In this document: one piece after another, positions 1 through 64,000 of the stretch
Layout: each line of letters begins with the position of its first letter
How positions within the stretch are numbered: the first letter of the stretch is position 1
From: a virus
Lineage: Duplodnaviria; Heunggongvirae; Uroviricota; Caudoviricetes
DNA length: 64,000 bases
Reading direction: 5' to 3' (one strand)
IMG/VR virus record: IMGVR_UViG_3300015214_000024
Span: 169,787 to 233,786 of that record
Made by a program: the position numbers and the translations under genes
The notes under the pieces: generated by a model
Databases searched by the model: none
What the model saw: only the letters and a program-made list of their open reading frames with translations
What the model was told of the DNA's origin: nothing

Positions 1-1066
1 GAAAATCGAAGACTCAATCAAATTAGATTTTTCAGACGTACTAATCAAGCCAAAAAGATCTACACTCACAAGCCGCAAAGAAGCGATTCTATCAAGGCCC
101 TTCACTTTTAAATATTCATCCAGACCTTGGTCAGGTATTCCAATTGTATCAGCAAATATGGATACGACTGGTACTTTCGATATGGCATCTGTGCTTTCAT
201 ATTATAATATGGTCACAGCTCTGCACAAGCACTATACAATTGATGAAATGTATGAATACATTTCAAATCAAAAATTGCTTACAGTTCAGAATAACTTATT
301 TGTATCTGTTGGAATCGGCCAGGAAGATTGGGGCAAGTATTTACTTTTAAGAGAAAAACTAGGATATTTCCCTAATGTTTGTATAGACGTCGCTAACGGG
401 TATATGGAAAAATTTGTTCAATTTTGTACCAATGCAAGAGATACTATTGGTGATAGTGCAATCATTATGGCTGGTAATGTTGTTTCTTCTGAAATGACTG
501 AACAGCTTATCTTAAAGGGTGTTGATATTGTAAAAGTTGGTATTGGTTCCGGTGCTCATTGTACTACTCGTGTGGTGGCAGGCGTTGGATATCCGCAGCT
601 ATCAGCCATTATAGAATGTGCCGATGCTGCTCACGGCCTGGGAGGTCATATTTGCAGCGATGGTGGCATTACTAATCCTGGTGATATGGTCAAAGCTTTC
701 GGTGCCGGCGCCGACTTTGTTATGATCGGAAGTGAATTTGCTGGTCACGATGAAAGTGGTGGTGATGAAGTCTACAATGATGGTGAAATTGTAGGTAAAG
801 TTACTTACGGTATGAGTTCATCAACTGCTATGAAAAAACATTATGGAAAAGTAGATGAATACCGTTCCAGTGAAGGAAGAACGTCAGTAGTACCATATCG
901 TGGACCTTTGTTGAATACCATACAATATTATTGTGGAGGATTGCGCTCAGGTATGACATATGTTGGGGCCAAATCTTTAAAAGAGCTAAGTAAGCGAACT
1001 ACATTTATCAGGGTTAACCGAGTTTTGAATGAAAAATATGAAAAAGAAACTTTGACAAAACGGTAA
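1..1066 (+). CDS. guaC: GMP reductase (start codon straddles window edge)
   Basis: Frame open from nt 2 (KIEDSIKLDFSDVLIKPKRS); CIDVANGY, KVGIGSGAHCTTR and GADFVM motifs. Confidence 0.93.
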   Translation, partial: KIEDSIKLDFSDVLIKPKRSTLTSRKEAILSRPFTFKYSSRPWSGIPIVSANMDTTGTFDMASVLSYYNMVTALHKHYTIDEMYEYISNQKLLTVQNNLFVSVGIGQEDWGKYLLLREKLGYFPNVCIDVANGYMEKFVQFCTNARDTIGDSAIIMAGNVVSSEMTEQLILKGVDIVKVGIGSGAHCTTRVVAGVGYPQLSAIIECADAAHGLGGHICSDGGITNPGDMVKAFGAGADFVMIGSEFAGHDESGGDEVYNDGEIVGKVTYGMSSSTAMKKHYGKVDEYRSSEGRTSVVPYRGPLLNTIQYYCGGLRSGMTYVGAKSLKELSKRTTFIRVNRVLNEKYEKETLTKR

Positions 1067-1131
1067 TAAAACATTTGACATCGTTCTTCGATATGTTATA
1101 TGTCGTTAGTCAGCAATAAAAGGGCACTTGT

Positions 1132-1503
1132 ATGAAGAAGGTAATTTTGGCAGCGGCGTTGATGCTCGGCGTAACATCGCCCGTGATGGCGACGGTAACG
1201 AATCCGGCATTGCCTCCAGAGACAGTTAATTTAATGATAGTCTCTGTTGGAACACTTTATAATGACAATATGGTCAAGATGACAAATGGTGATGGTAAAT
1301 CAATTACCGTTCATCTTTCAGACTGTGATATTGATTGGAATACTGGTGATTCGTTTTATCTAGTTGTATCACAATCTGGCGCTGCTTATACGGTACCAGT
1401 TGTTGACTTCCAAGTTGCATATCGAATGACTGGGAAGAATTGGAATGATACGGTCAATTTGCTGGCGCGAGCCGGTAAAATGTGCAAAGTACGTGCAGAT
1501 TGA
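1132..1503 (+). CDS. Hypothetical exported protein
   Basis: Signal-peptide-like N-terminus; TTGACA promoter upstream. Confidence 0.7.
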   Translation: MKKVILAAALMLGVTSPVMATVTNPALPPETVNLMIVSVGTLYNDNMVKMTNGDGKSITVHLSDCDIDWNTGDSFYLVVSQSGAAYTVPVVDFQVAYRMTGKNWNDTVNLLARAGKMCKVRAD

Positions 1504-1633
1504 TAATCTTACATTAAATTAATAAATAATTGTAAGAAATTAAAAACCAAAGCCCCTCAAAGGCAGCGGACTCTTAAGTGGGTGGCTTAGCCTTTGGGGG
1601 GTTTTTTATGTTCTGTGAAGGGAGAACAAATTA

Positions 1634-2044
1634 ATGGGCATCAGGTTGGAATTTAAGCATATTATGGTTCGTGCTATTGTTAAAAATCCAGTTAAAACCG
1701 TTGATGAGCTTAAAGCTTGGTCTTTGGGGGTAATTGATGCAGTTAATATGAAGGTTGCTGAAATTCCAGGTGAGAAAAATCCTATTGCGTGGAAGTGTGA
1801 AATTCCAGGAAATGAAGGAATGACGCTCGTCGCAGTTATTGAGACTTCTAATTTGGCATACCACGATTGGATTGTTGAAGGCGGCACTATGGTTGAACTT
1901 GATCTTTTTAGTTGCGGCCCGTTCACAAAAGAACAAGTTATTGGTGAAATAATGAAACTTGATCCTATTAGTTTAGAATACAAATTTTTTGATAGAGAGC
2001 ATTCATTGGATTTGCTAGATGAAGGATCGTTCATTTTTGATTGA
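1634..2044 (+). CDS. speD: S-adenosylmethionine decarboxylase-like proenzyme
   Basis: GMTLVAVIETSNLAYHDW...LDLFSC resembles phage AdoMetDC. Confidence 0.7.
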   Translation: MGIRLEFKHIMVRAIVKNPVKTVDELKAWSLGVIDAVNMKVAEIPGEKNPIAWKCEIPGNEGMTLVAVIETSNLAYHDWIVEGGTMVELDLFSCGPFTKEQVIGEIMKLDPISLEYKFFDREHSLDLLDEGSFIFD

Positions 2045-2046
2045 AT

Positions 2047-2077
2047 GAAAATGCCCTTGGCACCAAGGGCATTTTCG
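2047..2077. terminator. Bidirectional terminator between convergent genes
   Basis: GAAAATGCCCTTGG-ca-CCAAGGGCATTTTC inverted repeat. Confidence 0.8.
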
Positions 2078-2089
2078 TATTTGCCTATA

Positions 2090-2704
2090 TTAAACTAACC
2101 AAGAATAGTATTTCTTAGTCATATCACGTCGATGTGCTAATCCGTTTGTTCCGCCGTTTATACGCTTTGTTACCGCTACAATATTTGATTCTGAAATTGA
2201 TGTGCATAATGACCATAGACTATTATGGTCAAAAAACCACTTAGCTGATTGGAATGCATATTTGGTAAGTACAATATCAGGATTGGAAACTATTTCGTTA
2301 TCGTGCATCGCTTGTGCAAAAAGAGAATAGTTGCTTGAACCAGTAAGTTGGATAGGACCACGGCCGCGGTATTTCCAACCATCACCAGACGCTTCTGACC
2401 CATTTCCCATTCTATTAGAATAAACTTTATTTGCAATCTTAATAGGTTGGCGAGCATATTGGGTAGCCATTGAAATATTTGGAAAATATTTACCAAAAAC
2501 TTTAACTAGTGATTGTGCTGAATAATTTAAATTTTCAGTAAAAATGGTAAAACCGGCCGATTCGTGCGAACATTGGCCAAAAAAATGAGCGCCTTGCGAC
2601 GCAGTCAGCTTAAAAAAAGCAGTTCCTTTTTTTAAAGTTTCAGGACCAAACCCACCATCAGGGACGGCACCAATTTGTTTTTGGAATTCAATAAGTGGAT
2701 TCAT
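2090..2704 (-). CDS. Glycoside hydrolase family 19 endolysin with short PG-binding N-terminus
   Basis: HESAGF..ENLNYS, YRGRGPIQLTG, INGGTNGL motifs. Confidence 0.9.
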   Translation of the reverse strand: MNPLIEFQKQIGAVPDGGFGPETLKKGTAFFKLTASQGAHFFGQCSHESAGFTIFTENLNYSAQSLVKVFGKYFPNISMATQYARQPIKIANKVYSNRMGNGSEASGDGWKYRGRGPIQLTGSSNYSLFAQAMHDNEIVSNPDIVLTKYAFQSAKWFFDHNSLWSLCTSISESNIVAVTKRINGGTNGLAHRRDMTKKYYSWLV

Positions 2705-2829
2705 TTCAGATCCCCCCTTTTAATTATCTTATAGGTTATTTATTTTGTTAGGATGGCCAGCCCAATAAATAGATTGAGTTTTTGATTTCTATCAATTATA
2801 GTGACTTATAAAAATATGGATTTATTATA

Positions 2830-3975
2830 ATGAAAATTTCAATACCAATTTACTTTTTCACAGGCCTGGCGGCCATTTCAATGGCTTGTGTTGCAGCTTT
2901 TTTTAGTATTACTGGTTTGGCCGCACTGTATGCAGCCGCCGCCGTACCTGTTATTGTAATGGGATCTTGTATTGAATTTAGCAAAATAGTATCAACAGTT
3001 TGGTTGCATCATTTTTGGAAAAAGTCTAATTTCTTGATGGTCGGCACACTGATGTTAATGGTAGTTGCCAGTATGGCTGTCACTAGTGGCGGTGTTTATG
3101 GATATTTGACTGGATCACACGCCAGCCAAGAAGCACCAAATCAACAAAAACAATTAGTAGCTGATAGAATTGACCAACAACTTGCTGTAGAGCAGGATAA
3201 AATCACACGATATCAAGATCGATTAAAATCATTAGATGAAATAGTATCAACTTCGTTAACTCAAGGCAGATATAGTAGCTCAGCAGCGGATAGAATTAAT
3301 CGACGCCAAGCATCAGAACGAAGCCAAATTCAAGAAGAGATAGATGCGACGTATAAACGTATTGACGCCCTTTCAGCACAAAAACTTGACGTAAATCAAG
3401 AACAAAGTATGAGCGAAGCAAAGCTTGGTGCTGTAAAATATCTTGCAGCGTTATTTGGTGCCGACACTTCGAATGCAGTTATGTACTTCACTTTGATTAT
3501 GGTTTTGTTACTTGATCCGTTTGCTATTATTTTAGTCATCGCAACCCAAGTAGCATATGATAATCGTAAAAAGGTAAATGAACCAGTAAAGAAAAGAAAA
3601 TTAATTGCGCCTGAAATACCTGACGAGATTGTTGAAAAATTAGATAATGGCGACGAGTTACCGCCATTTGTTCCCACATTGGACAACGGACCAGAATCTG
3701 CAGACACGTTGGAAGGTCCAACCGATTATGTAATGCATCCAAATAGTGACGAAACAATAGAAGATAAAAAAGAAAAAATAGTTGATTTCTTTAATGATGA
3801 TGAAATTAAAAATGGCATTAATAATGCCGAAGATGAGACTATAATTAAAATTGATGAAGTGGTTAATTCATCCAACATTAGTGATGACGAAAAGGTTGCA
3901 CAAGTATTAAATGCCTTGGGTTCAACTTTATCTCCTGATCGAATGGAAGAAGTTAAGAAACGCTGGTTAGATTGA
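2830..3975 (+). CDS. Membrane protein with coiled-coil region
   Basis: Three N-terminal TM segments, coiled coil, one later TM. Confidence 0.7.
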   Translation: MKISIPIYFFTGLAAISMACVAAFFSITGLAALYAAAAVPVIVMGSCIEFSKIVSTVWLHHFWKKSNFLMVGTLMLMVVASMAVTSGGVYGYLTGSHASQEAPNQQKQLVADRIDQQLAVEQDKITRYQDRLKSLDEIVSTSLTQGRYSSSAADRINRRQASERSQIQEEIDATYKRIDALSAQKLDVNQEQSMSEAKLGAVKYLAALFGADTSNAVMYFTLIMVLLLDPFAIILVIATQVAYDNRKKVNEPVKKRKLIAPEIPDEIVEKLDNGDELPPFVPTLDNGPESADTLEGPTDYVMHPNSDETIEDKKEKIVDFFNDDEIKNGINNAEDETIIKIDEVVNSSNISDDEKVAQVLNALGSTLSPDRMEEVKKRWLD

Positions 3976-3985
3976 GGTATTTGTT

Positions 3986-4507
3986 ATGAAAAATTATGGT
4001 TGGTCGTCTCTGATGATAAAATTCAATGAGACAATTAATAATCAAATTATATCGTTTGCTAATCAGGTAATTCCAATCGAATATCAGAGCGATCCAGAAA
4101 ATGGATCAGGTATTGTAACTGATCCACATATCAGTCTTATTACTGATTTGGAAATAACCTATCCAGAACATAAAATACGTGAAATAATAAAAAATATTCC
4201 ATCGTTTAAAGTTGAATTTGGGACCATTTCTTTTTTTAGAAATGACACAGTTGATGTGGCTAAAATTGATATTGAAAGCGATCAATTAAACGAGATTCAT
4301 TATCACCTGAAAGAGTTAATCCCCAATCATTACAAATTTGATGAATATCATCCACATTGTACGTTAGCCTTTGTTAAACCTGGAACGTGTGACTTTATAC
4401 TACAGCAATCAAATTATTTTCGTGGTATAAATTTTCAAGTTGATTGGATTAATTATAATTCAGCCAAAGGCGTGACATATCCTATAAAAATTAATCAAAA
4501 AAGTTAA
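3986..4507 (+). CDS. 2H phosphoesterase (Acb1/T4 57B-like)
   Basis: Two HxS/T motifs: PHISL and PHCTL. Confidence 0.75.
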   Translation: MKNYGWSSLMIKFNETINNQIISFANQVIPIEYQSDPENGSGIVTDPHISLITDLEITYPEHKIREIIKNIPSFKVEFGTISFFRNDTVDVAKIDIESDQLNEIHYHLKELIPNHYKFDEYHPHCTLAFVKPGTCDFILQQSNYFRGINFQVDWINYNSAKGVTYPIKINQKS

Positions 4508-4560
4508 AAAACACGCCAAAAGTGGTTGACTTTTAAGTTATCTGTATATATATTAATAGA

Positions 4561-4781
4561 ACATAGACGCTGATGCGTAGTATTCAGTTACTTCGATAGA
4601 ACGCTCAAAACGAATGGCCCTGGCCATTTATTGCACCAGGAGGTGAAAATCCTTCAATTCAAATCGATGGCGGGTAACTCCTAACCTGGTATTTGAAATG
4701 CTAACAGATAAAGGCTAGTTAGCAGGACGGTATTCCTTATTACCAAAGCTTCTGGATACGATATTAACACAGTGTTATGGT
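4561..4781 (+). ncRNA. Y-RNA-like ncRNA 1 (directly upstream of Ro60)
   Basis: GCGUA-GUAUUCAG-UUACUUCG 5' motif; CUGGAUAC complement; paired ends; TTGACT promoter at ~4526. Confidence 0.7.
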
Positions 4782-4892
4782 CAATTTATTGAGCCCTAAA
4801 GTTAAGGAGGTCACCTTTGAAGGACCGTCCCTGGCTTTAGGGACAATCTAGATCATATCGCTGTCCGATGAAGAAAAGAAGAGGAAAGAGAT

Positions 4893-6452
4893 ATGAAGTT
4901 CAATACACCAGGTCAAGCACCAATTCAATCACAAACGTCACCAAATACCGTTACTCACGAAGGCGCACCATCATATAAGTTTGATTCCATTATGGAACTT
5001 TATATGGCAGTTGCGACCACACTTATGGGTGAACCAAAGTTTTATGAATCAGGTGATGAACGCGCTAAGCGCATTCGCCGTTTGATTTCCAAAGCAGTCC
5101 AATCTGGTGAAATTGAAACTGTAGCAAAGTTGGCAGTTTACTGCCGTGAAACTTTGAACCTACGTTCAGTCCCAATCTTTATCACTGTATCTTTGGCGAA
5201 GGAAATTCGTGATCAAAAGATCGCCTGGGACGGCCTCCGCCGCCTCGCTAACCGGGTTATTCAACGTGCTGACGAAGTTCGCGAAATGTTCGCTGCTGCT
5301 GAGCAAATTTTCGGTGATAACCAGAACAACAAAGTGTTTAAGCGCATTGTTCCAAAGGCTCTCTTAAAGGGCATCGGTGATTCTTTGAACAAGTTTGATG
5401 AATACCAGATTGCCAAGTACAAGGGTGGTTCAGGCGCAGTGTCGTTCAAGGACGTTCTTCGAGTCATTCACCCAAAGCCAGCTAACGAATCAAAGGGAAT
5501 TCTTTTCGCTAAGATTATGAATGATTCTTTGGCCCCAGCTGACACTTGGGAAAATAAGATCTCAAACGAAGGCTCAACGTCTGAAAATTGGCAAGAAATT
5601 GCCAATGACTCAAAGGTTGGTATTATGGCAAAGCTTCGCAATTTGCGCAACTTTGTCAAGCACAAGGTTGATTTGACAAATGTCATCGCACATTTGACCA
5701 ACCCAGTCGCAGTAGCCAACAGCAAGCAATTGCCATTCCGTTGGTACACTGCGTATCGTGAACTTGGCGGTGAAAGTATGAAGCGCAATTGGTATTACCG
5801 CGCACCAACTCCAGAAGTAGTTGCTCCAGCAAACCTTTTGGGTGCTTTGGAAGATGCTTTTGATTTGTCAATTGCAAACTTGCCAGATTTGGGTGATGAT
5901 GTTTTGATTATCGCTGACCAGAGCGGTTCAATGCAGAGCCCAATCAGTCAAAAGAGCACAGTAACTTGTGCGGAAATCGCCGCTGTTTTGGCAGCCGGTG
6001 TTTGGTTCAACCAAACACGCTTAGGTAAGCGCGCTTTTGTGGCCGGCTTTGCTGATCGCGGTAAGGTCTACTCGTGGAGCAATCGTACATCAGCTTTGGC
6101 TGCGGCTAAAGAAATGATGAATACTGAGCTTGGCGGTTCTACTCGAATTGACACGGCTTGGCAGGCTGCTAAAGCTGCTGGTTTGAAACCATCAACTATT
6201 ATCGTCTTGAGCGATATGCAGATGACGGGCTCACATTATGAGCGTTTGATGGATCCAGAAGCTTATGGCTTGGCCAATGTCAACACTCTTAAATTGTCAG
6301 TTAACCTTCAAGGTTATGACAACACGCCATTGGCTGTTAATAACGGCTGGTACCAGCTAACTGGTTGGAGTGAAAAGATCTTCAGCTTCGTTGAAGCTAT
6401 GCGCAATCCAAGCGATGCGATAAATCAGATCAAGAATTCAATCCAACTTTAA
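4893..6452 (+). CDS. rsr: Ro60/TROVE-domain RNA-binding protein with vWA domain
   Basis: RADE, KFDEYQIAKY, LRNLRN, QLPFR motifs; DQSGSM MIDAS motif. Confidence 0.92.
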   Translation: MKFNTPGQAPIQSQTSPNTVTHEGAPSYKFDSIMELYMAVATTLMGEPKFYESGDERAKRIRRLISKAVQSGEIETVAKLAVYCRETLNLRSVPIFITVSLAKEIRDQKIAWDGLRRLANRVIQRADEVREMFAAAEQIFGDNQNNKVFKRIVPKALLKGIGDSLNKFDEYQIAKYKGGSGAVSFKDVLRVIHPKPANESKGILFAKIMNDSLAPADTWENKISNEGSTSENWQEIANDSKVGIMAKLRNLRNFVKHKVDLTNVIAHLTNPVAVANSKQLPFRWYTAYRELGGESMKRNWYYRAPTPEVVAPANLLGALEDAFDLSIANLPDLGDDVLIIADQSGSMQSPISQKSTVTCAEIAAVLAAGVWFNQTRLGKRAFVAGFADRGKVYSWSNRTSALAAAKEMMNTELGGSTRIDTAWQAAKAAGLKPSTIIVLSDMQMTGSHYERLMDPEAYGLANVNTLKLSVNLQGYDNTPLAVNNGWYQLTGWSEKIFSFVEAMRNPSDAINQIKNSIQL

Positions 6453-7159
6453 TGAGAAGGAAAAAGGGCGGGATGCTCAAAAATTGGTATATTCAGAAAG
6501 TTAAAAAGCCCGGCGCTGAAACATTGGATGGCTGGGAGAATTGGACTGAAAAAACCAAAAATGAGCATCCTGCCCTTTATTTTCTGTTTGAAACGTTACC
6601 GAGATTTTTTTCAGTAAAAAAACGCCGAATTTGGGATTTGAAATACCACCTCAAACAAAAATATTTTCACGGATATCACAATTTACGCCTTGATGTAAAA
6701 CGGTTTAAAGCACCGTATAACAAAGAAAGATTGCACAAATATTCGTGGATGGATGCAGATAGTCAAATGGAATTGTTTATGTTCCAAATCTTAGTCAACT
6801 TTATTGAAAAAGAAGTTGGATATAATCAATTTGTCGAAATTGCATATGATGACGAAAAAAACAATACTTCTGATCGATACAAAGAATTACTTGAGCTGTA
6901 TCATTGGTTTATTGACGACTATTGCGATCAATCATTTTCAGATTTGCTACACAAAGAATTGTACGATCAATTTCCAGATTTCAAATCATTACGGAAAACA
7001 TCGCTTTTTTCAAAACCAAAAACCCAGCGTGAACGTGACTATCATCAGGCAAATGCAATAATGATGTCTAAAATATCAGATCGTGATGAAATTCTTGAAG
7101 AACAAATGGGAAACAATTTAATTAAATTGATTAAATTGCGTGGCTGTATGTGGACATAA
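6452..7159 (+). CDS. Hypothetical protein
   Basis: 235-aa ORF coupled to the Ro60 stop. Confidence 0.7.
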   Translation: MRRKKGGMLKNWYIQKVKKPGAETLDGWENWTEKTKNEHPALYFLFETLPRFFSVKKRRIWDLKYHLKQKYFHGYHNLRLDVKRFKAPYNKERLHKYSWMDADSQMELFMFQILVNFIEKEVGYNQFVEIAYDDEKNNTSDRYKELLELYHWFIDDYCDQSFSDLLHKELYDQFPDFKSLRKTSLFSKPKTQRERDYHQANAIMMSKISDRDEILEEQMGNNLIKLIKLRGCMWT

Positions 7160-7220
7160 TTTGTTTGACAAAGAAAATAAACCAGTATAATATGCAATAT
7201 CAACCCAAATAGGAGATTAA

Positions 7221-7736
7221 ATGAAAACTCAAACTGTTAAAATGAATAGGGATATTAGGGAACAATCGGTTCGTCTTATTGACGAAAACGGTAACCAATT
7301 AGGAATTATGCCTACCAACACTGCTCTGAATCTTGCCGCCGAGCGAGAACTAGATTTGGTAGAAATTAATCCCGGTGAAATTCCAGTTTGTAAAATTATG
7401 GATTGGGGCAAAGAGCAGTATCGAAAGAAAAAGCTCAAGCACCAGCAGCAAATTAACAGCAAGAAACAAGAAACAAAAGAGCTGTATCTCCGACCAGTAA
7501 CTGGTGAACACGACATTCAGATTAAAGTGCGCCAGGCAATGAAGTTCTTAGAGCAAGGACACAAGGTTAAAATTGGTATGAAATTCCAAGGCCGAGAAAT
7601 GGCCCACCGCGATGTTGGCCAATCAGTTATGGAATCGATTATTGATCAATTTTCCAATCGGTCTATTGAACATATGCCATTCCGTAATAATCAAATCCAG
7701 ATCATCATTTCGCCCACACCAAGTAAGGCGAAATGA
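7221..7736 (+). CDS. infC: Translation initiation factor IF-3
   Basis: VRLIDENG..LDLVEI..PVCKIMDWGK..HD..K..FL..GHKVK..GREMAH. Confidence 0.95.
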   Translation: MKTQTVKMNRDIREQSVRLIDENGNQLGIMPTNTALNLAAERELDLVEINPGEIPVCKIMDWGKEQYRKKKLKHQQQINSKKQETKELYLRPVTGEHDIQIKVRQAMKFLEQGHKVKIGMKFQGREMAHRDVGQSVMESIIDQFSNRSIEHMPFRNNQIQIIISPTPSKAK

Positions 7737-7953
7737 ATAAAGATTATTCTATAAATTATAGGGATAAATCTTGCCGTATCCCACATTCAGGATATATGAT
7801 ATTAGTGGATCAATTGATGCTAAAGCCGGACGACATTATTGAGAAGACAATTGATCTTTTTATTTCGTCCGGTGTTGATTTTAGACAGATCCATCTCTAT
7901 GTTTCATACAGTAATGATGGAAATCATATTATTAATCTAATGGCATTATAACA

Positions 7954-8652
7954 ATGACTAATTTTGCATTTGATGTTGATGGTACTTTAACTGACAGCCG
8001 CCGGATAATTGATCCAGCATTCAAAGAATTCTTTTTAAATTTCACTAAAGAGAATACCGTATATCTAGTAACTGGTAGTGATTATCCAAAAACACTTGAA
8101 CAAGTTGGTGACGAAATACTTAATAGTGTTGAAGCTGTTTTTTGCTGTTGCGGTAATGCAGAATATCGAAAAGGCCAACTAATATCGCAAAGCGATTTTA
8201 AAGTCAATGACCAACTTCGATCGTTCTTCCTTGAAATGATGAACGAGAGCCAATTTTATCCCAAAACTGGAAACCATATTGAAGAACGAATCGGTATGGT
8301 TAATTTCAGTATTGTGGGTCGTAATGCAACTTTAGAGGACCGACAGGATTATATCATTTGGGATAAAATGACTTATGAGCGGGAAATAATTAAAAGCTGC
8401 ATTGAAGATCGGTTTGATGAACTTGAAGTTACCCTGGGTGGCGAAACTGGACTTGATATCTACCCAAAAGGAAAAGACAAGTCACAAGTTGCAGATTTGA
8501 TCAGTCCATTCATATTTTTCGGTGACCGTATTGAAGAAGGCGGTAATGATTTGACAATTGCCCAAAAAGCTACTATACACTATAATGTAAGCGGGTGGAA
8601 AGACACTTATTCTATTTTGAAAGAAAAATATACCAATGGCAAGTGTGAGTAA
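7954..8652 (+). CDS. HAD-family phosphomannomutase (eukaryote-type PMM)
   Basis: FDVDGTLT, HIEERIGMVNFS, FFGD..GGND. Confidence 0.85.
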   Translation: MTNFAFDVDGTLTDSRRIIDPAFKEFFLNFTKENTVYLVTGSDYPKTLEQVGDEILNSVEAVFCCCGNAEYRKGQLISQSDFKVNDQLRSFFLEMMNESQFYPKTGNHIEERIGMVNFSIVGRNATLEDRQDYIIWDKMTYEREIIKSCIEDRFDELEVTLGGETGLDIYPKGKDKSQVADLISPFIFFGDRIEEGGNDLTIAQKATIHYNVSGWKDTYSILKEKYTNGKCE

Positions 8653-8965
8653 AAAATTTAAAGTCAGTGGTGGAAGATACACTGGACAGGTTCATCCAGG
8701 TACTAATTCACCAGTGGTTGAATGGTTTGCGACTAATTTAGAAATGCCATCTAAGAGAGCAGCCATAAAGTGGATGAATGATAAACGCAAAGCGTATCAA
8801 GCCAGCGGTATAATGACGACTTTTTCGTATCACGAATCAATATCAAAATCATATGATATTGTAGAAGACGAAAAAGGTAAAATTAAATTATGGTGTTTCG
8901 GCCGCGGATAATATTATATCTAGCCACATTATAAATATTTGAGTATCATTTAAAGGAGTGAAAAG

Positions 8966-8986
8966 ATGACACGAACTACTAGCTGA
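8966..8986 (+). promoter_or_regulatory. Thr-rich leader peptide MTRTTS upstream of thrS
   Basis: AAGGAG RBS; ATG ACA CGA ACT ACT AGC TGA; hairpin at 8985-9020. Confidence 0.75.
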
Positions 8987-9058
8987 CCATCCAGCAAATC
9001 ACTAGGATTGTTGGATGGTCGTATTCAACATTTTCTAACGTGATTTAATAGGAGATCA

Positions 9059-10243
9059 GTGATGTTATACGATCATCGTAAAATTGGCCGAGAAATGGGC
9101 CTATTTCATATTCAAGAAGACGCCGCAGGCTCAGTATTTTGGCACCCACGCGGCTATGCACTTTACCGTAATATTGAAAATTATATTCGAATGAAACAAC
9201 TTCAGTATGGCTATGACGAAGTCAAAAGTCCACAACTGTATGATGTTTCACTTTGGAAAAAGAGTGGTCATTGGGATCACTTCAAGGAAAATATGTATTC
9301 TATTGAGGATTCAAATTTCTCCTTGAAACCTATGAATTGTCCAGGCCACATTCAAATCTTCAATTCTGACCTAATTTCTTATAAACAACTACCTTTGCGG
9401 CTGGCTGAATTTGGTTGTTGCCATCGTAATGAGCCATCTGGTGCATTACACGGTATAATGCGTGTCCGACAGTTTGTCCAAGATGACGCTCATATTTTTT
9501 GTATGGAAAACCAGATTCAATCAGAAGCATTAGCATTTTGTAAAATGCTTCAGGAAGTTTATGATGATTTTGGATTTAAAAATATCAAAGTAGCCTTAAG
9601 TCTGAGACCGGATGACCGTGCTGGCAATGACGCTGATTGGGATTTGGCCGAACAGGCATTAGAGGAAGCCATCAAGCAGGCCGGGTTTGAATACATTCTC
9701 CAGCCAGGTGAAGGTGCATTTTACGGTCCTAAATTGGAATTTGCACTAATCGACCAAGGCGGCCGTGAATGGCAATGTGGTACCATACAATTAGACTTTG
9801 TTTTGGCTGGACGACTTGGGGCAAAATATGTTGCTCAAGATGGTAGCCAAAAAGTGCCAGTTATTTTACACCGTGCAGTATTGGGTTCATTAGAACGATT
9901 TATTGGTATTCTTTTAGAGCATTATGGTAAGGATTTACCAGTATGGCTATTAAAAGACCAATTTGCTGTTTTGCCAATCAAGCCATCAGTCAATGATTAC
10001 GCTTGCAATGTGAAAGAAGCTGTGCTACAATTTGGCTTTAATGCAGAATTGGATTCTGATGATATTTCTCTTGGTGACAAGATTAAAAAATATTATCATA
10101 TTCCCAATCTCATTATTATCGGAGACCGTGAGGCTAAAAACGGCCAAGTTGTTTGGCGAAAACTTGATGGTTCACAGGAAGTTATTGATTTACATATTTT
10201 TTATGAAAAAGTGAAAAATGTGAAAAATCCGTTGAAAAAGTAA
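9059..10243 (+). CDS. thrS: Threonyl-tRNA synthetase lacking N-terminal editing domains
   Basis: DHRKIG, LKPMNCPGH, RVRQFVQDDAH, GEGAFYGPK, HRAVLGSLERF. Confidence 0.95.
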   Translation: MMLYDHRKIGREMGLFHIQEDAAGSVFWHPRGYALYRNIENYIRMKQLQYGYDEVKSPQLYDVSLWKKSGHWDHFKENMYSIEDSNFSLKPMNCPGHIQIFNSDLISYKQLPLRLAEFGCCHRNEPSGALHGIMRVRQFVQDDAHIFCMENQIQSEALAFCKMLQEVYDDFGFKNIKVALSLRPDDRAGNDADWDLAEQALEEAIKQAGFEYILQPGEGAFYGPKLEFALIDQGGREWQCGTIQLDFVLAGRLGAKYVAQDGSQKVPVILHRAVLGSLERFIGILLEHYGKDLPVWLLKDQFAVLPIKPSVNDYACNVKEAVLQFGFNAELDSDDISLGDKIKKYYHIPNLIIIGDREAKNGQVVWRKLDGSQEVIDLHIFYEKVKNVKNPLKK

Positions 10244-10244
10244 T

Positions 10245-10445
10245 TGACACGGACTAAATAGTGTAGTAAGTTTAGAACATAAGTTGAAACAAATTTTAAG
10301 GAAAGCAGTTACCATTATGTCACATTCAGTTTATCATTATGAATATGAGCGTGAATATCTCCGTCCAGGGGAGAGTTGGTAACGAGTATTTAAAATACTT
10401 CGACTGAACCGATTCAACCCTGGGACTGAAATCCCAGGGTTTTTT
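10245..10445 (+). promoter_or_regulatory. Attenuator 1: promoter, leader 10317-10382 (MSHSVYHYEYEREYLRPGESW), antiterminator and terminator
   Basis: TTGACA promoter; H/Y/E-rich ORF; AACCCTGGGA/TCCCAGGGTT-TTTT terminator. Confidence 0.85.
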
Positions 10446-10454
10446 CGTTTTTGT

Positions 10455-10531
10455 GGTGGCATAACGCAAACAGGTGAGCGGACTGACTGTGAATCAGTTG
10501 TTAGAGGGTTCAAGTCCCTTGTGTCACACCA
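10455..10531 (+). tRNA. tRNA-His(GUG), A73 type
   Basis: Cloverleaf, loop CUGUGAA, CCA. Confidence 0.9.
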
Positions 10532-10550
10532 AACATTATTGGAGTGAAAA

Positions 10551-10739
10551 ATGGAAGTATTTGTAATCAAAACTGAAGAAGTTGAACGAACGCTTAAATT
10601 TTTTACCCAATTGGGTTTAAATTTTGTTCAAGAACAACACGGTAATGGACCAATCCATTACGCTTGTGAACAAAATGGAGCAGTTTTTGAAATTTACCCT
10701 AAGGGTAAAACTGAAGGTTTTAAATTTATAGATATGTAA
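10551..10739 (+). CDS. Small VOC/glyoxalase-like protein
   Basis: FFTQLGL.F..EQHG.GP.HYA...VFEIYP. Confidence 0.65.
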   Translation: MEVFVIKTEEVERTLKFFTQLGLNFVQEQHGNGPIHYACEQNGAVFEIYPKGKTEGFKFIDM

Positions 10740-10744
10740 TTTTT

Positions 10745-10831
10745 GGGTGGTAAAAGTCAGTGGTTCTGATAGGCAGTCTGTAAAACTGCGCCTTTTCGGA
10801 GGGAGTAGTTCGATTCTACTACCACCCACCA
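10745..10831 (+). tRNA. tRNA-Tyr(GUA)
   Basis: Loop CUGUAAA, long V-arm, CCA. Confidence 0.85.
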
Positions 10832-10840
10832 AGAAATTAT

Positions 10841-10916
10841 GGTGACTGAAGTGTTGACGGATACACGCTTGGTTGTGAACCAGGAGTAACGGGCTCGATA
10901 CCCGTTGGTCACCCCA
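10841..10916 (+). tRNA. tRNA-His(GUG), G-1:C73 type
   Basis: Loop UUGUGAA, CCCA end. Confidence 0.9.
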
Positions 10917-10922
10917 AATTAT

Positions 10923-10998
10923 GCAACGGTCTTCTAATGGTTAGGAACCCTGACTTTCAATCAGGCCAATGCGAGTTCAAGTCTCGTCCGTTGCACCA
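10923..10998 (+). tRNA. tRNA-Glu(UUC)
   Basis: Loop CUUUCAA, CCA. Confidence 0.9.
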
Positions 10999-11157
10999 AA
11001 GCTTGTGCTTTGTGACCCTTCATACGCCCGAGGGTCAGAAAAATATCAGGATGCTGATACGGTATTATATACTAAAGGCATTGGGACCGCGCAGTACGCA
11101 CTACGGCTGAGTCATAAGGACTGAATAGTAGATGCTCGGTAGCGGCGAGCAAAATAT

Positions 11158-11229
11158 GGCGCGGAACGCTAGAGGCGGGCGGCTTGCCTTTCAAGCAAGT
11201 GTAAGCGGGTTCGATACCCGTCCGCGCTA
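11158..11229 (+). tRNA. tRNA-Glu(UUC)
   Basis: CUUGC-CUUUCAA-GCAAG arm. Confidence 0.8.
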
Positions 11230-11234
11230 CTACT

Positions 11235-11307
11235 GGCCCGGTAGTTTAGAGGTTAGAACGCGAGGTTTTCACCCTCGAGAGCGGGGTTCGATGTCCCCGT
11301 CGGGTCA
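11235..11307 (+). tRNA. tRNA-Glu(UUC)
   Basis: CGAGG-UUUUCAC-CCUCG arm. Confidence 0.85.
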
Positions 11308-11322
11308 CAAAAAGGAGTTTAT

Positions 11323-11550
11323 ATGAGTAACACTTTTAAGATTGAACGTGCTAGAAAACTTTACAAAAGCGATAAACCGAGTAAAGATATGAAGTTGACA
11401 GGCACTGGGGAAACTTGTATGAATGGTGATCCATTGTTTGTTAATAATGGTGGCCAACGTTGGGGCAACCAACGTAAAATGAGGGCAAAGATGAAAGTTG
11501 ATGCTCGTAAGTCAGAGAGAATGAAGAACAAGAAGATTGATTTGGAATAA
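11323..11550 (+). CDS. Small basic hypothetical protein
   Basis: AAGGAG RBS, K/R-rich ORF. Confidence 0.65.
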   Translation: MSNTFKIERARKLYKSDKPSKDMKLTGTGETCMNGDPLFVNNGGQRWGNQRKMRAKMKVDARKSERMKNKKIDLE

Positions 11551-11558
11551 AAGAATAT

Positions 11559-11647
11559 GGGTGAGCTGCTCAGATGGCGGATGGGCACCGGACTGTAAAT
11601 CCGGCACATAAGAAACATAGTAGGTTCGAATCCTACCTCACCCACCA
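11559..11647 (+). tRNA. tRNA-Tyr(GUA)
   Basis: CCGGA-CUGUAAA-UCCGG, CCA. Confidence 0.9.
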
Positions 11648-11665
11648 AAATGATGGAGATAATGC

Positions 11666-12055
11666 TTGTTTAAAAATTCTAGAAAACAAGGTGATGCTGG
11701 CTTGGGTCAAGCAATAGCTTGGTTGACTATGAAAGGATATGCTATTAGTATTCCACTAACTGACAATCAAGATTATGATCTAGTTGCTGAAATTGACGGT
11801 GATTTAAAGAAAATTCAAGTCAAGACCGGAACTAGAATTAGTGATAATGGTATTGGGATGATCTATCTTAATGTTGATGGGGGAAATCGAAGCGGAACCG
11901 GTAAATTTAAAAATTTAGACGACCAACATTGGGATTATTTATTTGGTTATCATTTGGATACAAAAGAGATTATTTTTATACCTAAAAATGAAATATGCTC
12001 AAAAAGCCAAATCAATTTAGGTGAAAAATATAGAGACTGGATTTCAAAAATCTAG
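11666..12055 (+). CDS. PD-(D/E)XK homing-type endonuclease
   Basis: QGDAG..YDLV..KIQVKT motif of the group I intron-associated family. Confidence 0.8.
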   Translation: MFKNSRKQGDAGLGQAIAWLTMKGYAISIPLTDNQDYDLVAEIDGDLKKIQVKTGTRISDNGIGMIYLNVDGGNRSGTGKFKNLDDQHWDYLFGYHLDTKEIIFIPKNEICSKSQINLGEKYRDWISKI

Positions 12056-12276
12056 TCTTGAAACTAACTTGTAGAGGATCTGGTGAAAGGTATTTTATAC
12101 CGAAGGGACCAGCTATTCTACCGCGAGATGCGAGATCCGACCCCAAGTAAGTGGGAGTCAAACCGGGTAAGATGGCGTAATGGAAACATAAGCGTAGACT
12201 TACTTTGGGGAGATTGGAGGTTGTGCTACCGGCTAAGTTATGTTTGAAACAAGTTCTTACTAAGCTTGTTTCGTTT

Positions 12277-12361
12277 GGGTGATATGACACAGTGGAGGGT
12301 CACCAGTCTGTAAAACTGGCGCCGAAAGGCACGGTAGGTTCGAACCCTACATCACCCACCA
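12277..12361 (+). tRNA. tRNA-Tyr(GUA)
   Basis: CCAGU-CUGUAAA-ACUGG, CCA. Confidence 0.9.
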
Positions 12362-12378
12362 AATTTGAAAGGCTATGA

Positions 12379-12624
12379 ATGATTTTTACTATTGGTAAAA
12401 AAGAATGGTATGATCAATGGATAGTTGAACAAGGCCCGCTTTTTAAAAAACGTGGCAAAGATGATGAATACAGTGGTGGGTCTGCATTTTTATGCATTGG
12501 TAAAGCAATAAAAAATTGTCCGCCTGGATATGCAATTTACATACTTGACACTAATATTGATAATTTGTATGAAGTAAATGGTAATTTGCATATTATAGAA
12601 AGTTGTAGGATTTGTTTAATATGA
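12379..12624 (+). CDS. Hypothetical protein (paralog of 13990-14241)
   Basis: Shared TIG..WY..WI.EQG..FKK.G..Y.GGSA pattern. Confidence 0.7.
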   Translation: MIFTIGKKEWYDQWIVEQGPLFKKRGKDDEYSGGSAFLCIGKAIKNCPPGYAIYILDTNIDNLYEVNGNLHIIESCRICLI

Positions 12625-13022
12625 AAGCAAGTGTTTGTCAAATGTATGTCAATCCAGACGGTGTTATTCTCCGACGTTGTCCAGATATGGGCGAGCATCA
12701 GCAGATGGTTGACCAATGGATTAAAGATGCTAAGATAGAAGGTGAATATTTTGACGACGTTTTCTTCTTTAGTAATAAAGATGATTACAATACTTTAAAG
12801 TTTTTCAAATGATTTGTCCTTATACTTTTGAAGCTTTTAACTTTAAAATAATGGTTAATACTAGGCAAATAATGAAAGATACAGCCTTCTTTGAAGGACT
12901 TGATAGTCAGAATATTGATTTTCGGTTAGGGTGGAATAGTTGGCCACCAGATATGGCAGTTGGTCCTATTTGGTTTAAGACTGAAGAAGACTTAAACATT
13001 GCTAAATTATTATTATAATAAT

Positions 13023-13099
13023 GGCCCCAGCGTCTGACACGGATAGGACACTAGCCTCTCAAGCTGGAGAACCGGGTTCGAGCCCCGGTGGGGCTACCA
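13023..13099 (+). tRNA. tRNA-Glu(CUC)
   Basis: Loop CUCUCAA, CCA. Confidence 0.9.
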
Positions 13100-13309
13100 A
13101 AGGAACAAATTATGTTTGATACCTTTACTGCACCAAACGGTGAAGAATATGAATTTAGGTTAACTGAACAATTGAGGCCATTAGACCAACGCCAATGGCA
13201 AATAATGGACTTGTGCAAAAATACCAATATACCTTACGTCTATTGGAATGGATGGTTTTATTTTAAAACTATTGAAGATTACACTACTATAATTTTAATA
13301 TTTTAAATT

Positions 13310-13380
13310 GCTGCTATCGTATAAAGGTATAATACACCACGATTAATCAGGAGATGCAGTTTCAAAGGCTGCTGGCGGCA
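13310..13380 (+). ncRNA. Degenerate tRNA-like RNA
   Basis: Acceptor, D and T arms present; anticodon arm broken. Confidence 0.45.
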
Positions 13381-13382
13381 CC

Positions 13383-13476
13383 TATGAGTCAAAACTACTA
13401 AAGACGAATGGTAGAGTCAGCCCGCTCTTATACGGGATAATAGCTGGTTCGATTCCAGTTAGTAGTTTTGGCCATA
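13383..13476 (+). ncRNA. tRNA-like RNA with extended acceptor stem, no CCA
   Basis: D, anticodon and T arms closed by a ~17-bp stem. Confidence 0.6.
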
Positions 13477-13480
13477 CAAT

Positions 13481-13581
13481 GGGCCAATAGTGTATGACGA
13501 AACGCTAATTAATTAGTAAAGTAGGCGGTGAGCACGGGCTTCATACAGGGTCTAGGATGGGTTCGATCCCCATTTGGTCCA
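13481..13581 (+). ncRNA. tRNA-like RNA with D-loop insertion
   Basis: GGGCCAA/UUGGUCC acceptor, GUGU/GCAC D-stem with enlarged loop, T-arm. Confidence 0.55.
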
Positions 13582-13623
13582 CACGTTGACAAACTTAATC
13601 AAATTCGCTATGTTGCATCTATG

Positions 13624-13713
13624 AGCCAGGCGGCGGGAGTAGAACAGTGGTACTTCACCTCCATCCCAGGAGGAGATTGTAGGTTCGATTCCTACCTTGC
13701 CGCCCGTCCTGGC
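13624..13713 (+). ncRNA. tRNA-like RNA (Gly-like) with extended terminal stem
   Basis: CCUCC/GGAGG arm, GUAGGUUCGAUUCCUAC T-arm. Confidence 0.5.
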
Positions 13714-13989
13714 CATACACTGAAAGGATAGCTGTGGGTTTTGAAGAGACATTGAGGCGAGCAGAAATTGCTATGATGGGAGTTGATGCTTTTAAACGCC
13801 AATTTAATATCTCTGACTCTTTATCATTGGATAAGGAAGCCAGTAAACGTGTAATGATTTATTATGCTGCTCCAAAACCACACCGATATGGATTTTTCAC
13901 ATCCACAAATCCTTCAGCAAGGGAGGCTTATTTTACTGATATAGTCTCCAATTACTCAAAACAAACTAAAAATTTAATTTGGTGCTAAA

Positions 13990-14241
13990 ATGTTTTATAC
14001 AATTGGGCGAAGCGATTGGTACAACAAATGGATAATTGAACAAGGGTCCTCTTTTAAAAAGCTAGGCTGTTCAAGTGACTATGTTGGCGGATCAGCATAT
14101 TTCAGCTATGAGGATGCTGAAAGGGCCTGTCCATTAGGATATTCCGTTTATGGATTGATTACAACCATTGATAACATATATCAAATTGGTCATAATTATC
14201 ATATTAAAGAAAGTTGTAGGATAGTGTTGTGCAACCAATAA
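13990..14241 (+). CDS. Hypothetical protein (paralog of 12379-12624)
   Basis: Visible sequence similarity. Confidence 0.7.
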   Translation: MFYTIGRSDWYNKWIIEQGSSFKKLGCSSDYVGGSAYFSYEDAERACPLGYSVYGLITTIDNIYQIGHNYHIKESCRIVLCNQ

Positions 14242-14871
14242 TGAATGGCTTCTTCACTTCAAAAATGGGCGTCCCGGAATTTGCCCAGGACATACTTCGT
14301 CTTAGAAGAGAATATGAAGATGAAATCGATAGTTTGGTTAATTATAAGCAAAATGGTATTATAAGTACCCAAACATTGATGGAAAGAACAAGTTCAGCGG
14401 TTGAGAAATATGATCAGCTTTTCATCAATGCGTTCAATAGTCTAAGTATTGCAAACCGAATTGATCTAATATCTAAATGGGTAGAATTTAATAATTTTGC
14501 TGAACAGGGAATTTTTGAAGACAGTGAAATTTTATTAGCGGCAGCAAGGATTGTTCGATGAATGTGAAAGAATTTGAAGAACAATTTCATAAATTGCACG
14601 AAGTCTACAGTCATAAAAGTAATGAAATGGGCGTTCGCCTTAAAGCAAAATACGAAAAAGAGGTCAAAGAGCTCTCAGAGCAAATAGATAATGAATTATT
14701 TGACGAAATTGGCAAATTATTTAAGAGTATGGATTTTGAGGACAAGGTTTATTTCTTAGAAATTTATGTAGCCAGACACAAATTGGCCAAATATATAGAA
14801 CCACACGAATTGACAGCTTTGCGAATTATGGAATGGCCATATTTAAAATATTTAGAAACGAGGGAATAAAA

Positions 14872-15681
14872 ATGGTAGTACATTGGGTAATTGATCGAGC
14901 ATTAGGTAGAGCAGAGGGTGGTTATGAGCACCTTGTAAATTGCCTTGAACGTACTGGTACGCCATATACTCTTGTCCGCAAGCCACCGTTTGCTGATTAT
15001 CTAATCGGATTGGGTGACGATCATACGCCCATTACTATCGACGTTCCAAATCCAGTATTTGTTACTGGAACGACTTCAATGCGTCTTGTCTGTGAAAAAA
15101 TGGATTGGAATCCAGGATATATTGATGCGCCAGGTCAGGAAGAGCTTAAAGCTCATTGGGGTGATGAACTCTTAAACTATGATTCAATTGTAGGTACTTT
15201 TAGAGATATACAGCCACCTCCTGGAGCATTCTTCATCCGTCCTGTTGAAGATACAAAATCTTTCTCTGGTCAAATTATGGATGAAGCAACTCAATTTGAA
15301 TATTGGCGAAAGAGTTTGATTGATATTGAAAATTCAGTCACTACATTGAAGCCGGATGATTTAATTATGATGGCTCCGTTGAAACGTATCTATGCAGAGT
15401 ATAGACTTTATGTAGTTGATGGTGAAATTATCACAGGATCGAGATACAAACTTGGCAACAAAGTTTTTTATACCACCGATCTTGACCCTGGTATGATAGA
15501 ATACGCCAAGGAGCGAATTAAGGAATATTGTCCACGTAGAGCATTGTGTCTTGATATTGCTGAAATTGAAGGTGAAAAGGTAACCTATAAGGTTATTGAA
15601 ACTAACGCTATATCAAGTTCAGGATTTTATGCTTGTGATATGGCAAAGTTTGCAGATGCAATCAATGGCGCATTCAGTTAA
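14872..15681 (+). CDS. ATP-grasp domain protein (R2K/DUF4343-like)
   Basis: FFIRPVEDTKSFSG, EYRLYVVDG, IETN..SSGFY. Confidence 0.75.
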   Translation: MVVHWVIDRALGRAEGGYEHLVNCLERTGTPYTLVRKPPFADYLIGLGDDHTPITIDVPNPVFVTGTTSMRLVCEKMDWNPGYIDAPGQEELKAHWGDELLNYDSIVGTFRDIQPPPGAFFIRPVEDTKSFSGQIMDEATQFEYWRKSLIDIENSVTTLKPDDLIMMAPLKRIYAEYRLYVVDGEIITGSRYKLGNKVFYTTDLDPGMIEYAKERIKEYCPRRALCLDIAEIEGEKVTYKVIETNAISSSGFYACDMAKFADAINGAFS

Positions 15682-15745
15682 TGGTGCGCCATTGACTTCC
15701 CCTTTGTGTGATTGTATAAACACATAAATTTATAGGAGATTTTTA

Positions 15746-16117
15746 ATGACTGGTCTGATTTATGTCGCTTCACCTTATAGTGATCCTGACAAACAAGTAG
15801 TTCAACTTAGAATGAACAAATTTGCCGGAATTATGGCGAAGCTTATTGAGCACAAATTCCACCCAGTTAGCCCATTACTCAATCACTATTTGGCCGATGT
15901 AGTTACTGTCAATTTCCCACTAACTTGGGACTGGTGGCAGGATTATTCCCGTTTACTCCTTTCAAAGTGTGATCATATGATTGTGATTGGTCCTGATTGG
16001 GAAAAATCAACAGGGACAATGGCAGAAATTGAAATAGCCACTGAATTGAGCATTCCAATCAGCTATTTGACAACTTATAAAGATATTGAAAATTTCATCA
16101 ATCCTGTAGTAGACTGA
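15746..16117 (+). CDS. DUF1937/nucleoside deoxyribosyltransferase-like protein
   Basis: IYVASPYS...W..S.G..AEI..A. Confidence 0.7.
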   Translation: MTGLIYVASPYSDPDKQVVQLRMNKFAGIMAKLIEHKFHPVSPLLNHYLADVVTVNFPLTWDWWQDYSRLLLSKCDHMIVIGPDWEKSTGTMAEIEIATELSIPISYLTTYKDIENFINPVVD

Positions 16118-16140
16118 AAGAAAAGCTATGCAGGTAATTT

Positions 16141-16551
16141 ATGATAAAAATCGAAAAGCCGTGGGGAAATTATATCTCTTTATATGAGGGAGATTTACCT
16201 TATGATAAAATACAAATCAAAACATTGACAGTTTTGTCAGGCCAACGACTTTCACTACAATCGCATAAACATAGAAAAGAATATTGGTTAGTAGTTTCAG
16301 GAAATCCTACTATTGAGGTAGAGCAATCAGAAAGAGACTATTTTATTGGTGATTTAATTAAAATCCTTCCCAATCAAAGACATAGATTGTCTAATCAATA
16401 TACTGACCCAGTTGTAGTAGTCGAAGTTCAGACTGGTCCATATTTGGGCGAAGATGACATCATTCGCTATGAGGATGACTATAATCGTGATGATGTTGAG
16501 GAAATGCAAAATATAATAAGGCAAACAAAAGAGCAGTCTGGTGAAGAATAA
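16141..16551 (+). CDS. Mannose-6-phosphate isomerase type II cupin domain
   Basis: KPWG, RLSLQSH.HR.E.W, EVQTG.YLGEDDIIRYEDDY. Confidence 0.9.
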   Translation: MIKIEKPWGNYISLYEGDLPYDKIQIKTLTVLSGQRLSLQSHKHRKEYWLVVSGNPTIEVEQSERDYFIGDLIKILPNQRHRLSNQYTDPVVVVEVQTGPYLGEDDIIRYEDDYNRDDVEEMQNIIRQTKEQSGEE

Positions 16552-16763
16552 AAAACTTAGTACAGTTTACTTGCCTAAAGAACTGGACGACTGCCTTAAA
16601 GAGATGGCGCTTATGTTTTCATCAAGTGGTGAAACAATATCAGTCAACCAATTAATTGGTGCAATTTTATGTTTCCAATTTGGTGATTTGGAAGCTATTG
16701 ACAATGATCTTTTAAGAACATATTATACGCTCCTTAGTTGAGAGTTATTTGGAGGAAAATATA

Positions 16764-17385
16764 ATGCTACGTGGTACACGTTTGATTGAGGGCAAGGAAG
16801 CTCAAACATTTAATGAAGTAATTGATACCTTTCGGAGGTTAGTTCATCCAGTCTGATTTCGAAGAAATCATTGTTCCCAGTATTTGGGAACAAGAAACCT
16901 TTTTGGCCAAAACTGGCCCAGAACTATCTAAACAAATGTGGACCTTTAAGGATAAAGGTGATCGAGACGTTTGTTTGATTCCTGAAGTTACCGGTATTTT
17001 TCAAGAAACTTGGCGTGAAAAATGGTCCAAGTCAATGAAATTCCGTAAAGTGTTTTACGTACAACGCTGTTATAGGTATGAAAGGCCGCAAGCTGGCCGT
17101 TATCGTGAATTTACGCAATTGGGTATTGAAATCCTTGGTAACTATGATAATGGTGATCAAGAGGCTCAAGATTTGTTGAAAGCTGGTCTTGACGCAATTG
17201 GTGTAGAGTATGAATTTGATTCAACCGCGACACGTGGTCTCGGATACTACACTGAGCTTGGTTTTGAAGCTCGTTGCGAATCACTTGGTGCGCAAAAGCA
17301 AGTAGCAGGCGGCGGCCGTTATGCTGAAGGTGTTGGATGGGCTATTGGTGTTGACCGACTGGTTTTAGCTAAAATGAATAAATGA
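16764..17385 (+). CDS. hisS: Minimal histidyl-tRNA synthetase, split by a +1 frameshift at ~16845
   Basis: MLRGTR N-terminus in frame 0; +1 frame gives FEEIIVP, LIPEVT, RYERPQAGRYREFTQ, RGLGYYT, GGGRY, GWAIGVDRL. Confidence 0.85.
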
Positions 17386-17477
17386 TTATTTTAATTGTAA
17401 TTCTTTTACATATTATAATACCAGTGCCTTATTGGATAAGCACTGGTATTATTAGTTTTTTCCTATCAAAAATTTTA

Positions 17478-18062
17478 TTAGGCATCCTGTTTGACTTTTT
17501 CAATAGTAAAGGTAGAACCAGTTTTTCTACCGTGAATGGTGCCGATGTCTGATATTTTTACACTATATCCTATCGCATTTAAATCTGATTTAAATCTATT
17601 AATCAATTTGGTATAAAGATCAATTCTATTTTCATCCTTATCGGCAGTAAATTCAATTTTATTCGGATGTTCTCGATTGATAAAATCTTTAGCAATTTGA
17701 ATGACTGTACCAAATACCTGAATACTTGATTGACCCATCATTCCGCTGTTTGAAAATCTTGGTCCGTGGACAGCGCTAAATTCTAAATTATAGTCATCGT
17801 CGTCTCCACCATTCATTGGCAGAAAATCTACATTATAGTCCATATTTCCTACTTTAAATTTAGCAGAAGTGTCATAAGTCCATTTGTAATCTACAGCTTC
17901 GTGGAGATCAATCTTCCCACCTGGATTGATTGGCGGATTGCCATTCTTATCAACCTTATTTCCGAATTTTTTTGATTGTTTAGATATTTCGTCAACACCT
18001 ACATCAACGGTTGTATTGACACCTTTCACTATCTTTCCTACTCCAAATTCATATAATCTCAT
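17478..18062 (-). CDS. Hypothetical, probable virion-associated protein
   Basis: MRLYEF N-terminal motif; TAAATA late-type promoter upstream. Confidence 0.65.
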   Translation of the reverse strand: MRLYEFGVGKIVKGVNTTVDVGVDEISKQSKKFGNKVDKNGNPPINPGGKIDLHEAVDYKWTYDTSAKFKVGNMDYNVDFLPMNGGDDDDYNLEFSAVHGPRFSNSGMMGQSSIQVFGTVIQIAKDFINREHPNKIEFTADKDENRIDLYTKLINRFKSDLNAIGYSVKISDIGTIHGRKTGSTFTIEKVKQDA

Positions 18063-18689
18063 AATTTTAATCCAACGGTAAGGGCGAAAAATTTCGGGTT
18101 GATTTATATGTGATATTTATTGATAACTGATTGATGATGAAGAAATATTATTGAACTTTTCGTTAGATCAGAAGCCTATTTCCCCCTCGAATTTCTTCGA
18201 AAGGGAGAAAAACTTTTCGTTGAGTCGTCAGTTAGCAAATTCAATACCTGCTTTCGCAGTAAGGTGGGAAGCATTTACCTTTAATTTCAATTGGTTTCCG
18301 TGTAGTCAGAGTACACCTTCCGGGATAAAGCACAAAATCATTTGCCAAATTTGTGCTTCATTGTAAGTTGATAAGGTTAGATCAGAGCTTACATCTTGCG
18401 CGCCAGCGTAGCATTTAATACGCCTTATTTTTAACGTGTGCTACCCCCGTAAATCAAGAACAGACAGATCCCCACGTACCTTGCCAACCCAAGGGTGTTC
18501 TGTTGCCAGAACTTACTCATCCCGTCTATGTCCGAGCCAGAGTCTTGCAGAATGTTGGATGTAATTTTTCGAGGATGGGTATTAGTATGGTGTTAGTAAT
18601 ATGTTAGTAGTTCAACCAATATATTATTCATCAATGTTGATGGTCAATTTCTTTTTCAAACACCATAAATATCTTCAAGAGGACAAAAT

Positions 18690-19313
18690 ATGGTCAAACT
18701 TGAAATAAACCAACTACCAAATTATCCAACTCGTAAAATGATACCACTTATGCTTGATGAGGATGGAAAAGAAATCGATCCACCAAAAGCATATCCAATA
18801 CCTGATTTTGAAATAGTTGAAGAAGAGCGTATTACTATTTTGGATCAATCCTATCAACAACTAAATCACAAATTAGCATTGAAGTTAATTCATTTTCTTT
18901 ATGGTCCTGTGGAAATTACCTCAAGATTTACTAAAGGTATGCCAAGTCCTAGGTTGTTTTTTAAAGAATTTCAAAAGAACAATTGGATTGGATATAACCA
19001 ATATGGCAACCCGCTGACACTTTTTACCAGTGATATACAAGGACTCAATAGCACGATTTCAAATCAAATGATTCTGTCAAATTCGTATGTCGTTGATATG
19101 CAGCATCCTTATTGTGAGCAGATAATGCAAGTTAGTAAGGAATATGAAATTTTAAATTGGCCTTGGGCTACTTTGGAAATATCACTCGATTGCGTAAGAA
19201 AAGGTGATCTAATTTTAGGACAGATACAATTGTACGAAATTGATCTTTCTGTGAAATATTATATTGAAATTGACGATATTACACCGTTTACTGCGTACCA
19301 TTTGACACGATAA
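18690..19313 (+). CDS. Hypothetical protein
   Basis: 207-aa ORF with RBS. Confidence 0.7.
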   Translation: MVKLEINQLPNYPTRKMIPLMLDEDGKEIDPPKAYPIPDFEIVEEERITILDQSYQQLNHKLALKLIHFLYGPVEITSRFTKGMPSPRLFFKEFQKNNWIGYNQYGNPLTLFTSDIQGLNSTISNQMILSNSYVVDMQHPYCEQIMQVSKEYEILNWPWATLEISLDCVRKGDLILGQIQLYEIDLSVKYYIEIDDITPFTAYHLTR

Positions 19314-19353
19314 CTTCTATATGTTAGGCTAAAAGCCAATATGGGAGGTTTTT

Positions 19354-20280
19354 ATGTTATTGGAAATGGCGATTGGTGATGCATATGGTATTGGCTTTGA
19401 ATTCTGCAAAACCAATAGTGTAAACGATTTGTCGCGATTTTATCAGCACCCAAAATATTCAAACCTAATACCTGGCCAATATACAGATGATACCCAGCGT
19501 TCTTTAGCTAATGTTATGGTCATCACACGCAAAGATTATCTAAATCAATTTGACTATGCCCAGGCTTATATTGATGAATTTAAGGCCAGCCCTAGGGATG
19601 GTTATTCAAGAAGATTTCAAGCTTTAATTGAATCCTGTAACAATGGATTGGATCTATTAAGCAATGTCCGCCCTACTAAAGATTCCAATGGCTCGATTAT
19701 GGGAGTTGCTCCTGTTGGATATTTGGAGAAAATCAGTGACGTAAAACGTGCCGCAGCGATTCAAGCTATGGTTACTCACAGTTATTCCACAGTACCGTAT
19801 GCTCAAATGATTGCCCTCGCTGCCCATTATTTTCTTTATGATCTTGGATCTAAGGATGATCTTCTTGAATTCATCAACGATCAATTAGATGAACAATATT
19901 TTATAGTTGATGGCCGCCATCCTCTAAAAAATACCTTTTCTGATATTTTCAAAGAATCAGAATATGAGGATATTATCGAAGCTTGTGATATGACTGCACA
20001 AAAGACAGCTTATCATTCCTTATATGCAGTATTGTCATATGACAATTTGGCAGATATGTTGAAACATTGTATTGATGTTGGCGGCGATACTGATTCACTC
20101 GCGGCCTTGTCTATGGCCATAGGATCAAGTTCTAAAGAGATTGAAAACAACTTGCCCAAGCATTTATACGATACCTTGGAAAATGGAACCCGTGGTAGAG
20201 ATTATATTGACAGTCTTGACAATGTCTTGAATAACGTATATTTCCCTAATACGTGGAAAGCTCGCCAAACGAAAAAATAA
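19354..20280 (+). CDS. ADP-ribosylglycohydrolase (DraG/ARH family)
   Basis: AIGDAYG, YTDDTQ, SNGSIM, GGDTDS. Confidence 0.9.
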   Translation: MLLEMAIGDAYGIGFEFCKTNSVNDLSRFYQHPKYSNLIPGQYTDDTQRSLANVMVITRKDYLNQFDYAQAYIDEFKASPRDGYSRRFQALIESCNNGLDLLSNVRPTKDSNGSIMGVAPVGYLEKISDVKRAAAIQAMVTHSYSTVPYAQMIALAAHYFLYDLGSKDDLLEFINDQLDEQYFIVDGRHPLKNTFSDIFKESEYEDIIEACDMTAQKTAYHSLYAVLSYDNLADMLKHCIDVGGDTDSLAALSMAIGSSSKEIENNLPKHLYDTLENGTRGRDYIDSLDNVLNNVYFPNTWKARQTKK

Positions 20281-20292
20281 TTGGAGAATAAT

Positions 20293-20913
20293 ATGACACC
20301 TTTCGAGAAAAAACTTCTTACTCTCCGCCAACAGCTTATTGGTGCCCGATATTACAATGCTCTTACGGCATTGGATTTTGCAATGGCTTACCACACTGGT
20401 ACTCGAAAGGATGGCGTCACTCCTGAATTTCAACATCAGGTCGAAATTGCACTATATGCGCTAACGCTTGCTGATGTAAAATATCGTGAAGAAGTGATCG
20501 CTACTATTATGCTTCACGATGTTCGCGAAGACTATAGTATTACTGATTATGAAATTGCTCATCTTTTTGACAGCAATGAATTTACTCTTCGAGTAAACCA
20601 AGCTGTGGAAAATATGACCAAAGAATGGCGCGGCATTAAAAAGGATGAAGCTCAGCTTTTTGAAGCAATGGCCATTGATCCTATTGCCAGTATTGCCAAA
20701 GGCTGTGACCGAATTCATAATTTGGGATCAATGGTCGGAGTTTTTAAAATTGAGAAACAGAAGGCTTATTTGGAAGAAGTTGACCGGTTATTCATACCGA
20801 TGCTAAAAACAGCTCGAAAGAAATTTGCATATCAGCATAATGCATATATGAATATTCTTCATATGATGCGTAGCCAATGTGATCTCATTAGAGCGATTCA
20901 TGAAGCCACCTAA
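20293..20913 (+). CDS. HD-domain (p)ppGpp hydrolase-like protein
   Basis: H.G.RKDG.TP...H, LHDVRED, K..DR.HN. Confidence 0.8.
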   Translation: MTPFEKKLLTLRQQLIGARYYNALTALDFAMAYHTGTRKDGVTPEFQHQVEIALYALTLADVKYREEVIATIMLHDVREDYSITDYEIAHLFDSNEFTLRVNQAVENMTKEWRGIKKDEAQLFEAMAIDPIASIAKGCDRIHNLGSMVGVFKIEKQKAYLEEVDRLFIPMLKTARKKFAYQHNAYMNILHMMRSQCDLIRAIHEAT

Positions 20914-21334
20914 ATCAGTAGTTTTTATCTGGAAAAAGTACGGCGTCCTGCGCAATAAAAATTGTGGTGATTCGTGGTTTGCTCGATTTGAGTTTGGAAG
21001 TAAAACTTACCCCTATGTTGAAGAACTTCGATTCTTTAAAGACAGATCAGAACGTGATGCTTTTATAAAGGAACAAAATCGATTGATCAAGATTTATGGT
21101 CACGATGAATATTACAATCTGTATCGGAATTTAATCAAATGAATGCTATAATATGTCTAGGATTATATAGCTTGATTATGGTCACATTGGCGGACTTTGT
21201 TGAATTTGAGCTCACGTTGATAGATATACTTTGGCCAATATCGATACCATACCGCTTGATAAATTATTATTTCGGCAAGCCTATCAATATGGAAAATTTT
21301 TTTCTAAGAAAGTGAAAAAAGTTTAAAAAAGTGG

Positions 21335-21557
21335 TTGACTCCGGACTAAATACATTATATAAAGTATAAATAACTTTGTAGAAACTTTTATAGGAAAGTG
21401 AATTTAAAATGTTAAACCTAGTACTCAATCCAGTTAATTTGTTAGGACTCAATCCTAATCAATTGCCTGTGGGTGACTCGGGGACAGCATTTTAAAATCT
21501 AAATAAAAGATTTAAATGAAGGTTACCCCGGGAAACGCAAGTTTACCCGGGTTTTTT
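21335..21557 (+). promoter_or_regulatory. Attenuator 2: promoter, leader 21409-21495 (MLNLVLNPVNLLGLNPNQLPVGDSGTAF), antiterminator and terminator
   Basis: TTGACT and TATAAATA promoters; L/N/P-rich ORF; CCCGGGAAAC-GCAA-GTTTACCCGGG-T6 terminator. Confidence 0.87.
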
Positions 21558-21567
21558 ATTGCTTACA

Positions 21568-21689
21568 AGAGTTTAGTTTAGAGTGTGGTGAAATGGTAAA
21601 CACGGGCGGCTAATAACCGCCCCCCACAGAGGAAACGAGCATTTAAATGAACGTTGCTGGTTCGAGTCCAGCCACTCAAAACTAAACTT
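21568..21689 (+). ncRNA. tRNA-like RNA, AAU anticodon, extended acceptor stem
   Basis: GGCGG-CUAAUAA-CCGCC; ~16-bp terminal stem; no CCA. Confidence 0.6.
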
Positions 21690-21707
21690 TTTGATTTGGA
21701 TTGAACA

Positions 21708-22238
21708 ATGATTGATATTGAACAATATATTCGTTTACCGTTAAATGAGCGCCAAGCACATTTGAAATTGGAAGAAAATTGTATTGTTCGTGGCGGCCCT
21801 AAAGATGGTGGTTTATCATCGTATTGTAAGGGTTTGATGGCTCATATATTGGATACGACAATACCATCTGGTATGAAGATACATATTTGTCACGCTTGCC
21901 ATAATAAACATTGTTCAAATCCAAAACATTTATATTGGGGTACTGCTAAAGAAAATGCTATTGACAACTATAATAACGGTGCTAAAACAGCCCGTGAACG
22001 TACAATAGAAAAATATGGCATTGAAAAGGCAAATGAAATTTTTAAATTAAATTCAACCTTGGCAGCGGCTAAAGGAGGAAGAAAAGGAAAAGGAAAACCA
22101 AAAAGTGATCATCATCGGTTAGCTTTATCAAATGCTGGTAAAGGAACTGTATGGTTTAACAACGGTTTTAAAAATTTAAAAATTAAGATAGGTGGTCAAA
22201 TTCCGGAAGGGTTTGTTCAAGGAATGATTAAAAAATAA
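21708..22238 (+). CDS. HNH homing endonuclease
   Basis: ICHACHNKHCSNPKHLYWGT..EN. Confidence 0.85.
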   Translation: MIDIEQYIRLPLNERQAHLKLEENCIVRGGPKDGGLSSYCKGLMAHILDTTIPSGMKIHICHACHNKHCSNPKHLYWGTAKENAIDNYNNGAKTARERTIEKYGIEKANEIFKLNSTLAAAKGGRKGKGKPKSDHHRLALSNAGKGTVWFNNGFKNLKIKIGGQIPEGFVQGMIKK

Positions 22239-22243
22239 TATAT

Positions 22244-22325
22244 GGGGCTGTGGCTAATGCGAATGGTACAGCTAATAGTTTTAGAAACTATGCTTTTGAG
22301 AGTTCGAGTCTCTCCAGCCCTACCA
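22244..22325 (+). tRNA. tRNA-Leu(UAG), short V-arm
   Basis: AUAGU-UUUAGAA-ACUAU, CCA. Confidence 0.8.
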
Positions 22326-22439
22326 GTTTAATTACTGATGCTATTTGACATTGTTGATTGATTTATGTTACTGGTAGGACCTAAAAGATCCTATCAGTGC
22401 CAGGAAGGTAACGGGTAGTGCTGACTACTTCCTGGATTT

Positions 22440-22513
22440 GCTCCTGTAGCCCAAATGGAAGAGGCGGCAGTTTCAAACACTGTACAGTGTGAGTTCGAGT
22501 CTCACCAGGAGCA
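22440..22513 (+). tRNA. tRNA-Leu(CAA), short V-arm
   Basis: GCAGU-UUCAAAC-ACUGU. Confidence 0.85.
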
Positions 22514-22517
22514 CAAG

Positions 22518-22615
22518 ATGATGGTTTAGTCAGGGGTTAGCTCAATTGGTAGAGCACCTGGTCTGGAGCCAGGGGGTTGGGAGTTCAAGTCTCCTGCTCC
22601 TGACTAAACCATCAT
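22518..22615 (+). ncRNA. tRNA-Pro(UGG)-like RNA with ~13-bp acceptor extension
   Basis: Full cloverleaf flanked by AUGAUGGUUUAGU/ACUAAACCAUCAU. Confidence 0.7.
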
Positions 22616-22623
22616 ACTTAAAT

Positions 22624-22699
22624 GCGGTTGTGGGCAAAAGGTAAAGTCGGCAAACTTAAAATTTGTGTCATATTGTGGGTTCGAGTCCCACCTACCGCA
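22624..22699 (+). tRNA. tRNA-Leu(UAA), short V-arm
   Basis: GCAAA-CUUAAAA-UUUGU. Confidence 0.8.
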
Positions 22700-22952
22700 C
22701 AAAAAGATGAAAAAGGCGTTGACAACGTTTTAACATCAAGTTAATATGCGAAACAAGAAACGTACTTAACAGTAAGTTTTTCGTTTAGTGGTATTTCTTT
22801 AATAGCCCTAATAGGCTGGGATTACGGAACGCTATGTTGAAGGACATAACTCGGAAATCCCCGTGTGAGGCGGTCATCCAAAGTGGTAGTCGAATTATGG
22901 TTGGAAGAAACGGAATGTAAGGACCACCGAAATGGTGCAAGGCCATTATAAC

Positions 22953-23027
22953 CGGGGATTAGCTCAGCCGGGTCAGAGCGCCTGCTTTGGGAGCAGGAAG
23001 TCGTAGGTTCGAATCCTACATTCCCGA
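22953..23027 (+). tRNA. tRNA-Pro(UGG)
   Basis: Loop UUUGGGA. Confidence 0.9.
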
Positions 23028-23184
23028 CAATATTAAGCAATGCTGTCATTAAGTAGTAATATTTTTTGATAGGAAAGGCAGCCATTATGGCGGTAAGCTG
23101 GATATATCCATTAACTCAATCATTTGGGTGTGGAATAGCCCGAGCAGAAGTTGGGATCAGGTCCAACCGTTGTTTAATATTAAT

Positions 23185-23268
23185 GCCCTAGTGGTGAAAT
23201 TGGTAGACACACTAGATTTAGGTTCTAGCGCCAAAAGCGTGGGGGTTCGAGTCCCTCCTAGGGCACCA
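23185..23268 (+). tRNA. tRNA-Leu(UAG)
   Basis: Canonical, CCA. Confidence 0.95.
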
Positions 23269-23272
23269 AAAG

Positions 23273-23935
23273 ATGGAGACGAGAATGGAAATTCTTAAAT
23301 TGAAGAATCCTTATCTAAATGGATTTAGTGATGAAAACGATCCAGTTGCTCTGCAATATTTAGATAAGCTGAAAGCGATTAAGGAAGCATTATCATCAGG
23401 CCGCCTCTATTGCCAATATATAGATGGCGATAGAAAAGGATCAATTGCAAAATTGATCCCAGATCCTGCCTATTCTCATATTGAGGATCGCGCGCCATCT
23501 ATTCGATATTCAAGTTCGCACTTTCAAAAAGGTCCTTGGTATCGATTTGAGAATGATATGTTTTTTATGATTGCGACTTGGAATGGCCGCAAGAATAAAG
23601 TTAAAGAAACTTGGTCATATTATAGTCAATTTGAATTTATTATTGGCGATGATATAGAAACTGTATGGCAAAAGTTTGATGCACAAACGGCTAAAGAAGA
23701 AGTACTCAAGAACCCCAATCAAAAGGATATTGATGGTAATGTTCTCAATGTCGGTGATGCAGTAATGTTTGTTAATGCACGTTATGGCTCACGAATGGTA
23801 CTTGAACGTGGCAGAATTAAAGAATTTAAAGTAGTGGTTGATTCGAAGAAAACTTCTATTTCAACTGTTATTGAGAATAGCGAAGGTGCTTTAAGTACAT
23901 TATCATATCCAGAAGATATGGTTTGTAAAATTTAA
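23273..23935 (+). CDS. Hypothetical protein
   Basis: 220-aa ORF between tRNAs. Confidence 0.7.
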   Translation: METRMEILKLKNPYLNGFSDENDPVALQYLDKLKAIKEALSSGRLYCQYIDGDRKGSIAKLIPDPAYSHIEDRAPSIRYSSSHFQKGPWYRFENDMFFMIATWNGRKNKVKETWSYYSQFEFIIGDDIETVWQKFDAQTAKEEVLKNPNQKDIDGNVLNVGDAVMFVNARYGSRMVLERGRIKEFKVVVDSKKTSISTVIENSEGALSTLSYPEDMVCKI

Positions 23936-23938
23936 AAT

Positions 23939-24024
23939 GCGGTTATGGTGGAATGGCAGACACACTATCTTGAGGGGGTAGCGAGAGAAATCTCATAAGG
24001 GTTCAAGTCCCTTTAACCGCACCA
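23939..24024 (+). tRNA. tRNA-Leu(GAG)
   Basis: Loop UUGAGGG, CCA. Confidence 0.9.
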
Positions 24025-24255
24025 AAAAGAACGTTGCGAGTAGCTATCGCATAGTTAGGCTGATATCCTGATGAAGAATCCAGTTAGCCCTGGAAAAACT
24101 ATCCCTGACTTGGAAAGCTGGTTGACATAACATATAATGTCACGTATTGGGATTTATACGATAAATTGAGCCGTGGAGGTGAGCGTTGATCTAGCTGATC
24201 TAAAGTAGGCTAGGGAGTGATCGGACCCGTGAAGCGGACAATTAAATCCCAACAT

Positions 24256-24332
24256 CTGGAAGTAGCGCAGCCTGGTAGCGTACCTCATTTGGAGTGAGGG
24301 GGTCGGAGGTTCAAATCCTCTCTTCCAGACCA
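24256..24332 (+). tRNA. tRNA-Pro(UGG)
   Basis: Loop UUUGGAG, CCA. Confidence 0.9.
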
Positions 24333-24340
24333 ATTATTGT

Positions 24341-24455
24341 GCGGATGTAGCTTAATGGGTTGGTCGAGCTAGATAAGACCAAACTTAGTGGCCACTAAGT
24401 AAAGCGGCAGGTAGTTAACCTGGAGAAGGTGGTTCGATTCCATCCATCCGAGCCA
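24341..24455 (+). ncRNA. tRNA-Asn(GUU)-like RNA with two hairpins in the D-loop
   Basis: D-stem GCUU/AAGC encloses two hairpins; GCCA end. Confidence 0.6.
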
Positions 24456-24590
24456 AAAAGAAATTGAACATATTTTGTTTGTGTGGGTAAAAGCATTGAC
24501 AACGTTAGTATTGCCTCTATAATCTAGACGTTGTGTGGGTTCAAGTCCCTGAGGAGGCTTCAGCTTTTTAACAGCAAATATGTCAATCAT

Positions 24591-24667
24591 TCCCCTGGGG
24601 TCCTATCGGTAGGGACGCCTGACTGTTAATCAGGTTGCTGTAGGTTCGAATCCTACCAGGGGAGCCA
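24591..24667 (+). tRNA. tRNA-Asn(GUU)
   Basis: Loop CUGUUAA, GCCA. Confidence 0.9.
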
Positions 24668-24896
24668 ATTAGAAATTCAAACTAATGATTAATTAGGAAA
24701 CTTGCCAATGGGTCGACACAGACGCAAGGATAATTTTTAAAAATTAGGGAGATAGGAGAAGTCCTGGGCGGGCGCCAACCTTTATGGCTAGCCGGCGCGA
24801 ATATAGGGTTCAATTCCTTATAGTGGAAAACAAAGTCGTGTTTTTCATCCTTGGGCAGGGTAGGTTCAATTCCTCGCTTCTCTGAACGCAACATAT

Positions 24897-24973
24897 TCCC
24901 AATGGGCCCTATTGGCAGGGGCACGACGCTGTTAACGTCGACGCTGTAGGTTCGAATCCTACATTGGGAGCCA
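24897..24973 (+). tRNA. tRNA-Asn(GUU)
   Basis: Loop CUGUUAA, GCCA. Confidence 0.9.
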
Positions 24974-24987
24974 ATTTGAGGTATGAT

Positions 24988-25410
24988 ATGAATTACAAAG
25001 GACATAAAGATAAAATTTATATTTGTGAAAATTGTTTTTCTGAAATAGCCTTCAAAGGCTATTCAAACAAGCACCGATTTTGTGATATGAAATGTGCTGG
25101 TGAATTTAAAGTTAAGGAAACTAAAGATAAAAATTTAAAATTATTCCTTCAAGGTAAATTAACGCGCAGGGATAGAATTTATGAAATATTAGTTGAACGC
25201 GATGGTAATTGCTGTTCTGTTTGTAAAATTACCGAATGGAATGGTAAAGAAATTCGTTTATGGGTTGACCATATTGACGGAAATGCTACCAATAATTCAC
25301 CGAATAATTTTAGACTGATTTGTCCAAATTGTGATTCACAAAGTGAAACTTTTGGAGCCAAGAATCGAGGCAATGGAAGAAAATCAAAAGGATTACCGCA
25401 ATATGGGTAA
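24988..25410 (+). CDS. HNH endonuclease
   Basis: CSVC..VDHIDGN..NN...N.RLICPNC. Confidence 0.88.
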   Translation: MNYKGHKDKIYICENCFSEIAFKGYSNKHRFCDMKCAGEFKVKETKDKNLKLFLQGKLTRRDRIYEILVERDGNCCSVCKITEWNGKEIRLWVDHIDGNATNNSPNNFRLICPNCDSQSETFGAKNRGNGRKSKGLPQYG

Positions 25411-25413
25411 TAT

Positions 25414-25488
25414 TCCGGAGTAACTCAATGGTAGAGTAACTGGCTGTTAACCAGTAAGTTGGGGGTTCGAGTCCCTCCTCCGGAGCCA
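25414..25488 (+). tRNA. tRNA-Asn(GUU)
   Basis: Canonical. Confidence 0.93.
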
Positions 25489-25610
25489 TTAAAGTTTAGG
25501 CAAAAAGAGAAGGCGGTTAAATTCCGTCTAGGCGAGAGATCAAGGGCCCATTTATGGAGGTCTTGGCGAGAGAATATAGCATAATGTTAATGTGCTTTTT
25601 GTCTTACCAT

Positions 25611-25882
25611 TTTGGTATAGTGTAAAGGAAAAGTTCAGTAAGTTGCTGAAAAGTTTCTAATAAGCTTATCGGAGAATAGTGAAAGTATTAACAGTAGCAA
25701 ACGCAAAGGCTATAAAAACCGTGAGCTTGGGAAGGGCAAGACAGGCTGTTAATATGGAAACTGGGATTTGATAAGTGGATGATTAACTTAGTAAGTAGGT
25801 GAAAGGCTTAGTACGTGGTAGCACGCCGGCATAGCACTTGCGTTTTGGAGCCGGAAGTGAGGTTCGAGCCCTCTTACCAGAG
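25611..25882 (+). ncRNA. tRNA-Gln(UUG)-like RNA with ~190-nt D-loop insertion and 12-nt anticodon-loop insertion
   Basis: UUUGGUA/UACCAGA acceptor, GUGU/GCAC D-stem, CCGGC/GCCGG stem, T-arm. Confidence 0.6.
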
Positions 25883-25892
25883 CTAATAGAAA

Positions 25893-26071
25893 TTATCCAT
25901 CGTCTAAACGTGGTACTAACGATAGGGAGTGATCACCTGACAATAGGTCGATTGAAAATTAGTATTGAAATCTACCAATCACGTGTAAGGTAGAAAGTAA
26001 AGAAATGTTTCTTTCAGTTAGGACGCCGCCCGTGGAGGGCGGAAATATCAGCACACTGATTGGATAAACCA
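25893..26071 (+). ncRNA. tRNA-like RNA with ~110-nt D-loop insertion and reduced T-loop
   Basis: UUAUCCA/UGGAUAA-ACCA; GUCU/GGAC D-stem; CCGCC-CGUGGAG-GGCGG. Confidence 0.55.
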
Positions 26072-26185
26072 ATGTGTAGCTTAATTGTTGAGGATTTATT
26101 TTCAACAATTAGTTCGTAAGAATGTTCACCGTATGGTGTAGGACGTTCGGGATATAATTGCGGGGAGGGGCATTATATCATTCAT

Positions 26186-26261
26186 CTAGATGTGGGAAAG
26201 TTGGTAATCCGCCTGTTTCGGGAACAGGAGACCGCCGGTTCGAGCCCGGCCCTCTAGACCA
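26186..26261 (+). tRNA. tRNA-Pro(CGG)
   Basis: Loop UUCGGGA, CCA. Confidence 0.9.
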
Positions 26262-26325
26262 ATTCTTGACATAGCATTGAACTAATGCTATTAGATTTCT
26301 ATTAACAATTTAGCTCAGAAAGGAT

Positions 26326-27591
26326 ATGGCGATGTATGATCAGTATGTATGCGTAATGTTCCCGTATCCTAGTGGCGCTGGCCTGCATTTGGGTCATTAT
26401 TACAACTATGCTGTAATTGACTCATATGCTAGGTGGCAGCGTTTTAAAGGTCAGACGGTTTTTCAACCTTTTGGTTATGATGCTTTTGGCTTGCCTGCAG
26501 AAAACTATGCTCGCCAAATTGGCGGTGATCCTAGAACAATAACTAATCAAAATATTCAAAATTTCCGTAAACAAATGCGAAATATGAATACTTTGTATGA
26601 CGAACAGTTGGTTACTTGTGAAACTGATTACGTTAAGTGGACCCAATGGATCTTTAATGCTTTGAAAGATCGTGGATTAGCATACAAAGCTTGGGGTGAA
26701 GTAAATTGGTGTGAACAGTGCGGGACCGTGTTGGCTAATGAACAAGCGCAAAATGGCATTTGTGAACGCCACGGAACTCCTGTTGAAAAACGTCAAATGA
26801 ATCAGTGGTATTTCAAGATTACTGATTATACTGATCGATTGATTAAGAATTTGGACTGGATTGATTATCCGGAAGGGACTAAGAAGCAACAGCGCAAATG
26901 GTTGGAGGATCAGCAAGATTGGTGTGTCAGTCGTCAGCGTTCTTGGGGCTGTCCTATACCAATTGAAGGTGAAACTGACACCTTGGACACTTTTGTTGAC
27001 TCTTCATTTTATTTCTTGCGCTATTTGACTAAAAGTGAAGATGAGTTTTTGCCAGCTGATCAATACAAGCAAGTCGATCTGTATGTTGGTGGCCCAGAAC
27101 ACGCTTGTATGCATTTGATATATGCTCGTTTTATTCATATGGTTTTGTTTGATATGGGAATTGTTCCTGAAGAAGAGCCATTTAAGAAAGTTATTCATCA
27201 GGGTATGATTACCAAGGATGGGAACAAGATGAGCAAAAGTAAAGGTAATGCCGTTAGTCCTGATGACTATGATCCTGACGAATTGAGAATGTATTTGATG
27301 TTCTTGGGGCCATATTTTGAAGGTGGGGATTGGAGTGACCAGCATATTGTTGGTGTTCGCCGCTTCTTCAATAGGATGAAAACTTGGTTGGGAGAAGCTG
27401 GCACTGAAAATATTGACACTTCTCAGTTGGAAAATCAAATTGATCATTATGTTTCTACTTTCAAATTTAATAAAGTAGTTTCAAGTTTTATGGAATTTAT
27501 GAACAAAAATAAATCCAAAAAAGTTGATAATGAAACTCGAAATAAAATTGTCAGAATGTTGACTAATTTTGCCCCAGGGTTTCGAATTTAA
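26326..27591 (+). CDS. leuS: Minimal leucyl-tRNA synthetase (no CP1 editing or C-terminal domain)
   Basis: MFPYPSG.GLHLGH, DAFGLPAEN, DWCVSRQR.WG, DTFVDSS, KMSKSKGN; only 421 aa. Confidence 0.93.
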   Translation: MAMYDQYVCVMFPYPSGAGLHLGHYYNYAVIDSYARWQRFKGQTVFQPFGYDAFGLPAENYARQIGGDPRTITNQNIQNFRKQMRNMNTLYDEQLVTCETDYVKWTQWIFNALKDRGLAYKAWGEVNWCEQCGTVLANEQAQNGICERHGTPVEKRQMNQWYFKITDYTDRLIKNLDWIDYPEGTKKQQRKWLEDQQDWCVSRQRSWGCPIPIEGETDTLDTFVDSSFYFLRYLTKSEDEFLPADQYKQVDLYVGGPEHACMHLIYARFIHMVLFDMGIVPEEEPFKKVIHQGMITKDGNKMSKSKGNAVSPDDYDPDELRMYLMFLGPYFEGGDWSDQHIVGVRRFFNRMKTWLGEAGTENIDTSQLENQIDHYVSTFKFNKVVSSFMEFMNKNKSKKVDNETRNKIVRMLTNFAPGFRI

Positions 27592-27770
27592 GTAGTTGAC
27601 AGTGAATAGATTGTTTGCTACTATGAATACATAAGCAGTTAAGCAGTTTTGGTCCACGGTGGTTCCAGCAAATGTTGGAGGGTAGATGGTTCGAATCCAT
27701 TTAAGAAAACCTGGGTTAGGTTTAAACCAAAAGAGCGTTCAAATCGCTCCGCCAAAAACCGTTTAATTAT

Positions 27771-28724
27771 TATGCCCACTTGGCGGAATTTGAATATGAT
27801 AAACCTTGAAAATATTGTTGAATCTCTCAAAAGGCAATATCCTGAATATGATTATGAGATATTGAATAATAAGATTGGAATCTGGGATCCTCCTGGAAAC
27901 CATTATAAAGGAAGATACCATATACAAATTGCAGAATGTGAAATAACTGAAGACAAAAATTATGATCATAATTTTTGGATAGATTTTTTAGAAAAATGTA
28001 TCTTTATTCATAGAATGAATAAGTATAATTTTTAATTAAAATTTGCGTCAACTATAAATAAAGCTAAAAGGTAACTTTATGCTTTGTGATTATGGTTGCG
28101 AACAGGAATCAAATTTTGTTCTTAAAAATGGTAAAAATTGTTGCGCAAAGAGTCAAAATTCATGTCCTGCAATAAGGGCTAAGACTGGGGCAACTGTTAA
28201 GCATCAATTTAAATCTGGCAGTAGAAAACGTCAACCATATGTTTATGCTGATTTGCCTGATGAAACAAAAGAGAGAATGAAATGGAACAAAGGAAAAGAA
28301 ATTGTTCCAAACGAAATTGTGTTTGCTGAAAATAGCAAATATGATAATGATGTGGTTAAAAAAAGAATTTTACAAAACAATCTTTTAGATTATAAATGTG
28401 CCGAATGTGAGTTGACAGAATGGCAAGGCAAAAGTATAGTGTTGGAGTTAGAACACTGCAACGGCGTTCGAAACGATCATAGGATTGAAAACTTAAAGTT
28501 TTTGTGTCCAAATTGCCACTCACAAACGGAAACGTTTAGAGGAAGAAACAAAAACACTGGAAAAGTTATTGTTACTGATGAAGAGTTGTTGACAGCGTTA
28601 AAGTCGACTGCTAATATAAGACAAGCTTTACAGAGTGTAGGACTTGCTGCTAAAGGCGGAAATTATGCTCGAGTTAAAGCTTTAAAATTAAAGTTTAATG
28701 TTTAATATGCCCACTTGGCGGAAT
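27771..28724 (+). mobile_element. HNH-carrying insertion bounded by a 19-bp direct repeat of the tRNA-Leu 5' end
   Basis: TATGCCCACTTGGCGGAAT at 27771 and 28706. Confidence 0.65.
28079..28705 (+). CDS. HNH endonuclease
   Basis: CAEC..LELEHCNG..D.R.ENL.FLCPNCH. Confidence 0.88.
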   Translation: MLCDYGCEQESNFVLKNGKNCCAKSQNSCPAIRAKTGATVKHQFKSGSRKRQPYVYADLPDETKERMKWNKGKEIVPNEIVFAENSKYDNDVVKKRILQNNLLDYKCAECELTEWQGKSIVLELEHCNGVRNDHRIENLKFLCPNCHSQTETFRGRNKNTGKVIVTDEELLTALKSTANIRQALQSVGLAAKGGNYARVKALKLKFNV

Positions 28725-28864
28725 GGTAGACGCCAGGGACTTGTCGGAAAGAAACCTTAGGGTTTAGAACGCCACTTAGTATGGCGACGGTGCGAATCCG
28801 GAATCCGAAAGCTAAAATCCCTTGCCCTTTGGGCGTACCGGTTCGAGTCCGGTAGTGGGTACCA
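28709..28864 (+). tRNA. tRNA-Leu(UAA) with a 71-nt structured insert in the anticodon
   Basis: AGGGA-CUU^AAAA-UCCCU restored if 28743-28813 is removed. Confidence 0.8.
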
Positions 28865-29495
28865 AATGAGAAGTCGTATGGTTGGTTTCATACTACTTGA
28901 ATGATATAAATTGGGTTAACACAGTTTATATCAAACAAGCTGTCCCTGATAAGCCATATGTGGGAAGATAAGCTGCCCATTTGACTATGTAGCTTGAGTT
29001 ATTGTAAACGGAGATATAGTAATGACTGCTGCTACTTTTGCTGGACTACTTGTTATTATGTATGTCCTTTTTGTAATTGGTAAAGTTCTTGAAAACTACT
29101 TGCCTCAGAAGCAGCCAAGTTATGTTAGTGGCGCTGGCGCACCGGAACCTTCAGCAGAGGCTAAGGAAGCTGCCCGTCGTTATAGAGAGCAGAACCTAAA
29201 TCCGTTTTATTGATATGAAAAATCAAGAACCAACGGATGAACAAATAAATGATTACTTGGTTGGTAATCCGCATGAAAGTTGGTTTACAGCCAGAGAGAA
29301 ATTAAGAGATAAAGCTTATTCAGAAGATCACAAGAAACCGGAAGGTATGACTTGGGGTGAATATTGGAAAAGCTTTTAAAAGTTCGCACTGCCCGATATG
29401 AGTAACACTGAAAAGTGAAAAACTCGGAATTACTTAGCCCAAACACTTTGGGATGCAAAGACGGTAAGGAAAAAGGAAGTGACGGTGCGAAACTT

Positions 29496-29582
29496 GCGGG
29501 TATGGCGGAATTGGTAGACGCGACTGACTCAAAATCAGTTTCCCGAAAGGGAGTGGGGGTTCGAGTCCCTCTACCCGCACCA
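29496..29582 (+). tRNA. tRNA-Leu(CAA)
   Basis: Canonical, CCA. Confidence 0.95.
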
Positions 29583-29762
29583 AACTGGAAGGATTTAAAT
29601 CTTAGCAGTTTGACCTATTTGAATGCTATGTTAGATTAAACTGGCCTAAAGCTGCCAATCCTAACGGATCGTGGCATAGCAAACAAGTGGGACTGCTAAA
29701 CGTACTAAGCGGGATTGGAACATGTGCGTGACTTTGCTAAGTTTCAGAGTAAATTTAGCTAT

Positions 29763-29800
29763 TCTTCAGTGGTGGAACTGGTAAACACATTAGACTAAAT
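29763..29800 (+). pseudogene. tRNA-Leu 5' half
   Basis: GUGGUGGAACUGGUAAACAC D-arm, truncated just before an endonuclease ORF. Confidence 0.5.
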
Positions 29801-29805
29801 ACATT

Positions 29806-30384
29806 ATGAAGAATAATTGGAAAGAAATTCAGGAATATTACGACAAAGGTTTTAGTATTCGAGAATTGGTTGCACATTTTAAAATTTCGACTAAGTCAAT
29901 ACATCTCGCTAAAAAGCGTGGCGAGTTTGTGACCAGATCAAAATCAGAGAGTGCTTTATTAGTAAAGAAAAAATTTGGCCAGAAGGTATTGTCAAAATCC
30001 CATAAAGATAATATATCTAATGGTATGAGGGCGGCCCATAAAAATGGTAATGCTTGGAATATTGGCCAAAGTAGATGGAATAATGAACCAAGTTGGCCAG
30101 AACAATTTTTTATGAATGTGGTCGCAAATGAATTTGACGACAAGAATTATGAATATGAAAAACCATTTCATAAATTTAGTTTAGATTTTGTTTGGGAGCA
30201 TAAAAAGAAAGTAATAGAAATTGATGGTGAACAGCACGATCGCTGCTTTGAGCAACGTAGACGTGATGAGGAAAAAGATTCGTTACTCCATCAATATGGA
30301 TATGAAATTTTACGTATCAGGTGGAAAGATATGTTTAATGATCCAAAAGTTTATATTAAACTTGCAAAAGATTTTATAAACTAA
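29806..30384 (+). CDS. DUF559/Vsr-like endonuclease
   Basis: LDF..VIEIDGEQH..D..D..L...GY.ILR. Confidence 0.82.
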   Translation: MKNNWKEIQEYYDKGFSIRELVAHFKISTKSIHLAKKRGEFVTRSKSESALLVKKKFGQKVLSKSHKDNISNGMRAAHKNGNAWNIGQSRWNNEPSWPEQFFMNVVANEFDDKNYEYEKPFHKFSLDFVWEHKKKVIEIDGEQHDRCFEQRRRDEEKDSLLHQYGYEILRIRWKDMFNDPKVYIKLAKDFIN

Positions 30385-30387
30385 TAT

Positions 30388-30459
30388 TCCGATGTAGCTC
30401 AGCGGTAGAGTCGGTGACTGTTAATCACTTTGTCGGAGGTTCGAATCCTTCCATCGGAG
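30388..30459 (+). tRNA. tRNA-Asn(GUU)
   Basis: Canonical. Confidence 0.92.
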
Positions 30460-30930
30460 CAAAAAGGAAAATGGTATGACTTGGATGATTTATCCAGATA
30501 ATATTCCAACAGAATCAGGTTATTATATGACTTTATATTATAATCCTGAACGTAATGAAGAGCTTTACAAAGCTCTTTGGTTTAGTGTTGATATTGGTAA
30601 ATGGACTGGACCTTGGCCTTGGAATTATGAATATGGGAAAGAATTTACGACCACTGATGGTCATAAAGCTCGTCCTATAATTTGGAAGGGTATTGATGTA
30701 AAGAAATATCAACCATTATCAAAAGCTCGATAATATACCCAATGTGTGTATATTGAAGGATAAAAGAAAAGATATCGGCACCTAGTTGGTCGCCGGCGTA
30801 CTATGTGAGCACAAAACCAAATAGGTATCAGATATTTGGCACAAAAGCGTCACACATAAGCGGTTTGGGAGGAGGTCCGCGGTCTTTTCAATTTTTCCAT
30901 AAATATCTAAAAGATTTGTGGAGATCAAAA

Positions 30931-31380
30931 ATGAAATTATTTGAAATAGATCAAATGAAACTTGCTGCTAAAATGCAAGCCATTATTGATGATCCGAACA
31001 CTAATGAAAATGTTAGAGCAGTAGCTAAATCAAAACTTCAACAGCTTATTGATAGTAAAGCTGGCCAAAACGTAACTTATGCTTATACTGATTTTGGTGC
31101 TACTCAAAAGATTAAAGATTACAATAAGGTTTTTATGGTAATTGATCGAACCGTAATAACTTTTAGAGATATGGTTGATTCCATTAGAAAAGTTAATACA
31201 ACTTTTGTTGATTTTGACAATGGGACAACTGATAGTAAATCACCATCAATTATACTTAAAGTCAAAGACGATGGCAATGATGTGAGTGATATAATAAAAA
31301 ATTCTATTAAATCATCTAAATTTACAGTGTCAACAGTTGACAAAATAGATGATAATATGTATAAAGCATATATACAGTGA
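30931..31380 (+). CDS. Hypothetical protein (MKLFEI start)
   Basis: GGAG RBS; TAAATA upstream. Confidence 0.65.
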   Translation: MKLFEIDQMKLAAKMQAIIDDPNTNENVRAVAKSKLQQLIDSKAGQNVTYAYTDFGATQKIKDYNKVFMVIDRTVITFRDMVDSIRKVNTTFVDFDNGTTDSKSPSIILKVKDDGNDVSDIIKNSIKSSKFTVSTVDKIDDNMYKAYIQ

Positions 31381-31464
31381 ATAGAAAATGTGGATTGAAC
31401 AATTTATTGCGTCCGTTTTAAAGTTAAGTGAACTTGAAGCGAAGATCATTTCTTATCCATAAAT

Positions 31465-31541
31465 CGGGGATTGGCCTAGTCTGGTAAGGCGCTTGCTTTG
31501 GGTGCAAGAGATCGCGAGTTCGAATCCCGCATCCCCGACCA
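31465..31541 (+). tRNA. tRNA-Pro(UGG)
   Basis: Loop UUUGGGU, CCA. Confidence 0.9.
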
Positions 31542-33213
31542 ATCTTTAAGAAAGATGGCTTATGAATGTTTATGTAGTTGTACTGCATACTAACAGTGTA
31601 GATTATGATTCTGGTTTGGTTGATGAATTCACTGACATCGTAAAGGTCTTTTCAACCCCCAATAAAGCAAATGATTTTCTAGAGGGGAAGCCTAAATCAT
31701 CCTCGGGCCCATTCAGCAAATGGTTTACTATTGAATCATATGAGGTAATTGAATAATGGCCTTTGAATGTAACAAGTGTTGGCTCGTTCCCTGTGAATGT
31801 GGTGAACAATACAAAAATATGACAGTGTATCAACTTGAAAAACTTAGAAAGATCCTGAACGACGTTATTAGAAATAGGGTTTATGAGGATTATAAACGTG
31901 ATCAATCGTGGGAAGGGCCGGGGAACAGATAAATGAAAAATGGTAAAGTAGCAGCAATAATTTCAGTAATGAAGAAGCACGGGTTTGTCGTTAGTTCAGA
32001 CATAGCTGTTGAGTTGTTAGCAGCCATTCAGACCCGAGGTGAATCCGAATATGAAATTGGCGATTTTGTAGAAATTTACGAAGGTATGGGCGAATGCGGG
32101 TTTGGCGAAATTGTTGAAATCCTTGGCAAGGGCCGCTATATGATTAACCATTGGGATATGGCGAACCAAAACTTTTCTCATAAAAGCCCAAATAGCAGTA
32201 TATCTGGCTTGTCAAGCAAAGAGGAAGCTATAGATTACTTTCTAATAAGAACTGGTCAGAAAAAATGAAATTAAGAAATATCTTTTTAGCATTAAAACAC
32301 CAGTTACCTTTTACTCGTTTATTTCGAAATTTTGTTATCACTAGAAATGCCTGGGGTTTATTTCATCAAAATTCACACATAAATCAATCGACAGGCAACC
32401 CTAAGGTTTGCTACAACACGATAAAATCGGCAACTAAAGCTGCTGAGTCGATGAAAAAGAAGCACAATAAACATTTCAGTGTTTATAAATGTGTTTTTTG
32501 TAATGGATACCATATAGGTAAGAATCGAGATAACAAATGAATAATGAATTAAAAATCACAGTGAGTGGTATGACTGGAACGGGTAAGAGTCATTTATCAC
32601 AATTGCTTAGTGAATTTTTAGAAGCAGTAGGATTTAACGTTGAAATTGATAACGACGAGTTTATTGATCTTAGCGAAAGATTGATGGAAGTAGTGTCAGA
32701 TATGGCACTACAGACTAAAATAGTTATCGAGGAAGTAAACATACCCCGCCCAGCCAGAAGGGGAAATTATCAGGAGATATAAGACCAATTGGAGGAAAAC
32801 ACAATGTTCTATGTAAAGAAATACGATGAAAATGGTGATAAGCTAGGCAAGATACGACACGATGATATCTTGGATGCATTTATGAATATGGGTCAACATT
32901 ATCGTAATTCTGATGTAGAAACTGCCAAAATGGTCGGTACTGATGGTAAAGTGTATTCTGTCTACATCAAATTTGATTAAAAGGGTGTAAGTAAAATGTG
33001 TGATCATCGAGCCTATTTTTGGGAAACTAAATCTTATGAAGACTGGAACGGTGACATTCAAGAAGAACAGAACTATGTTTCGGAAATGACATTTGTGGAT
33101 CTTGATTTACATCGATACCACTGTACTCAATGCAAAGAAGTTTTTTATTATTCAGGCGCAGCTCGAGCCTATTATGAAGACGGAGTTAAGACTGATATTA
33201 TAGGATTGGATAA

Positions 33214-33402
33214 ATGAAACACACCGTTGTGGCAGGGGAAACTCTTTGGAGTATTGCTGAAAAATACTTAGGCGATCCATTTAAATGGCCTCTATTATAT
33301 CGATTAAATTACCAAACAATCATTAAGGCCCAAAAACTTCCTGGTCGTCAAAAATTTCGCGGCCCTGATTGGATATACCCAGGTACAGTTTTGGAAGTCT
33401 AA
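33214..33402 (+). CDS. LysM domain protein
   Basis: HTVVAGETLWSIAEKY..W..IYPG.VL. Confidence 0.85.
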   Translation: MKHTVVAGETLWSIAEKYLGDPFKWPLLYRLNYQTIIKAQKLPGRQKFRGPDWIYPGTVLEV

Positions 33403-34319
33403 ATATGACTGCCTTAGACCGATGGGAGAAAGAGTTTTCTTTTAGGCTGAGTATTGACCGCTCTCCGGAAAATGACCAATATGATCGATTCAAAGATGAA
33501 TTGAATCAGCATCGAATTCCTTATATGATGATGGGAAGCCAATTAGGGTTCAAATCATCAGAAGATTTAGCAGCCGCTACTCTTTTATATTAGACCACCT
33601 TGGCTTGACTTTCGAACAGTTTACCATTATAACGCCGTTTAATGTCTATGTCCTGACGTTAAACGGCCGCCCTTCTATGAAGGCGTTAAACCATACAAAG
33701 TCTTTAAATATACGATATATGTTTGGAGACACGGAATGAATTTTGTTGTTAAGAGTGATGTTAATGATCCAAGTAAACATTTAGTCTATGTTGACCAAAT
33801 TAACGTAGGTATTGTAAGCTATCACGAATTATCTAAAACTGGATGGTATGAAGATGGGGATCGTGGTCATTTTGTTTTGATGTTTGATATTGAGTATGAT
33901 GATCTGATAAACTGCATTAGGAAATATTATGGATAAAGCGTTTAGAAGAGCCCGGCGTAGCTTCACCCAAGAACTGATAAGGAATGATGAGCGTATGCGG
34001 GAACGCTTACCCTATCACGTAATATTCAAGGACTATAATAAAAAATCTCATATCAGAGATGCAGTCCTCAATAGTGATTTAGATATCGAAATATGGAGCA
34101 GTGGCGATCTGCTTTGTTTTAAAAATGAACAAGAATATTTGGCTGCGGTTTTAATTTCGTGAATAATCATTTCCCGTTCGATCTCACAATAATTCGGACA
34201 TATGACGAATTTGATCCAGTTAAGGATCTGAAAGCATTACTTGACAAAATGGGAATAGAGTATATATTCGGCGTTGATACTTTTTATTTTAAAACTGATG
34301 ATGAAAGAGAGTTAGCCCG

Positions 34320-34898
34320 ATGGGTAAAGTGAAGACTGTAGCATTATATGCAGGATCATTTGATCCAATCACTCGCGGCCATTTGGATATTCTTGACAAA
34401 GCATTGGCCACCTTTGACGAGGTGCATCTTTCAATCGGTGTAAACCCGAAAAAAACTCGCTTATTTGATATTAAATCTATGATGGCTTTTATAGTTAATT
34501 TTGGGTCATTGATGGAGCATTTTGGCGCAGATACCTCAATAAAGCCAATTATGAAAACTGTTGGCACTTGGGAATATGAATGTTCTCATCCTGGTGTTCC
34601 AGTAGTTTTAAGAAATTTTATTGGCAGCATAACTCAACACGCTGCTGATCTAAAAGCTACTCATCTAGTCAGGGGCTTGCGCCAGGCAAGCGATTTTAAT
34701 GACGAATTTTCACTCACTGGCGTAATTGGCCACGTTAATAGTGATTTAATTATGACTCACTTTATTTGTAACGAGCGCTTTCTTCATATCAGTTCAAGCA
34801 CTGCTCGTGAATTGGCATCCTTGGGTGAAAATACCAGTTGGCTTGTCACGCCATTTGTTGAACGCGCTTTAAAGGATAAATTTAGTGATACTTTCTAA
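34320..34898 (+). CDS. coaD: Phosphopantetheine adenylyltransferase
   Basis: YAGSFDPITRGHLDI, LVRGLR..DF..E, ISSS. Confidence 0.9.
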   Translation: MGKVKTVALYAGSFDPITRGHLDILDKALATFDEVHLSIGVNPKKTRLFDIKSMMAFIVNFGSLMEHFGADTSIKPIMKTVGTWEYECSHPGVPVVLRNFIGSITQHAADLKATHLVRGLRQASDFNDEFSLTGVIGHVNSDLIMTHFICNERFLHISSSTARELASLGENTSWLVTPFVERALKDKFSDTF

Positions 34899-35166
34899 TG
34901 AAGAATATTGGGCAAACCGGCAACAGATTTTTATGGATTCTGATTTTGGTAAAGAAACTGAAGCAGAGTTTCCATATAAAATTCAATTTAATGATACAAA
35001 TAAATGTATAAGATGTTTTGATATATACAAAAACGAAATCCCAAGTCAGAACAGAAAAATGTTTCACTTTGGAATTTTATATTTTAAATATTGGTCAGAC
35101 TACCAGTTAGCTTTGGCGGTCCTGGCATCGATGGAAAAAATGAACGTCCCTAAAATTAATTAAGGG

Positions 35167-35419
35167 GAAATAGCTTGGTTTGGCATAGGTGCTAACTATT
35201 GGAGGACGCTCCAACATTGGTTGAATGAAGAGGCAGTAATCTTCGCCCGGCGCAAAATAAAGATCGGTGGGTTCCGAGCTTGGTCGGACAAGTAAGTTGG
35301 TGGGTTGCGCCTCACCTTTCTCAGCCTCCAGAGATTAATCTGCTGGTAGATTATTGGAAACAGTATGAACCCGAAAGGGAAGAGACAGAAATTACGGAAA
35401 CGGTGTAAGCCCGTTATTT
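35167..35419 (+). ncRNA. Structured intergenic RNA, unknown class
   Basis: GC-rich and ORF-free; paired ends AAAUAGC/GUUAUUU; GNRA hairpins. Confidence 0.5.
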
Positions 35420-36287
35420 TATAGGAGGTCTTGGTGGAAATTGTAATGGATGGCTATAAAATGTACATTATCAAGCACAAAGACAATGGGCAGATGATGA
35501 GATTTTTCCACGAGCAGAATTTACGCTGCGATTATGATTACTCAGCAGGTGAATATTGTTTTTACAATGAGGCAGACTATCTGGCTGCAATGATAATGAT
35601 ATGAGCAAGAAACGATTTGTGAAATTAATTCGAATCCAGGGTGAATATGCCAGACGGGTAGAATTTAAAGATTCATTAGATAAGCACGGCGTAAAATATA
35701 CTCAATATCATAACAATATTGGGCAGGAATTTATTTTTCACAAACCATCAGAATATGCGGCAGCAATGTTATTGATATGACTTACAGGCAATTTAGTTTT
35801 AAAGATGTTGACCCAAATACTCGTGTTGTGATCTTGGATGATTTTCAGCCTATGCATTTTTTTCATAAAATTTGGAAGTTAGAAGTTGATCGCGCAAATG
35901 ATATAAGTGAAGGATTGGCAGCTAATGAAATACAATACCAAGCCTATCTGAATAGAGACAATGGTAAGATAGTTTTCCATTTCAATAGTGAAGAAGATTA
36001 CACTATTGCAAAGTTTTTAGTATGAATGTAGATAAGCATCTTGAAAGATTATCGAGGCATTTTGCTACAACGTTTCCATATTTTATAAAAAAAGATTATT
36101 GTGAGTCAGATTGGTCTGATTTTTATCAATCCTTGAAAGATTATAATATTGTAACTGTTGCCCACGATGGTGGCTTTTATTTCAGAAATCACGATGATTA
36201 TTTGTTGGCACTTTTGTTGAAGTAAAGGTTGACAAAAGGTTTTCCATTTGCTAATATTAATTCATAATTTATAAACAAATATAGAAT

Positions 36288-36701
36288 ATGAAAATCTACA
36301 ATTGCCTTTATTGTGGCACTGAAAATAAATGGTATCACAGTAAGACAAACAAATACTGTAATAATGTTTGTCAAGGAAAATATAAATGGCAGTTTGAAAC
36401 ATTGCCGAGAATTCTAGCAGGTGGTGGTAAAGATCCATCAACGTTAAAAAAGTTTCTTATAGAAACAAGAGGCGAGGAATGTGAAGGTTGTAAAGTTGGA
36501 CCAATTTATAATGATTTGCCATTAGTATTACAGCTTGATCATATTGATGGTAATAGTGATAATAATTTGCCAAATAATTTAAGATTGTTGTGCCCTAATT
36601 GTCATTCACAAACTGATACATATGCGGCCAAAGGACAGGGCACTAGATATCATAAAAAGAATAATAAAAGAAATTTATATTTGCAAGCTTATAAAGCATA
36701 A
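36288..36701 (+). CDS. HNH endonuclease
   Basis: LQLDHIDGN..NN..NLRLLCPNCH. Confidence 0.88.
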   Translation: MKIYNCLYCGTENKWYHSKTNKYCNNVCQGKYKWQFETLPRILAGGGKDPSTLKKFLIETRGEECEGCKVGPIYNDLPLVLQLDHIDGNSDNNLPNNLRLLCPNCHSQTDTYAAKGQGTRYHKKNNKRNLYLQAYKA

Positions 36702-36712
36702 ATAAAATATAT

Positions 36713-36786
36713 GGGCGGTTAGTTAAATGGTATAACCTTGCTTTTACACAGCAATGTCGGGGGTTCAATTCCCTCACTGCCTACCA
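36713..36786 (+). tRNA. tRNA-Val(UAC)
   Basis: Loop UUUACAC, CCA. Confidence 0.9.
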
Positions 36787-36870
36787 CCACACAAAGCCCA
36801 TCCTTGTGATGGGCTTTGTCGTGATAAGCACTTTTTTGTAATAAATCCTTAATATTAGGAGTTTGGTGTA

Positions 36871-37368
36871 GTGAAGATCGCGTTAATTGGTATGCCCACC
36901 AGTGGCAAATCAACAATTTCAAATGAAATCACTAGACTTACTAATTATTCTCATATTGATCTTGATCATATGTTAGAGAACCGATTCGGAACAACATTGC
37001 AAGAATTTATTAATTCATATGGTGAAAATGAATTTGTAGATCAAGAAAACTCATTAATGCTTGAAATTAAATATCCAGAAGATTGCATTATTTCCACAGG
37101 CGGAAGCGTCATTTATGCCACAAGCGCGATGGAAAGGCTGAAAGCTGATGGTGTTCATTTTGTATATTTAAAAACCTCCATTTCAAAATTGGAGAAACGT
37201 TTGCACAACCAACGTGATATGCGTGGCATCATTATGCGCGGCTGTAAAAATTGGTCAGAGCTATTAGCAAATAGAAGTGTACTTTATAGTAAATATGCGG
37301 ATACCGTCATTGAAACTGACGGTTTATCTTTGAGTGATATCAGTCAAAAAATTATTGATCTGATGTGA
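36871..37368 (+). CDS. aroK: Shikimate kinase
   Basis: LIGMPTSGKST, DLD, ISTGGS, R...Y..YAD. Confidence 0.85.
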   Translation: MKIALIGMPTSGKSTISNEITRLTNYSHIDLDHMLENRFGTTLQEFINSYGENEFVDQENSLMLEIKYPEDCIISTGGSVIYATSAMERLKADGVHFVYLKTSISKLEKRLHNQRDMRGIIMRGCKNWSELLANRSVLYSKYADTVIETDGLSLSDISQKIIDLM

Positions 37369-38204
37369 TGGAGAAATTGAATCAAATGATCAAATATAAA
37401 ACTATTTGGATTAGTGATCTTCACCTTGGGAGTAAAGGAGCGTCTGCAAAAGAACTCCTTTCTTTTTTGAAATATACCGAGAGTGATAATTTATATTTGG
37501 TTGGCGATATTATTGATATGTGGCAATTGAGTAAAAAATGGTATTGGCCAAAAGCGCATAATGAAGTAGTTCAAAAAGTCTTAAAAAAATCAAGAAAGGG
37601 AACTAATGTAATTTATGTTCCTGGTAATCACGATGAAACAGTTAGAGATTTCTTACCCTTAATGCTGGGCGACATTGCTGTTGAATATGAATCAGAATAT
37701 ATTTCAGTTATGGGTGAACGATTCTTAATCACTCACGGCGATCTTTACGATGTTATTACTCGATACCATAAATGGATAGCTAAATTGGGTGATGCAGGGT
37801 ATAATTTTTTAATTAGCGTTAATAGATATTTGAATTGGTTTAGGCGAAAATTTAAAATGGGTTATTGGAGTCTGAGCCAATACGTGAAAACAAAAGTTAA
37901 AAATGCAGCATCTTTTATTGGTGATTATGAAAATTCAGTAGCAGAAGCCTGCAAGCTACGAAAATATGACGGTATTATATGTGGGCATATTCATCACGCA
38001 GAAATGCGAACAATTGATGGCGTAAAATATTTCAATGATGGTGACTTTGTTGAATCAAAAACTGCATTAGTTGAAGAACTTGACGGATCATTTGTTATAC
38101 TTTCCTGGCAGGATGATTCATTAGTCGAAATCGCTCGTTGGTCACCAAACGCCACAAATGCAATTGCTCATAAAATACCAATAGTTTTGGTTAAGGATAA
38201 TTAA
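37365..38204 (+). CDS. UDP-2,3-diacylglucosamine hydrolase-like metallophosphoesterase
   Basis: ISDLHLG, VGDIID, GNHD, HGD, CGHIH. Confidence 0.85.
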   Translation: MMEKLNQMIKYKTIWISDLHLGSKGASAKELLSFLKYTESDNLYLVGDIIDMWQLSKKWYWPKAHNEVVQKVLKKSRKGTNVIYVPGNHDETVRDFLPLMLGDIAVEYESEYISVMGERFLITHGDLYDVITRYHKWIAKLGDAGYNFLISVNRYLNWFRRKFKMGYWSLSQYVKTKVKNAASFIGDYENSVAEACKLRKYDGIICGHIHHAEMRTIDGVKYFNDGDFVESKTALVEELDGSFVILSWQDDSLVEIARWSPNATNAIAHKIPIVLVKDN

Positions 38205-39199
38205 TGAAAATATTAATAATTAGTGATTTAACATCTAAACAAATTAACGGTGTGGTCACTACTTTTCAAAATACAATTAAGGAATTGAAAAGTAGAGATT
38301 ATGAAGTGAATGAAATCAATGCTGATATGTTCAGAAGCCTGCCCTGTCCGGGATATAGGGAAATTAGACTATCGTCTGTGACTCCTAAAATCATCGGTCA
38401 ACATATTGAAAATTTTAATCCAGATTATATTCATATTGCCACTGAAGGCCCGATTGGGTTGGCGGCGCGTTCATACTTGCGTTCAATCGGTGACAAATGG
38501 TCATCAAGCTTTCACACTAAATTTGCTGAATTTGTTGAGGCTAAAATTGGCTTTGGTGCGAATCTAATATGGAAATTTTTGAAATGGGCATATAGGGACG
38601 ATGCATTCATTTTAACAACTACCTCATCGATGCGAGACGAGCTTGTCTCTCACGGTTTTAATCGAGAAAGAATAAGAACTTGGTCAAGAGGTGTTGATCC
38701 TGATATTTTTGTGCCTAATCCTTTTGGGCAAAAGGATTTAATTTTCCTAAATGTTGGACGAGTGTCTGTTGAAAAAGGCTTGGAGGATTTTTATAAACTC
38801 AATCTACCTGGTCATAAGATTCAAGTCGGCGAAGGCCCTGAATTGGAAAAATATAAGAAAAAATATCCAGATGTGGAATTTGTTGGTGCAAAGCGTGGCA
38901 AAGAGTTGGCTGCGTATTATAGAAATGCATCTGTTATGGTATTTCCTAGTAGGGCTGATACTTTTGGTGTAGTTATTATTGAGTCAATGAGGTGTGGAAC
39001 CCCGGTTGCGGCTTATCCGGTTACTGGACCAATTGATATTATTCAAAATGGTAAAAATGGTTTTATGAGTGAAAATCTATCTGACGCCATTGATGAATGT
39101 TTAAAAATTGACCGCAAAAAAGTGCTATTCAATTCAAATCAATATAATTGGAAAGATGCTACTGATAAATTCGTTAAAGCACTTATACGTAGAAAGTGA
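38204..39199 (+). CDS. GT4 glycosyltransferase
   Basis: HIATEGPIG, VGRVSVEK, FPSRADTFG. Confidence 0.9.
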   Translation: MKILIISDLTSKQINGVVTTFQNTIKELKSRDYEVNEINADMFRSLPCPGYREIRLSSVTPKIIGQHIENFNPDYIHIATEGPIGLAARSYLRSIGDKWSSSFHTKFAEFVEAKIGFGANLIWKFLKWAYRDDAFILTTTSSMRDELVSHGFNRERIRTWSRGVDPDIFVPNPFGQKDLIFLNVGRVSVEKGLEDFYKLNLPGHKIQVGEGPELEKYKKKYPDVEFVGAKRGKELAAYYRNASVMVFPSRADTFGVVIIESMRCGTPVAAYPVTGPIDIIQNGKNGFMSENLSDAIDECLKIDRKKVLFNSNQYNWKDATDKFVKALIRRK

Positions 39200-39213
39200 T
39201 AACTACTTAGTGA

Positions 39214-39780
39214 TTAATTAACTGGATCAGTGATCACTATTGTATTGCCACGTAGCATAACATTGTCTGGATTGAAATCAAAATACTCAAAATTCTTAGC
39301 AATCAAGTCTAAAGCTTTTTTAATACCTGGCTGATTTTTATCAAGCTCGTCAATTTTGGCCAACATTGTTTCCGTGCCTTCTGGGCTCATATGCGATCTT
39401 GAATTTTTAACATAGTTTAGATAGTTGTAAACTGGCGCTAGACCTAACTGTATGTATTTGGCTTTATCAACTGGTTCGAGACGTTCTATCCTTATAGCAG
39501 TATATCGGTCATTAATTTGGAACATTTTTCCTTTGATTTTTGGAAAGTGATCATTAGGATTGGATAGAGTGAGGTTGATGAATTTCTTGTACGATGAATC
39601 GTCATTGTCGAAAATTTTAACAATAGTATTTTCGCCAGGTTTAGCCCACACGCTGGCATATGCACCGCGGCCAATTTTTTCATAGCCGTTAGATTTCAAT
39701 ATGTTACCTGCCAGCCCACGTGTCCTGGGCATATCTAATTCATTTAAAATTTTGTTATTGACAAACTCATCCAATCGCAT
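39214..39780 (-). CDS. Protein-kinase-like protein
   Basis: IGRGAYASV, IVK, DFNPDNVM..ITDP. Confidence 0.7.
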   Translation of the reverse strand: MRLDEFVNNKILNELDMPRTRGLAGNILKSNGYEKIGRGAYASVWAKPGENTIVKIFDNDDSSYKKFINLTLSNPNDHFPKIKGKMFQINDRYTAIRIERLEPVDKAKYIQLGLAPVYNYLNYVKNSRSHMSPEGTETMLAKIDELDKNQPGIKKALDLIAKNFEYFDFNPDNVMLRGNTIVITDPVN

Positions 39781-39859
39781 ATATTATGGTCCATATAAAC
39801 ACACCGATATTTATTGAAAAATAAATTCGAAAAATTTACAAAAAGTTTAGAAAAAGTGG

Positions 39860-40105
39860 TTGACACGGAATAAATAGTTTTGTAAAGTATAAATACATTA
39901 GCGCAGGAAGCGCATTTTAAAAGGAATAGGGAACTTCAAATGTTTACGAAATTTGGACAATTTAAGGGACAGAAAGCTGTTGCGACAGTCGCAGCGGATC
40001 GTATGACCTTTGATTGGGCCATTACGGAGGGTGTTCGAGAATAAAGTTTAAGAAAAAACTTAATTCGAAGGGCACCCGGGAAAAGGAAACTTTCCCGGGT
40101 TTTTT
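39860..40105 (+). promoter_or_regulatory. Attenuator 3: promoter, leader 39940-40044 (MFTKFGQFKGQKAVATVAADRMTFDWAITEGVRE), antiterminator and terminator
   Basis: TTGACA and TATAAATA promoters; ACCCGGGAAA/TTTCCCGGGT-T5 terminator. Confidence 0.87.
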
Positions 40106-40116
40106 ATTACTTAAAT

Positions 40117-40191
40117 GGACGATTAGCTCAGCGGTAGAGCGGCACCTCGACACGGTGAAGGCCACTGGTTCAATCCCAGTATCGTCCACCA
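40117..40191 (+). tRNA. tRNA-Val(GAC)
   Basis: Loop UCGACAC, CCA. Confidence 0.88.
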
Positions 40192-40198
40192 AATATAT

Positions 40199-40273
40199 GG
40201 CCCTGTAGCTCAGTGGTAGAGCGGTAGACTGAAAATCTGCGCGTCGGCAGTTCGATCCTGCCTGGGGCCACCA
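40199..40273 (+). tRNA. tRNA-Phe(GAA)
   Basis: Canonical. Confidence 0.95.
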
Positions 40274-40457
40274 AGTGGAAATGCGGAACGAGACCGCTGG
40301 TAACCACTTTAAATAAACCTAAATGGGCGTGATGTGGATGAAATTGGTGGCGGTAACACCAAGAGTAAAAATCATCAATAGAGGACAAAATGATCCTCTA
40401 TAGCGGTCAAGCCAAAACGCTGGCAATATAGATCGCTGGATACAAAAGCGAAAATAT

Positions 40458-40531
40458 GGTCCTGTAATTCAATGGTAGAATAGCCGCCTGATAAGCGGTC
40501 AACGAAAGTTCGATTCTTTCCTGGACCACCA
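40458..40531 (+). tRNA. tRNA-Ile(GAU)
   Basis: Loop CUGAUAA, CCA. Confidence 0.9.
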
Positions 40532-40542
40532 ATTTATTTTGA

Positions 40543-40616
40543 CGCGCGAAGGACAAGATGGTTAGTCACAGGTCTCATAAGCCTGATCCTGGTGGGTTCG
40601 AGCACCACTCTCGCAA
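40543..40616 (+). tRNA. tRNA-Met(CAU), initiator-like
   Basis: Loop CUCAUAA; C1:A72 mismatch. Confidence 0.75.
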
Positions 40617-40622
40617 CAAAAT

Positions 40623-40696
40623 GGCTCTATGATATATGGGTATTATGCTTGACTGTCTATCAGGCAAACCGGGTTCGAGTCCCGGTAGAGTCGCCA
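40623..40696 (+). tRNA. tRNA-Asp(GUC)
   Basis: Loop CUGUCUA, GCCA. Confidence 0.88.
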
Positions 40697-40699
40697 ATT

Positions 40700-40775
40700 G
40701 CCCCAAAAGCTCAACTGGAAGAGCAGACCGCTTCTAACGGTAAGGGTGTGGGTTCGAGTCCTACTTGGGGCGCCA
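40700..40775 (+). tRNA. tRNA-Arg(UCU)
   Basis: Loop CUUCUAA. Confidence 0.9.
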
Positions 40776-41127
40776 ATTACTGTTTCGGAGGATAACGAAA
40801 TGACTATGCAGGAAGCAAGAAGCTAAAATTAGGAAAAAAGTTCAAAAAAATGGTTCCACTTTATAGGCATTTTGCTCGAGAGTGGGAAGAAGAACTTGAT
40901 TTTAGTGAAGAAATGCTGTATGAATTATACTTAAACGAGTCAAAAGGAATTGGCTCCATAAGTAGGACCAACGGTTTTGCTCACGGAAAGAAGATTTTAA
41001 GCATTACTGTTGAGATGTGGAAAGAGGATCTTTGGATAACATTGTTTCCGTGGGAATTATTCGAAGATCCTCAATTACCAGATTGGTGGATCATTAGTGT
41101 ATTCTCAATCGATAAAAAATAGGTGTT

Positions 41128-41532
41128 TTGATGGTTTGTTTAATTTTAGGTGATAGTATAGCAGTTGGTACCCACCAAGCATTGGCGTATCAGCATACTG
41201 AATGCATACGCCAAGCTAAAGTTGGCATTTCATCAAAAGTAATTGACAGGTATCCTGTAGTTGAAAACGCTGACACTGTTGTAATTTCTGCCGGATCAAA
41301 TGATGATCCAAGAAATAATAACGTTCCAACATTTGAACATATCAGGACAAAATATATTGGTAAAAAGGTAGTTTGGATACTTCCTAGAAACCGAACTTTA
41401 GCCAATCAAGTATTACAAGTTGCCAGAAAATATGGTGATGCTTATGTTGATGGTGTTGGGTTTAAGTCAAATGACAATTTACACCCAGCTAGTTATGCAA
41501 GTATGGCTCGGGCAGTCAAAACTAAAATGTAA
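41128..41532 (+). CDS. SGNH-hydrolase-like protein
   Basis: GDSI, GSND, DNLHP. Confidence 0.75.
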   Translation: MMVCLILGDSIAVGTHQALAYQHTECIRQAKVGISSKVIDRYPVVENADTVVISAGSNDDPRNNNVPTFEHIRTKYIGKKVVWILPRNRTLANQVLQVARKYGDAYVDGVGFKSNDNLHPASYASMARAVKTKM

Positions 41533-41599
41533 ATTTTCTAAAGAATTGATTCTTTAATTAGTATGGTGAAAGTTTGGCCTGAAAACAAACTTAGAAAAT

Positions 41600-41675
41600 G
41601 GGAAATTAGCTCATCTGGGAGAGCACTTGATTTGCATTCAAGAGGTGATCGGTTCGAGTCCGATATTCTCCACCA
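41600..41675 (+). tRNA. tRNA-Ala(UGC)
   Basis: Canonical. Confidence 0.92.
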
Positions 41676-41679
41676 TTAT

Positions 41680-41786
41680 GTATAGTAAGATCCCAGGGCG
41701 GGTCGACGGATAAATCCACAGTATTCATTTAATGAATATGCTAATGGTATCGTTTTAGGTTGGTTCGATCCCAGCACTATACACCA
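41680..41786 (+). ncRNA. Aberrant tRNA-like RNA
   Basis: GUAUAGU/ACUAUAC-ACCA acceptor and T-arm; non-canonical body. Confidence 0.5.
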
Positions 41787-41873
41787 ACCAAAGATGCGTA
41801 GGATGCAGATACTTCGATACTTTGTCTCGTACACAAACCAAAAAAAGACTGTATTCGCTTTTATCACTTTGGT
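41787..41873 (+). ncRNA. Y-RNA-like ncRNA 2 (CGU anticodon hairpin)
   Basis: Shared motif; UUUGU-CUCGUAC-ACAAA. Confidence 0.7.
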
Positions 41874-41880
41874 AATTATT

Positions 41881-42024
41881 TTGATCAGTAGCGTAGGATT
41901 GGGTTACTTCGATTGCAACTCGACCGATGGGGGTTCGATTCCCTCTTCCTCCACAAACTTTATGGGGGAATAGCTTAATGGACAAAGCGGTAAAATTTCT
42001 CGATTCGCCTTTATCTCTGATCAA
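41881..42024 (+). ncRNA. YrlA-like Y RNA 3 (GCA hairpin plus permuted tRNA domain)
   Basis: Shared motif; T-arm, then closed acceptor stem, then D-arm. Confidence 0.8.
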
Positions 42025-42032
42025 TCTTTTAT

Positions 42033-42135
42033 GGGGATGCTGGACGCGCCAGCCCTGGGAACCCGGGGTATCCCGCAATTTAAATTAATTTGCTTTGCGC
42101 GCGGCGAGACGGTTCAATTCCGTTTATCTCCACCA
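42033..42135 (+). ncRNA. Ala-identity (G3:U70) tRNA-like RNA
   Basis: GGGGAUG/UAUCUCC-ACCA, T-arm, atypical core. Confidence 0.55.
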
Positions 42136-42284
42136 AAACAAGAAAACGGCAGCGTAACTTAGTCTATACTAGTTAACATTGACTAAGCCATCGAGTGAAA
42201 GTAGTAGAGTTTGGTGTAGGCATACACTTAAAACTGATTTAGTCTCTACATTAATATTGAAGCGGTGATGCTGCCACCAATAAT

Positions 42285-42371
42285 GCCGAGAAAGCTGTGC
42301 GCGGTGCCAGCAGAATCCATAACAGACGATGGGGTGATCCTTAGTAGGCGGTTCGACTCCGCATCTCGGCA
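42285..42371 (+). ncRNA. Aberrant tRNA-like RNA
   Basis: GCCGAGA/UCUCGGC acceptor and T-arm. Confidence 0.5.
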
Positions 42372-42383
42372 CAAATATAATAT

Positions 42384-42455
42384 ACCCCTGCCCACTGGAT
42401 GGGACCTGACGCTACGAACGTCGGTGAGCTGGTTCGAGTCCGGCCAGGGGTGCCA
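42384..42455 (+). tRNA. tRNA-Arg(ACG)
   Basis: Loop CUACGAA. Confidence 0.85.
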
Positions 42456-42552
42456 GAATAATTTGAGTCTATATTCTCCCCGGGAAGTCCGTTTAAAACC
42501 CACAAGTCCGGCTAAGACAGGTGCTGGAGGTTCGGAATATAGACCAAACAAT

Positions 42553-42628
42553 GCCCTATTGGTGAAACTGGATATCACAGGACTTTGCGAAGGTCCAGTC
42601 TCAGGTTCGAGTCCTGAGTAGGGCGCCA
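42553..42628 (+). tRNA. tRNA-Arg(GCG)
   Basis: GGACU-UUGCGAA-GGUCC. Confidence 0.85.
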
Positions 42629-42639
42629 TTTTAAATTAT

Positions 42640-42727
42640 GGACACGTTGAGCAGTAGGTTGGCTCACCTGACTCTTAATCAGACGCGCGAAAGCGCCTTG
42701 TGGGTTCGAACCCCACCGTGTCCTCCA
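42640..42727 (+). tRNA. tRNA-Lys(CUU) with long V-arm
   Basis: Loop CUCUUAA; GCGC-GAAA-GCGC extra arm. Confidence 0.8.
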
Positions 42728-42977
42728 GTTTGCTTAGGCCTGACTGTAAAGAAGGCCGCCGCGTGGTTAACAAGAAAACGAATTTAAATTCGTCGAAAGT
42801 TGAAAAAGTTGCTAACAGATTTGCGGAGCAACTGAGCACCTGACTTTTAGGTACTCCCCTTTTATTTTGTTTTTCACCATTATAAAAGGCACAATTGGCA
42901 TACCAGGTAGGTTATTAATAACTCCAAAAGTGTCACCGGGTTACTATCTTCCCGGAAATTTAGGAGATAGATAGTTT

Positions 42978-43050
42978 GGGGCCTTAGCTCAGCTGGGAGA
43001 GCGCTTCGATGGCATTGAAGAGGTCAAGGGTTCGATCCCCTTAGGCTCCA
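42978..43050 (+). tRNA. tRNA-Ala(GGC)
   Basis: Loop AUGGCAU. Confidence 0.92.
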
Positions 43051-43059
43051 CAAAAATTT

Positions 43060-43142
43060 CGGTATGCGATGGCTGATTGGAGAAGCCTATGACCTGCGCG
43101 GTTATGATAGTGCGCACCTTGGGTTCGATTCCCACATACCGT
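43060..43142 (+). ncRNA. Aberrant tRNA-like RNA
   Basis: CGGUAUG/CAUACCG acceptor, D and T arms; ambiguous anticodon. Confidence 0.5.
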
Positions 43143-43152
43143 CCTAATTTGT

Positions 43153-43226
43153 TGCCCATTCCTCTAATGGTAAGAGAACTGGCTTTGAACCAGACAATTG
43201 AGGTTCGATCCCTCGATGGGCATCCA
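43153..43226 (+). tRNA. tRNA-Gln(UUG)
   Basis: Loop CUUUGAA. Confidence 0.9.
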
Positions 43227-43311
43227 AATCTTTGAGTAAGTCAAGCACGTGGTAAAGGATGGCGGTGAGCTGATGTGTAGCGTTGCCATCTACTTAACAA
43301 ACAACTTTTAT

Positions 43312-43383
43312 GCTAGTGTAGTTCAGTGGTAGAACGCTGCTCTCATAAGGCGGATGTCGCAAGTTCAATTCTTGCCACTAGCA
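43312..43383 (+). tRNA. tRNA-Met/Ile2(CAU)
   Basis: Loop CUCAUAA. Confidence 0.85.
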
Positions 43384-43468
43384 CAACAATATATTGAGCG
43401 GTCTAGAACTACGTAAAAGGGGTGGCATAGCTGAGTTCAGCGGCGCCCTTACCGCCAATTAAAAATAT

Positions 43469-43541
<73 letters not shown>

Positions 43542-43543
43542 CA

Positions 43544-43676
43544 TAATCCAGTAGCGTAGGATACAGATACTTCGGTAAAACTTTTGTCTCAGAAACAAAA
43601 CTAGTTGGTTCAAATCCAACAAATATTCCCCGAAAAGGAATATATGTTCTCTGTGTTCGGTCTTATCTCTGGATTA
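43544..43676 (+). ncRNA. Y-RNA-like ncRNA 4 (CAG anticodon hairpin plus T-arm)
   Basis: Shared motif; UUUUGU-CUCAGAA-ACAAAA; GUUGGUUCAAAUCCAAC. Confidence 0.75.
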
Positions 43677-43681
43677 CTTAT

Positions 43682-43754
43682 GGGGCCATAGCTCAGTTGG
43701 GAGAGCGACACACTTGCAATGTGTAGGTCGGGGGTTCGACTCCCCCTGGCTCCA
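43682..43754 (+). tRNA. tRNA-Ala(UGC)
   Basis: Canonical. Confidence 0.93.
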
Positions 43755-43755
43755 C

Positions 43756-43897
43756 AAAAACCAGCAGCGTAGAAATGAGTTACTTCGACTGTTAATCGAC
43801 TGGTTGTGGGTTCGAATCCCACTCTCTCCTCCACTATGGAGAGATAGCTCAATGGTAGAGCGGTAAATTTCTTGTTTCGATTTTTTCTCTGGTTTTT
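43756..43897 (+). ncRNA. YrlA-like Y RNA 5 (GUU hairpin plus permuted tRNA domain)
   Basis: Shared motif; UCGA-CUGUUAA-UCGA, T-arm, closed acceptor, D-arm. Confidence 0.8.
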
Positions 43898-43945
43898 CTT
43901 ATACTTAAATTCAATTCCATAAATAAAGATAAAAGGATATCTATT

Positions 43946-44299
43946 ATGCGCTGGAATGAAATTAACGAAGATTCGCCAAGACCGTTTGACAAACCAGCTA
44001 ACTATGCTGCGCCGAAGAGTGATGATGTAAATAAAACAGAAAACGACGAAGCTGGAATAATTTTTGGACATCAAGTGCCTAATTGGGCTATTGATGATGA
44101 TAAAGTTGCAGTTTTTGGGTCTAATTCAAATTTTATGCAAGCTCAAGTTTTTAAATCAAAGTCCGGAAAGTTTTTCGTAGATTTTGGTAAAGAAAGAACT
44201 CAGGAATTTAATTATGCTGGCCAGGTTGAAAATGCTCTAAGAAAGCTGCGAATAACCTCATTCGAGCGTATTGATTATTATAGACCATCGTCCTACTAA
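43946..44299 (+). CDS. Hypothetical protein (MRWNEI start)
   Basis: TAAATA upstream. Confidence 0.65.
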   Translation: MRWNEINEDSPRPFDKPANYAAPKSDDVNKTENDEAGIIFGHQVPNWAIDDDKVAVFGSNSNFMQAQVFKSKSGKFFVDFGKERTQEFNYAGQVENALRKLRITSFERIDYYRPSSY

Positions 44300-44314
44300 G
44301 AGTGAAATGGAACG

Positions 44315-44992
44315 ATGAGATTCAATGAATTCATAATTGAAAGCAAACAAATAGCATTAGCTAAAAAAGCATTCCAGCAACTTTCTCCCGAAGCTAAGAA
44401 AGCAATCGAGGACTGGGAGTCAGTTAATTGGATTGGTGGCAAGCTTGAGCAGCATTTTAAAGCTAATGATGAAATCGCTCAAGAAATAGAACGAGCTTTT
44501 AAGCCAGTTAGAGATTCAATTCCAGGTCAAACTTTGAAATTATATCGTGGTATAATTTATGATGATAATTTTAAAACCTGGGAAAACAAATATTTGGAAT
44601 CTTGGTCAAGCGATCGACGAGTTGCTGAACATTTTGCTGGACTCCGTAGTAGGCAGAACGGCCCTTCATCACTACATAAGGTCATATCTGAACCAGAAGT
44701 TGACACTCTTGTTAAGAAATATGAAAAAACTGGTTTTTTGAAATATGCTGGCAAATATTATGTACGCAACAAAGACTTACCTCAATATTACAACATTTAT
44801 GACAAGAACAAGCAATTTGTCACAGATGGCGATAATTTGAAAGCTGATCTTATGAGTGACCAAGAATGGGCTAAAAAATCAAACGATTCAAAACTTGCCA
44901 AAGGCGAAGTTATTGAAAAAGAAATTGATAAAAATAAAATAGTTTGGTTAACTAATAATTTGAATTCAAAAGAATACCTTGTTAGAAAGTAA
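44315..44992 (+). CDS. Putative ADP-ribosyltransferase (R-S-E type)
   Basis: LYRG ... ESWSSD..VA..FA ... KEYLV. Confidence 0.55.
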   Translation: MRFNEFIIESKQIALAKKAFQQLSPEAKKAIEDWESVNWIGGKLEQHFKANDEIAQEIERAFKPVRDSIPGQTLKLYRGIIYDDNFKTWENKYLESWSSDRRVAEHFAGLRSRQNGPSSLHKVISEPEVDTLVKKYEKTGFLKYAGKYYVRNKDLPQYYNIYDKNKQFVTDGDNLKADLMSDQEWAKKSNDSKLAKGEVIEKEIDKNKIVWLTNNLNSKEYLVRK

Positions 44993-44993
44993 T

Positions 44994-45125
44994 TTACAAG
45001 ATTCCAGTGACAAATTGAACAAGTGGAATCCACCAAGTAATTGCCGTGAACGGTGGTGGACACTTTAGTAAATTGGGTCTCACGACGCGGCAACGTCCCA
45101 GGTTCAAGTCCTGGCTGGTAAGCCA
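44994..45125 (+). ncRNA. Enlarged tRNA-like RNA
   Basis: T-arm CCAGGUUCAAGUCCUGG, GCCA end, weak acceptor. Confidence 0.4.
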
Positions 45126-45153
45126 TAAAACTTAGCAATCATCAATATCACAT

Positions 45154-45225
45154 ACCGAAGTAGCTCAATGGTAGAGCGCCGGCTTCCAATCCCGGGCGTT
45201 GTGGGTTCGATTCCTACCTTCGGTG
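45154..45225 (+). tRNA. tRNA-Trp(CCA)
   Basis: CCA anticodon; canonical D and T arms. Confidence 0.85.
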
Positions 45226-45240
45226 CAATAAATATATTTT

Positions 45241-45879
45241 ATGAAATATATTATCTATAAAATCACAAATAATTTGGATGGAAAAATTTACATCGGTAAA
45301 CATCAAACAATGAATATTGATGACGGCTATATGGGCTCTGGTAAATTAATCAGACGAGCGATCCAAAAGTATGGTGTTGAAAATTTCACTAAGGAAATTT
45401 TGTTTGTTTTGGATTCTGAAGAAGAGATGAATTTAAAAGAAGCAGAAATTGTCACGGAAGAATTTATAAGCAAAAATAATACTTATAATTTGTGTTCCGG
45501 AGGCAAAGGCGGCTTCTCATATATCAATAGAAATGGGCTTGGAGTTTCAGAAAATCAAAAAGAAGCTTCACGTAAATTTGCCTATAGAAATCTTGAAAAA
45601 ATTAATGCTCCGGAAAATATAGATTTGAAGCGGGCGGCGATGGCTAAAGTTAATCAAATTAGAATTGATCGAGGCATAAAACCATTTCTTGGCAAGAAAC
45701 ACTCAGAAGAAACTATTGCCAAAATGAAAGAATCCAGCAAGGGCAAAAGCACTGGTAGCAAAAATTCGCAATTTGGAACAATGTGGATTACTGATGGATC
45801 AGTGAACAAAAAAATAGATAGGGATTCTATAATCCCAACTGGATGGAAGCCGGGAAGATTGATGAAAAATATACCCTAA
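45241..45879 (+). CDS. GIY-YIG (Seg-like) homing endonuclease with NUMOD3
   Basis: IIYKITN..KIYIGKH, YMGSG, GKKHSEET. Confidence 0.9.
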   Translation: MKYIIYKITNNLDGKIYIGKHQTMNIDDGYMGSGKLIRRAIQKYGVENFTKEILFVLDSEEEMNLKEAEIVTEEFISKNNTYNLCSGGKGGFSYINRNGLGVSENQKEASRKFAYRNLEKINAPENIDLKRAAMAKVNQIRIDRGIKPFLGKKHSEETIAKMKESSKGKSTGSKNSQFGTMWITDGSVNKKIDRDSIIPTGWKPGRLMKNIP

Positions 45880-45944
45880 GTGTTACGGTAGCACGACGAG
45901 TTCCAACCTCGTTAGCGTGGGTTCGACTCCTACAGGGTATGCCA
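45871..45944 (+). tRNA. tRNA-Trp(CCA)
   Basis: ACGAG-UUCCAAC-CUCGU. Confidence 0.88.
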
Positions 45945-46016
45945 AATTTAAGGCTTGACTTTGGCCAACCATTAGTGTAAATCAAAAACCTACAACAAAA
46001 TAGTTTGGAGGTTTAA

Positions 46017-46523
46017 ATGAGCACTGCTCTTGCATTTATTACTGGTTTGGCAACTGCCTACCTTTTTACCTGGCCAGCGTTGGCCATTCTTTTCGTCATT
46101 GGTTTGATTTTTGAACACAATCACCGCAGTGGTTGGGCGATTTTCTTTGGTCTTGTGGCAATGTTTGCTGGATATTTTTATTTCGGCCTCACCTTGTCGA
46201 CGGTACTACTTTATGGTGCTGGCTATTTGGGTATTGGTTTAGTTTGGAGTTTCTGGCGTTACGGGCGTTATGTTCGTTCAGAAGTTGCTCGAATTAAGGC
46301 TGATACTTATATTAAGGAAAGCGAATATGCTAGTTATGCTAAGGGCTTGTCCCCAGCTAAGCATATCGGTAAGATCACATCGTGGATTATCATTTGGCCA
46401 CTAAGTGTTGCAAATATGCTTGTTGGTGACATTGTGGACTTTGTCCAGTATGGTGTGACTAAGCTTTTCAAGATGGTTTATGTCAAGATCTATACCAGTT
46501 TGGTTGCTGATCTTATTAAGTGA
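46017..46523 (+). CDS. Membrane protein
   Basis: Multiple TM segments, GGAGG RBS. Confidence 0.75.
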   Translation: MSTALAFITGLATAYLFTWPALAILFVIGLIFEHNHRSGWAIFFGLVAMFAGYFYFGLTLSTVLLYGAGYLGIGLVWSFWRYGRYVRSEVARIKADTYIKESEYASYAKGLSPAKHIGKITSWIIIWPLSVANMLVGDIVDFVQYGVTKLFKMVYVKIYTSLVADLIK

Positions 46524-46553
46524 TACGTGATGGGGCTTAGGCCCCATCAAAAT

Positions 46554-46630
46554 GGTTCGTTAGTCGAGTTGGTTAAGACGCTTGCCTGTCACGCAAGAGA
46601 TCACGGGTTCAAGTCCCGTACGGATCGCCA
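46554..46630 (+). tRNA. tRNA-Asp(GUC)
   Basis: Canonical. Confidence 0.95.
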
Positions 46631-47270
46631 TTAAATTGTCCCCGTATGACGCAGAATATGTTTGAAAGGGAGAATGAGATGATTGAAGAAATTCAAAAGC
46701 TTAAAAATACTAAGGCAGGTTGCCTTGACCCAATGCAGAATTTGATCGCTTGTGAAGTATTTGAACATTCAACCCTTATGGGAGTAGAAGAACTTTACCA
46801 ACAGATGTATCAAGAATATTGGGATGACGCAAATCAATGCGTTGAGGATGAATATGAGGAAGCTATGAAAAATGGTGAAACTTATTACCATCCAGAGTGG
46901 CATAGGTTTGAAATTGGTGAGGTAACTCGCCAAGACGCTATGAAATCTGCGTACCAACAAGGATGGATTAGGTTAATCTATAATCCACTTGAGCAGAAGC
47001 TGTATGCTGAAAGTGTTCAGAAAATTTTAAATTCTCGAAAGGGATATTTAGAATTTATTGCTGAATGTCTGGACAAAGATTGCACTTTGCAACTGTCCGC
47101 TCAAAAATAATTTACCTATAGGGCTGATGAAACTGTATGAAAAATAACAGCATTATCCCTCTTAGTAGTCGCACGGTGCATTACCGCTCCGCCTGCTTGG
47201 GTGTAACCAAGGCAGGAATTATATTCCCCGGCGTGTATGTGATGGTCTCCGCTTCTAGTAGGTAAACGTT

Positions 47271-47341
47271 GGGGCATCTAACGGGTTAGACTCTGCGCTT
47301 GCACCGCGGAAGAAGGGGTTCGACTCCCCTATGCTCCACCA
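47271..47341 (+). tRNA. tRNA-Ala(UGC), atypical D-arm
   Basis: Loop CUUGCAC, G3:U70, CCA. Confidence 0.8.
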
Positions 47342-47896
47342 TTATGAAAGGATCGTTATGAACATTTATAAAATGTTGGATGAGTTCCCGTATGGGATTG
47401 TGGTCCTTGAGGGGGATTATGTTAAGCATATTTGTCTTTATCCTTCAATGCCCACACAAGCTGATGCTGAAGGATTGTACGATGAACTTCAAAAAGATCC
47501 GGAGCACGGAATGATTGGTGAAGATTTATCCAAGATGAATTTTTGTCCAGCCTCTGGCGAATTATTAAAAGAAGCTATAAGGGCATTTTCAAGTGAAAGC
47601 TATGAATAATAAGGATTTTGTAGAATATACCACTGATCCAGATTTATGGCCAGATCTTGTTGAGATCAGTGATATTTTAGTACGCTTCCCATTTTATATG
47701 AAATGTGATCAGTTCTCAGATGCGGTGTTATTGGCTGAACAATTTGACCGATATTTTGAAGACCAAGATTTGTTTATGGTGTGCAGACAATATGATAATT
47801 TTGTTTTCTTTGAGTCAGAAGAAGCAAGGGCTATTGCGGCAATAATTAAATAAAAGTAGTTGACAGACTATAAATAACATAGTAGATTATACAAAT

Positions 47897-47971
47897 AACC
47901 AGCAGCGTAAAATACGGTTACTTCGTTTATTTGGAAAACACACCGTACTGTATTTGACTTTATCTCTGGTT
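47897..47971 (+). ncRNA. Y-RNA-like ncRNA 6 (minimal)
   Basis: Shared motif; own TTGACA promoter at ~47860. Confidence 0.7.
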
Positions 47972-47974
47972 TAT

Positions 47975-48048
47975 GCGGGATTAGCATAGTGGTAATGCAG
48001 CAGCCTTCCAAGCTGAATAGAGGGGTTCGATTCCCCTATCCCGCTCCA
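47975..48048 (+). tRNA. tRNA-Gly(UCC)
   Basis: Canonical. Confidence 0.93.
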
Positions 48049-48534
48049 TTAGGACAGTGGCAAGCTGAAAAGCCTAAGTACACGGCGTCTCCTAATTACC
48101 CTTTTAAGGAACTGCATTATGTTTGAGCCATATGCAATTTTAGGACTTTCATTTGAAGAAGCTACTATGCTTGCAAATGAGAATGGATATTCAATTTTAG
48201 TTGAAGTTGAAGATGGTATGTGGTGCGGAGTCGCGCTGGATTATAATTTAAAACGAATTAAAGTTGAAGTTGAAGATGCACACATTGTTAATGTGAAAGG
48301 TTTAGGTTGATGGATTTTGTATCAGCTGGCACAATGACCCACGAACAAGAATCAAATATTGTTGAATATCAGATTGTTGATATTGATTATTGGGAGCAAG
48401 ATGCTATTTTGTTCATTGGCGGTCAGCGTTTATATTTTCAATGGGATGCAAAAAATCCACCAACATTGATAGATGCTTTGAACTATTTTAAGAATGAAAT
48501 AGATTCAAAATATGGAATAACAAAATAAATTTAT

Positions 48535-48609
48535 GCGGGTGTAGCTCAGGGGTAGAGCATTTCCTTGCCAAGGAAAATGTCGAGGGTTCGAATCCCTTCT
48601 CCCGCTCCA
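48535..48609 (+). tRNA. tRNA-Gly(GCC)
   Basis: Canonical. Confidence 0.93.
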
Positions 48610-48695
48610 AAAAGCCGCAAGTAGGTTAGTTGAAATAGACTAGAGTGGCATCCGTCCACACTTAAATATTTAAGTGCAAAGGGGATACCTACATT

Positions 48696-48771
48696 GCCTT
48701 TATAGCTCAGCTGGTAGAGCAACTGATTTGTAATCAGTAGGTCCGGGGTTCGAATCCTCGTGGGGGCACCA
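48696..48771 (+). tRNA. tRNA-Thr(UGU)
   Basis: Canonical. Confidence 0.93.
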
Positions 48772-48780
48772 AAATAATAT

Positions 48781-48855
48781 GCCGGTGTAGCACAATGGTA
48801 GTGCAGCGACCTTGTAAGTCGAAGGTTGCGGGTTCGAGTCCTTTCTCCGGCACCA
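48781..48855 (+). tRNA. tRNA-Thr(UGU)
   Basis: Loop CUUGUAA. Confidence 0.9.
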
Positions 48856-49260
48856 AATATAGAAAGTAATTAATATGCAATTGGGTATGATTATTAGTAT
48901 ATTATTTGCATTTGGTGCAATAATTTCTCTTTTTGCACATCATCATTACAGTAAAAAATTTAAAAAACTCCCAACAGGACCAGAGCAGGATCATTTTCGC
49001 AAACTTGCAATGATCACATTGGGAATGATCGCAGGCTTTGCGTTGGCAGTATTTGTTTCATCGTCAACTATCGATGATCGCAAACCATACCAATATCCTA
49101 TTATAGACCGAATTGATATTCAATATCAGTATGAATATATTGATGTTTGGGAAAATCCTAAGACTAAGTGTAGATATTTAATACACCATACTCGACTATC
49201 AACATCAAAACCTGAAATAAATTACCTACCCTCCGGTAAGCCAGATTGTCCAGAAAACAG

Positions 49261-49488
49261 ATGAAATACTTGACAGATGGTGCAAGACACCTTATATGTG
49301 ATCCATATTCAATAGAAAATCTGCATAAAATGGCAGATGATTTGGATATAAAACGATGTTGGTTTCACGATGGGAAATTTCCACATTATGATATACCAAA
49401 GCGTAGAATAAATGAAATTGAGGCTAAATGTGAAATAATAAAATCTGAAGATATTATTCGAATTATTAAAAAGACAATGCCACTTTAG
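49261..49488 (+). CDS. DUF4031-like protein
   Basis: HL....ENLH.MA..L.I.R.WF...HYDI. Confidence 0.65.
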   Translation: MKYLTDGARHLICDPYSIENLHKMADDLDIKRCWFHDGKFPHYDIPKRRINEIEAKCEIIKSEDIIRIIKKTMPL

Positions 49489-49553
49489 CAATCTTGGTGA
49501 TGCGGACGGTTGAAGCCCGTCTCAGACTGGTTCGAAACCAGTAGGTGGCACCA
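49479..49553 (+). tRNA. tRNA-Phe(GAA)
   Basis: GACGG-UUGAAGC-CCGUC. Confidence 0.85.
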
Positions 49554-49836
49554 AAAAAGCCTATCGAGGTTCACTCCGTGCCAGTGTAGCAAAACGGAGA
49601 GTTTGAGTTTTCGAGCTTTCTCATTCCTTAAGAAAGGATCTGTAGTGCAGCGTTATCGAGTTGAAATATGGATAAAACGCGGTGATTGTGGTAAATGGGA
49701 AACTGATTTTACTTCTGATGATTTGAATCATATTCAGCAAGTCCTTTCAGGAAGACAGAAACCACTCAAGGATCCTATTAGAATTTTAATGATTGAAGAT
49801 ATTACTAGCTTTTTTGAGTTAGTTTAAATGGGTTGG

Positions 49837-49911
49837 TGCGGGGTAGAGCAGTCAGGTCAGCTTGCGAGTCTCATAAACTCGAGGTCGTTGGTTCAAATCC
49901 AACCCCCGCAA
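49837..49911 (+). tRNA. tRNA-Met(CAU)
   Basis: Loop CUCAUAA. Confidence 0.85.
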
Positions 49912-50159
49912 CTAGAAAGGAATTGATTATGTCAAATGCCGAAGTAATATGGGAAAGCAAGTTGGATGACAAATGGGACTGTATTGTCACTCGAGTATCT
50001 GAATATCAAGGCCGTTTAATTGTTTCTGATAAAGATGAAATTATTTTAAATGAAAGTGTGCCATTAGCATATGGTGCTGCTTTCGGACCAGATATTGACG
50101 ACGTTGCCCAATGGCAAGACAAGTGCGTCGAGGTCGTGGACAAATATCAAATGAATTGA

Positions 50160-50234
50160 CGCGGGGTAGAGCAGAGGCAGCTTACTTGGCTCATAACCAA
50201 GTGGTCGGGGGTTCGAGTCCCTCTCCCGCAACCA
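50160..50234 (+). tRNA. tRNA-fMet(CAU)-like
   Basis: C1:A72, loop CUCAUAA, CCA. Confidence 0.88.
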
Positions 50235-50327
50235 ACTATATTCTGTTCACAAAACGGCGTGGGGATGCTCGCGTGATCATAGCGCTCACTGATCTGAACG
50301 GGAAAACACCTACAGAATATAGTTAAC

Positions 50328-50400
50328 GCTTTGTAAGCATTGCTGGCGATGCGCCGGATTCGTAACCCGGAGATAATGAGTTCGATTCTCGTACAAAGCA
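50328..50400 (+). tRNA. tRNA-Thr(CGU)
   Basis: CGU anticodon, cloverleaf. Confidence 0.8.
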
Positions 50401-51153
50401 CGGGCCTGAACGCCAAGGAGGAATGGCAACGCAGGAAAGGAGCGTCGGGGTAACACCTAACGCGCATTAAATCTAGGTTGAGGTATTTTTGTAGCTCGTG
50501 GTAGTTCCTAAATCAACCGAAAGCCCTTGGTAATGCTTGGGTTGCGCTAATCGCCGGTTCGAATCCGGTCGGGTCCACAGGGCACCAGCATCTACGCTCT
50601 GCTTTTGAAAATCCTTATTACCCGATAAGGGCGTAATTTATTACCAAAAGTATTCCGGTGCTGCTTCCGATTGATGATTGGGTGTCATTAATCAAACGTG
50701 GAAGGCGCTGGCCGCGAGTCCAGCAAGCAACTTGTGGAGAACAAGAACTCGCTATTTTTTTAAAGGAGAGCAAATATGAAACAGGTAAACTATCGACAAT
50801 GTGGTTTAGCCCAGGATCGCTCTCGCGTAATCGGATGGATCGAAGAGCGCGGAGCCAAAATGGGTGCTCGCGTTGAAATTGAAGAACTTGGCGGCTTTTG
50901 GGAAGTCGTTGGAGTCGGCACCACGGTCCGCACCAAGTCTGAAGTTCAAGAAGCGCAGAACCGCGCTCGTCAACCTTTCTGTGCCTTAAAATCATATAGA
51001 GGTAACAAATAATTGACTTTTTATTGTTCCCTATTGTATTATTGCAATAGGGAACAAGGGTTAATAGTACCAATAGCCAAACCAGTAACCCCGAAAGACC
51101 CACAGGTAGAAATGCCGGTTGAAGCTGTTAGGGCTATTACTTAGGGATTTGAG

Positions 51154-51711
51154 ATGGAATTTAAAAAAGGCGCAATTACTGTAATTGATGATATTTTTAC
51201 TACACAAGATTGTAGTGATATACTTGATTATTACGATAACAATAGACACGATCTAGTACATCGAACAGATCATCGAAACAAAAAATTTCTATCAATTGTA
51301 GATCCTAAAACTAATTTGCCACGTGATGGCATTGCTAAAAATATAGCTATCAAGCTTTTAACTTGGATGGATTTTAGATACCGGATCGAATGGGGTCATA
51401 TTGAAGAGCGTGAACCGGGTTCCCATTTGCCATACCACTACGATTTACATTCAAATAGTACGGTTTTCACATCTGTCACATATTTGAATGATGATTATGA
51501 TGGCGGTTATACTATCATTAGACCGCACGGTGAAGAAAGTGATAAGTATAACATTAGAGTAATTCCAAAGGCTGGAAGAACTGTGTTCTTTCACGGTGCA
51601 TACAATTACCATTGTGTAACTGAAGTAGAGAAAAGTAATAGGTACGTGATACCAATGTGGTATATGTTTATGCCTTTGGACTTGCCAGAAAAACTTAAAT
51701 GGTGGATTTGA
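51154..51711 (+). CDS. 2OG-Fe(II) oxygenase
   Basis: HYD, YLNDDYDGG, HCV..V...R. Confidence 0.88.
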   Translation: MEFKKGAITVIDDIFTTQDCSDILDYYDNNRHDLVHRTDHRNKKFLSIVDPKTNLPRDGIAKNIAIKLLTWMDFRYRIEWGHIEEREPGSHLPYHYDLHSNSTVFTSVTYLNDDYDGGYTIIRPHGEESDKYNIRVIPKAGRTVFFHGAYNYHCVTEVEKSNRYVIPMWYMFMPLDLPEKLKWWI

Positions 51712-51715
51712 TAAA

Positions 51716-52273
51716 ATGGAATTCAAAAAGGGATCTATCAGTGTTATAGATGATATTTTCACACAAGACGAATGCTCAAGGCTGATAAAATATTATAATG
51801 ATAATTTTGATAGAGCTATAATTCGCCCAGATTATCGAAATTTAAAATTCCTTGAAATTGTAAGTCATTATGACCAAAAGCCTTTTGATGATTTTTGTAA
51901 AAAAAATGTATCAAAAATTATGGATTGGATGGATTATCGATACAGGATTCAGCGCGCTCACATAGAACGTCGCCATCCAGGATCGTATATGAAGTGGCAT
52001 TTGGATTCAGCTTTTGATTTAACGGTTTTTACATCAGTTACATATCTGAATGATGATTATGATGGTGGTCACACTGTAATTAGACCACACGGTGATGAAA
52101 CTGACGATCACAATATTGAAATAGTACCAAGAGTTGGACGAACTGTATTCTTCCACGGTGCATATCACGATCATTGTGTGAGCGAAGTGAGCGGGGGAGA
52201 GCGATATACCATACCAATGTGGTATATGACTATGCCGCCAGATCTTCCTGATAAACATAAATGGTGGTTATAA
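51716..52273 (+). CDS. 2OG-Fe(II) oxygenase (tandem paralog)
   Basis: HLD, YLNDDYDGG, HCV. Confidence 0.88.
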   Translation: MEFKKGSISVIDDIFTQDECSRLIKYYNDNFDRAIIRPDYRNLKFLEIVSHYDQKPFDDFCKKNVSKIMDWMDYRYRIQRAHIERRHPGSYMKWHLDSAFDLTVFTSVTYLNDDYDGGHTVIRPHGDETDDHNIEIVPRVGRTVFFHGAYHDHCVSEVSGGERYTIPMWYMTMPPDLPDKHKWWL

Positions 52274-52278
52274 AATCA

Positions 52279-52367
52279 TATCTCGGTAATGCTCAAAGGT
52301 AAGAGCTAGGACCTGTCGTATCAATATAGGCAGGCCTGGATGCAGGTTCAATCCCTGTCCGAGGTGC
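52279..52367 (+). ncRNA. tRNA-like RNA with elongated anticodon arm
   Basis: Canonical D and T arms; ~9-bp anticodon-position helix. Confidence 0.55.
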
Positions 52368-53046
52368 AAACGGCAAAAACTGGATTGGTACTGGTTGACA
52401 TACGCCAATTCAGATATTAGAATGAAGGCCAATTTAAGATACTATAAATTGGTTGTTTTGCCACCAATAGGAGAAAAAATCAATGGGACATCGTAACAAA
52501 GAGCGTATTGATTTCTCCAATTTTAAACGAATGGAAGCATTGAAACTTCCAGCAAATCGTGATGAATGGTTTCCTGCTCATCGCCAAAATGATTGTTTAG
52601 AAATCTATCTCAGCGAAACGATGGATCATAAGAAAAACTTCTTAACAGTGGTCGGCGTGAACGATGGCGATGATGGATATATTGTAAAATGGTTTGATGG
52701 GCACGACAATCCGGATGCTTTTGAATTATTCACAAGATTGATGAATATGGAAATCATATTTAAAAAGAATCTATATGATTTAGGAATGTATGATGACTAA
52801 GCCATATAAAATAATGCAGATAGCAAGTAATGATGATATTGAATATTTTGGTCGGTCATTATCTAAATCAATGAACGTTGAATTACCAAGATTGCTGATG
52901 CTTAGTGAAGTTGAAGCGATTTTGTCGAAAATGCACAATAATAAAGTGCAGGTCAGTTCAATTGTTAAAGACACTATTGAAGAACGATATATTGTTTTTC
53001 AAGACGAATTAACATATTGTGAATTTATGTTATTGGTATAAAATTT

Positions 53047-53120
53047 GGGAGTATAGCACAACGGTAGTGCGTCCGACTGATAATCGGCCGATCCAAGTTC
53101 GATTCTTGGTATTCCCACCA
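53047..53120 (+). tRNA. tRNA-Ile(GAU)
   Basis: Loop CUGAUAA. Confidence 0.9.
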
Positions 53121-53121
53121 T

Positions 53122-53195
53122 TGCCCTTTCCTCTAATGGTAAGAGACGCGGCTCTGAACCGTTCAATCGGGGTTCGAATCCCTGAAGGGCATCCA
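53122..53195 (+). tRNA. tRNA-Gln(CUG)
   Basis: Loop CUCUGAA. Confidence 0.9.
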
Positions 53196-53272
53196 TTCAC
53201 CAATCAGTATCCAGCGCTGAATAAGATTGGACTAAGGTAGCGTAAAAATTAACCGCGCGCTAGGTTGGTGAA

Positions 53273-54094
53273 TTACTTTTTCTTCTTTTTCTTTTTAGAA
53301 TATTTGGCCCAAGCAAAGCCAACTATCGGAATGAGTAACGACCCCCAAGCCCATTCCCAATTGGCAGATAACCATTTGGTTATGCGTTGCTTGGTAGTAA
53401 TGTTTACATTTACTTTACCAACGTATGTGTCTAAATATCGTTCAGCTTTTTCGCCATCAACTGTAATAATAGCCGTTACTGTAATTTTAACTTCTTTGCC
53501 TGGTCCGCTGGAAAGTGGCTTTAGTGACCATTTCCAAGTTGTATCCTGATCACCCATAATAATTTGACGCTGTGGTGTAAGATTGATCACGTCAAAGTCT
53601 CTAGCCTCAAGTCTAACTTCGACAATTCTAGATATTTGGATGTTTTGAGTAATTTGTTGCCCTTCTGGTAAATGTTCTTTCAACTGATCTATTGAAATTG
53701 AAGGATTGATTTTCACCACAACTTCGATATCATCATTAATGTTTGCTTCTTGTGGAACGCTATATCCAAAAGATGATTGCGATAACTGTCGAGCGATGTC
53801 GTCAGATGAAAATACGCTTTTAGTTGGTAATTCGGATCTGTTGGTTTGTGCTGTGTGAATGCTTGTATTTTCTTGAACACTACTAGCAGGTTCTATATTA
53901 TTTAAATATTCATAATTATCACTAATTGACTGCTCATTGGTGTAGTCTTCAGCGGTTTCTGTGGTGACTTGTTCAGATTGTGAATCAAGTTGATAGCCTA
54001 TATTCGAGTGTTCATACTGAATATTTTTCATTACTGCGCATCCAGTACATAGACTGCATATTAATACGAATAAAAATAGACTTAGTTTTTTCAT
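53273..54094 (-). CDS. Putative lipoprotein with C-terminal membrane anchor
   Basis: Lipobox-like CTGC; C-terminal TM plus poly-Lys. Confidence 0.7.
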   Translation of the reverse strand: MKKLSLFLFVLICSLCTGCAVMKNIQYEHSNIGYQLDSQSEQVTTETAEDYTNEQSISDNYEYLNNIEPASSVQENTSIHTAQTNRSELPTKSVFSSDDIARQLSQSSFGYSVPQEANINDDIEVVVKINPSISIDQLKEHLPEGQQITQNIQISRIVEVRLEARDFDVINLTPQRQIIMGDQDTTWKWSLKPLSSGPGKEVKITVTAIITVDGEKAERYLDTYVGKVNVNITTKQRITKWLSANWEWAWGSLLIPIVGFAWAKYSKKKKKKK

Positions 54095-54118
54095 TCTGTT
54101 ATTTATAAGGATAACTAT

Positions 54119-54202
54119 TCTCCCTACTACTGGTAGGTCTAGTAACGTGACTTTGAATCACGGGTGCGCGGACGCGCAAAGGTTCGAATCCTTGAGGGAG
54201 AT
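54119..54202 (+). tRNA. tRNA-Gln(UUG) with long V-arm
   Basis: CGUGA-CUUUGAA-UCACG plus extra arm. Confidence 0.75.
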
Positions 54203-54221
54203 CAAATTTGAGGTATTGATA

Positions 54222-54905
54222 ATGAAAACTTTTACATATGCTATTGGAGATATACACGGTCGATTGGACCTTTTGGTTAAATCGATTGAACTGATTGAGC
54301 ATCACCGTTTACAGAATGATGCATATGCTATAGTTGTATTTTTGGGAGACTACGTTGATCGTGGCCCGAACAGCAAAGAAGTGTGTGATATTTTAATGGC
54401 CGGACCAAATACTGAAAATACTGAATGGATTATACTCCAAGGAAATCACGAAATAATGTTAATTGAAGCTGGTCTAGGCGGTTTTTCTGAACAGAAATTT
54501 TGGCTTAATAATGGCGGTCAAGAAACGCTTAGCAGTTTTGGTGGCTATCGGGAAATGATTCCATATATCAAATGGATGCAAAATTTAACAAAATATTACT
54601 ATGATGGTGAACGTGTATTTGTTCACGCTGGCATTAAAGACGGTGTTCCATTAGAGCAAACGCCTGAGGCTGTGTTACAATGGATAAGATATCCTGATGA
54701 ATATGAGCCTAATTCCCCTTTAGGTTATTTGGTTCACGGTCACACTCCTAAAATGGGCCAGCCTTTGATTCTAAAAACCAGGTGTGATTTAGACGTCTGG
54801 GGAGTCGCTACTGGTAAAGTATGTGTTGGCGTTTTTGAAAAGGGCATCCCGGGCGGCCCGATTGATTTATTGGAAGCCAATATGGGATATAGAGCACTTG
54901 ACTAA
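54222..54905 (+). CDS. Ser/Thr protein phosphatase-type metallophosphoesterase
   Basis: GDIHG, GDYVDRG, GNHE, VHAG, HGHTP. Confidence 0.9.
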   Translation: MKTFTYAIGDIHGRLDLLVKSIELIEHHRLQNDAYAIVVFLGDYVDRGPNSKEVCDILMAGPNTENTEWIILQGNHEIMLIEAGLGGFSEQKFWLNNGGQETLSSFGGYREMIPYIKWMQNLTKYYYDGERVFVHAGIKDGVPLEQTPEAVLQWIRYPDEYEPNSPLGYLVHGHTPKMGQPLILKTRCDLDVWGVATGKVCVGVFEKGIPGGPIDLLEANMGYRALD

Positions 54906-54956
54906 CTAGGTCATCTTTGCTATATCAATGGGTGTGATTAACAGTAAGGAAATATA

Positions 54957-55532
54957 ATGACAATTCTCCGTTGGGATAAACCGAAAAAAGTGATGACCGC
55001 CCAGCAATGGGGTGAGCATTATGGTTTTGATGGCGGCCCCATTGGTGGTTATGCCCCAAATATGAGTGAAGCTGACCAGCTTTCCTGGAAAGCCAAAATC
55101 ACCGGTAAAAAACTTGGATTCCCGCAGGTAGAGATTCGAAAGACTACTGAACGTGGTAGTCAGGTAGTAATTATTATCAATTTGGGCGCTGGATATAATT
55201 ACAAGTATTATCGAGCGGTTGATGATGATTATACTAAGTACGCTGATTATGCTGATTATTTGGCACAGGAAGGTGCCCATTATCATCAAAAATATCCTCA
55301 ACAATATCCCACTCTTCAGGATGGCATTGATTTTATTTCCGAATGTGGTGATGAAGAAGGATTTTGGCGTTGCAAATATCCCACGAAAGGGATCAATGTT
55401 CATATAGCTACGAACGGCCCAATTCAAATGACTTTTGATGAAATGATGGATATGCAAAAGGCCATTGAAGAAGCAAAAGTAGCACTTACTAGTTTAGAGA
55501 TTGCACCAAGCTATGCTAAAAAAACTGGCTAA
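54957..55532 (+). CDS. Hypothetical protein
   Basis: 191-aa ORF with promoter and RBS. Confidence 0.7.
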   Translation: MTILRWDKPKKVMTAQQWGEHYGFDGGPIGGYAPNMSEADQLSWKAKITGKKLGFPQVEIRKTTERGSQVVIIINLGAGYNYKYYRAVDDDYTKYADYADYLAQEGAHYHQKYPQQYPTLQDGIDFISECGDEEGFWRCKYPTKGINVHIATNGPIQMTFDEMMDMQKAIEEAKVALTSLEIAPSYAKKTG

Positions 55533-56138
55533 TCTTTTTATATCAATATATGAATTCCTTTATAGAGGATATGAATTTGCCACATTTCAGCATTTTAAAT
55601 TGGGTGAATATGAAATTCATTATCTAATTGATTGCGGTGCTGGTTATATGGGCGGTGTAGATACCGTAGCGGCTTGTAGTGTGAAAGATGCATTAAAAAG
55701 TCATCGACAACACGATGTAGAAGCAGTATATTGCGATGGTGAGTTAGTATATGCTGCCAGCTGGGCTGATATACAAAGTTTAGATTGAGAGATGTATGCC
55801 CATAATTTATGAACCAAAACCAGAAACTTGGCAAGATGCAGTATTTCGTATCTGTTCAAATTTGAATGATGAAGAAATTAAAACCTTGAAAGAAAATAGC
55901 TATGCACTATTTCACCACGGCCTGGGCACTAGTATCCGAAACAACTGGGACCTGTGGGATGAAACGTCATCATTGTATAAATCATTTCAGAATGACCTTG
56001 GTTTGACACACGCTGACGATATGAGTGGTATTATTCTTCGTAGTGCAGAAGCTACTGCTAAAGGTGAACCAGTACAATGTAAAGAATGGGCTGGAGAATA
56101 TTTAAAATATTGGGAACAGTGCAATAAATAAAATATAT

Positions 56139-56211
<73 letters not shown>

Positions 56212-56400
56212 CAATTATTACAGTGTAACCGCGGAATAGCACTGTGTTGGCAAACGGCATCAATTTAGCCAGACTATAGGTTTGAAATTGGCTGTTCGGA
56301 CCCCATACTGGTAGGATGGCAAAGTCGTGCACCTATTGGTTGGTGGCTACGTGATTAATCACATATAATGAGGTTGGGCCAAAATACTGTAATAATTAAT

Positions 56401-56476
56401 GCTGTTGTAGCTCAGTGGTAGTAGCACTTCATTGGTAATGAAGAGGTCGTGGGTTCAATCCCCACCAACAGCACCA
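56401..56476 (+). tRNA. tRNA-Thr(GGU)
   Basis: Loop UUGGUAA. Confidence 0.92.
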
Positions 56477-56740
56477 GATAAATATTTGTACTTTGAGGCA
56501 CAAATAAAGAGGATCATCAAATGTCATACCCAAATGTATCTGATCACGAAAGTAGAATTGCTGCGCTTGAATCAAGAATTGAAGCACTTGAAGGTCAATC
56601 ATCATCTGACAATAGCCTGCTTCAATTTTTGGCTAAATTGAAGAAGTGGTTCCCATTTATTAGATAATAGTGTGGCCCGATGGGCAGAGCTCGGTCGCTC
56701 CGAGATAGAGTTATAGTTTCTGTACACTGAAACTGCGTAT

Positions 56741-56817
56741 GCCCGAGTAGCTCTTCTGGTGAAGACACTTGCTTTACACGCAAGTTAAGGTGAGTTCGAT
56801 CCTCACCTCGGGTACCA
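56741..56817 (+). tRNA. tRNA-Val(UAC)
   Basis: Loop UUUACAC. Confidence 0.9.
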
Positions 56818-57283
56818 AATTTTAGAAAGACATATTATGAAAGTCCAAATTGATCTAAAAGTTCTTGAAAATTTAATCGAAGCTCTTGAATTTTATGCAA
56901 ATCCTGACACTTATTGGGCTTGCAGTTTTATGTTTGATCGACCGACTGGTGGCTTTGATGAAGATTTTTCAGACCACCAAGAATATAAAGATTTCTTGGA
57001 TGGATCTGCTCCTGATTGCTATTATGAAGACAGGGAAAGGCCAGGAAAGACTGCACGTATTGCGTTACGTGATTATGATACTAATCCTGCCATACCAGTT
57101 GAAGGTGAAGAATGATAGATTTATTTTTTATCTTCATAATGTTAATAATGGGCGGCTGTATGGGCTACAGTCTCGGACGCCACCCTGGTAAGAATGTTTT
57201 TGATAAATTTATGTTTATGATAGAACAAACTTGCAGAGAAGATTTGACAGACGATAAGAAATAAGTTAGTATAAAGAATACAT

Positions 57284-57358
57284 TGCCCGGTAGTTCAATG
57301 GTGGAACACTAGACTTTGAATCTGGGGGTTGTAGGTTCGAGTCCTACCCGGGCATCCA
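57284..57358 (+). tRNA. tRNA-Gln(UUG)
   Basis: Loop CUUUGAA. Confidence 0.92.
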
Positions 57359-58135
57359 AGTTGGTTCATTCGGATTTAGGTTCGGGTGGTCAATGGCTCC
57401 TATTAGGACCAACGCCCAAGGGATTAATCCACGCCGTTGCTCTTCTGATAGATCAGTATGTTGACACAGGCTTGTATTTCCTTGTTAGAAAACAAGGTGG
57501 CGGAACGGATGTTCTTTTGAATTTAGGAGGCTTCGTTCGTGAAGCCTCCTTTTCCTTTGAGTGGAGAGTATATGACTGACGAAGTTGAAATGTTCAGGAC
57601 CGAAGAAGAAGCAAAAGAATATTGGGACGATGTTACTCTTCGTGCAGATATTATCGAAGGTGTAGTCCGAACACTAATCGTAGCCAAGGATGGCACGTAT
57701 AATCGCAACAGCGATGCATCATTTGATCGGTTTGATATCAGGTCTGCGGTAGCGATGGCGCTTAGCCTTTATACTGACAAGAACCTTGAATTGATTGAAA
57801 TGATGAACAAAGTCACAACACGTGATTGACTTTAATTTCCTAAAAGTTTAATATCCTTTTCTACAAGATAGGAAAGTTTATGAATCCGCCAGCAAAAGAC
57901 AAGTCGCCCATTGACGATTTCATTGGACCATTTTCTAAGAAACATCACGTTATTGCTGAAATTCTAAGTCCAGGACTTTGGTCTGAGTCATCTCACGAAC
58001 ACGTTAATTGGTGTTTGTGGGCTAAACAGTCTTTTTATCGTCGAAATACATATTTTGGCGTGCAATTTTGGTTTAAGCGTGTAGATGCGTTAGAACAAGC
58101 TGATAAAATCATTAAGGCTATTGAGGAGATTGAAA

Positions 58136-58882
58136 GTGAATGATAAATTTGAAAAACTGATCGATCGCCTTAGCCAAAAGATACGGCTTTCGGCTAATCC
58201 AGTTCCCGGATTTATTGTTGGTTTGAGTGGGACTGATTCAATCGTCACATTTATACTTCTTTATGAAGCCTTGAAGCGCTACAATCGCGAAGATCGTCTT
58301 TATGGTATTCATTACGTTAATGAATATCGAAAAAAGCCATCGTGGTTTGAAAAAGATATTATTCCTTGGTTGGCGGAAACTTATCCAAACACTCGGCTTG
58401 AAGTCCATACACCATTAGGTGGAAATTTTGATCAACAACGATGGGCTGATTTACATTTACGGGCATTGAATGAAATTGTTGTAAACGGGTTTGGTGAAAA
58501 GAAACTAAAGTTATTTGATCCTGGGCAAAACTACTGGGTTTCTGGTTGTATGAATGCCACTGAAAAAGCTCTTGGAAATTACAGCATTTTATCCAATAGC
58601 GTAAGCATTCAGCCCATTCAGACAATTTACAAGGGAGAAATTTTGGATATTTGTGTCGAACATAATGTTCCTGAAATTGCTATCGAAATGTCGCAAATTC
58701 CTGACTGCTTCTGTGGTCGAGAAGAAATTGCTGCTCACAATGTTCGTTTGATTGATGAAATTATCACTTACAAGTTGGATCCTTCAAAATATGATCCAGA
58801 ATTGCTGGCTGAAGTTTATGCCTATGTTCAAGAAACTAAGCGAGCCAATGATTTCAAAAACAGGACACCATTTAACGTATGA
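58136..58882 (+). CDS. NAD synthetase-like PP-loop protein
   Basis: VGLSGTDS PP-loop; NATE..LG.Y; QPI..YK.EI. Confidence 0.6.
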   Translation: MNDKFEKLIDRLSQKIRLSANPVPGFIVGLSGTDSIVTFILLYEALKRYNREDRLYGIHYVNEYRKKPSWFEKDIIPWLAETYPNTRLEVHTPLGGNFDQQRWADLHLRALNEIVVNGFGEKKLKLFDPGQNYWVSGCMNATEKALGNYSILSNSVSIQPIQTIYKGEILDICVEHNVPEIAIEMSQIPDCFCGREEIAAHNVRLIDEIITYKLDPSKYDPELLAEVYAYVQETKRANDFKNRTPFNV

Positions 58883-59532
58883 TTATCCATACTACGTTAA
58901 TTCGACAGCGCCCGGGTGGAAAAATGGTGGGTATGCTTGGCGTATTAAAATATACTGGTGGTGATCTTTCAGGAATAGCTCAAGCATTATATAAACCATC
59001 AAGGATATATAGTGCTTGGCTTTCAATCAAACATTGGAAGAAAGTTACACATTGCGCAACATTATTTTATGATATTAGTAAGCATCAAGAACTTAGCTAT
59101 GAATTACAAAAGTATGGAATCCAGGCCAATCATTCAGAATTTAAGCATTACAATTCAATGAAGGCTAAATTATATTTAGAAGATCACGAAGCTACTGTGT
59201 TAAGAATTATAGCTTGACACGAATATTTGATAGCTGTATAACGACATTATTACGGCAGTTGGTAGTGTGTAACAGGTTCGATCCCTGACCAATTTGTAAT
59301 AGAATTGAGTAAGCCCACACAAATTTTTAGAAAGGTTGAAATGTCAAAGCGTATCTTTAAGCGTTGTGAAGCAATTCAAATACTTAATGATCTTTTTGAT
59401 CCAGACTATATGGATGAATCGGATCGAATTGATTACACCAAGTGGTCAAACGACCAACTTGAAGGTGAGCTTTGTTGCTCAGGCTATATCCACGATGAGG
59501 ATATGGGCGGAGTGGTAAATTAAAAAAAAAAT

Positions 59533-59605
59533 GGACGGTTAGCTCAGTAGGTAGAGCGGGATCCTTTTAAGTTCTTGGCCGGGGGTTCGAATCCCTCACC
59601 GTCTA
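59533..59605 (+). tRNA. tRNA-Lys(UUU)
   Basis: Loop CUUUUAA. Confidence 0.88.
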
Positions 59606-60211
59606 CAGGAGAATAATCAATGATGGACCACTTTAAAACAGTTTTGGCGGTTACCTTCTTTTTTGCCATTTTAGGCGCAACTCTTGGTCCTCTTTTTGGT
59701 TTTCAACAAGTTATAAACCAGAAGCAAGAATGTTATACTCACACTGAATATGACAATACATTTTCATACGGTTGTGCAGGTCTTGGTTTGGTGTCGGGGC
59801 TTGTCCTTGTTTATCAAGAAGTTCGCCGCAATAAGGGTAAGAAAATAGATGATGACACAAAAAGAGATCAATCAGAAGATTGATGATATAGCCAAATGGG
59901 TCAAGCAAGGCCATAGTCAAAGTCCATCAAATTGCCGACTTTTGTTGGCTGAAATCCAACGCCTACGAGAATTAGCGAACACACTACGATGAACGAGAAG
60001 CGATTCTATGTATATGCCAGTTTCTTTAATGGCAAACGCGGCTGGTATAGAATCCGTGGAGTAGATTCTGGTGGCAATTATATTGGCAATTTCCCTGAAG
60101 GTGTTGATAAATTACCAGGTATGAAGTTTTGCCAAGATAGACCAAAAGGCAAACAAGTTAGTGAACACGTGGTCAAAGAATATTTTGGATATGTAGGCAA
60201 GGAGGTCGAAA

Positions 60212-60421
60212 ATGTCAGTTGAGTATAGGTTTTCTGAAGAAGAAGTTCAGGAACGCTTTGACGAAATTATGGATCTAGTTGATAAAGAACGTGCCCACGT
60301 GATTATTACTCGCGATGGGGTAGATGTAGCTGCGCTAATTCCGTATGAAGATTGGGAGTTTTATCAATCACTAATTAATAGTGATTGGAAAGAAGTTGGA
60401 GAGCGTAATGAAGAAGGTTAA
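60212..60421 (+). CDS. Orphan Phd/YefM-family antitoxin
   Basis: E..ERFDEIMDLV...VIITRDG...AALIPYEDWE. Confidence 0.75.
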   Translation: MSVEYRFSEEEVQERFDEIMDLVDKERAHVIITRDGVDVAALIPYEDWEFYQSLINSDWKEVGERNEEG

Positions 60422-61311
60422 TGTAGAAATTACCAATCGTGGCGCTGTTTATGTTAATGATACGCGGATCACAGGACGCCATACTAAATGGGGTGTCCAC
60501 AATGTCGTATGCAGGTTGGATAAAATTCGCCTTGATAGTGTCCGCCAAGCAATCATAGATGCCGGTTATGGTCATATTAGGCTTGATGATCAGTATTGTG
60601 AGGAAATGGGAATTTGATAGCTATGAATAGCTATGCTGATCTTAAAAAGAAATATGAAGATCAATTCAAAAATGGCGAACTTTTAGGCCATAGTGAATTA
60701 GCGGAAACTTATAGAGACAGTAACACGTTATGGTTAAAGATTAAAAACAGGCATTCTGGCAACATAGTGCAATCTAATGTTATTGAAGCTATTTTTGATT
60801 GGTCGGAATATGTTGGTATTAGAACTGAAAGCTCATTGTTGAGAAATCCACTTGGATGGCGACGTCATCCAAGTATTATGTTTTGTGATGAGTATTTTAC
60901 TGCAATATTTCCAAGATATGATTGGCAGAAAACCGCAGCAATAATTACTTGGGGTGAGTATTTTACGACGAGAAAATTAAATGTTCCTTCGAGCCAAAGT
61001 TATTGAAGTCAACAATCATTTCGATATTTCTATGATTTCATCTATTGTTATTGGTACTAATGATGCTGATGGTTTTAAGCGATGGATGGATAGAAATTAT
61101 TTGTTTATTACGCTTGGCAGTTTTGGCACGATGGTTTGTCCAGTTGCTAATTTTGATCAATATGTAAAGCTACTATACCAAAGAAGTAACCAACCTAACA
61201 TTGATAAAATTATTAAAAAGTGGGGAATTTATGACCCAAATCAAAAAACTTTTCTTGAAAAAACAAAAGGGTGGTTGACATTCAATTTTGGTTCGTTTAT
61301 AGACGTGTAAT

Positions 61312-61384
61312 GCCTCTGTAGCTCAGTGGATAGAGCGCCGTGCTTCGAACGCGGAGGTCGTAGGTTCGATCCCTACCAGGGGCT
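61312..61384 (+). tRNA. tRNA-Arg(UCG)
   Basis: Loop CUUCGAA. Confidence 0.92.
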
Positions 61385-61403
61385 CAAATGATAGGAGAGA
61401 ATA

Positions 61404-62105
61404 ATGTCAGTTAGAGCAGCTTTAGCAAAACTTGCCGCGTGTGCGTGTGGATGTGCGGTTATTGGCGGCGGCGCCGTTCACGTCGCTGAAGCACAACGCC
61501 CAGGTATTTTGAAAACTGTTAAGCCTGTCAAAACGGCTAAACATACTCCATCACGCACTGTTAGACGACACCGCACGGTTGTTACTTATAGACCAAGTCG
61601 TACAGAACCGGTTCAATCAGCCCAAGTTACTCAGGTTATAAATGTTATGCCGCAAGCATTGCCAGAGCAGCAAATGGTCAATGCTGGTGGCGGCGCGACG
61701 GCGACGGTTGTTAGTGGTAGTTCTGGTTCTTCTGGATTTTCTGGATCGTTTGGCGGCTTTGGCGGCGGCTTTTTTGGTGGTTCGAGTGGCGGTTCAGTAA
61801 TCATATCATCCACCTCAAGTGGTAGTACAAGTACGTCGACTAGTTCTAGTTCTTCATCAAGTTCAAGTACATCAACGAGCTCGAGCACTTCTGGTGGTAT
61901 TAGCACATCTGGTGGTTTTGGCTCGTCAAGTTCTTCGTCGAGTAGTACAAGTGGTGGGTGGTCAACTTCTACGTCAGGGGGATCGACTGGAAATCCACCA
62001 GTCGACGTTCCTGAACCGTCTTCAGTAATTTTGTTTGGATTGGGAGTTTTGGGTCTAATTGTAGGCAGGAAGCTTTCAACCCCCAAGAGAGATACCATAA
62101 GCTGA
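61404..62105 (+). CDS. PEP-CTERM sorting-domain protein, Ser/Gly-rich
   Basis: VPEPSSVILFGLGVLGLIVGRK C-terminus. Confidence 0.88.
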   Translation: MSVRAALAKLAACACGCAVIGGGAVHVAEAQRPGILKTVKPVKTAKHTPSRTVRRHRTVVTYRPSRTEPVQSAQVTQVINVMPQALPEQQMVNAGGGATATVVSGSSGSSGFSGSFGGFGGGFFGGSSGGSVIISSTSSGSTSTSTSSSSSSSSSTSTSSSTSGGISTSGGFGSSSSSSSSTSGGWSTSTSGGSTGNPPVDVPEPSSVILFGLGVLGLIVGRKLSTPKRDTIS

Positions 62106-62410
62106 GCTATCGCGGGGCAACTCGAGGAAGTTCAGGATTGGCGTGGGAAACGAGTGGGAGAGGTAGTAGGCTTGGATCAGTATGTCAAGCCGAAGAATGC
62201 CATAGTAAGACGTATCGTTCTTTGCTATGGTTCTCGCTAATCACCACCGTGATTGAGCCAACAAGCCAAACAGGACCTGGCAATTTCCCAGTTATAGGTC
62301 CGGGTTGGTGCAGCCCTGAAGCGATAAGCTTCGTGGATAATTCCGGGGCCAGACGTATGTCTGAGACGAATGATAGCATAATACAGAATCCTGGCTATAG
62401 GCTTATGGTA
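62093..62410 (+). ncRNA. rnpB: RNase P RNA (compact)
   Basis: GAGGAAGUUCAGG...CAAGCCAAA...AGACGAAUGAUAGC...ACAGAAUCCUGGCUAU; P1 ACCAUAAGCU/GGCUUAUGGU. Confidence 0.85.
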
Positions 62411-62431
62411 ACTTGAAAGAAAGGCAAATAA

Positions 62432-62932
62432 ATGTTTGGACGTAAAAAGAAAGAAATCAATACCGGATCCTACACTGTCGACTTTTCAGATAAAACTCAA
62501 TCAGTAAATAATACTGATACAGTTTTAGAATCATATTTCAATGATCCAGTTGAGGAAGATGGACCTCAAGAAGATTTCAATCCAATCGACAAACTATACT
62601 ATTTCCTGTCAGATTTGATGGATGTGTATGAGGATTGGTCTGTTTCTGAATCCGGAATCGACAATGAAGGATATACCAATTATACTGTAATACATAGAAC
62701 AAAACCAATAACTGTCAATTTTAACAGTTATAATAATGAAAATGAAGCAACAGTTTTAATTTCTGGTGAAGATGTTGAAAATATTATAGGATATGATATG
62801 ACAGCAGATTTGGCTGATAAAATATATGATATAATCAACGAGGTTGAGGAAAGATTGGAAGAAGAGCGCGAAGTTAGAAATAACGAATCAGCTCAACGAA
62901 TTCTTGATATGCTTGGATATGGAGAAGATTGA
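62432..62932 (+). CDS. Acidic hypothetical protein
   Basis: 166-aa ORF. Confidence 0.7.
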   Translation: MFGRKKKEINTGSYTVDFSDKTQSVNNTDTVLESYFNDPVEEDGPQEDFNPIDKLYYFLSDLMDVYEDWSVSESGIDNEGYTNYTVIHRTKPITVNFNSYNNENEATVLISGEDVENIIGYDMTADLADKIYDIINEVEERLEEEREVRNNESAQRILDMLGYGED

Positions 62933-63131
62933 TGAAACTTTCTGAAACACAGCTTGATCAAATGATCACACTCTGGCACGATGATAAATCAATTCTTTGT
63001 GAACTCCACGAATTTTTGGGTTTGTCTAAAGAAGATTATTCTAAATGGGTTAAAACTCCTAGTTTTCAACCTGAAAGTGATTTGGATGAAGATGAAGTTA
63101 ATTTCATTCTGAGTATGAAAGGAAGATGTTA

Positions 63132-64000
63132 ATGTCGGTTCACATTTTTGGCGGTGGAACCTTTTTTCACGTTCGCAACCATATGGCGCTTTGCGCACCA
63201 GCATTTGGTAAAACTGCTCGATATATTAATACCTTTTATGACGATGCATTCTTGCATTTGACAAAAATGGCTGATCCAAATTCAATTCTTGATACCAATG
63301 AAGATGTTGAATATAAGCTTGATAAGCTCATTGAGGATCCTTATTGCAAGATCATCTATTTCAATGTTGCACTTTGTGATTATGAGGGATCTATCTTGGA
63401 TGGCACTCTTGAAGATTGTATAACTCCATCAGGAAAATACGCTCCTCGACTTAAAACTCGAGAAGGTCTACAGCATATGCGCCTCACGCCGGCAGCTAAG
63501 TTGATTGGCAAGATTCGCAAGACTCGCAAGGATATTTTTGTTGTTGGATTTAAGACGACCTGCAACGCAACACCTGATGAGCAATATCTTGCAGCATTGA
63601 ATATGTTGAAAGAAAATTCTATCAACTTGGTTCTCGCGAACGATACAGGTAATCGTCGAAATATGATTGTTGCTCCAGAAGAAACTCGCTATTGCGTTAC
63701 TACTGATCGAAATAAAGCACTTACAACTTTGGTAGAAATGACCAATAGCAGGTCTCGAAACACTTTTACCCGATCGACGGTAATTGATGGCGATCTTGTT
63801 CCTTGGAATTCAAATGAAATTCCTGACAATTTGCGACAGGTGGTCAATCACTGCATCAAAAGAGGAGCATACAAGCCCTTCCGGGGATCAACTGCTGGTC
63901 ACTTTGCAGTCAAGGTGAATGAACACGAAGTTTTGACATCTGTTCGCAAGACAAATTATAATGATTTGGATAAAAGCGGATTGGTTCGAATTGAATACGA
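63132..64000 (+). CDS. CoaB/DFP-like protein (3' partial)
   Basis: IFGGGT..V..H..AFG; FNVALCDY; VGFK; LVLAND; runs off the window. Confidence 0.65.
   Translation, partial: MSVHIFGGGTFFHVRNHMALCAPAFGKTARYINTFYDDAFLHLTKMADPNSILDTNEDVEYKLDKLIEDPYCKIIYFNVALCDYEGSILDGTLEDCITPSGKYAPRLKTREGLQHMRLTPAAKLIGKIRKTRKDIFVVGFKTTCNATPDEQYLAALNMLKENSINLVLANDTGNRRNMIVAPEETRYCVTTDRNKALTTLVEMTNSRSRNTFTRSTVIDGDLVPWNSNEIPDNLRQVVNHCIKRGAYKPFRGSTAGHFAVKVNEHEVLTSVRKTNYNDLDKSGLVRIEY

What the first reader, a model, noticed from the sequence alone, without database searches (positions are those of the whole stretch)
4561..47971. Six Ro60-associated Y-like RNAs sharing a scaffold, each displaying a different anticodon stem-loop
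Seen: copies at 4561, 41787, 41881, 43544, 43756 and 47897 share terminal stem - GCGUA - 8-bp helix - WUACUUCG - variable domain - complementary helix strand - U-rich bulge - stem, with compensatory changes. The first copy lies directly upstream of the Ro60 gene. The variable domains hold 7-nt loops with U33 and purine 37: CUCGUAC (Thr CGU), UUGCAAC (Cys GCA), CUCAGAA (Leu CAG), CUGUUAA (Asn GUU), and weaker AUUUGGA and CUCAAAA. Established: bacterial Ro60 binds Y RNAs, and YrlA has a tRNA-like domain that usually lacks an anticodon loop. Inference: Ro60-stabilised, non-chargeable anticodon decoys for host tRNases, or adaptors for RNA repair or decay.
Basis: partly seen in the sequence, partly recalled or inferred. 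Interest (0 to 1): 0.9.

Follow-up and report, generated by a model that had tools for sequence, protein, structure and literature searches.

The report
Phage Y RNAs carrying anticodon arms
A 455-kb phage with its own Ro60 protein encodes seven Ro60-type Y RNAs, most of them tRNA look-alikes that keep a genuine, copy-specific anticodon hairpin, a feature I then found in over half of related phage and bacterial Y RNAs and did not find described in the papers I could read.

Summary
The motif GCGUA-N8-WUACUUCG occurs six times in the window (0 expected) and a seventh time 8 kb downstream. Each copy has a terminal stem, an 8-bp helix and a pyrimidine-rich 3' linker, with compensatory changes.

These are YrlA-class Y RNAs. 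Rfam YrlA matches are sub-threshold (40.5, 37.6 and 25.9 bits against a cut-off of 69). The same scaffold lies beside Ro60 genes that are only 24-36% identical, in 63 of 79 Ro60-selected viral loci and 68 of 80 bacterial loci.

The inner module follows the order of a junction between two tRNA genes: anticodon arm, 4-5 nt variable loop, T arm, acceptor 3' strand (often NCCA), linker, acceptor 5' strand, D arm.

The anticodon-like hairpins are real in copies 2-6 but not in copy 1. In an independent sample of 56 phage hairpins, U33 is present in 52, R37 in 53, and G37 goes with G36 (p = 6e-9). GUU (Asn) and UUU (Lys) are the commonest triplets.

The hairpin corresponds to the "V" stem-loop of Chen et al. 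2014, which was not read as an anticodon arm. The decoy idea is plausible and already proposed for YrlA (Hughes 2020), but it is untested. "Non-chargeable" is doubtful.

Verdict: a new variant of a known kind.

The parts
4893..6452 (+). Phage Ro60 (TROVE + vWA) gene
   Evidence: Pfam TROVE E 4e-17. PHROG 850 'RNA-binding protein' E 2e-46. Best solved relative is Thermus phage phiLo phiRo60, 9KOP/9L5Y, E 6e-33 over residues 5-510.
4526..4554 (+). Promoter-like site TTGACT-17-TATATT, 11 nt before copy 1
   Evidence: Consensus scan, 10 of 12 matches. This is a pattern match only.
4566..4776 (+). Y RNA copy 1. Long form with a 164-nt inner domain, no tRNA-like module and no convincing anticodon loop. 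It ends 116 nt before Ro60.
   Evidence: Motif at 4575. P1 is 4566-4572 with 4770-4776; P2 is 4580-4587 with 4752-4759. Model R1 scores 28.1 bits over the full length. Folding.
41787..41873 (+). Y RNA copy 2. Short form. Hairpin 41821-41837 has a 5-bp stem and loop CUCGUAC (CGU).
   Evidence: It follows directly on a tRNA-like element at 41677-41786.
41882..42023 (+). Y RNA copy 3. Full tRNA mimic. Anticodon arm 41908-41924 (loop UUGCAAC, GCA), T arm 41929-41945, 7-bp acceptor closed by an 11-nt loop, D arm.
   Evidence: Rfam YrlA 25.9 bits. Anatomy. Covariation. The loop is identical to real tRNA-Cys loops in the pooled phage tRNA set and one base from this phage's own tRNA-Cys loops.
43545..43675 (+). 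Y RNA copy 4. UAC-UUCG-GUA mini-hairpin, anticodon arm 43582-43600 (6-bp stem, loop CUCAGAA, CAG), T arm 43604-43620, 7-bp closed acceptor-like hairpin, no D arm.
   Evidence: Rfam tRNA 29.3 bits at 43566-43628. R1 45.5 bits. The minimum-energy fold shows all hairpins, z -2.6. It starts 2 nt after tRNA-Lys 43469-43542.
43758..43895 (+). Y RNA copy 5. Full tRNA mimic. Anticodon arm 43784-43800 (loop CUGUUAA, GUU), variable loop UGGUU, T arm 43806-43822, 7-bp acceptor followed by U-CCA in its closing loop, D arm.
   Evidence: Rfam YrlA 40.5 bits, E 4e-8 on the 150-nt stretch.. The loop is identical to the phage's four tRNA-Asn loops. It starts 2 nt after tRNA-Ala 43682-43755.
47860..47888 (+). 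Promoter-like site TTGACA-17-TAGATT, 7 nt before copy 6
   Evidence: Consensus scan, 10 of 12 matches. This is a pattern match only.
47896..47972 (+). Y RNA copy 6. Short form. Hairpin 47925-47939 has a 4-bp stem and loop AUUUGGA (UUG). tRNA-Gly follows at 47975.
   Evidence: R1 35.2 bits. The fold shows the hairpin.
3986..4507 (+). 2H (LigT-like) phosphoesterase gene just upstream of copy 1. Context only.
   Evidence: Pfam 2_5_RNA_ligase2 E 1e-10. It is kept in only one related contig and not next to the Y RNA there.

Best explanation
The six elements, plus a seventh 8 kb beyond the window, are genes for YrlA-class Y RNAs of a 455-kb phage that encodes its own Ro60.

Each RNA has a constant handle: the 5' and 3' ends pair (P1), then comes an internal loop holding GCGUA opposite a pyrimidine-rich strand, then an 8-bp helix (P2), then UAC. 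By homology this handle is the Ro60-binding part.

The variable inside is a tRNA mimic laid out like the junction of two neighbouring tRNA genes: the anticodon arm, variable loop, T arm and acceptor 3' strand (with CCA in some copies) of a first tRNA, then a short linker, then the acceptor 5' strand and D arm of a second. Shorter copies keep only the anticodon-type hairpin.

The genes sit inside tRNA operons or behind their own promoter-like sites. I infer that they are released by the enzymes that trim the flanking tRNAs, and that the phage Ro60 then binds them.

Each copy imitates the anticodon loop of a different tRNA species: CGU, GCA, CAG, GUU and UUG.

The use I think most likely is that the RNP presents isoacceptor-specific tRNA look-alikes to proteins that read anticodon loops. 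Foremost among these are anticodon nucleases of host defence or competitor toxins, which the mimics would occupy or compete with. Ro60 would protect the RNA and could couple it to a 3'-5' exonuclease such as host PNPase.

Shown here: the anatomy, covariation, Ro60 linkage, and the anticodon-loop signature. Inferred: Ro60 binding, processing, and the decoy role.

My odds: about 0.9 that these are Ro60-type Y RNAs, about 0.8 that the hairpins are selected anticodon-loop mimics, and about 0.3 for the nuclease-decoy role.
For: Scaffold: 6 matches against 0 expected. Seven copies in the genome, all on the Ro60 strand.

Homology: Rfam YrlA full-length alignments at 40.5, 37.6 and 25.9 bits, with T arm, closed acceptor and D arm aligned.

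Covariation: on 13 copies from 10 contigs, 94.4% of cells pair against 71.6% in shuffles (0 of 500 reach it). Nineteen pairs show double changes. Slid controls give 36-52%.

Ro60 linkage:
- Of 200 loci fetched by the RNA motif alone, 21 of 26 with a structure-validated element also encode Ro60, against 18 of 174 without one (p = 2e-13).
- A covariance model built from the copies finds 132 matches in 63 of 79 viral loci chosen only by Ro60 protein. All but one are on the Ro60 strand, mostly directly beside the gene.
- The same model finds 150 matches in 68 of 80 bacterial Ro60 loci.

Cultured phages have the same arrays: at least seven elements upstream of the TROVE gene of CcrColossus, five in Xanthomonas phage Usaquen and three in Streptomyces phage Quantum.

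Anticodon signature in the Ro60-selected sample: 56 unique hairpins with a 5-bp stem, a 7-nt loop and 3-6 nt to the T stem. U33 in 52, R37 in 53, A38 in 47; positions 34-36 vary over 31 triplets. G37 goes with G36 ([[11,2],[1,42]], p = 6e-9), as it does in the phage's own 69 tRNAs. Bacteria show the same pattern.

Of 29 loops, 14 equal a real tRNA loop, against 9.2 +/- 1.6 when the triplets are permuted.

No anticodon was repeated within one array among the parsed hairpins of the viral loci (one bacterial locus repeats GUU).

Junction colinearity: tRNA-tRNA junctions in the window match model positions 27-107.

Precedent: phage phiRo60, this protein's best solved relative, binds phage Y-like RNAs and host PNPase (PMC12135203). 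YrlA was proposed as a competitive inhibitor of an anticodon nuclease (PMC7790460). GUU and UUU are the commonest triplets; from my own knowledge these are the classic anticodon-nuclease targets.
Against: No copy reaches Rfam's YrlA cut-off of 69 bits, and four of the seven give no YrlA match at all.

The 5' motif is GCGUA rather than the published GNCGAA.

Single-sequence folding is only weakly better than shuffles (z -0.8 to -2.7), and the 4-bp anticodon stems of copies 3 and 5 are not in the minimum-energy fold.

The G36/G37 association could partly reflect shared ancestry of two loop lineages (AU-NNG-GA and CU-NNN-AA).

A stoichiometric decoy would have to compete with a very large cellular tRNA pool.

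The family is as common in bacteria as in phages, so the role cannot be purely anti-defence.

About 40-50% of copies, including copy 7, lack a closed anticodon arm.

Acceptor stems and discriminator bases do not match the identity of the displayed anticodon (copy 5 has U73 where tRNA-Asn has G73; from my own knowledge).

The only gene consistently next to the RNAs is Ro60. The genome has no RtcB.
Confidence: 0.5

Rival explanations
1. The RNAs are generic Ro60 tethers, and the anticodon-like hairpin is an inherited structural arm (the published 'V' arm). They bind Ro60 and recruit an elbow-reading tRNA-binding effector or PNPase. The hairpin is kept for folding or for modification enzymes, and its triplet has no reading function.
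For: Chen 2014 places this stem-loop as the variable arm and calls it less conserved. The crystal structure of Salmonella YrlA shows the Y stem in the place of the anticodon stem, with conservation concentrated in the D and T stems. Between 40% and 50% of copies lack the closed hairpin. Copy 7 and L055:5526-5670 keep the exact spacing but pair the 3' strand with a segment after the D arm instead. Colinearity with tRNA junctions explains why an anticodon arm is there at all.
Against: A merely structural arm has no need for U33, R37 and A38, for a G36-G37 linkage, or for frames matched to the triplet. No anticodon was repeated within a viral array. An identical GUU arm recurs in phages whose Ro60 proteins are about 30% identical or less to the window's while the P1, P2 and acceptor sequences differ. 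The spacing is 0 nt before and 4-5 nt after the hairpin, often AGGUC. From my own knowledge that is the spacing of an anticodon arm plus a class I variable loop, not of a class II variable arm.
Confidence: 0.28
2. The copies become two-piece, CCA-ended tRNA-like molecules. Copies with a 7-bp acceptor stem and encoded N-CCA are cut by RNase P in the acceptor loop and trimmed to a free CCA end. Because they carry an anticodon, they could be aminoacylated or could enter ribosomes. For example, they might dock at codons left unread when a tRNA is depleted, bringing Ro60 and an exonuclease with them.
For: Copies 5 and 7 have 7-bp acceptors followed by U-CCA and A-CCA. NCCA follows the 7-nt acceptor strand in 23 of 98 phage copies and 11 of 140 bacterial copies, against about 1.6% by chance. 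M. smegmatis YrlA is cut by RNase P and gains CCA in vivo, and both halves stay on Rsr. The phage encodes a CCA-adding enzyme.
Against: Most copies lack CCA or close the acceptor with a tetraloop. Discriminator and acceptor bases do not fit the anticodon's identity. A Ro60-bound helix emerging at position 26/27 would probably clash with EF-Tu or the ribosome (inference). Short copies have no acceptor stem at all.
Confidence: 0.08
3. These are not functional RNAs. They are decayed tRNA genes or repeats left by recombination within the tRNA arrays.
For: They lie among 56-59 tRNA genes, and their inner part resembles tRNA junctions.
Against: The non-tRNA handle (P1, GCGUA, P2, UACUUCG, linker) is conserved with compensatory changes across phages and bacteria, and it is tied to Ro60. 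Copy 1 sits at the Ro60 gene, far from the arrays.
Confidence: 0.02

Closest known systems
YrlA (Y RNA-like A), Rfam RF02553; Chen et al. 2014 (PMC4201824), Wang et al. 2018 (bioRxiv 10.1101/312249)
   Same: A terminal stem with a CGAA-like motif near the 5' end, a YUAY motif, a T arm, a closed acceptor-like stem and a D arm. Encoded on the Ro60 strand, usually beside the gene. Several copies per genome. Already found in 22 phages, CcrColossus among them.
   Different: Scores stay below the Rfam cut-off. The motif is GCGUA rather than GNCGAA. The stem-loop drawn as 'V' is here a 5-bp, 7-nt-loop arm with the anticodon-loop signature, followed by a class-I-type variable loop, so the Ro60 stem joins at position 26/27 instead of replacing the anticodon loop. 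There are seven copies, six of them 37-67 kb from Ro60 inside tRNA arrays.
Mycobacterium smegmatis YrlA
   Same: A 7-bp acceptor stem. Cut by RNase P and given CCA in vivo, with both halves staying bound to Rsr.
   Different: In copies 5 and 7 the CCA is already encoded. Processing was not tested here.
Deinococcus radiodurans Yrn1
   Same: A Ro60-bound Y RNA with a T-arm-like loop that can be drawn with an 'anticodon arm' having a 5-bp stem. It tethers PNPase.
   Different: The Yrn1 loop has 6 nt, its orientation is opposite, and no full D arm is evident. Chen et al. consider it independently evolved.
Thermus phage phiLo phiRo60 with Yrl1 and Yrl2 (PMC12135203; PDB 9KOP, 9L5Y)
   Same: It is the closest solved relative of the window's Ro60. 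It is a phage Ro60 that binds phage-encoded stem-bulge-stem RNAs with a CGAA motif and forms a complex with host PNPase.
   Different: Only two RNAs, with no tRNA-like or anticodon feature described in the passages I read.
Dimeric-tRNA origin model for YrlA (Sim and Wolin 2018, as quoted in bioRxiv 10.1101/312249)
   Same: It predicts the T arm from a first tRNA and the D arm from a second, with the acceptor formed across the spacer.
   Different: Here the anticodon arm, variable loop and CCA of the first tRNA are still present, and real tRNA-tRNA junctions in the same genome match the model. That makes these copies look like preserved intermediates.
Circularly permuted tRNA genes (Cyanidioschyzon merolae) and split tRNAs (Nanoarchaeum); recalled from my own knowledge
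   Same: The 3' half lies upstream of the 5' half, and the leader and trailer pair into a helix.
   Different: There is no bulge-helix-bulge motif here, many copies lack an acceptor or D arm, and nothing suggests that they mature into tRNAs.

Membership tests
YrlA (Rfam RF02553) | Score at or above the curated gathering cut-off of 69 bits | tested here: not met
   The best scores are 40.5 bits (copy 5), 37.6 (copy 7) and 25.9 (copy 3). Copy 1 gives no match at E <= 10, and copies 2, 4 and 6 give no YrlA match over their own span. YrlA-like RNAs of cultured phages also score only 30-50 bits.
YrlA (Chen et al. 2014) | 5' and 3' ends pair, with a GNCGAAN0-1G motif near the 5' end (the presumed Rsr site) | tested here: inconclusive
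   The terminal stem is present in all copies. The motif is GCGUAG, one base different. Related actinophage copies have GCGAA or GCGAC in the same place, and bacterial copies have YCGUA.
YrlA (Chen et al. 2014) | A conserved YUAY motif ahead of the 'V' region | tested here: met
   UUAC or AUAC occurs in all seven copies.
YrlA (Chen et al. 2014) | T-arm and D-arm mimics with tRNA-invariant nucleotides, separated by a closed acceptor-like stem | tested here: met
   Copies 3, 5 and 7 have all three. Copy 4 has the T arm and acceptor-like stem only. Copies 1, 2 and 6 have none. Covariation in the T, acceptor and D stems.
YrlA (Chen et al. 2014) | Encoded within about 4 kb of Ro60 on the same strand | tested here: inconclusive
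   Copy 1 meets it (116 nt upstream). Copies 2-7 are on the same strand but 37-67 kb away. In 63 of 79 related viral loci the copies do sit beside Ro60.
Y RNA (functional definition) | Bound by Ro60 in vivo | not testable with these tools
   Only linkage and homology are available. The closest solved Ro60 does bind phage Y-like RNAs (PMC12135203).
tRNA (Rfam RF00005) | A cloverleaf with open acceptor ends that scores above 29 bits | tested here: not met
   Only partial matches over the anticodon arm, T arm and acceptor strand: 29.3 bits (copy 4), 28.9 (copy 5) and 23.9 (copy 3). The acceptor is closed by a loop. ARAGORN calls none of them.
Anticodon stem-loop (structural signature) | A 5-bp stem, a 7-nt loop, U33, purine 37, and 4-5 nt to the T stem | tested here: met
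   Window copies 2-6 meet it, with stems of 4-6 bp. An independent phage sample gives U33 in 52 of 56 and R37 in 53 of 56, with G36/G37 linkage at p = 6e-9. The bacterial sample agrees. Copies 1 and 7 do not meet it.

The most novel reading that the evidence does not exclude
Ro60 RNPs of phages and bacteria carry a panel of isoacceptor-specific anticodon-arm mimics, with Asn-GUU and Lys-UUU foremost. These mimics bind, inhibit or report on anticodon-loop nucleases. That would make the Ro60/Y RNA system a tRNA-protection device with programmable specificity, and would make this phage's seven-copy set a counter-defence that complements its 69 tRNA genes.
Probability: 0.25. Interest if true: 0.85.

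Novelty: new variant of a known kind. Interest (0 to 1): 0.68.

Why it matters
The partner and purpose of the tRNA-like domain of bacterial and phage Y RNAs have been open since 2014. Published descriptions say YrlA lacks an anticodon loop.

More than half of the family in fact carries an anticodon arm. The arms have tRNA-like position-37 rules, different triplets within one array, and recurrent Asn and Lys types. This turns a vague 'tRNA mimic' into specific hypotheses that can be tested:
- which anticodon-reading proteins these RNAs engage;
- whether they blunt tRNA-cleaving defences or toxins;
- whether they are modified like tRNAs.

The copies also look like preserved intermediates of the proposed origin of Y RNAs from tRNA dimers.

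Cultured systems with the same arrays exist (Caulobacter phage CcrColossus, Xanthomonas phage Usaquen, and Flavobacterium and Hymenobacter strains), so ordinary bench tests are within reach.

Tried and rejected
- The Rfam gathering scan of the window found only tRNAs, and there was no Rfam match at all around copy 1.
- Megablast of the Ro60 region against GenBank phages found nothing.
- The search for related loci with the single Ro60 protein found nothing. An alignment of homologs was needed.
I therefore could not fetch the contigs of the 76-91% identical Ro60 relatives, and orthologs of copies 2-6 in close relatives were not examined.
I reran it with 14.
- Copy 1 as an anticodon display is rejected.
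- The conserved UACUUCG as a universal cUUCGg hairpin is rejected. It forms one only where GUA follows directly (copy 4, CcrColossus element 7). In most tRNA-like copies UUCG forms positions 27-30 of the anticodon stem, and UAC can pair with a GUA after the D arm.
- Conserved protein neighbours other than Ro60: none found. RtcB is absent from the genome.
- An earlier scan note of a phage RNase P RNA at 62093-62410 gave no Rfam match at E <= 1. I did not pursue it.
- MAFFT misaligned P1 and the UAC/GUA helix, so I left them out. P1 was counted by script, with a selection bias that I state.
- The reviews PMC10870794 and PMC6047535 are not held, so I cannot exclude that they mention anticodon-like V arms.

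Full report
**Setting.** The window is bases 169787-233786 of a 455,147-bp viral record that CheckV rates as complete. It holds 56 tRNA genes by ARAGORN and 59 by Rfam, all on the + strand; the whole genome holds 69. Other genes in the window are IF3, two aminoacyl-tRNA synthetase genes, a 2H phosphoesterase, and a 519-aa TROVE+vWA protein at 4893-6452. The best solved relative of that protein is the Ro60 of Thermus phage phiLo (9KOP/9L5Y, E 6e-33, residues 5-510). That protein binds phage-encoded Y-like RNAs and host PNPase in vitro (PMC12135203).

**The observation.** GCGTA-N8/9-WTACTTCG occurs six times on the + strand at the stated places, against none in 100 shuffles. A seventh copy lies at genome position 241603. 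A relaxed scan with structure checks finds only these seven.

Every copy reads as follows:
- a 7-nt P1 strand;
- the spacer NA;
- GCGUA;
- an 8-nt P2 strand;
- WUAC-UUCG;
- a variable inside of 30 to 164 nt;
- the P2 complement;
- a 10-11 nt linker that starts with G and is pyrimidine-rich;
- the P1 complement.

The helices differ in sequence between copies and still pair. The one claimed for copy 1 has only about two flanking pairs and is neither folded nor conserved.

**What they are.** Three copies (3, 5, 7) align end to end with Rfam's YrlA model at 25.9, 40.5 and 37.6 bits, below the cut-off of 69. The T arm, closed acceptor stem and D arm are in register. YrlA-like RNAs next to Ro60 genes of cultured phages score no better, at 30-50 bits.

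Scanning IMG/VR for the bare RNA motif returned 200 loci. Of the 26 with a structure-validated element, 21 also encode Ro60. Of the other 174, 18 do (p = 2e-13).

On 13 full copies from 10 contigs the five helices pair in 94.4% of cells, against 71.6% in shuffles (0 of 500 reach it) and 36-52% when partners are slid. Nineteen pairs change on both sides.

A covariance model built from these 13 copies recovers copy 7 at 88.9 bits, copy 4 at 45.5, copy 6 at 35.2 and copy 1 at 28.1; none of these was in the training set. It also finds 132 matches at E <= 1e-5 in 63 of 79 viral loci that were chosen only because they encode a Ro60 relative of 27-65% identity. All but one lie on the Ro60 strand, mostly immediately beside the gene, with one to seven per locus. 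The same model finds 150 matches, the listing limit, in 68 of 80 bacterial Ro60 loci, mostly Bacteroidota and Clostridia.

Caulobacter phage CcrColossus carries at least seven such elements in tandem upstream of its TROVE gene. Xanthomonas phage Usaquen has five and Streptomyces phage Quantum three.

I therefore take Y-RNA identity as very likely, although Ro60 binding itself was not tested.

**Anatomy of the inside.** In the full copies the order after UAC is:
- a 5-nt strand, usually UUCGN;
- a 7-nt loop;
- the complementary 5 nt;
- 4-5 nt, often AGGUC-like;
- a T arm;
- a 7-nt acceptor 3' strand;
- a closing loop that begins with N-CCA in copies 5 and 7;
- the acceptor 5' strand;
- UA;
- a D arm;
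- one nucleotide;
- then often GUA(A), which can pair with the conserved UAC;
- a short linker;
- the P2 complement.

This is the 3' two-thirds of one tRNA followed by the 5' third of another. In agreement, real junctions between adjacent tRNA genes in this window match model positions 27-107, for example 11183-11261 at 37 bits, and also 48722-48806, 40648-40726 and 53072-53147. That is what the dimeric-tRNA origin model for YrlA predicts (quoted in bioRxiv 10.1101/312249). Here the first tRNA's anticodon arm, variable loop and CCA are still in place.

A second architecture occurs in copy 7 and in L055:5526-5670. It keeps the same spacing but pairs the 3' strand with a segment after the D arm. 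This gives the canonical YrlA, in which the Ro60 stem continues the anticodon stem.

Short copies (2 and 6) keep only the hairpin. Copy 4 has the hairpin, the T arm and an acceptor-like stem but no D arm. Copy 1 is a long form without tRNA features.

**Are the hairpins really anticodon-like?** The sample chosen by Ro60 protein, which is independent of the RNA motif, gives 107 unique RNAs. Of these, 98 have a T arm and 59 have a closed 5-bp, 7-nt-loop hairpin 3-6 nt upstream of it.

Among the 56 unique hairpins:
- U33 occurs in 52, a purine at position 37 in 53, and A38 in 47.
- Positions 34-36 are spread over 31 triplets.
- G37 goes with G36 (table [[11,2],[1,42]], p = 6e-9).

The phage's own 69 tRNAs show the same rule: G37 in 5 of 14 tRNAs with G36, and in 1 of 53 without. 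The bacterial sample agrees: U33 in 51 of 61, R37 in 49 of 61, p = 2e-5.

Of 29 Y-RNA loops, 14 are identical to a loop of a real tRNA in the pooled loci, against 9.2 +/- 1.6 when the triplets are permuted among the frames (1 of 2000 permutations reaches 14). Window copies 3, 4 and 5 are among the exact matches, and copy 5 equals all four tRNA-Asn loops of this phage.

No triplet is repeated within one viral array among the parsed hairpins; one bacterial locus repeats GUU. GUU and UUU are the commonest triplets in both phages and bacteria. A GUU copy is often the one nearest Ro60. The same arm, UUCGA-CUGUUAA-UCGAG/C, is present in CcrColossus, in Usaquen, in an IMG/VR contig and in window copy 5, while the rest of the RNA differs.

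Caveats:
- Related sequences are not independent.
- Two loop lineages (AU-NNG-GA and CU-NNN-AA) may inflate the 36/37 statistic.
- A32 is much commoner than in tRNAs.
- The 4-bp stems of copies 3 and 5 are not in the minimum-energy fold.

**Relation to the literature.** Chen et al. [quoted passage not shown] They noted that YUAY begins the V loop and reported YrlA-like RNAs in 22 phages. Wang et al. 2018 state that YrlA 'lacks the anticodon loop'.

So the hairpin is a known element. Reading it as an anticodon arm, with the Ro60 stem joining at position 26/27, appears to be new. I found no paper saying so, but two reviews were not available.

Whether the arm stacks like an anticodon arm in three dimensions, or projects like a variable arm, cannot be decided here. 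The primary-structure spacing is that of an anticodon arm followed by a class I variable loop.

**How it likely works.** Copies 2-5 and 7 abut tRNA genes: copy 4 starts 2 nt after tRNA-Lys, copy 5 starts 2 nt after tRNA-Ala, and copy 6 ends 2 nt before tRNA-Gly. Copies 1 and 6 have promoter-like sites 7-11 nt upstream. I infer co-transcription with the tRNAs and release by tRNA-end processing.

Copies with a 7-bp acceptor and NCCA may also be cut by RNase P, as M. smegmatis YrlA is. NCCA follows the acceptor strand in 23 of 98 phage copies and 11 of 140 bacterial copies, against about 1.6% by chance. The phage has a CCA-adding enzyme and at least three Rnl2-type RNA ligases but no RtcB.

For function I commit to isoacceptor-specific mimicry aimed at proteins that read anticodon loops. 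The likeliest of these are anticodon nucleases. This extends the published suggestion that YrlA competes with such a nuclease (PMC7790460). My odds are about 0.3 for this role, about 0.28 for a generic tether in which the hairpin has no reading function, and about 0.08 for a two-piece CCA-ended form that meets the translation apparatus. The residue goes to things not thought of.

Because the family is equally common in bacteria, the role is not purely a phage counter-defence.

**Verdict.** These are new members of a known family with a feature that changes how the family should be read, so I class this as a new variant of a known kind. I set interest at 0.68. Its RNase P RNA lead was not reproduced by Rfam.

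Noticed in passing
window 41677-41789: A tRNA-like element of about 110 nt lies directly upstream of Y RNA copy 2, and ARAGORN does not call it. It has an 8-bp acceptor stem followed by ACCA, a T arm, a short D-like hairpin, a hairpin whose loop can be read AUUUAAU (UUA, an ochre-reading triplet), and a long extra region.
   Followed up: partly
window 13393-13468 and 13631-13705: ARAGORN reports two tRNAs with abnormal anticodon loops: a four-base 'ctta' and a two-base 'cc' anticodon. Rfam scores them as weak tRNAs at 38.7 and 32.9 bits.
   Followed up: no
window 47271-47341: A tRNA-shaped element with a UGC-type loop and ACCA end scores 30.1 bits as tRNA and 31.9 bits on the tmRNA model. ARAGORN does not call it.
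   Followed up: partly
L102 2800-3920 (Caulobacter phage CcrColossus JX100810, about 107050-109600): At least seven tandem Y-like RNAs lie upstream of the TROVE gene gp139. The feature annotated tRNA-Gln (record 109217-109284) lies inside one of them, the copy with loop AUCUGGA, so it is probably a Y RNA and not a tRNA.
   Followed up: partly
L305-L384 (bacterial Ro60 loci, e.g. Flavobacterium, Hymenobacter, Pedobacter and Ruminococcus MAGs): Arrays of up to about five Y RNAs of the same family lie just downstream or upstream of Ro60. Their 5' motif is YCGUA-N8-NUAC-UUCG. About half carry anticodon-type hairpins, with GUU and UUU the commonest triplets.
   Followed up: partly
L224 (IMG/VR contig of 359 kb, the closest viral relative; Ro60 65% identical): The Ro60 match covers only residues 241-515. 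The long-form Y RNA (L224:7043-7267) lies about 2.7 kb upstream of that match. This suggests an insertion in or before the gene.
   Followed up: no
Y-RNA anticodon-type loops in all samples: A at loop position 32 is frequent: 10 of 25, 13 of 56 and 10 of 61 unique loops. It is rare in the real tRNA loops pooled from the same loci. It goes mostly with the AU-NNG-GA frame.
   Followed up: no
G000:C1:15281-15358 and 165512-165586 (outside the window): ARAGORN labels two tRNAs with CUA anticodons as Pyl. They would read UAG. Earlier notes of this scan discuss amber-gated genes in this genome.
   Followed up: no
L105 4624-4767 (Bacteroides phage crAss001, downstream of TROVE gp96): A 144-nt stretch scores 46.6 bits on the tRNA model, in the 900-nt unannotated gap after the Ro60 gene. 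It may be another tRNA-derived Y-like RNA of a different scaffold.
   Followed up: no
Rfam gives no RNase P match at E <= 1 in 61900-62600. It would matter for the processing of the Y RNAs.
   Followed up: partly

Follow-up and report, generated by a model that had tools for sequence, protein, structure and literature searches.

A threonyl-tRNA synthetase (ThrRS) gene, thrS, in the 455-kb genome of a phage is preceded by a leader that carries a six-codon, threonine-rich open reading frame (ORF) and is predicted to adopt either of two mutually exclusive RNA folds. The reading that we favor, and hold to be reasonably probable, is that this leader is a ribosome-mediated translational attenuator that senses Thr-tRNA and controls the phage's own ThrRS; translation of the leader, the start of its transcript, the kinetics of folding and the direction of the response are parts of this reading that we infer. 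Ribosomes waiting for Thr-tRNA would most likely decide whether the thrS ribosome-binding site opens. The window (the whole 64,000-nucleotide stretch of DNA that was analyzed) contains the following features.

8930-8937, + strand: TATAAATA box, a candidate promoter -10-like element for a leader-thrS transcript
8953-8958, + strand: leader Shine-Dalgarno (SD) sequence AAGGAG, with a 7-nt spacer before the ORF; all relatives have GGAG unchanged, whereas the spacer varies in sequence and length
8966-8986, + strand: leader ORF MTRTTS, six codons, with ATG at 8966 and stop codon UGA at 8984-8986
8982-8993, + strand: strand opposing the thrS translation initiation region (TIR), comprising the last leader codon, the stop codon and the start of segment 1; partner of the thrS SD and spacer in fold II
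8985-8997, + strand: segment 1, 5' arm of hairpin A; the alignment shows a double change from C-G to U-A, along with five single changes that wobble pairing tolerates
8996-9007, + strand: apex of hairpin A and outer 5' strand of hairpin B (AAAUCAC, 8996-9002; UAGGA, 9003-9007)
9008-9020, + strand: segment 2, common to both hairpins, as 3' arm in hairpin A and as 5' arm in the core of hairpin B
9021-9032, + strand: segment 3, which supplies the 3' arm (9022-9030) for the core of hairpin B; partner of the thrS start region in fold I
9033-9046, + strand: outer 3' strand of hairpin B (UUCUA, 9033-9037; GUGAUUU, 9040-9046), ending 3 nt before the thrS SD
9049-9064, + strand: thrS TIR, with SD AGGAGA at 9050-9055, spacer at 9056-9061 and ATG at 9062-9064
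9062-10243, + strand: thrS, encoding a 393-aa threonyl-tRNA synthetase (Pfam PF00587, 2e-50; PF03129, 3e-10)

The threonine-rich leader and its conservation

According to Pfam, the phage ThrRS consists only of the class II core and the anticodon-binding domain and lacks the N-terminal TGS and editing domains. Residues C93, H144 and H270, which we take to be the zinc-ligand positions by reference to E. coli ThrRS, are invariant in alignment A2.

Close relatives of the locus were obtained solely by look-ups of exact proteins; a megablast search of positions 8000-11000 against GenBank phages returned no match, and neither did searches for the hairpin and leader patterns in the viral and metagenome contigs searched. 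The complete module is present in six distinct relatives with ThrRS proteins that are 76-89% identical. Its SD, ATG, ACACGAACTACTA, stop codon, both hairpins and thrS SD are common to all six, and one relative (L006) has GTG at the codon aligned with the thrS ATG at 9062. The gene upstream of the module varies, encoding IF3 in L007 and a 209- to 211-aa ORF in L009 and L010; short ORFs occupy this position in L004, L006 and the window.

In the window, the leader SD, ORF and hairpin A are placed 76 nt upstream of thrS. Threonine is encoded at codons 2, 4 and 5 of the leader (ACA at 8969-8971, ACU at 8975-8977 and ACU at 8978-8980), and ACU and ACA are the commonest Thr codons of the phage. Given a phage Thr usage of 6.6%, the occurrence of Thr at three of the five non-Met codons has a probability of approximately 0.0026. 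Across both strands of the genome, we counted 29 SD-preceded mini-ORFs enriched in one residue, a scan that yields mostly noise and was used solely as a background rate; from it, the expected number in the intergenic stretch that holds the leader is approximately 0.004. No repeat copies of the leader were found when it was compared by BLAST with its own genome.

The leader ORF is 6-8 codons long across relatives. An in-frame 6-nt duplication yields MTRTRTTS in L004, L005 and L009, the stop codon is retained as UGA or UAA, and the last codon is AGC, AGU or AUC. Within the ORF, ATGACACGAACTACTA is invariant, and all four degenerate codons are identical among relatives, compared with 16% of the thrS codons at which the amino acid is invariant; third positions of thrS are 47-59% identical. 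A conserved SD at the proper distance, an in-frame indel and a retained stop codon argue for translation of the leader. Judged from these sequence features, the view of MTRTTS as a Thr-rich micro-leader that is probably translated is supported, and the original prediction of such a micro-leader with a strong ribosome-binding site (SD at 8953-8958) before thrS holds for the window and for the module of the six relatives. A short SD-bearing upstream ORF enriched in cognate codons, as found here, is the hallmark of a leader-peptide attenuator in the broad sense. As a separate observation, ACACGAACUACUA is completely invariant at the nucleotide level, which would also suit an RNA- or protein-binding site.

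The leader and thrS probably share a dedicated transcript that would start just past the TATAAATA box. TAAATAT is invariant in the six relatives despite their diverged flanks, and 29 of 31 genomic copies of TATAAATA are intergenic, many of them upstream of an SD plus ATG.

Leaders of a similar kind occur elsewhere. A second clade comprises seven distinct phage thrS loci (approximately 58-61% identical where measured), whose leader tails hold five to seven Thr residues, as in MSRNTTTTLTTTARV and MLHVTTTTLTTTAKD, with (U)CACCAC Thr codons complementary to the thrS SD GUGGUGA. At the more distant phage thrS loci L018, L022, L024-L026, L028, L031 and L032, a Thr leader was not found; L021 (PKTTSTC) and L030 (GRTTTLK) are borderline. 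Within the same genome as the window, ileS is preceded by MKTLNLIKNIRIIKAR, an Ile-containing leader, and a His/Tyr/Glu leader with a true terminator directly follows thrS. No leader was found at serS or at one class I synthetase gene of this phage.

Alternative RNA folds at the thrS ribosome-binding site

Hairpin A is formed by the arms 8985-8997 and 9008-9020, with 13 pairs; one of them is G.U, which makes the stem perfect in + strand RNA only. Its predicted energy is -22.0 kcal/mol in the window (z -6.5 against shuffled sequences) and -15.6 to -22.0 kcal/mol in all six of six sequences (z -4.9 to -7.5), and RNAalifold recovers it with one compensatory pair. The leader stop codon overlaps its base, at the first base pair. 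Hairpin B, with a core of 9009-9017/9022-9030 plus an outer helix, reaches -17.5 kcal/mol in the window (z -4.0) and -12.8 to -19.2 kcal/mol across the six sequences (z -3.5 to -6.2). Since segment 2 is common to both, hairpins A and B are mutually exclusive; a structural alternative to hairpin A had been proposed, and hairpin B is that alternative. The leader therefore has the architecture of an attenuator: mutually exclusive structures with a common strand, the first strand being overlapped by the leader ORF. In a pseudoknot variant, hairpin A stays intact and its apex pairs with the sequence before the SD; by the methods used, this variant is indistinguishable from hairpin B.

Two complete folds can be drawn from these elements. 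Fold I combines hairpin A with helix C, which pairs segment 3 with the thrS start region (GUAU:AUAC, AACAUU:GAUGUU) and is seen in six of six sequences; it is a weak helix over the start codon (-5 to -9 kcal/mol, z near 0; 52/720 in the permutation test). Fold II combines hairpin B with a basal helix, 8982-8993:9049-9060, that covers the thrS SD and spacer. When each fold is imposed as a constraint, the two are near-equal in the window (-36.0 for I and -35.7 for II), and fold II is favored by 0.6-5.3 in relatives. Most minimum-energy folds also contain a 5-bp closing helix, GAUGA:UCAUC, between the start of the leader and thrS codons 4-5, both strands of which are invariant.

Pairing of the leader with the thrS TIR is predicted in six of six sequences, through variants of the basal helix (GCUGA:UCAGU, UCUGA:UCAGA, GCUGA:UUAGC, AGUUGA:UCAAUU and UAAUC:GAUUA). 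The helix covaries, in that cognate pairs of leader end and spacer are exceeded by only 8 of 720 permutations; the pairing of the apex with the pre-SD strand (AAAUCAC/GUGAUUU, AAAUCAU/AUGAUUU, UUUCAUAU/AUAUGAAA) gives the same 8/720, and both are weak statistics drawn from six distinct but related sequences, uncorrected for phylogeny. These results relocate the element that hides the SD. UUUUCUA (9032-9038), the anti-SD named in the original prediction, matches UAGGAGA by complementarity in the window, yet every relative lacks it; it is 8982-8993, the 3' end of the leader with the 5' arm of hairpin A, whose pairing with the thrS SD and spacer is conserved and covaries. The proposed pairing of AAAUCAC-UAGGA (8996-9007) with UUCUA..GUGAUUU (9033-9046) is real, as the outer part of hairpin B, whereas the SD-freeing role ascribed to it falls away, since the fold that contains it is the SD-closed one.

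We calculated the cost of opening the thrS site in each fold. Opening the SD costs 0.2-3.5 kcal/mol with hairpin A and 4.4-7.8 kcal/mol with hairpin B, the SD being more open with A in six of six sequences. Opening the TIR in free RNA costs 6-11.5 kcal/mol, and masking the leader end with a ribosome lowers this cost in most sequences. At equilibrium, the TIR opens most cheaply (2.2-6.9 kcal/mol) when the ribosome stands on the stop or on the codon before it, and this cost is below that for ACU pauses in most sequences; in the window, equilibrium masks at the ACU codons bring no relief (5.7-8.1 versus 6.4 kcal/mol). Barriers between folds I and II are predicted at 14-25 kcal/mol, values that were obtained with a direct-path heuristic and represent upper bounds, and hairpin A is the predicted fold of the growing transcript. 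Sequestration of a ribosome-binding site that a leader ribosome can disrupt, the mark of translational attenuation, is thus present in prediction. On whether pausing at the regulatory codons would raise downstream translation, the modeled quantities differ: the equilibrium masks are mixed, while SD accessibility by fold and the barriers favor it.

Between 8986 and 9061, no terminator-like site and no U tract were found, as had been anticipated for the region after the hairpin, and we rejected a terminator between the leader and thrS on this ground. Hairpin A is followed by GUAUUCAAC, and the base of hairpin B is AU-rich, with a U run after it in one of six sequences (UUUUUU in L010). A canonical terminator lies nearby at 10416-10450. 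The leader thus lacks the intrinsic terminator that serves as the 3:4 hairpin of a classical transcription attenuator. With Rfam covariance models, no T-box was detected across the window at gathering score, nor was a T-box, Thr_leader or any other family detected in 8850-9150 at E up to 10, and the leader is not a T-box riboswitch by this measure.

Proposed mechanism and rival explanations

In the attenuator that we propose, the transcript would begin with the well-initiated six-codon ORF, and the RNA would choose between the two exclusive folds. Hairpin A would form first, during transcription, with the thrS SD single-stranded, and because the predicted barrier is high, the fold would change mainly when a ribosome forces the change. 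A ribosome reading the leader to its stop codon, at the first base pair of A, would unwind A. Hairpin B (segment 2 with segment 3, plus AAAUCAC:GUGAUUU) could then close, freeing segment 1 together with the last codon and stop, and after release of the ribosome this leader end would pair with the thrS SD and spacer to give the off state. A ribosome waiting at ACU-ACU would halt just before hairpin A, and fold I would persist. For RNA already in fold II, the footprint of the paused ribosome, which would extend to 8986-8990, approximately 12-15 nt beyond the P site, would cover the anti-SD strand. By both routes, the thrS site would stay open longer and more ThrRS would be made when charged tRNA-Thr is scarce.

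Two features of the geometry count against this reading. The leader has only three Thr codons, and a ribosome paused on them gets no further than the first 1-5 nt of segment 1. The leaderless serS and class I synthetase genes of this phage also count against it, as do the equilibrium masks at ACU, which bring no relief in the window.

Translational attenuation of thrS had been predicted before. Sequestration of the ribosome-binding site by predicted pairing is retained from that proposal, and control by Thr decoding is the best reading; the direction of the response is presumed, and equilibrium calculations on it are mixed.

Leader translation could instead be a plain unmasking coupler without amino-acid sensing, with thrS output tracking initiation or termination capacity (e.g., release factor at UGA/UAA). 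The ease with which the TIR opens when a ribosome sits at the last sense codon or stop would suit such coupling, as would the fact that hairpin A has the stop codon at its base, and the genes with release-factor domains that lie close to thrS in relatives. We nevertheless regard it as unlikely, as it leaves unexplained the Thr enrichment and invariant Thr codons, the SD-pairing runs of five to seven Thr in the second clade and the Ile-containing leader before ileS. It also seems improbable that the mini-ORF is incidental and that a trans-acting factor (ThrRS, another phage or host protein, or tRNA-Thr) binds ACACGAACUACUA or a hairpin and shifts the folds, like the E. coli thrS operator or a T-box. 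A 13-nt block invariant at all wobble positions, near-equal fold energies with a high barrier and the complementarity of Thr anticodons to ACU ACU are all compatible with such a factor. Yet neither the sequence nor the size of the hairpin loops is constant, no NGU anticodon-like loop is conserved among them, the UGGU of segment 2 is not conserved (UGAU in L004 and L006), Rfam gives no T-box or other match at E up to 10, and the SD spacing, in-frame indel and retained stop point to translation. E. coli ThrRS requires its N-terminal domains to block the ribosome, and the phage enzyme lacks them. With variable loops and a ThrRS reduced to the core and anticodon-binding domain, the locus does not resemble an E. 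coli-type thrS operator. Candidates for an E. coli-type anticodon mimic and a T-box-like UGGN bulge were rejected as not conserved.

We give very little credence to a transcriptional or RNA-processing element, in which hairpin A or B would terminate or attenuate transcription, be cleaved by RNase III or RNase E, or stabilize thrS mRNA at its 5' end. A strong hairpin does stand between two genes, L010 has its UUUUUU after hairpin B, and true leader-plus-terminator attenuators lie nearby in the same phage. Set against this are the lack of a terminator-like site in 8986-9061, with hairpin A running into GUAUUCAAC, and the AU-rich base of B with its U run in a single sequence; moreover, neither the covarying SD/spacer pairing nor the Thr ORF would be explained.

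Returning to the attenuator that senses Thr-tRNA, we put forward a more speculative extension, which we think somewhat less likely to be right than wrong. The six-codon Thr sensor may be a ribosome-driven, kinetically trapped switch, in which the first finished reading of the leader closes the RNA almost irreversibly and the delay at ACU-ACU sets the time available for thrS initiation. Together with the ileS and tRNA-block leaders, it could form a phage-encoded regulon that gauges the pools of charged tRNA and replenishes the corresponding parts of the translation machinery.

Comparison with known leader-controlled genes

Huge phages carry synthetases, tRNAs, and initiation and release factors, the regulation of which is largely unknown. 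The leader suggests that ThrRS is not merely overexpressed and that its synthesis appears tied to the behavior of ribosomes on Thr codons, a homeostatic control of hijacked translation. We found no phage case of such bacterial-style leader control in the literature, and the present one would carry leader-peptide control beyond bacterial operons, to the translation genes of viruses. At approximately 120 nt, with a six-codon sensor and natural compensatory variants, the leader also offers an easy system for studying how ribosome position selects a fold.

E. coli pheST is a synthetase operon controlled by leader-peptide attenuation. Like thrL of the thr operon (Rfam Thr_leader) and pheM-pheST, the phage leader has a cognate-codon ORF and exclusive 1:2 and 2:3 pairings, between which ribosome position would choose. 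Unlike them, it lacks a 3:4 terminator with U tract and an Rfam match, its output would be occlusion of the SD and start codon, its ORF is limited to 6-8 codons, and its Thr codons precede segment 1 and do not fall within it. With ermC, cat and cmlA, it would share the remodeling of RBS-hiding hairpins by a leader-stalled ribosome and control purely at translation initiation. In those systems, however, the stall depends on a drug and the nascent peptide, whereas in the phage it would depend on a missing aminoacyl-tRNA, and ermC has its stalled ribosome within segment 1.

The same gene is under 5' leader control in E. coli, where the thrS operator mediates translational autorepression by tRNA mimicry at initiation, and in Firmicutes, where thrS has a T-box. 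The phage leader differs from both in having no anticodon-arm mimic or T-box sequence and a ThrRS without N-terminal domains. Small ORFs precede synthetase genes in S. lividans (thrL-thrS, leuL-leuS, trpL-trpS and alaL-alaS; PMC8079986), and leader coding sequences precede trpS and ileS in Caulobacter (PMC4117421). The S. lividans thrS leader resembles the phage leader in having a hairpin without a U tract, and its thrL has 2 Thr in 18 codons; the passages considered here give no structural model or conservation (PMC8079986). These leaders are bacterial, and sequence similarity between them and the phage leader is absent.

In the actinobacterial LEU element upstream of leuA, Leu codons of the leader pair with the downstream SD, a mechanism that is itself predicted (Seliverstov et al. 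2005, PMC1262725). Like the phage leader, the LEU element has an upstream ORF with cognate codons and an alternative inner fold, and lacks a terminator. It serves a bacterial biosynthetic gene and Leu sensing, whereas the phage leader serves a synthetase gene and Thr, and the sequences are unrelated. In the LEU element, the regulatory codons themselves pair with the SD; in the window, the last codon, stop and hairpin arm do so. The second phage clade, whose ACC/ACA codons pair with GUGGUGA, matches the LEU element closely.

The thrS locus and its Thr-rich leader

The window (bases 169787-233786 of a 455,147-bp phage record in IMG/VR) contains 56-59 tRNA genes. Two ARAGORN tRNA-like genes, at 13393-13468 (4-base 'ctta') and 13631-13705 (2-base 'cc'), have irregular anticodon loops and weak Rfam scores of 38.7 and 32.9 bits, respectively. 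The threonyl-tRNA synthetase (ThrRS) gene, thrS, and its leader neighbor TROVE/Ro-like, IF3, and phosphomannomutase-like genes. No ThrRS relative above 54% identity was found among GenBank phages.

Features of the thrS locus
4893-6452: TROVE (Ro60-like) plus VWA protein, upstream of thrS
7221-7736: full IF3, upstream of thrS
7954-8652: eukaryotic-type phosphomannomutase-like HAD protein, upstream of thrS
8953-58, + strand: leader Shine-Dalgarno sequence (SD), AAGGAG
8966 (ATG) to 8984-86 (stop UGA), + strand: leader ORF, MTRTTS
8985-8997 / 9008-9020, + strand: arms of hairpin A (segments 1 and 2), 13 pairs, the first taking the G of the leader stop codon
9050-55, + strand: thrS SD, AGGAGA
9062-10243, + strand: thrS (ATG at 9062), 393 aa, class II core and anticodon-binding domain only

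The original prediction described an SD, the peptide MTRTTS, hairpin A, and AGGAGA before thrS, and all are present. Hairpin A has a predicted energy of -22.0 kcal/mol (z -6.5) and is perfect as + strand RNA only, because one pair is G.U. The described lack of a U tract also holds, and no terminator-like site lies between leader and thrS. No Rfam family matched the leader, even at E up to 10. The phage's commonest Thr codons are ACU and ACA. We assumed the transcription start of the leader-thrS RNA from the conserved TATAAATA box. This box occurs 31 times in the whole genome, with 29 copies in intergenic DNA (17% of the genome), and several have TTGACA ~17 nt upstream; it is apparently the main -10 type promoter element of this phage.

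Conservation and two predicted, mutually exclusive folds

Looking up the exact proteins of the nearest ThrRS clusters (76-89% identity) yielded nine loci, which carry six distinct leader sequences between them. All relatives keep the TAAATAT box, GGAG, ATG, an invariant ACACGAACTACTA, the stop codon, both hairpin arms, and the thrS SD. The upstream gene differs between relatives (IF3 in L007, a 209-211-aa ORF in L009 and L010, short ORFs elsewhere); therefore, the module travels with thrS. In loci L004 (238-696), L006 (1-474), and L011 (471-929), serS and a short gene with a release-factor domain (PF00472) lie just upstream of the module; in the genome that contains the window, serS and the stop of the gene before it overlap (ATGA).

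In its sequence changes, the leader ORF behaves like coding sequence. A 6-nt duplication in L004, L005, and L009 preserves the frame (MTRTRTTS), and the ORF finishes with AGC, AGU, or AUC before a UGA or UAA stop. No change is seen in the four degenerate codons (ACA, CGA, ACU, ACU), whereas just 16% of the 240 degenerate thrS codons whose amino acid is invariant are also codon-invariant (third positions in thrS 47-59% identical). The leader is therefore also constrained at the nucleotide level, which may reflect codon choice, RNA pairing, or both.

All folds and energies at the leader are predictions. Segment 2 (9008-9020) pairs either with segment 1, forming hairpin A, or with segment 3 (9022-9030), forming the core of hairpin B, which is lengthened by UAGGA:UUCUA and AAAUCAC:GUGAUUU (8996-9007 with 9033-9046). 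Both hairpins are significant in 6/6 sequences (A, -15.6 to -22.0 kcal/mol; B, -12.8 to -19.2 kcal/mol). In fold I, hairpin A is formed and segment 3 is weakly paired to the start region (helix C, GUAU:AUAC and AACAUU:GAUGUU). In fold II, hairpin B is formed and the thrS SD and spacer (9049-9060) are base-paired to the leader's last codon, its stop, and segment 1 (8982-8993), with additional contacts extending back across the Thr codons. The two folds are almost isoenergetic in the window (-36.0 for fold I vs -35.7 for fold II), and relatives prefer fold II by 0.6-5.3 kcal/mol.

RNAalifold retrieved hairpin A, in which one pair shows a double change (C-G to U-A) and several further changes still allow wobble pairing; the hairpin B core does not vary among the six sequences. 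Despite changes, the spacer helix pairs in every lineage (GCUGA:UCAGU, UCUGA:UCAGA, GCUGA:UUAGC, AGUUGA:UCAAUU, UAAUC:GAUUA), as does the helix between the hairpin A apex and the stretch 5' of the thrS SD (AAAUCAC:GUGAUUU, AAAUCAU:AUGAUUU, UUUCAUAU:AUAUGAAA). In permutation tests on six related sequences, with statistics that ignore phylogeny, own 5'/3' strand combinations beat all but 8/720 for each of these two helices, with corresponding values of 48/720 for hairpin A and 52/720 for helix C.

A candidate ribosome-driven switch

Opening the thrS SD costs 0.2-3.5 kcal/mol with hairpin A enforced vs 4.4-7.8 with hairpin B enforced (6/6 sequences). Opening the initiation region as a whole costs 4.7-7.1 vs 6.2-14.5 kcal/mol, and 6-11.5 kcal/mol in free RNA. 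While the transcript grows, hairpin A is its minimum-energy fold up to the point at which segment 3 and the stretch before the SD have been transcribed, and the direct-path barrier between folds I and II is 14-25 kcal/mol.

Our reading of these models is that the leader would act as a kinetic switch driven by the ribosome. Hairpin A would form first, leaving the thrS SD open. A ribosome completing the leader would have to unwind hairpin A because the stop codon provides its first base pair; hairpin B would then form and, once the ribosome is released, the leader end would shut the SD. A ribosome awaiting Thr-tRNA at ACU-ACU would have its leading edge at ~8986-8990, preserving hairpin A. On RNA already in fold II, the waiting ribosome would cover GCUGA, which pairs with the spacer. 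By either route, low charged tRNA-Thr is predicted to give more ThrRS, the direction of regulation that we infer.

The rival we retain is simple coupling of thrS to leader translation. When a ribosome was modeled as a masked stretch in equilibrium folding, relief was greatest when the last codon or the stop occupied the A site (opening 2.2-6.9 kcal/mol); with ACU in the A site, relief was 1-5 kcal/mol in relatives and nil in the window. On their own, these masks would also fit simple coupling.

Related leaders and known systems

The same logic recurs in a different leader, which precedes more distantly related, truncated phage ThrRS genes (about 58-61% identity where measured; seven distinct sequences). 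The ORF upstream of these genes, a 15-codon leader in some loci (MSRNTTTTLTTTARV, MLHVTTTTLTTTAKD) and the tail of a 50-75-aa ORF in others, ends with 5-7 Thr in 8-10 codons, and its stop codon lies inside a GC-rich hairpin. The (U)CACCAC Thr codons can base-pair with GUGGUGA, the SD of thrS, and the free RNA is predicted to form a rod burying this SD. This second clade provides independent support for the proposed Thr sensing. Such a leader was absent upstream of other phage thrS genes among the more distant loci compared. At two further phage thrS loci, L021 and L030, a short ORF tail containing Thr (PKTTSTC, GRTTTLK) stops 20-40 nt ahead of thrS; these may be weak relatives of the design. 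tRNA-Thr and ThrRS are linked in a different way in L150 (LR756504.1, 332-407), from an uncultured phage of 636 kb: one or two bases separate the end of a tRNA-Thr(GGU) gene from the ATG of a truncated thrS.

Within the same genome, the region directly 3' of thrS (10244-10450) contains a promoter-like TTGACACGGACTAAATA, a His/Tyr/Glu-rich leader ORF MSHSVYHYEYEREYLRPGESW (10318-10383), a canonical terminator (10416-10441 plus U tract; site to 10450), and then tRNA genes including Glu and Tyr. The phage thus does use terminators where wanted. Outside the window (G000:C1 about 297529-297700, minus strand), a 16-codon ORF with 4 Ile (MKTLNLIKNIRIIKAR) lies ~70 nt upstream of the SD of ileS (869-aa frame), and no leader was found upstream of serS or of a class I synthetase.

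Full-text literature searches returned no account of leader-type control for a phage synthetase. In bacteria, leader ORFs ahead of synthetase genes have been reported: leader coding sequences precede trpS and ileS in Caulobacter (PMC4117421), and in S. lividans thrS follows a thrL whose hairpin lacks a U tract (PMC8079986). Among published designs, the nearest is the actinobacterial LEU element (PMC1262725): its leader ORF carries a run of Leu codons that base-pairs with the SD of leuA, and an alternative inner fold exists. Without a terminator, the phage thrS leader does not qualify as a classical transcription attenuator, and it also lacks the defining features of a T-box and of the E. coli thrS operator. 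For these reasons, we class it as a putative new variant of leader-peptide control acting on translation initiation.

Follow-up and report, generated by a model that had tools for sequence, protein, structure and literature searches.

The reason for tRNA genes in phages has been an open question for more than 50 years (PMC10264068), and the locus described here raises two parts of it: why would a phage sort its tRNA genes by amino acid, and what would decide when each group is transcribed? The window that we analyzed is a stretch of 64,000 nucleotides from the 455-kb genome of a T4-like jumbo phage. A first-pass annotation of its sequence had placed the tRNA genes in three amino-acid-sorted blocks, each headed by a leader-peptide attenuator. 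The phage has 64 tRNAs in four blocks with no amino acid common to two of them, far below all of 200,000 shuffles, each of which produced at least 12 extra occurrences (mean 21, observed 0). Together, the four units (His/Tyr/Glu; Leu/Asn/Pro; a 12-amino-acid set; Ser) span 19 of the 20 amino acids. Three blocks lie in the window:

10456..13099, plus strand: tRNA block A, two His, three Tyr, and four Glu genes (three UUC, one CUC), with small ORFs interspersed
22244..31541, plus strand: tRNA block B, six Leu, five Pro, and four Asn genes, with a leuS-like gene inside
26326-27591: the leucyl-tRNA synthetase-like gene in block B, a short form of 421 aa
40117..61385, plus strand: tRNA block C, 35 genes (Val, Phe, Ile, Met, Asp, Arg, Ala, Lys, Gln, Trp, Gly, Thr), with ORFs interspersed and internal promoter-like sites

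The sorted blocks are present, but not every tRNA gene belongs to one: tRNA-Val(UAC) at 36713 lies outside them, with its own promoter-like site at 36229 and without a cassette. Block B does include a leuS-like gene as annotated, but its product is short and scores under the NCBIfam cut-off. Beyond block A, at 13393-13705, are three odd tRNA-like genes, and the tRNA at 22244 is called Ile by ARAGORN and Leu(UAG) by its anticodon arm.

Ahead of each block is a cassette of the same design. We found a promoter, a ribosome-binding site (RBS), a leader ORF of 21, 28, or 34 codons, an antiterminator, and an intrinsic terminator at all three annotated places, and a fourth cassette outside the window:

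10244..10272, plus strand: promoter A, predicted from sequence (-35 TTGACA, 17-nt spacer with TAAATA, -10 TAAGTT)
10317..10382, plus strand: leader ORF A, 21 codons, with a purine-rich RBS upstream
10416..10447, plus strand: intrinsic terminator A, 10-bp stem and U tract, ending ~9 nt before tRNA-His
21335..21372, plus strand: promoter B, predicted from sequence (-35 TTGACT, 17-nt spacer with TAAATA, -10 TATAAA, then T4-late-like TATAAATA)
21409..21495, plus strand: leader ORF B, 28 codons
21521..21558, plus strand: antiterminator partner and intrinsic terminator B, stem ~21527-21551, U tract from 21552
21579..21680, plus strand: atypical tRNA-like RNA, the first gene behind terminator B, with a Leu-type D arm, a long variable arm, AAU at the anticodon position, and a long closing stem
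39860..39895, plus strand: promoter C, predicted from sequence and conserved in four relatives (-35 TTGACA, 17-nt spacer with TAAATA, -10 TAAAGT, then TATAAATA)
39940..40044, plus strand: leader ORF C, 34 codons
~40074..40105, plus strand: intrinsic terminator C, 11 nt before tRNA-Val
C1:300422-300247, minus strand, outside the window: Ser cassette (cassette D)

The annotation had suggested looking for a Ser/Cys cassette elsewhere in the genome. The Ser cassette exists, with five tRNA-Ser genes downstream, but no Cys counterpart turned up, and a search of the phage genome found no cassette ahead of the paired Cys genes or the two distal Arg genes. The promoter pattern proposed earlier, TTGAC.C(C)GGA.TAAATA, has exactly three exact matches in the 455-kb genome, which are cassettes A, B, and C; with three mismatches allowed, matches in the window do not exceed chance, and only the exact ones are informative. 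TTGAC and TAAATA are conserved, but the CGGA core is absent from cassette D and several orthologues. We found no gene with sigma-70 region 2 in the phage genome. The RBS and leader start are kept in orthologues, and the distance from leader stop to U tract is 44-64 nt in all cassettes compared.

What ties each cassette to its block is the composition of its leader. As annotated, leaders A, B, and C are made of their own block's amino acids, each being enriched solely for these (P 1-3e-5 each). Leader A has two His, four Tyr, and four Glu among its 20 codons after Met (P=3.2e-5). Leader B has seven Leu, five Asn, and three Pro among 27, all within codons 2-20 (P=1.2e-5). In leader C, 31 of 33 codons specify block-C amino acids and all 12 are represented (P=3.2e-5); His, Tyr, Leu, Asn, Pro, Ser, and Cys are absent, and two Glu codons lie near its end. 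Counting the Ser leader, which has seven Ser codons, the diagonal of the leader-by-block table reads 10/20, 15/27, 31/33, and 7/14, with no off-diagonal enrichment. Among the 681 short RBS-led ORFs of the genome, the enrichment level for sets A, B, and C is reached by the three leaders only; Ser-rich short ORFs also occur by chance, with four others in the genome.

The match is at the level of amino acids. We rejected strict codon-anticodon identity, which in no leader exceeds what the phage's use of synonymous codons would give. Isoacceptor coverage is mildly high (33/36 compared to 28.6 expected, P=0.01), making one-for-one codon matching weak, and although the Leu and Ser codons do look matched one-for-one, neither unit is significant singly (P 0.48 and 0.32).

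Comparison across phages bears on whether these ORFs could instead encode functional small peptides, or be chance ORFs, with the sorting reflecting gene history only. It is true that tRNA genes duplicate and move in groups, and the four other Ser-rich ORFs show that one such composition can recur. However, the leaders of different phages have no sequence in common and are alike only in matching their own block, and residues of orthologous leaders change freely inside the block's amino-acid set. Four leader C orthologues are all 34 codons long and contain every one of the 12 amino acids; of their 27 alternative residues, 25 are in-set (62% expected, P=4e-4). We consider the peptide or chance explanation scarcely credible. 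At one position, behind thrS, three relatives have a His/Tyr/Glu leader followed by those tRNAs and three have a Ser leader followed by Ser tRNAs. In a composition-blind scan of jumbo phages that left out the window's phage, the 23 cassettes recovered had a summed Z of 72.9, above all 100,000 permutations (maximum 40.4), so the expected covariation of leader composition with downstream tRNAs is present in other phages.

The leader ends connect composition to termination. As the annotation had noted, they are G-rich and complementary to the 5' arm of the terminator, here in all four cassettes (tail-shuffle P 0.000-0.025). Predicted duplexes are -20.5 kcal/mol for the 3' end of leader A (shuffle P <=0.002) and -18.5 kcal/mol for the tail of leader B, and leader tails favour their own terminator arm (-355.7 kcal/mol vs -244.2 +/- 14.1 kcal/mol with other arms). 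In about one third of other-phage cassettes, the tail-arm duplex is not significant in the fixed window tested. We modelled the switch by RNA folding with a ribosome mask at successive codons, a treatment that only approximates co-transcriptional kinetics. The terminator 5' arm is predicted to stay paired with the leader until the ribosome is at codon 13, 19, 25, or 10 (A, B, C, and Ser, respectively), and then to be free; the last sensing codons are codon 14 for the His/Tyr/Glu run, codon 20 for Pro, and codon 11 for Ser. In these models, passage of the ribosome beyond the sensing codons abolishes the antiterminator, and antiterminator and terminator helices are mutually exclusive. Hairpins also form within leaders and between stop and terminator, in folding that is blind to pausing. 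The equilibrium folds of A and D favour the terminator whatever the ribosome position; therefore, the switch must be kinetic. In sequence comparison, four of nine pairs of the Ser terminator have changed on both sides with 97% of cells paired (four sequences only), and the Ser antiterminator is conserved, but without two-sided changes.

Cassette anatomy, the match of leader to block, the Ser cassette, and covariation all support the trp/his/thr-type attenuation logic proposed earlier, and the cassettes are very probably ribosome-mediated transcription attenuators, each gating its tRNA block and providing feedback on tRNA supply. We infer the translation of the leaders, the switching, and the purpose as follows. 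Polymerase would start at the cassette promoter and a ribosome would translate the leader. With the block's tRNAs plentiful and charged, the ribosome would reach the leader end and mask the G-rich 3' segment, the terminator hairpin would form, and transcription would halt just before the first tRNA. With slow decoding, the ribosome would be held back at the sensing codons, and the G-rich segment would pair with the terminator 5' arm; with this arm sequestered, polymerase would enter the tRNA block. The new tRNAs would then accelerate the reading of these codons, so that tRNA supply would be under negative feedback. The term "regulon" used in the first-pass annotation is too strong, because the units are independent, cis-acting, and without a common regulator.

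The sign of this response could in principle be the opposite, with efficient leader translation causing read-through, as positive feedback or coupling to active translation. Models without a ribosome leave the default state unsettled. However, in 36 of 36 modelled cassettes the leader does not pair with the terminator arm when the ribosome is at the leader stop, but does so when the ribosome is upstream, a result partly built into the mask, and the pairing partner lies in the last leader codons, as in stall-activated attenuators. An opposite sign is therefore highly improbable.

Not every gene in a block need depend on its cassette. Internal promoters, which the annotation had raised as a caveat, are indeed suggested by promoter-like sites inside blocks B and C: 22719 and 24496 (perfect consensus), before the first Asn tRNA, and 47860, 51013, 52395, and 57244, the first of which precedes all Gly and Thr tRNAs. 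Judging from these sequences, distal tRNAs may be freed from cassette control. If most tRNA came from such promoters, the terminators could be fixed dampers, with the leaders setting a constant read-through or persisting as attenuator relics. The abundance of consensus-like promoters within the blocks, a relative (contig L148) in which leader A is interrupted by a stop at codon 4, and the equilibrium folds that favour the terminator all fit this alternative. Yet diverged orthologues and distant phages preserve the leaders in length, frame, composition, and pairing, and a fixed damper would need no codon match; we give it little credence. Contigs from metatranscriptome run X7 match 21388-21656 and 39912-40141 without differences, spanning terminators B and C; we left them out as evidence because the library may contain DNA and the contigs carry neither ends nor levels.

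A further question is how specific the signal would be. The same attenuator could act as a general translation-speed gauge or timer, with a global slowdown (shut-off, ribosome damage, or starvation) opening all units jointly and the codon match serving as fine tuning. Twelve amino acids share leader C, each with one to a few codons, and general translational stress induces a tRNA array in a bacterium (PMC8421152). Where arrays are mixed, as in phages G005, G007, G013, and Phosso, one leader contains 19-20 different amino acids, in effect a general sensor; we dropped these phages as cassette-free controls after a wider look showed such leaders. The Phosso leader is annotated as XYS97753 (419754-419918), with a putative internal promoter directly behind its terminator, and the terminator in Atu_ph07 is near 339066 on the minus strand. 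A general gauge is nevertheless unlikely here, given that units for single amino acids exist (Ser in the source phage; Ser, His, Asn, and Gln in G001 and G004) and that a gauge needs no exclusion of other blocks' amino acids, whereas the 33 codons of leader C include none for Leu, Asn, Pro, His, Tyr, or Ser. We found no cassette when scanning tRNA regions of four cultured jumbo phages (Vibrio phage 2.275.O, Serratia phage BF, and Xanthomonas phages XaC1 and XacN1) or within 900 nt of one G003 block, and only one non-significant candidate in G002 (genome partly fetched). A terminator pattern search across viral contigs gave no match.

The proposed attenuators resemble those of amino-acid operons in E. 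coli and Salmonella (trpL, hisL, leuL, pheL, thrL, and ilvL) in having a short leader rich in cognate codons, a tail that pairs with the terminator 5' arm, and a terminator before the first gene. Multivalent leaders are known there too (thrL, ilvL). No Rfam amino-acid operon leader (His, Leu, Thr, Trp, or Phe) reached the gathering score, the best being His_leader at 12.9 bits vs 49 (E=9.3). The phage systems differ in their targets, which are tRNAs, small ORFs, and a short leuS-like gene rather than biosynthetic enzymes, in a product that is the sensed molecule itself, and in parallel units that divide the genetic code, with a single leader covering as many as 12 (or 20) amino acids. A component of translation is controlled in this way in E. 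coli pheST (phenylalanyl-tRNA synthetase), where attenuation through the pheM leader peptide responds to charged tRNA supply. Unlike that chromosomal system of one amino acid and one enzyme, the phage has thrS and serS upstream of cassettes, outside their control, and only the leuS-like gene lies inside a block. T-box riboswitches, which reportedly occur upstream of tRNA genes in Clostridium, also tie antitermination to the status of one particular tRNA, and their targets may include tRNA genes; however, they bind uncharged tRNA directly, free of the ribosome, and sense charging rather than tRNA loss. No T-box Rfam match was found in the window. The Salmonella his leader reads decoding speed and responds to many kinds of slow decoding, including rare codons (PMC4046918). 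The trn operon of Anabaena PCC 7120 is an inducible back-up tRNA set used when translation is impaired, but it is one mixed operon, unsorted by amino acid, and its description mentions neither attenuation nor T-box (PMC8421152).

A role for phage tRNAs in countering the depletion of host tRNAs has been discussed (PMC10264068; see PMC7824862 for an overview of jumbo phages), which suggests replacement of cleaved or degraded host tRNAs as the likely purpose here; these papers do not mention control of phage tRNA genes by promoter, leader, or attenuation. The earlier statement that attenuation of phage tRNA arrays is undescribed held in the literature searched, which takes in a minority of subscription journals. 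Because extra tRNA cures tRNA loss but not starvation, we lean towards functional tRNA loss during infection (through host tRNases or phage-driven decay) over amino-acid starvation as the main trigger. We also think it somewhat likelier than its negation that many large phages control the tRNA pool by feedback, with codon-matched leaders that detect, per amino acid group, tRNAs lost in infection (e.g., to host anticodon nucleases) and switch on the matching replacement genes only.

If so, phage tRNA genes would answer a shortage, switched on by slow reading of their own codons, and would form an inducible counter-defence without a sensor protein, in which the leaders record the tRNAs that each phage monitors together. 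This would extend textbook attenuation to a new target class and to viruses, offer a reason for the amino-acid sorting of some phage tRNA arrays, and make the leaders natural multi-codon sensors of tRNA supply. Leaders with nearly all amino acids also occur in the cultured phages Phosso (Sinorhizobium) and Atu_ph07 (Agrobacterium), in which the same design can be tested now, with the trigger probed directly for one tRNA at a time.

The window corresponds to C1:169787-233786 of a virus record that spans 455,147 bases and carries a T4-type major capsid gene, and the nearest cultured relatives of its capsid protein are Sinorhizobium phage Phosso (69.5%) and then the Rak2-like jumbo phages (approximately 65%). 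Among sequencing runs, two landfill metagenomes match best and are a possible source. The first-pass annotation had described three amino-acid-sorted tRNA blocks, each under a similar cassette, and this is what we found, apart from a single tRNA-Val at 36713 and the atypical tRNA-like genes described below. The three blocks hold 59 ordinary tRNA genes (ARAGORN and Rfam), and a fourth unit lies outside the window (C1, contig coordinates):

10456-13099: tRNA block A, His/Tyr/Glu, 9 genes
22244-31541: tRNA block B, Leu/Asn/Pro, 15 genes, enclosing a short leuS-like gene
40117-61385: tRNA block C, 12 amino acids, 35 genes
C1:300422-300247, minus strand: Ser cassette (D), with the same promoter type, RBS, 15-codon leader, antiterminator, and terminator

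Blocks A to C are each headed by a sigma-70-like promoter (TAAATA in the spacer), a purine-rich RBS, a leader (21, 28, and 34 codons, respectively), a hairpin, a G+C stem, and a U tract 55 to 57 nt past the leader stop. The promoter pattern originally proposed occurs exactly three times genome-wide, at cassettes A, B, and C. A Ser/Cys cassette had been suspected elsewhere in the genome; the Ser part was borne out, with a leader containing seven consecutive Ser codons and, downstream, five tRNA-Ser genes and nothing else, but no cassette was found before the genome's Cys tRNA pair. The four units therefore cover 19 amino acids.

Counting the Ser block, no amino acid is common to two blocks, compared to a minimum of 12 extra occurrences in 200,000 shuffles. 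Each leader is enriched for its own block's amino acids, as had been claimed for A to C (10/20, 15/27, 31/33, and 7/14 in-set codons for A, B, C, and Ser; binomial P 1-3e-5 against the phage proteome), and by the same test none of the four is enriched for those of a foreign block. Among 681 short RBS-led ORFs genome-wide, only the three leaders reach leader level for sets A, B, and C; for the Ser set, four unrelated ORFs do so in addition to the Ser leader. The match is weaker for codons than for amino acids, with no over-use of exact anticodon complements among leader codons. Of 36 isoacceptor classes, the leaders sample 33, where 28.6 would be expected (P=0.01), and they prefer U-ending wobble codons (16/17 versus 11.9, P=0.02).

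The proposed complementarity between leader end and terminator 5' arm is present in all four cassettes: the arm pairs with the last leader codons in duplexes of -20.5, -18.5, -14.1, and -14.2 kcal/mol (A, B, C, and Ser; tail-shuffle P 0.002, 0.000, 0.025, and 0.005). As an approximation of the co-transcriptional choice, we modeled the ribosome by masking the RNA beneath it and folded transcripts ending before the terminator 3' arm. The arm is predicted to stay leader-bound with the ribosome up to codon 13, 19, 25, or 10, respectively, and to be free later. These release codons coincide with the ends of the sensing stretches, in which codons match the downstream tRNA block, and the pairing segment occupies the last 5 to 9 leader codons. 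In equilibrium folding, the full terminator prevails in cassettes A and D irrespective of the ribosome; therefore, the choice must occur during transcription, as in known attenuators.

We read six contigs from close relatives whose ThrRS is 76 to 89% identical to that of the window's phage. Immediately 3' of thrS, L147, L148, and L150 carry a His/Tyr/Glu leader with His, Tyr, and Glu tRNAs, and L144, L149, and L152 carry a Ser leader with Ser tRNAs; leader and tRNA block travel as a single module. In four orthologues of cassette C, the leader is still 34 codons long and contains each of the 12 amino acids despite residue exchange, with 25 of 27 alternative residues within the set (P=4e-4). Two-sided changes affect 4 of 9 pairs of the Ser terminator; none was seen in the Ser antiterminator, whose sequence is conserved. 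In L148, codon 4 of leader A is changed to a stop (L148:1667-1680), either a natural deregulated mutant or an assembly error. The thrS and serS genes adjoin in relatives but lie 120 kb apart on opposite strands in the window's phage, and the post-thrS cassette differs (window 10225-10245 and C1:300422, compared with L144, L147, L149, and L152); a rearrangement between cassette promoters, which are similar, could account for this.

Other large phage records repeat the design with other groupings (Cys/Val/Leu; Ile/Thr/Val; Leu/Met/Arg; Ala/Glu/Gly/Tyr; and more) or as single-amino-acid units for His, Asn, Gln, or Ser. A composition-blind rule (terminator before a tRNA plus a 12- to 40-codon ORF ending 40 to 70 nt upstream) returned 27 cassettes with a summed match Z of 91.0, compared to a permutation maximum of 39.6. 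The expected covariation of leader composition with downstream tRNAs persisted when the window's phage was left out (72.9 versus 40.4). These statistics ignore kinship; because groupings differ among phages, however, shared descent of one leader does not explain the match. Leader tails pair better with their own arms than with foreign ones (-355.7 versus -244.2 +/- 14.1, for 27 cassettes picked after inspection), an advantage to which shared G+C content may contribute.

Three records (G005, G007, and G013) have one mixed array and one leader of 19 to 20 different amino acids. Phosso has a 54-codon leader ORF of this kind, a matching antiterminator, a strong terminator, and then a second promoter-like site. 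In Agrobacterium phage Atu_ph07, the leader has 42 codons and is rich in the amino acids of the first block; it also includes Thr and Asn, although that phage's paper lists tRNAs for neither. No cassette was found in another four cultured jumbo phages; the system is thus common without being universal. A further record, G006 (L116-L121), has tRNA blocks at C1:77583-105418 and 119392-162790, one Gln/His/Leu/Pro/Ser/Tyr and the other serving mainly codons that start with A or G; by eye, a long leader matching its block heads each of them.

The best-supported reading, and on sequence grounds a very probable one, is stall-activated attenuation with negative feedback on tRNA supply. An attenuator leader of this type answers any slowing of its codons. 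The Salmonella his leader, for example, is sensitive to stops, rare codons, and context (PMC4046918). Amino-acid starvation would open the attenuator, yet extra tRNA would not cure starvation; it does cure tRNA loss through host nucleases or decay. Compensation for such loss is the leading idea on phage tRNAs (PMC10264068; PMC7824862). The same genome encodes synthetases, a TROVE protein, and a release factor, which would agree with a phage propping up damaged translation.

The main limit of this reading is reach. Distal genes had been suspected of escaping control, and promoter-like sites lie inside the blocks:

22719, 24496, 27596, 47860, 52395, 57244: promoter-like sites

These could supply distal tRNAs independently, every one of the Asn, Gly, and Thr genes among them. 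No terminator of cassette-like strength was found inside the blocks; therefore, cassette read-through could still add to distal tRNAs.

The trp, his, thr, and ilv leaders work in the same mode, and, in keeping with the attenuation logic first assigned to them, the phage cassettes show the RBS-led leader ORF, the matching leader composition, and the intrinsic terminator of that class, together with a predicted antiterminator; unlike those leaders, they target tRNA genes. No Rfam leader family matched the cassettes. The closest biological parallel we found is the stress-induced tRNA array of Anabaena, described without mention of attenuation (PMC8421152). In the open literature (subscription journals fell mostly outside coverage), we found neither tRNA genes in general nor phage tRNA arrays described as being under leader-peptide control. 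We conclude that the phenomenon is real and very probably adapts a known mechanism to a new class of target.

Several further genes and motifs were noted in and around the blocks. Past block A lie three tRNA-like genes whose anticodon loops are abnormal (13393-13468, 8 nt with CUUA; 13481-13582, a UCA loop and enlarged D arm; 13631-13705, 6 or 8 nt), which could be suppressors or mimics or could act as frameshift tRNAs. Terminator B is directly followed by the gene for a tRNA-like RNA (21566-21692) with a Leu-type D arm, a long variable arm, AAU where the anticodon would be, and an outer stem of 13 bp; this is a possible Y-like RNA that partners the TROVE protein (4893-6452). A tRNA-Leu(UAA) at 28709-28864, detected only under relaxed ARAGORN settings, has an insert in its anticodon loop that, at ~71 nt, is smaller than a group I intron could be. 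Genes resembling homing endonucleases are interspersed with the tRNA genes at 21708-22238 (Cys/His motifs only) and 45241-45879 (GIY-YIG match), and one contig of sequencing run X3 omits 21693-22315. T4-late-type TATAAATA motifs lie beside sigma-70-like promoters (21365-21372, 39888-39895, and 47867-47874); in the large phage record G001, a similar motif lies a few bases 5' of leader start codons that have no Shine-Dalgarno sequence.

Other genes are interrupted or shortened. The release-factor gene (RF1/PrfH-like matches; G000 C1:303030-302377, minus strand; L153 ~6377-7030) has a single in-frame UGA at codon 32, and conservation of the 31-codon first part and stop in three relatives (L144:7276, L147:7043, and L149:2281) suggests programmed read-through. 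A short hisS-like gene (16764-17385) is split across two frames, its N-terminal part stopping at UGA and its catalytic part in the +1 frame, possibly a programmed frameshift. A LeuRS-like protein (421 aa, 26326-27591) and the ThrRS (394 aa, 9059-10243, without its N-terminal domains) are shortened, and the shortened LeuRS form has >1,000 close relatives.

Follow-up and report, generated by a model that had tools for sequence, protein, structure and literature searches.

How a phage with a large set of tRNA genes controls their expression is the question raised by this locus; to our knowledge, the regulation of large phage tRNA sets is essentially unknown. The window, which is the whole stretch of DNA that was analyzed (64,000 nucleotides), corresponds to positions 169787-233786 of a 455,147-bp virus record, with a G+C content of 39% and a CheckV rating of complete. 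The window carries about 60 tRNA genes, every one on the + strand, and their neighbors are translation- or RNA-related protein genes (a ThrRS core, a HisRS fragment, a Ro60/TROVE protein, and an HD-domain protein). Matching DNA of this phage is present in landfill metagenomes. A thrS-like ORF terminates just upstream of a compact element, termed unit A here, that precedes a group of His, Tyr, and Glu tRNA genes. With fairly high confidence, and without any experiment, we interpret unit A as a ribosome-mediated transcription attenuator that responds to how His, Tyr, and Glu codons are decoded and gates the tRNA genes for these amino acids. We observed its layout, its matched codons, its alternative pairings, its recurrence within the genome, and its conservation in related phages.

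Unit A lies on the + strand and begins with a sigma-70-like promoter-like site (10244..10272), the transcription start of which is unmapped. The site comprises a -35 element, TTGACA (10244-10249), a 17-nt spacer carrying a shared motif, GGACTAAATA, and a -10 element, TAAGTT (10267-10272). A-tracts are found 5′ of this site, within the 3′ end of the thrS-like ORF, and the promoter motif is also kept in three related sequences (L120, L121, and L129). A ribosome-binding site, AAGGAAAG (10298..10305), is located 11 nt 5′ of the ATG of a leader ORF of 21 codons plus TAA (10317..10382), which translates to MSHSVYHYEYEREYLRPGESW followed by the stop. The layout of ribosome-binding site and short ORF is repeated in three sister units and nine homologues. 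An intrinsic terminator (10416..10445) follows 35 nt 3′ of the leader stop codon. It has a 10-bp stem (10416-10425 with 10432-10441; six of the ten pairs are G-C), a CUGAAA loop, and a T-tract, and is the highest-scoring terminator site in the region. The T-tract is separated from tRNA-His by about 10 nt, a distance too short for a promoter, so we infer that the tRNAs are made by read-through only.

The gated cluster spans 10456..13099 on the + strand, with small ORFs between the tRNAs. ARAGORN and Rfam both recover tRNA-His(GUG) at 10456-10531 and 10842-10916, tRNA-Tyr(GUA) at 10745-10831, 11559-11647, and 12277-12361, tRNA-Glu(UUC) at 10923-10998, 11158-11229, and 11235-11308, and tRNA-Glu(CUC) at 13024-13099, all on the + strand. 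The canonical tRNA genes behind unit A are thus exclusively His (two), Tyr (three), and Glu (four, three UUC and one CUC) up to position 13099, the same two His, three Tyr, and four Glu genes that a first-pass annotation of the sequence had placed behind the leader. Between two of the tRNA-Glu genes (11000-11157) there are about 155 nt without a tRNA call and with only short overlapping ORFs. At the end of the cluster are two tRNA-like genes with abnormal anticodon loops (13393-13468 and 13631-13705), for which ARAGORN gives a four-base “ctta” and a two-base “cc” anticodon. ARAGORN also reports two tRNAs with a CUA anticodon elsewhere in the genome (positions 15281 and 165512). The window also encodes, at 16903-17385, a 160-amino-acid piece of HisRS that has the class II core only.

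The codons of the leader match this cluster. His is encoded by CAT (twice), Tyr by TAT (four times), and Glu by GAA and GAG (twice each). The first-pass annotation had counted two His, four Tyr, and four Glu residues in 21 codons and had paired the use of both GAA and GAG with downstream UUC and CUC tRNAs; its counts, codons, and coordinates are all correct, and the two kinds of Glu codon face three UUC tRNAs and one CUC tRNA. His, Tyr, and Glu make up 10 of 20 residues, against a frequency of 0.118 in the genome as a whole (binomial P = 3e-5). In the sensing window they fill 8 of 12 codons (P = 1e-5), with two His, three Tyr, and three Glu codons in the stretch from about codon 3 to codon 13 (10323-10355, + strand). 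The leader also carries Ser, Val, and Arg codons that have no matching tRNA in the cluster. Only two of 4,689 small ORFs of 15-41 codons in the genome, leader A included, have a combined His, Tyr, and Glu content of at least 50%. The other is a His-rich ORF at position 37325 inside a G+C-rich stretch with apparent coding in another frame or strand; it was rejected as a leader, having no terminator and no tRNA nearby.

The leader RNA has two alternative folds. CCAGGG and GAGUUGGU (10365-10380) pair with ACCGAUUC and CCCUGG (10408-10423), a region that overlaps the terminator 5′ arm, and the 5′ strand of this antiterminator consists of the final leader codons and the first base of the stop codon. 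The pairing had been proposed earlier from the letters alone, and we recovered it as the minimum-energy fold of the nascent RNA (predicted antiterminator, 10365..10423, + strand). When the RNA is folded only as far as the terminator loop, CCAGGG/CCCUGG extends the base helix and the terminator 5′ arm is locked, at -28 kcal/mol. An inner hairpin (10383-10402, + strand) is enclosed by the helices that join the leader tail to the terminator arm. The fold of the full leader has a leader-tail hairpin (CUCC...GGAG), the base helix GAGUUGGU/ACCGAUUC around the inner hairpin, and the terminator. The leader-tail hairpin, CUCC(G)...GGGAG (10359..10375, + strand), serves as segment 1:2 and ties up the G-run of the tail. 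Compared with shuffled sequences, the region of unit A has a folding z of -4.1.

A ribosome was simulated as a masked footprint of 30 nt that was moved codon by codon along the leader. In the nascent fold, the antiterminator stays in place with the A-site at codons 2-13 and is gone from codon 14 through the stop. The first-pass annotation had predicted that a ribosome stalled on His, Tyr, or Glu codons leaves the antiterminator free and that one at the stop codon covers it. The second prediction agrees with the loss of pairing from codon 14 to the stop in silico. The first holds for stalls at about codons 3-13 and fails at codon 14, the last Tyr codon, where the ribosome already covers part of the structure. 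At equilibrium, the full-length RNA prefers the terminator at every ribosome position in unit A, as it does in sister unit B (P ~0.98), which requires the switch to be kinetic. Two bases beside the terminator loop are unpaired and free for terminator nucleation. The ribosome-free nascent RNA also folds as the antiterminator, so that absence of translation would be expected to give read-through. We therefore predict, from in silico folding only, a mutually exclusive antiterminator and terminator whose choice depends on ribosome position. The geometry of the switch is that of classical attenuators.

The sequence-level predictions of a ribosome-mediated attenuator all hold for unit A, and they support the following mechanism, in which translation of the leader, stalling, and regulated termination or read-through are all inferred, with no experiment. 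RNA polymerase would start at the promoter (10244-10272), and a ribosome would load onto the 21-codon leader as the polymerase proceeds. With plentiful His-, Tyr-, and Glu-tRNAs, the ribosome would reach the stop and cover the leader tail, which is the antiterminator 5′ strand; the terminator hairpin would then form and transcription would end 10 nt 5′ of tRNA-His. Scarcity of any one of the three charged tRNAs may stall the ribosome at codons 3-13. The free tail would pair with the terminator 5′ arm, and the polymerase would enter the His/Tyr/Glu tRNA cluster. Possible sources of scarcity are codon-usage mismatch, host tRNA cleavage or shut-off, and starvation. The predicted outcome is that tRNA supply feeds back negatively on tRNA gene expression.

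Unit A has sister units in the same genome. Three copies of the motif TTGAC-N(1-4)-GGAMTAAATA, and no more, are present in the 455 kb, at the head of units A, B, and C. Behind every copy come a ribosome-binding site, a short ORF, a strong terminator, and a tRNA gene; a variant of the motif heads unit D. An AGGAAAG element is found 5′ of leaders A, B, and D and of all homologues, and unit C has AAGGAA / GGGAA instead. Unit B (21335..21557, + strand) has the promoter motif, a ribosome-binding site, a 28-codon leader (21409-21495), a terminator (about 21525-21552), and a T-tract. Its leader contains seven Leu, five Asn, and three Pro codons, and Leu, Pro, and Asn tRNAs follow up to position 31541. 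The Leu codons TTA, CTA, CTC, and TTG match the downstream anticodons UAA, UAG, GAG, and CAA. In unit C (39860..40105, + strand), the promoter motif precedes a leader of 34 codons (39940-40044), which is followed by a terminator (40074-40100) and its T-tract. Behind it are tRNAs for Val, Phe, Ile, Asp, Arg, Ala, Lys, Gln, Met, Trp, Gly, and Thr; leader C uses exactly these 12 isotypes, except for two Glu codons in its tail, and Leu, Pro, Asn, His, Tyr, Ser, and Cys are all absent from its 34 codons. Unit D is found beyond the window, around genome position 300,400 on the - strand, and has the variant promoter, a 15-codon leader, and a terminator. Its leader has seven consecutive Ser codons of the classes TCA, TCC, TCG, and AGT, which cover the anticodons UGA, GGA, and GCU of the four tRNA-Ser genes that follow (UGA twice, GGA, and GCU).

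Each of the four leaders is enriched in the codons of its own tRNA set (P ~1e-5 apiece). In a 4x4 comparison of leaders with tRNA sets, chi-square is 91.5 (P = 8e-16) and the true assignment is the best of 24 permutations. Among 47 strong terminator-like sites in the genome, only those of units A-D abut a tRNA gene. The ribosome scan of the nascent folds places the loss of antiterminator pairing past about codon 13 in A, 19 in B, and 26 in C. No obvious leader or terminator was found for the Cys tRNAs of the genome (262397 and 262635).

Several other elements lie around these units. The unit B terminator is followed first by a tRNA-like gene of 102 nt that contains an insert (21579-21680; Rfam tRNA, 44.5 bits). 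This gene is conserved in two of the unit B relatives (L137 and L139). Its anticodon loop and that of 22244-22325 read AAU, and leader B has no Ile codon. Just 5′ of unit B is a gene for a protein with an HD_4 domain (20281-20913), named by the sources as belonging to the (p)ppGpp synthase/hydrolase superfamily. With 60-88% identical homologues on numerous contigs of 100-950 kb, this is a widespread lineage. An ORF that adjoins the tRNA region (window 4893-6452) has a TROVE (Ro60) domain and a weak VWA match, and its product is a phage-encoded Ro-like RNA-binding protein. A mini-ORF of six codons (Met, Thr, Arg, Thr, Thr, Ser), equipped with a ribosome-binding site of its own, abuts an 11-bp hairpin about 40 nt 5′ of the thrS-like ORF (window 8967-9021). 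This element could be a Thr-sensing leader of the phage ThrRS gene.

Relatives of the phage have the same units. The ThrRS-like protein has relatives in metagenome assemblies that are 76-89% identical, and units A, B, and D each recur in three related metagenomic phages. A thrS gene is followed by unit A in L120, L121, L126/L127, and L129-L132, and by unit D in L122, L123, and L128. The A-type leaders of L120, L126, and L129 retain 10-11 His, Tyr, or Glu residues, and the tRNAs behind the A-type homologues are again those for His, Glu, and Tyr. Changes among these leaders include Arg to His at codon 12 (L120 and L126) or codon 16 (L129), an exchange of Tyr and Glu (L126), Ser to Thr, and synonymous GAA/GAG substitutions. 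In L121 the fourth leader codon (L121:1668-1679) is TGA instead of TCA and the unit is otherwise intact; the TGA is either an assembly error or the mark of a broken copy.

The structure of unit A is conserved as well. Across five sequences, 98.6% of cells in the antiterminator are paired, versus 57-60% when the partner is slid by one. Divergence is low: one-sided variation was found in six pairs of the antiterminator and two-sided variation in none. The sequence of the inner hairpin is replaced in L120 and L129, and the hairpin still forms. The terminator 5′ arm of L126 has a G to C change that is matched in the 3′ arm, and six pairs of the outer helix are kept there only through a one-base slip of the leader tail. 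The small hairpin at 10359..10375 appears both in the RNAalifold consensus and, for each of the four A-type sequences, in the minimum-energy fold of the full-length RNA. In all ten units that were folded, the nascent fold is the antiterminator, formed by the leader tail and stop with the terminator 5′ arm (-21 to -28 kcal/mol), and the distance from stop codon to terminator stem is 31-38 nt. A related contig from a groundwater metagenome has 186 other letters in place of the terminator 3′ half and T-tract (window 10428-10453), a replacement that falls between the leader and tRNA-His.

The D-type leaders have seven Ser codons each and differ only synonymously, including a change from TCC to AGC (TCN to AGY), and every D-type copy retains an antiterminator of the GGGG...CCCC plus AACAG/CUGUU type. 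The unit B homologues (L137, L138, and L139) precede Leu, Pro, and Asn tRNAs, and their leaders carry 13-16 Leu, Asn, or Pro residues, the order of which varies. A called gene of 31 codons is conserved in L120:3043-3138, L122:2281-2376, and L123:7276-7371, where it lies shortly 5′ of RF-1-like and SerRS genes.

Outside these phages we found little. Four sequences with homologues of the neighboring proteins (L133, L134, L135, and L140) have no unit within the stretch examined. Two relatives of the ThrRS in IMG/VR (L001 and L002, 58% and 46% identity) have neither synteny nor a leader. A comparison of GenBank phages with the region gave similarity limited to tRNA and thrS, and a search of viral and metagenome contig collections for the exact pattern of the conserved leader tail had no matches. 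A scan of IMG/VR for the promoter motif gave at least 116 matches, none with a leader and T-tract behind it, and we discarded these as chance matches.

A straw metatranscriptome contains two contigs (99-100% match) that bridge the leader, the terminator, and tRNA-His. They span 10260-10508 and 10307-10532, and the latter stops at the 3′ end of tRNA-His. These contigs fit read-through precursors, which is a weak hint only; from RNA-library contigs, neither transcription itself nor the ends or level of a transcript can be established.

The same observations can be set against other explanations. A translated leader may control read-through and yet sense general translation capacity, not His, Tyr, and Glu tRNAs specifically; the signal would be ribosome availability or any slow-down after host shut-off, and any ribosome delay would lead to read-through. 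This reading gains from the ribosome-free nascent RNA, which is already folded as the antiterminator so that zero translation would also lead to read-through, and from leader C, which with 12 different amino acids looks like a general test. We nevertheless consider it unlikely, since every leader favors the codons of its own tRNA set and cross-assignments score lower, since the relatives retain the amino-acid set while the order shuffles, and since a general sensor can hardly account for a run of seven Ser codons ahead of tRNA-Ser genes. If the terminator were simply leaky and constitutive, insulating the tRNA cluster from the thrS-like gene and setting a fixed tRNA level, the ORF would be there by chance or encode a peptide with another role. 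The strong, equilibrium-favored terminator and the end of the thrS-like ORF just upstream would suit such insulation, but a promoter sits between thrS and the terminator, which thus stops the transcript of that very promoter. A chance reading frame is moreover excluded by the statistics and by the conservation of codon classes, and we judge this explanation very improbable.

Equally hard to credit is antitermination of the lambda Q type, by which a phage factor acting on the spacer element GGACTAAATA would render the polymerase terminator-resistant and the small ORF would be incidental. The order of promoter, short transcript, strong terminator, and genes does resemble lambda PR′-tR′, and the spacer motif, present at these units only, is conserved. 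A Q-type factor leaves unexplained why the codons of the four leaders match the four tRNA sets, why the Ser run changes only synonymously, and why the leader tail and terminator arm have kept their pairing. Such a factor could coexist with attenuation. Each of these rivals accounts for fewer facts than ribosome-mediated attenuation.

Units B, C, and D would apply the feedback that we propose for unit A to the remaining amino-acid groups. We think it likely that the units form a modular regulon of a giant phage, in which each tRNA block is switched on by its own codon-matched leader and the tRNAs in short supply are topped up. If so, the decoding of the infected cell would be measured codon class by codon class, and the top-up may follow, for example, cleavage of host tRNAs by defense nucleases or phage-induced host shut-off. 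Should the units work as predicted, tRNA genes can be under feedback from decoding speed, and giant phages would sort their tRNA genes by amino acid because of the sensors of each block. The phage would then make tRNAs on demand, which bears on current ideas that phage tRNAs make up for depleted host tRNAs or for a codon mismatch. Being short (~200 nt), modular, and reporter-friendly, the units may find use as codon-specific translation sensors.

In a search of the whole window against Rfam, only tRNAs reached the gathering score and no leader family did (His_leader, Trp_leader, Leu_leader, Thr_leader, or others). In the region 10200-10560, no leader family was found at E values up to 5, and there was no T-box match. 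Full-text literature searches and a genome-wide survey of attenuators (PMC2965389) gave us no report of leader-peptide control of tRNA genes. If our interpretation is true, these would be the first tRNA genes under ribosome-mediated attenuation, with a direct read-out of tRNA supply and not of amino-acid supply.

Unit A has likenesses to several known systems. With lambda Q/PR′-tR′ it shares a promoter, a short leader transcript, a strong terminator, a long gene block, and a conserved spacer element; Q-type control needs neither a codon-matched ORF nor an alternative RNA pairing, and no Q factor is known for unit A. As in T-box riboswitches, the state of a specific tRNA would be sensed through a choice between terminator and antiterminator, but the T-box binds uncharged tRNA directly without translation, whereas unit A has a ribosome-binding site and an ORF. 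Leader-peptide control of aminoacyl-tRNA synthetase genes is known from E. coli pheM-pheST, and E. coli pheU/pheV perhaps have such leaders, for which we found no confirmation in the literature. In Bacillus, His leaders are located before hisS paralogues (PMC2965389). Unit A is like these pheST and hisS leaders in that a component of translation is placed under a leader that would sense the cognate charged tRNA; their targets are proteins, whereas those of unit A are tRNA genes, with three amino acids per leader.

Leader-peptide attenuation has been the textbook mechanism of amino-acid operons since the 1970s, with the enterobacterial attenuators trpL, hisL, pheL, leuL, and thrL and the multivalent ilvL/ivbL. 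Like these, unit A has a short ORF rich in the sensed codons, an intrinsic terminator that shares its 5′ arm with the antiterminator, a stop codon in or beside the antiterminator 5′ strand, and a small upstream hairpin of the 1:2 type. The sensing of several amino acids by a single leader is found in ilvL and thrL. Untranslated RNA is predicted to give read-through in unit A, in contrast to termination in the trp leader. Unlike the enterobacterial attenuators, unit A is carried by a phage, and four units divide the amino acids among themselves. The targets also differ, being tRNA genes and small ORFs instead of biosynthetic enzymes, and the feedback would therefore act on tRNA supply rather than on amino-acid supply.
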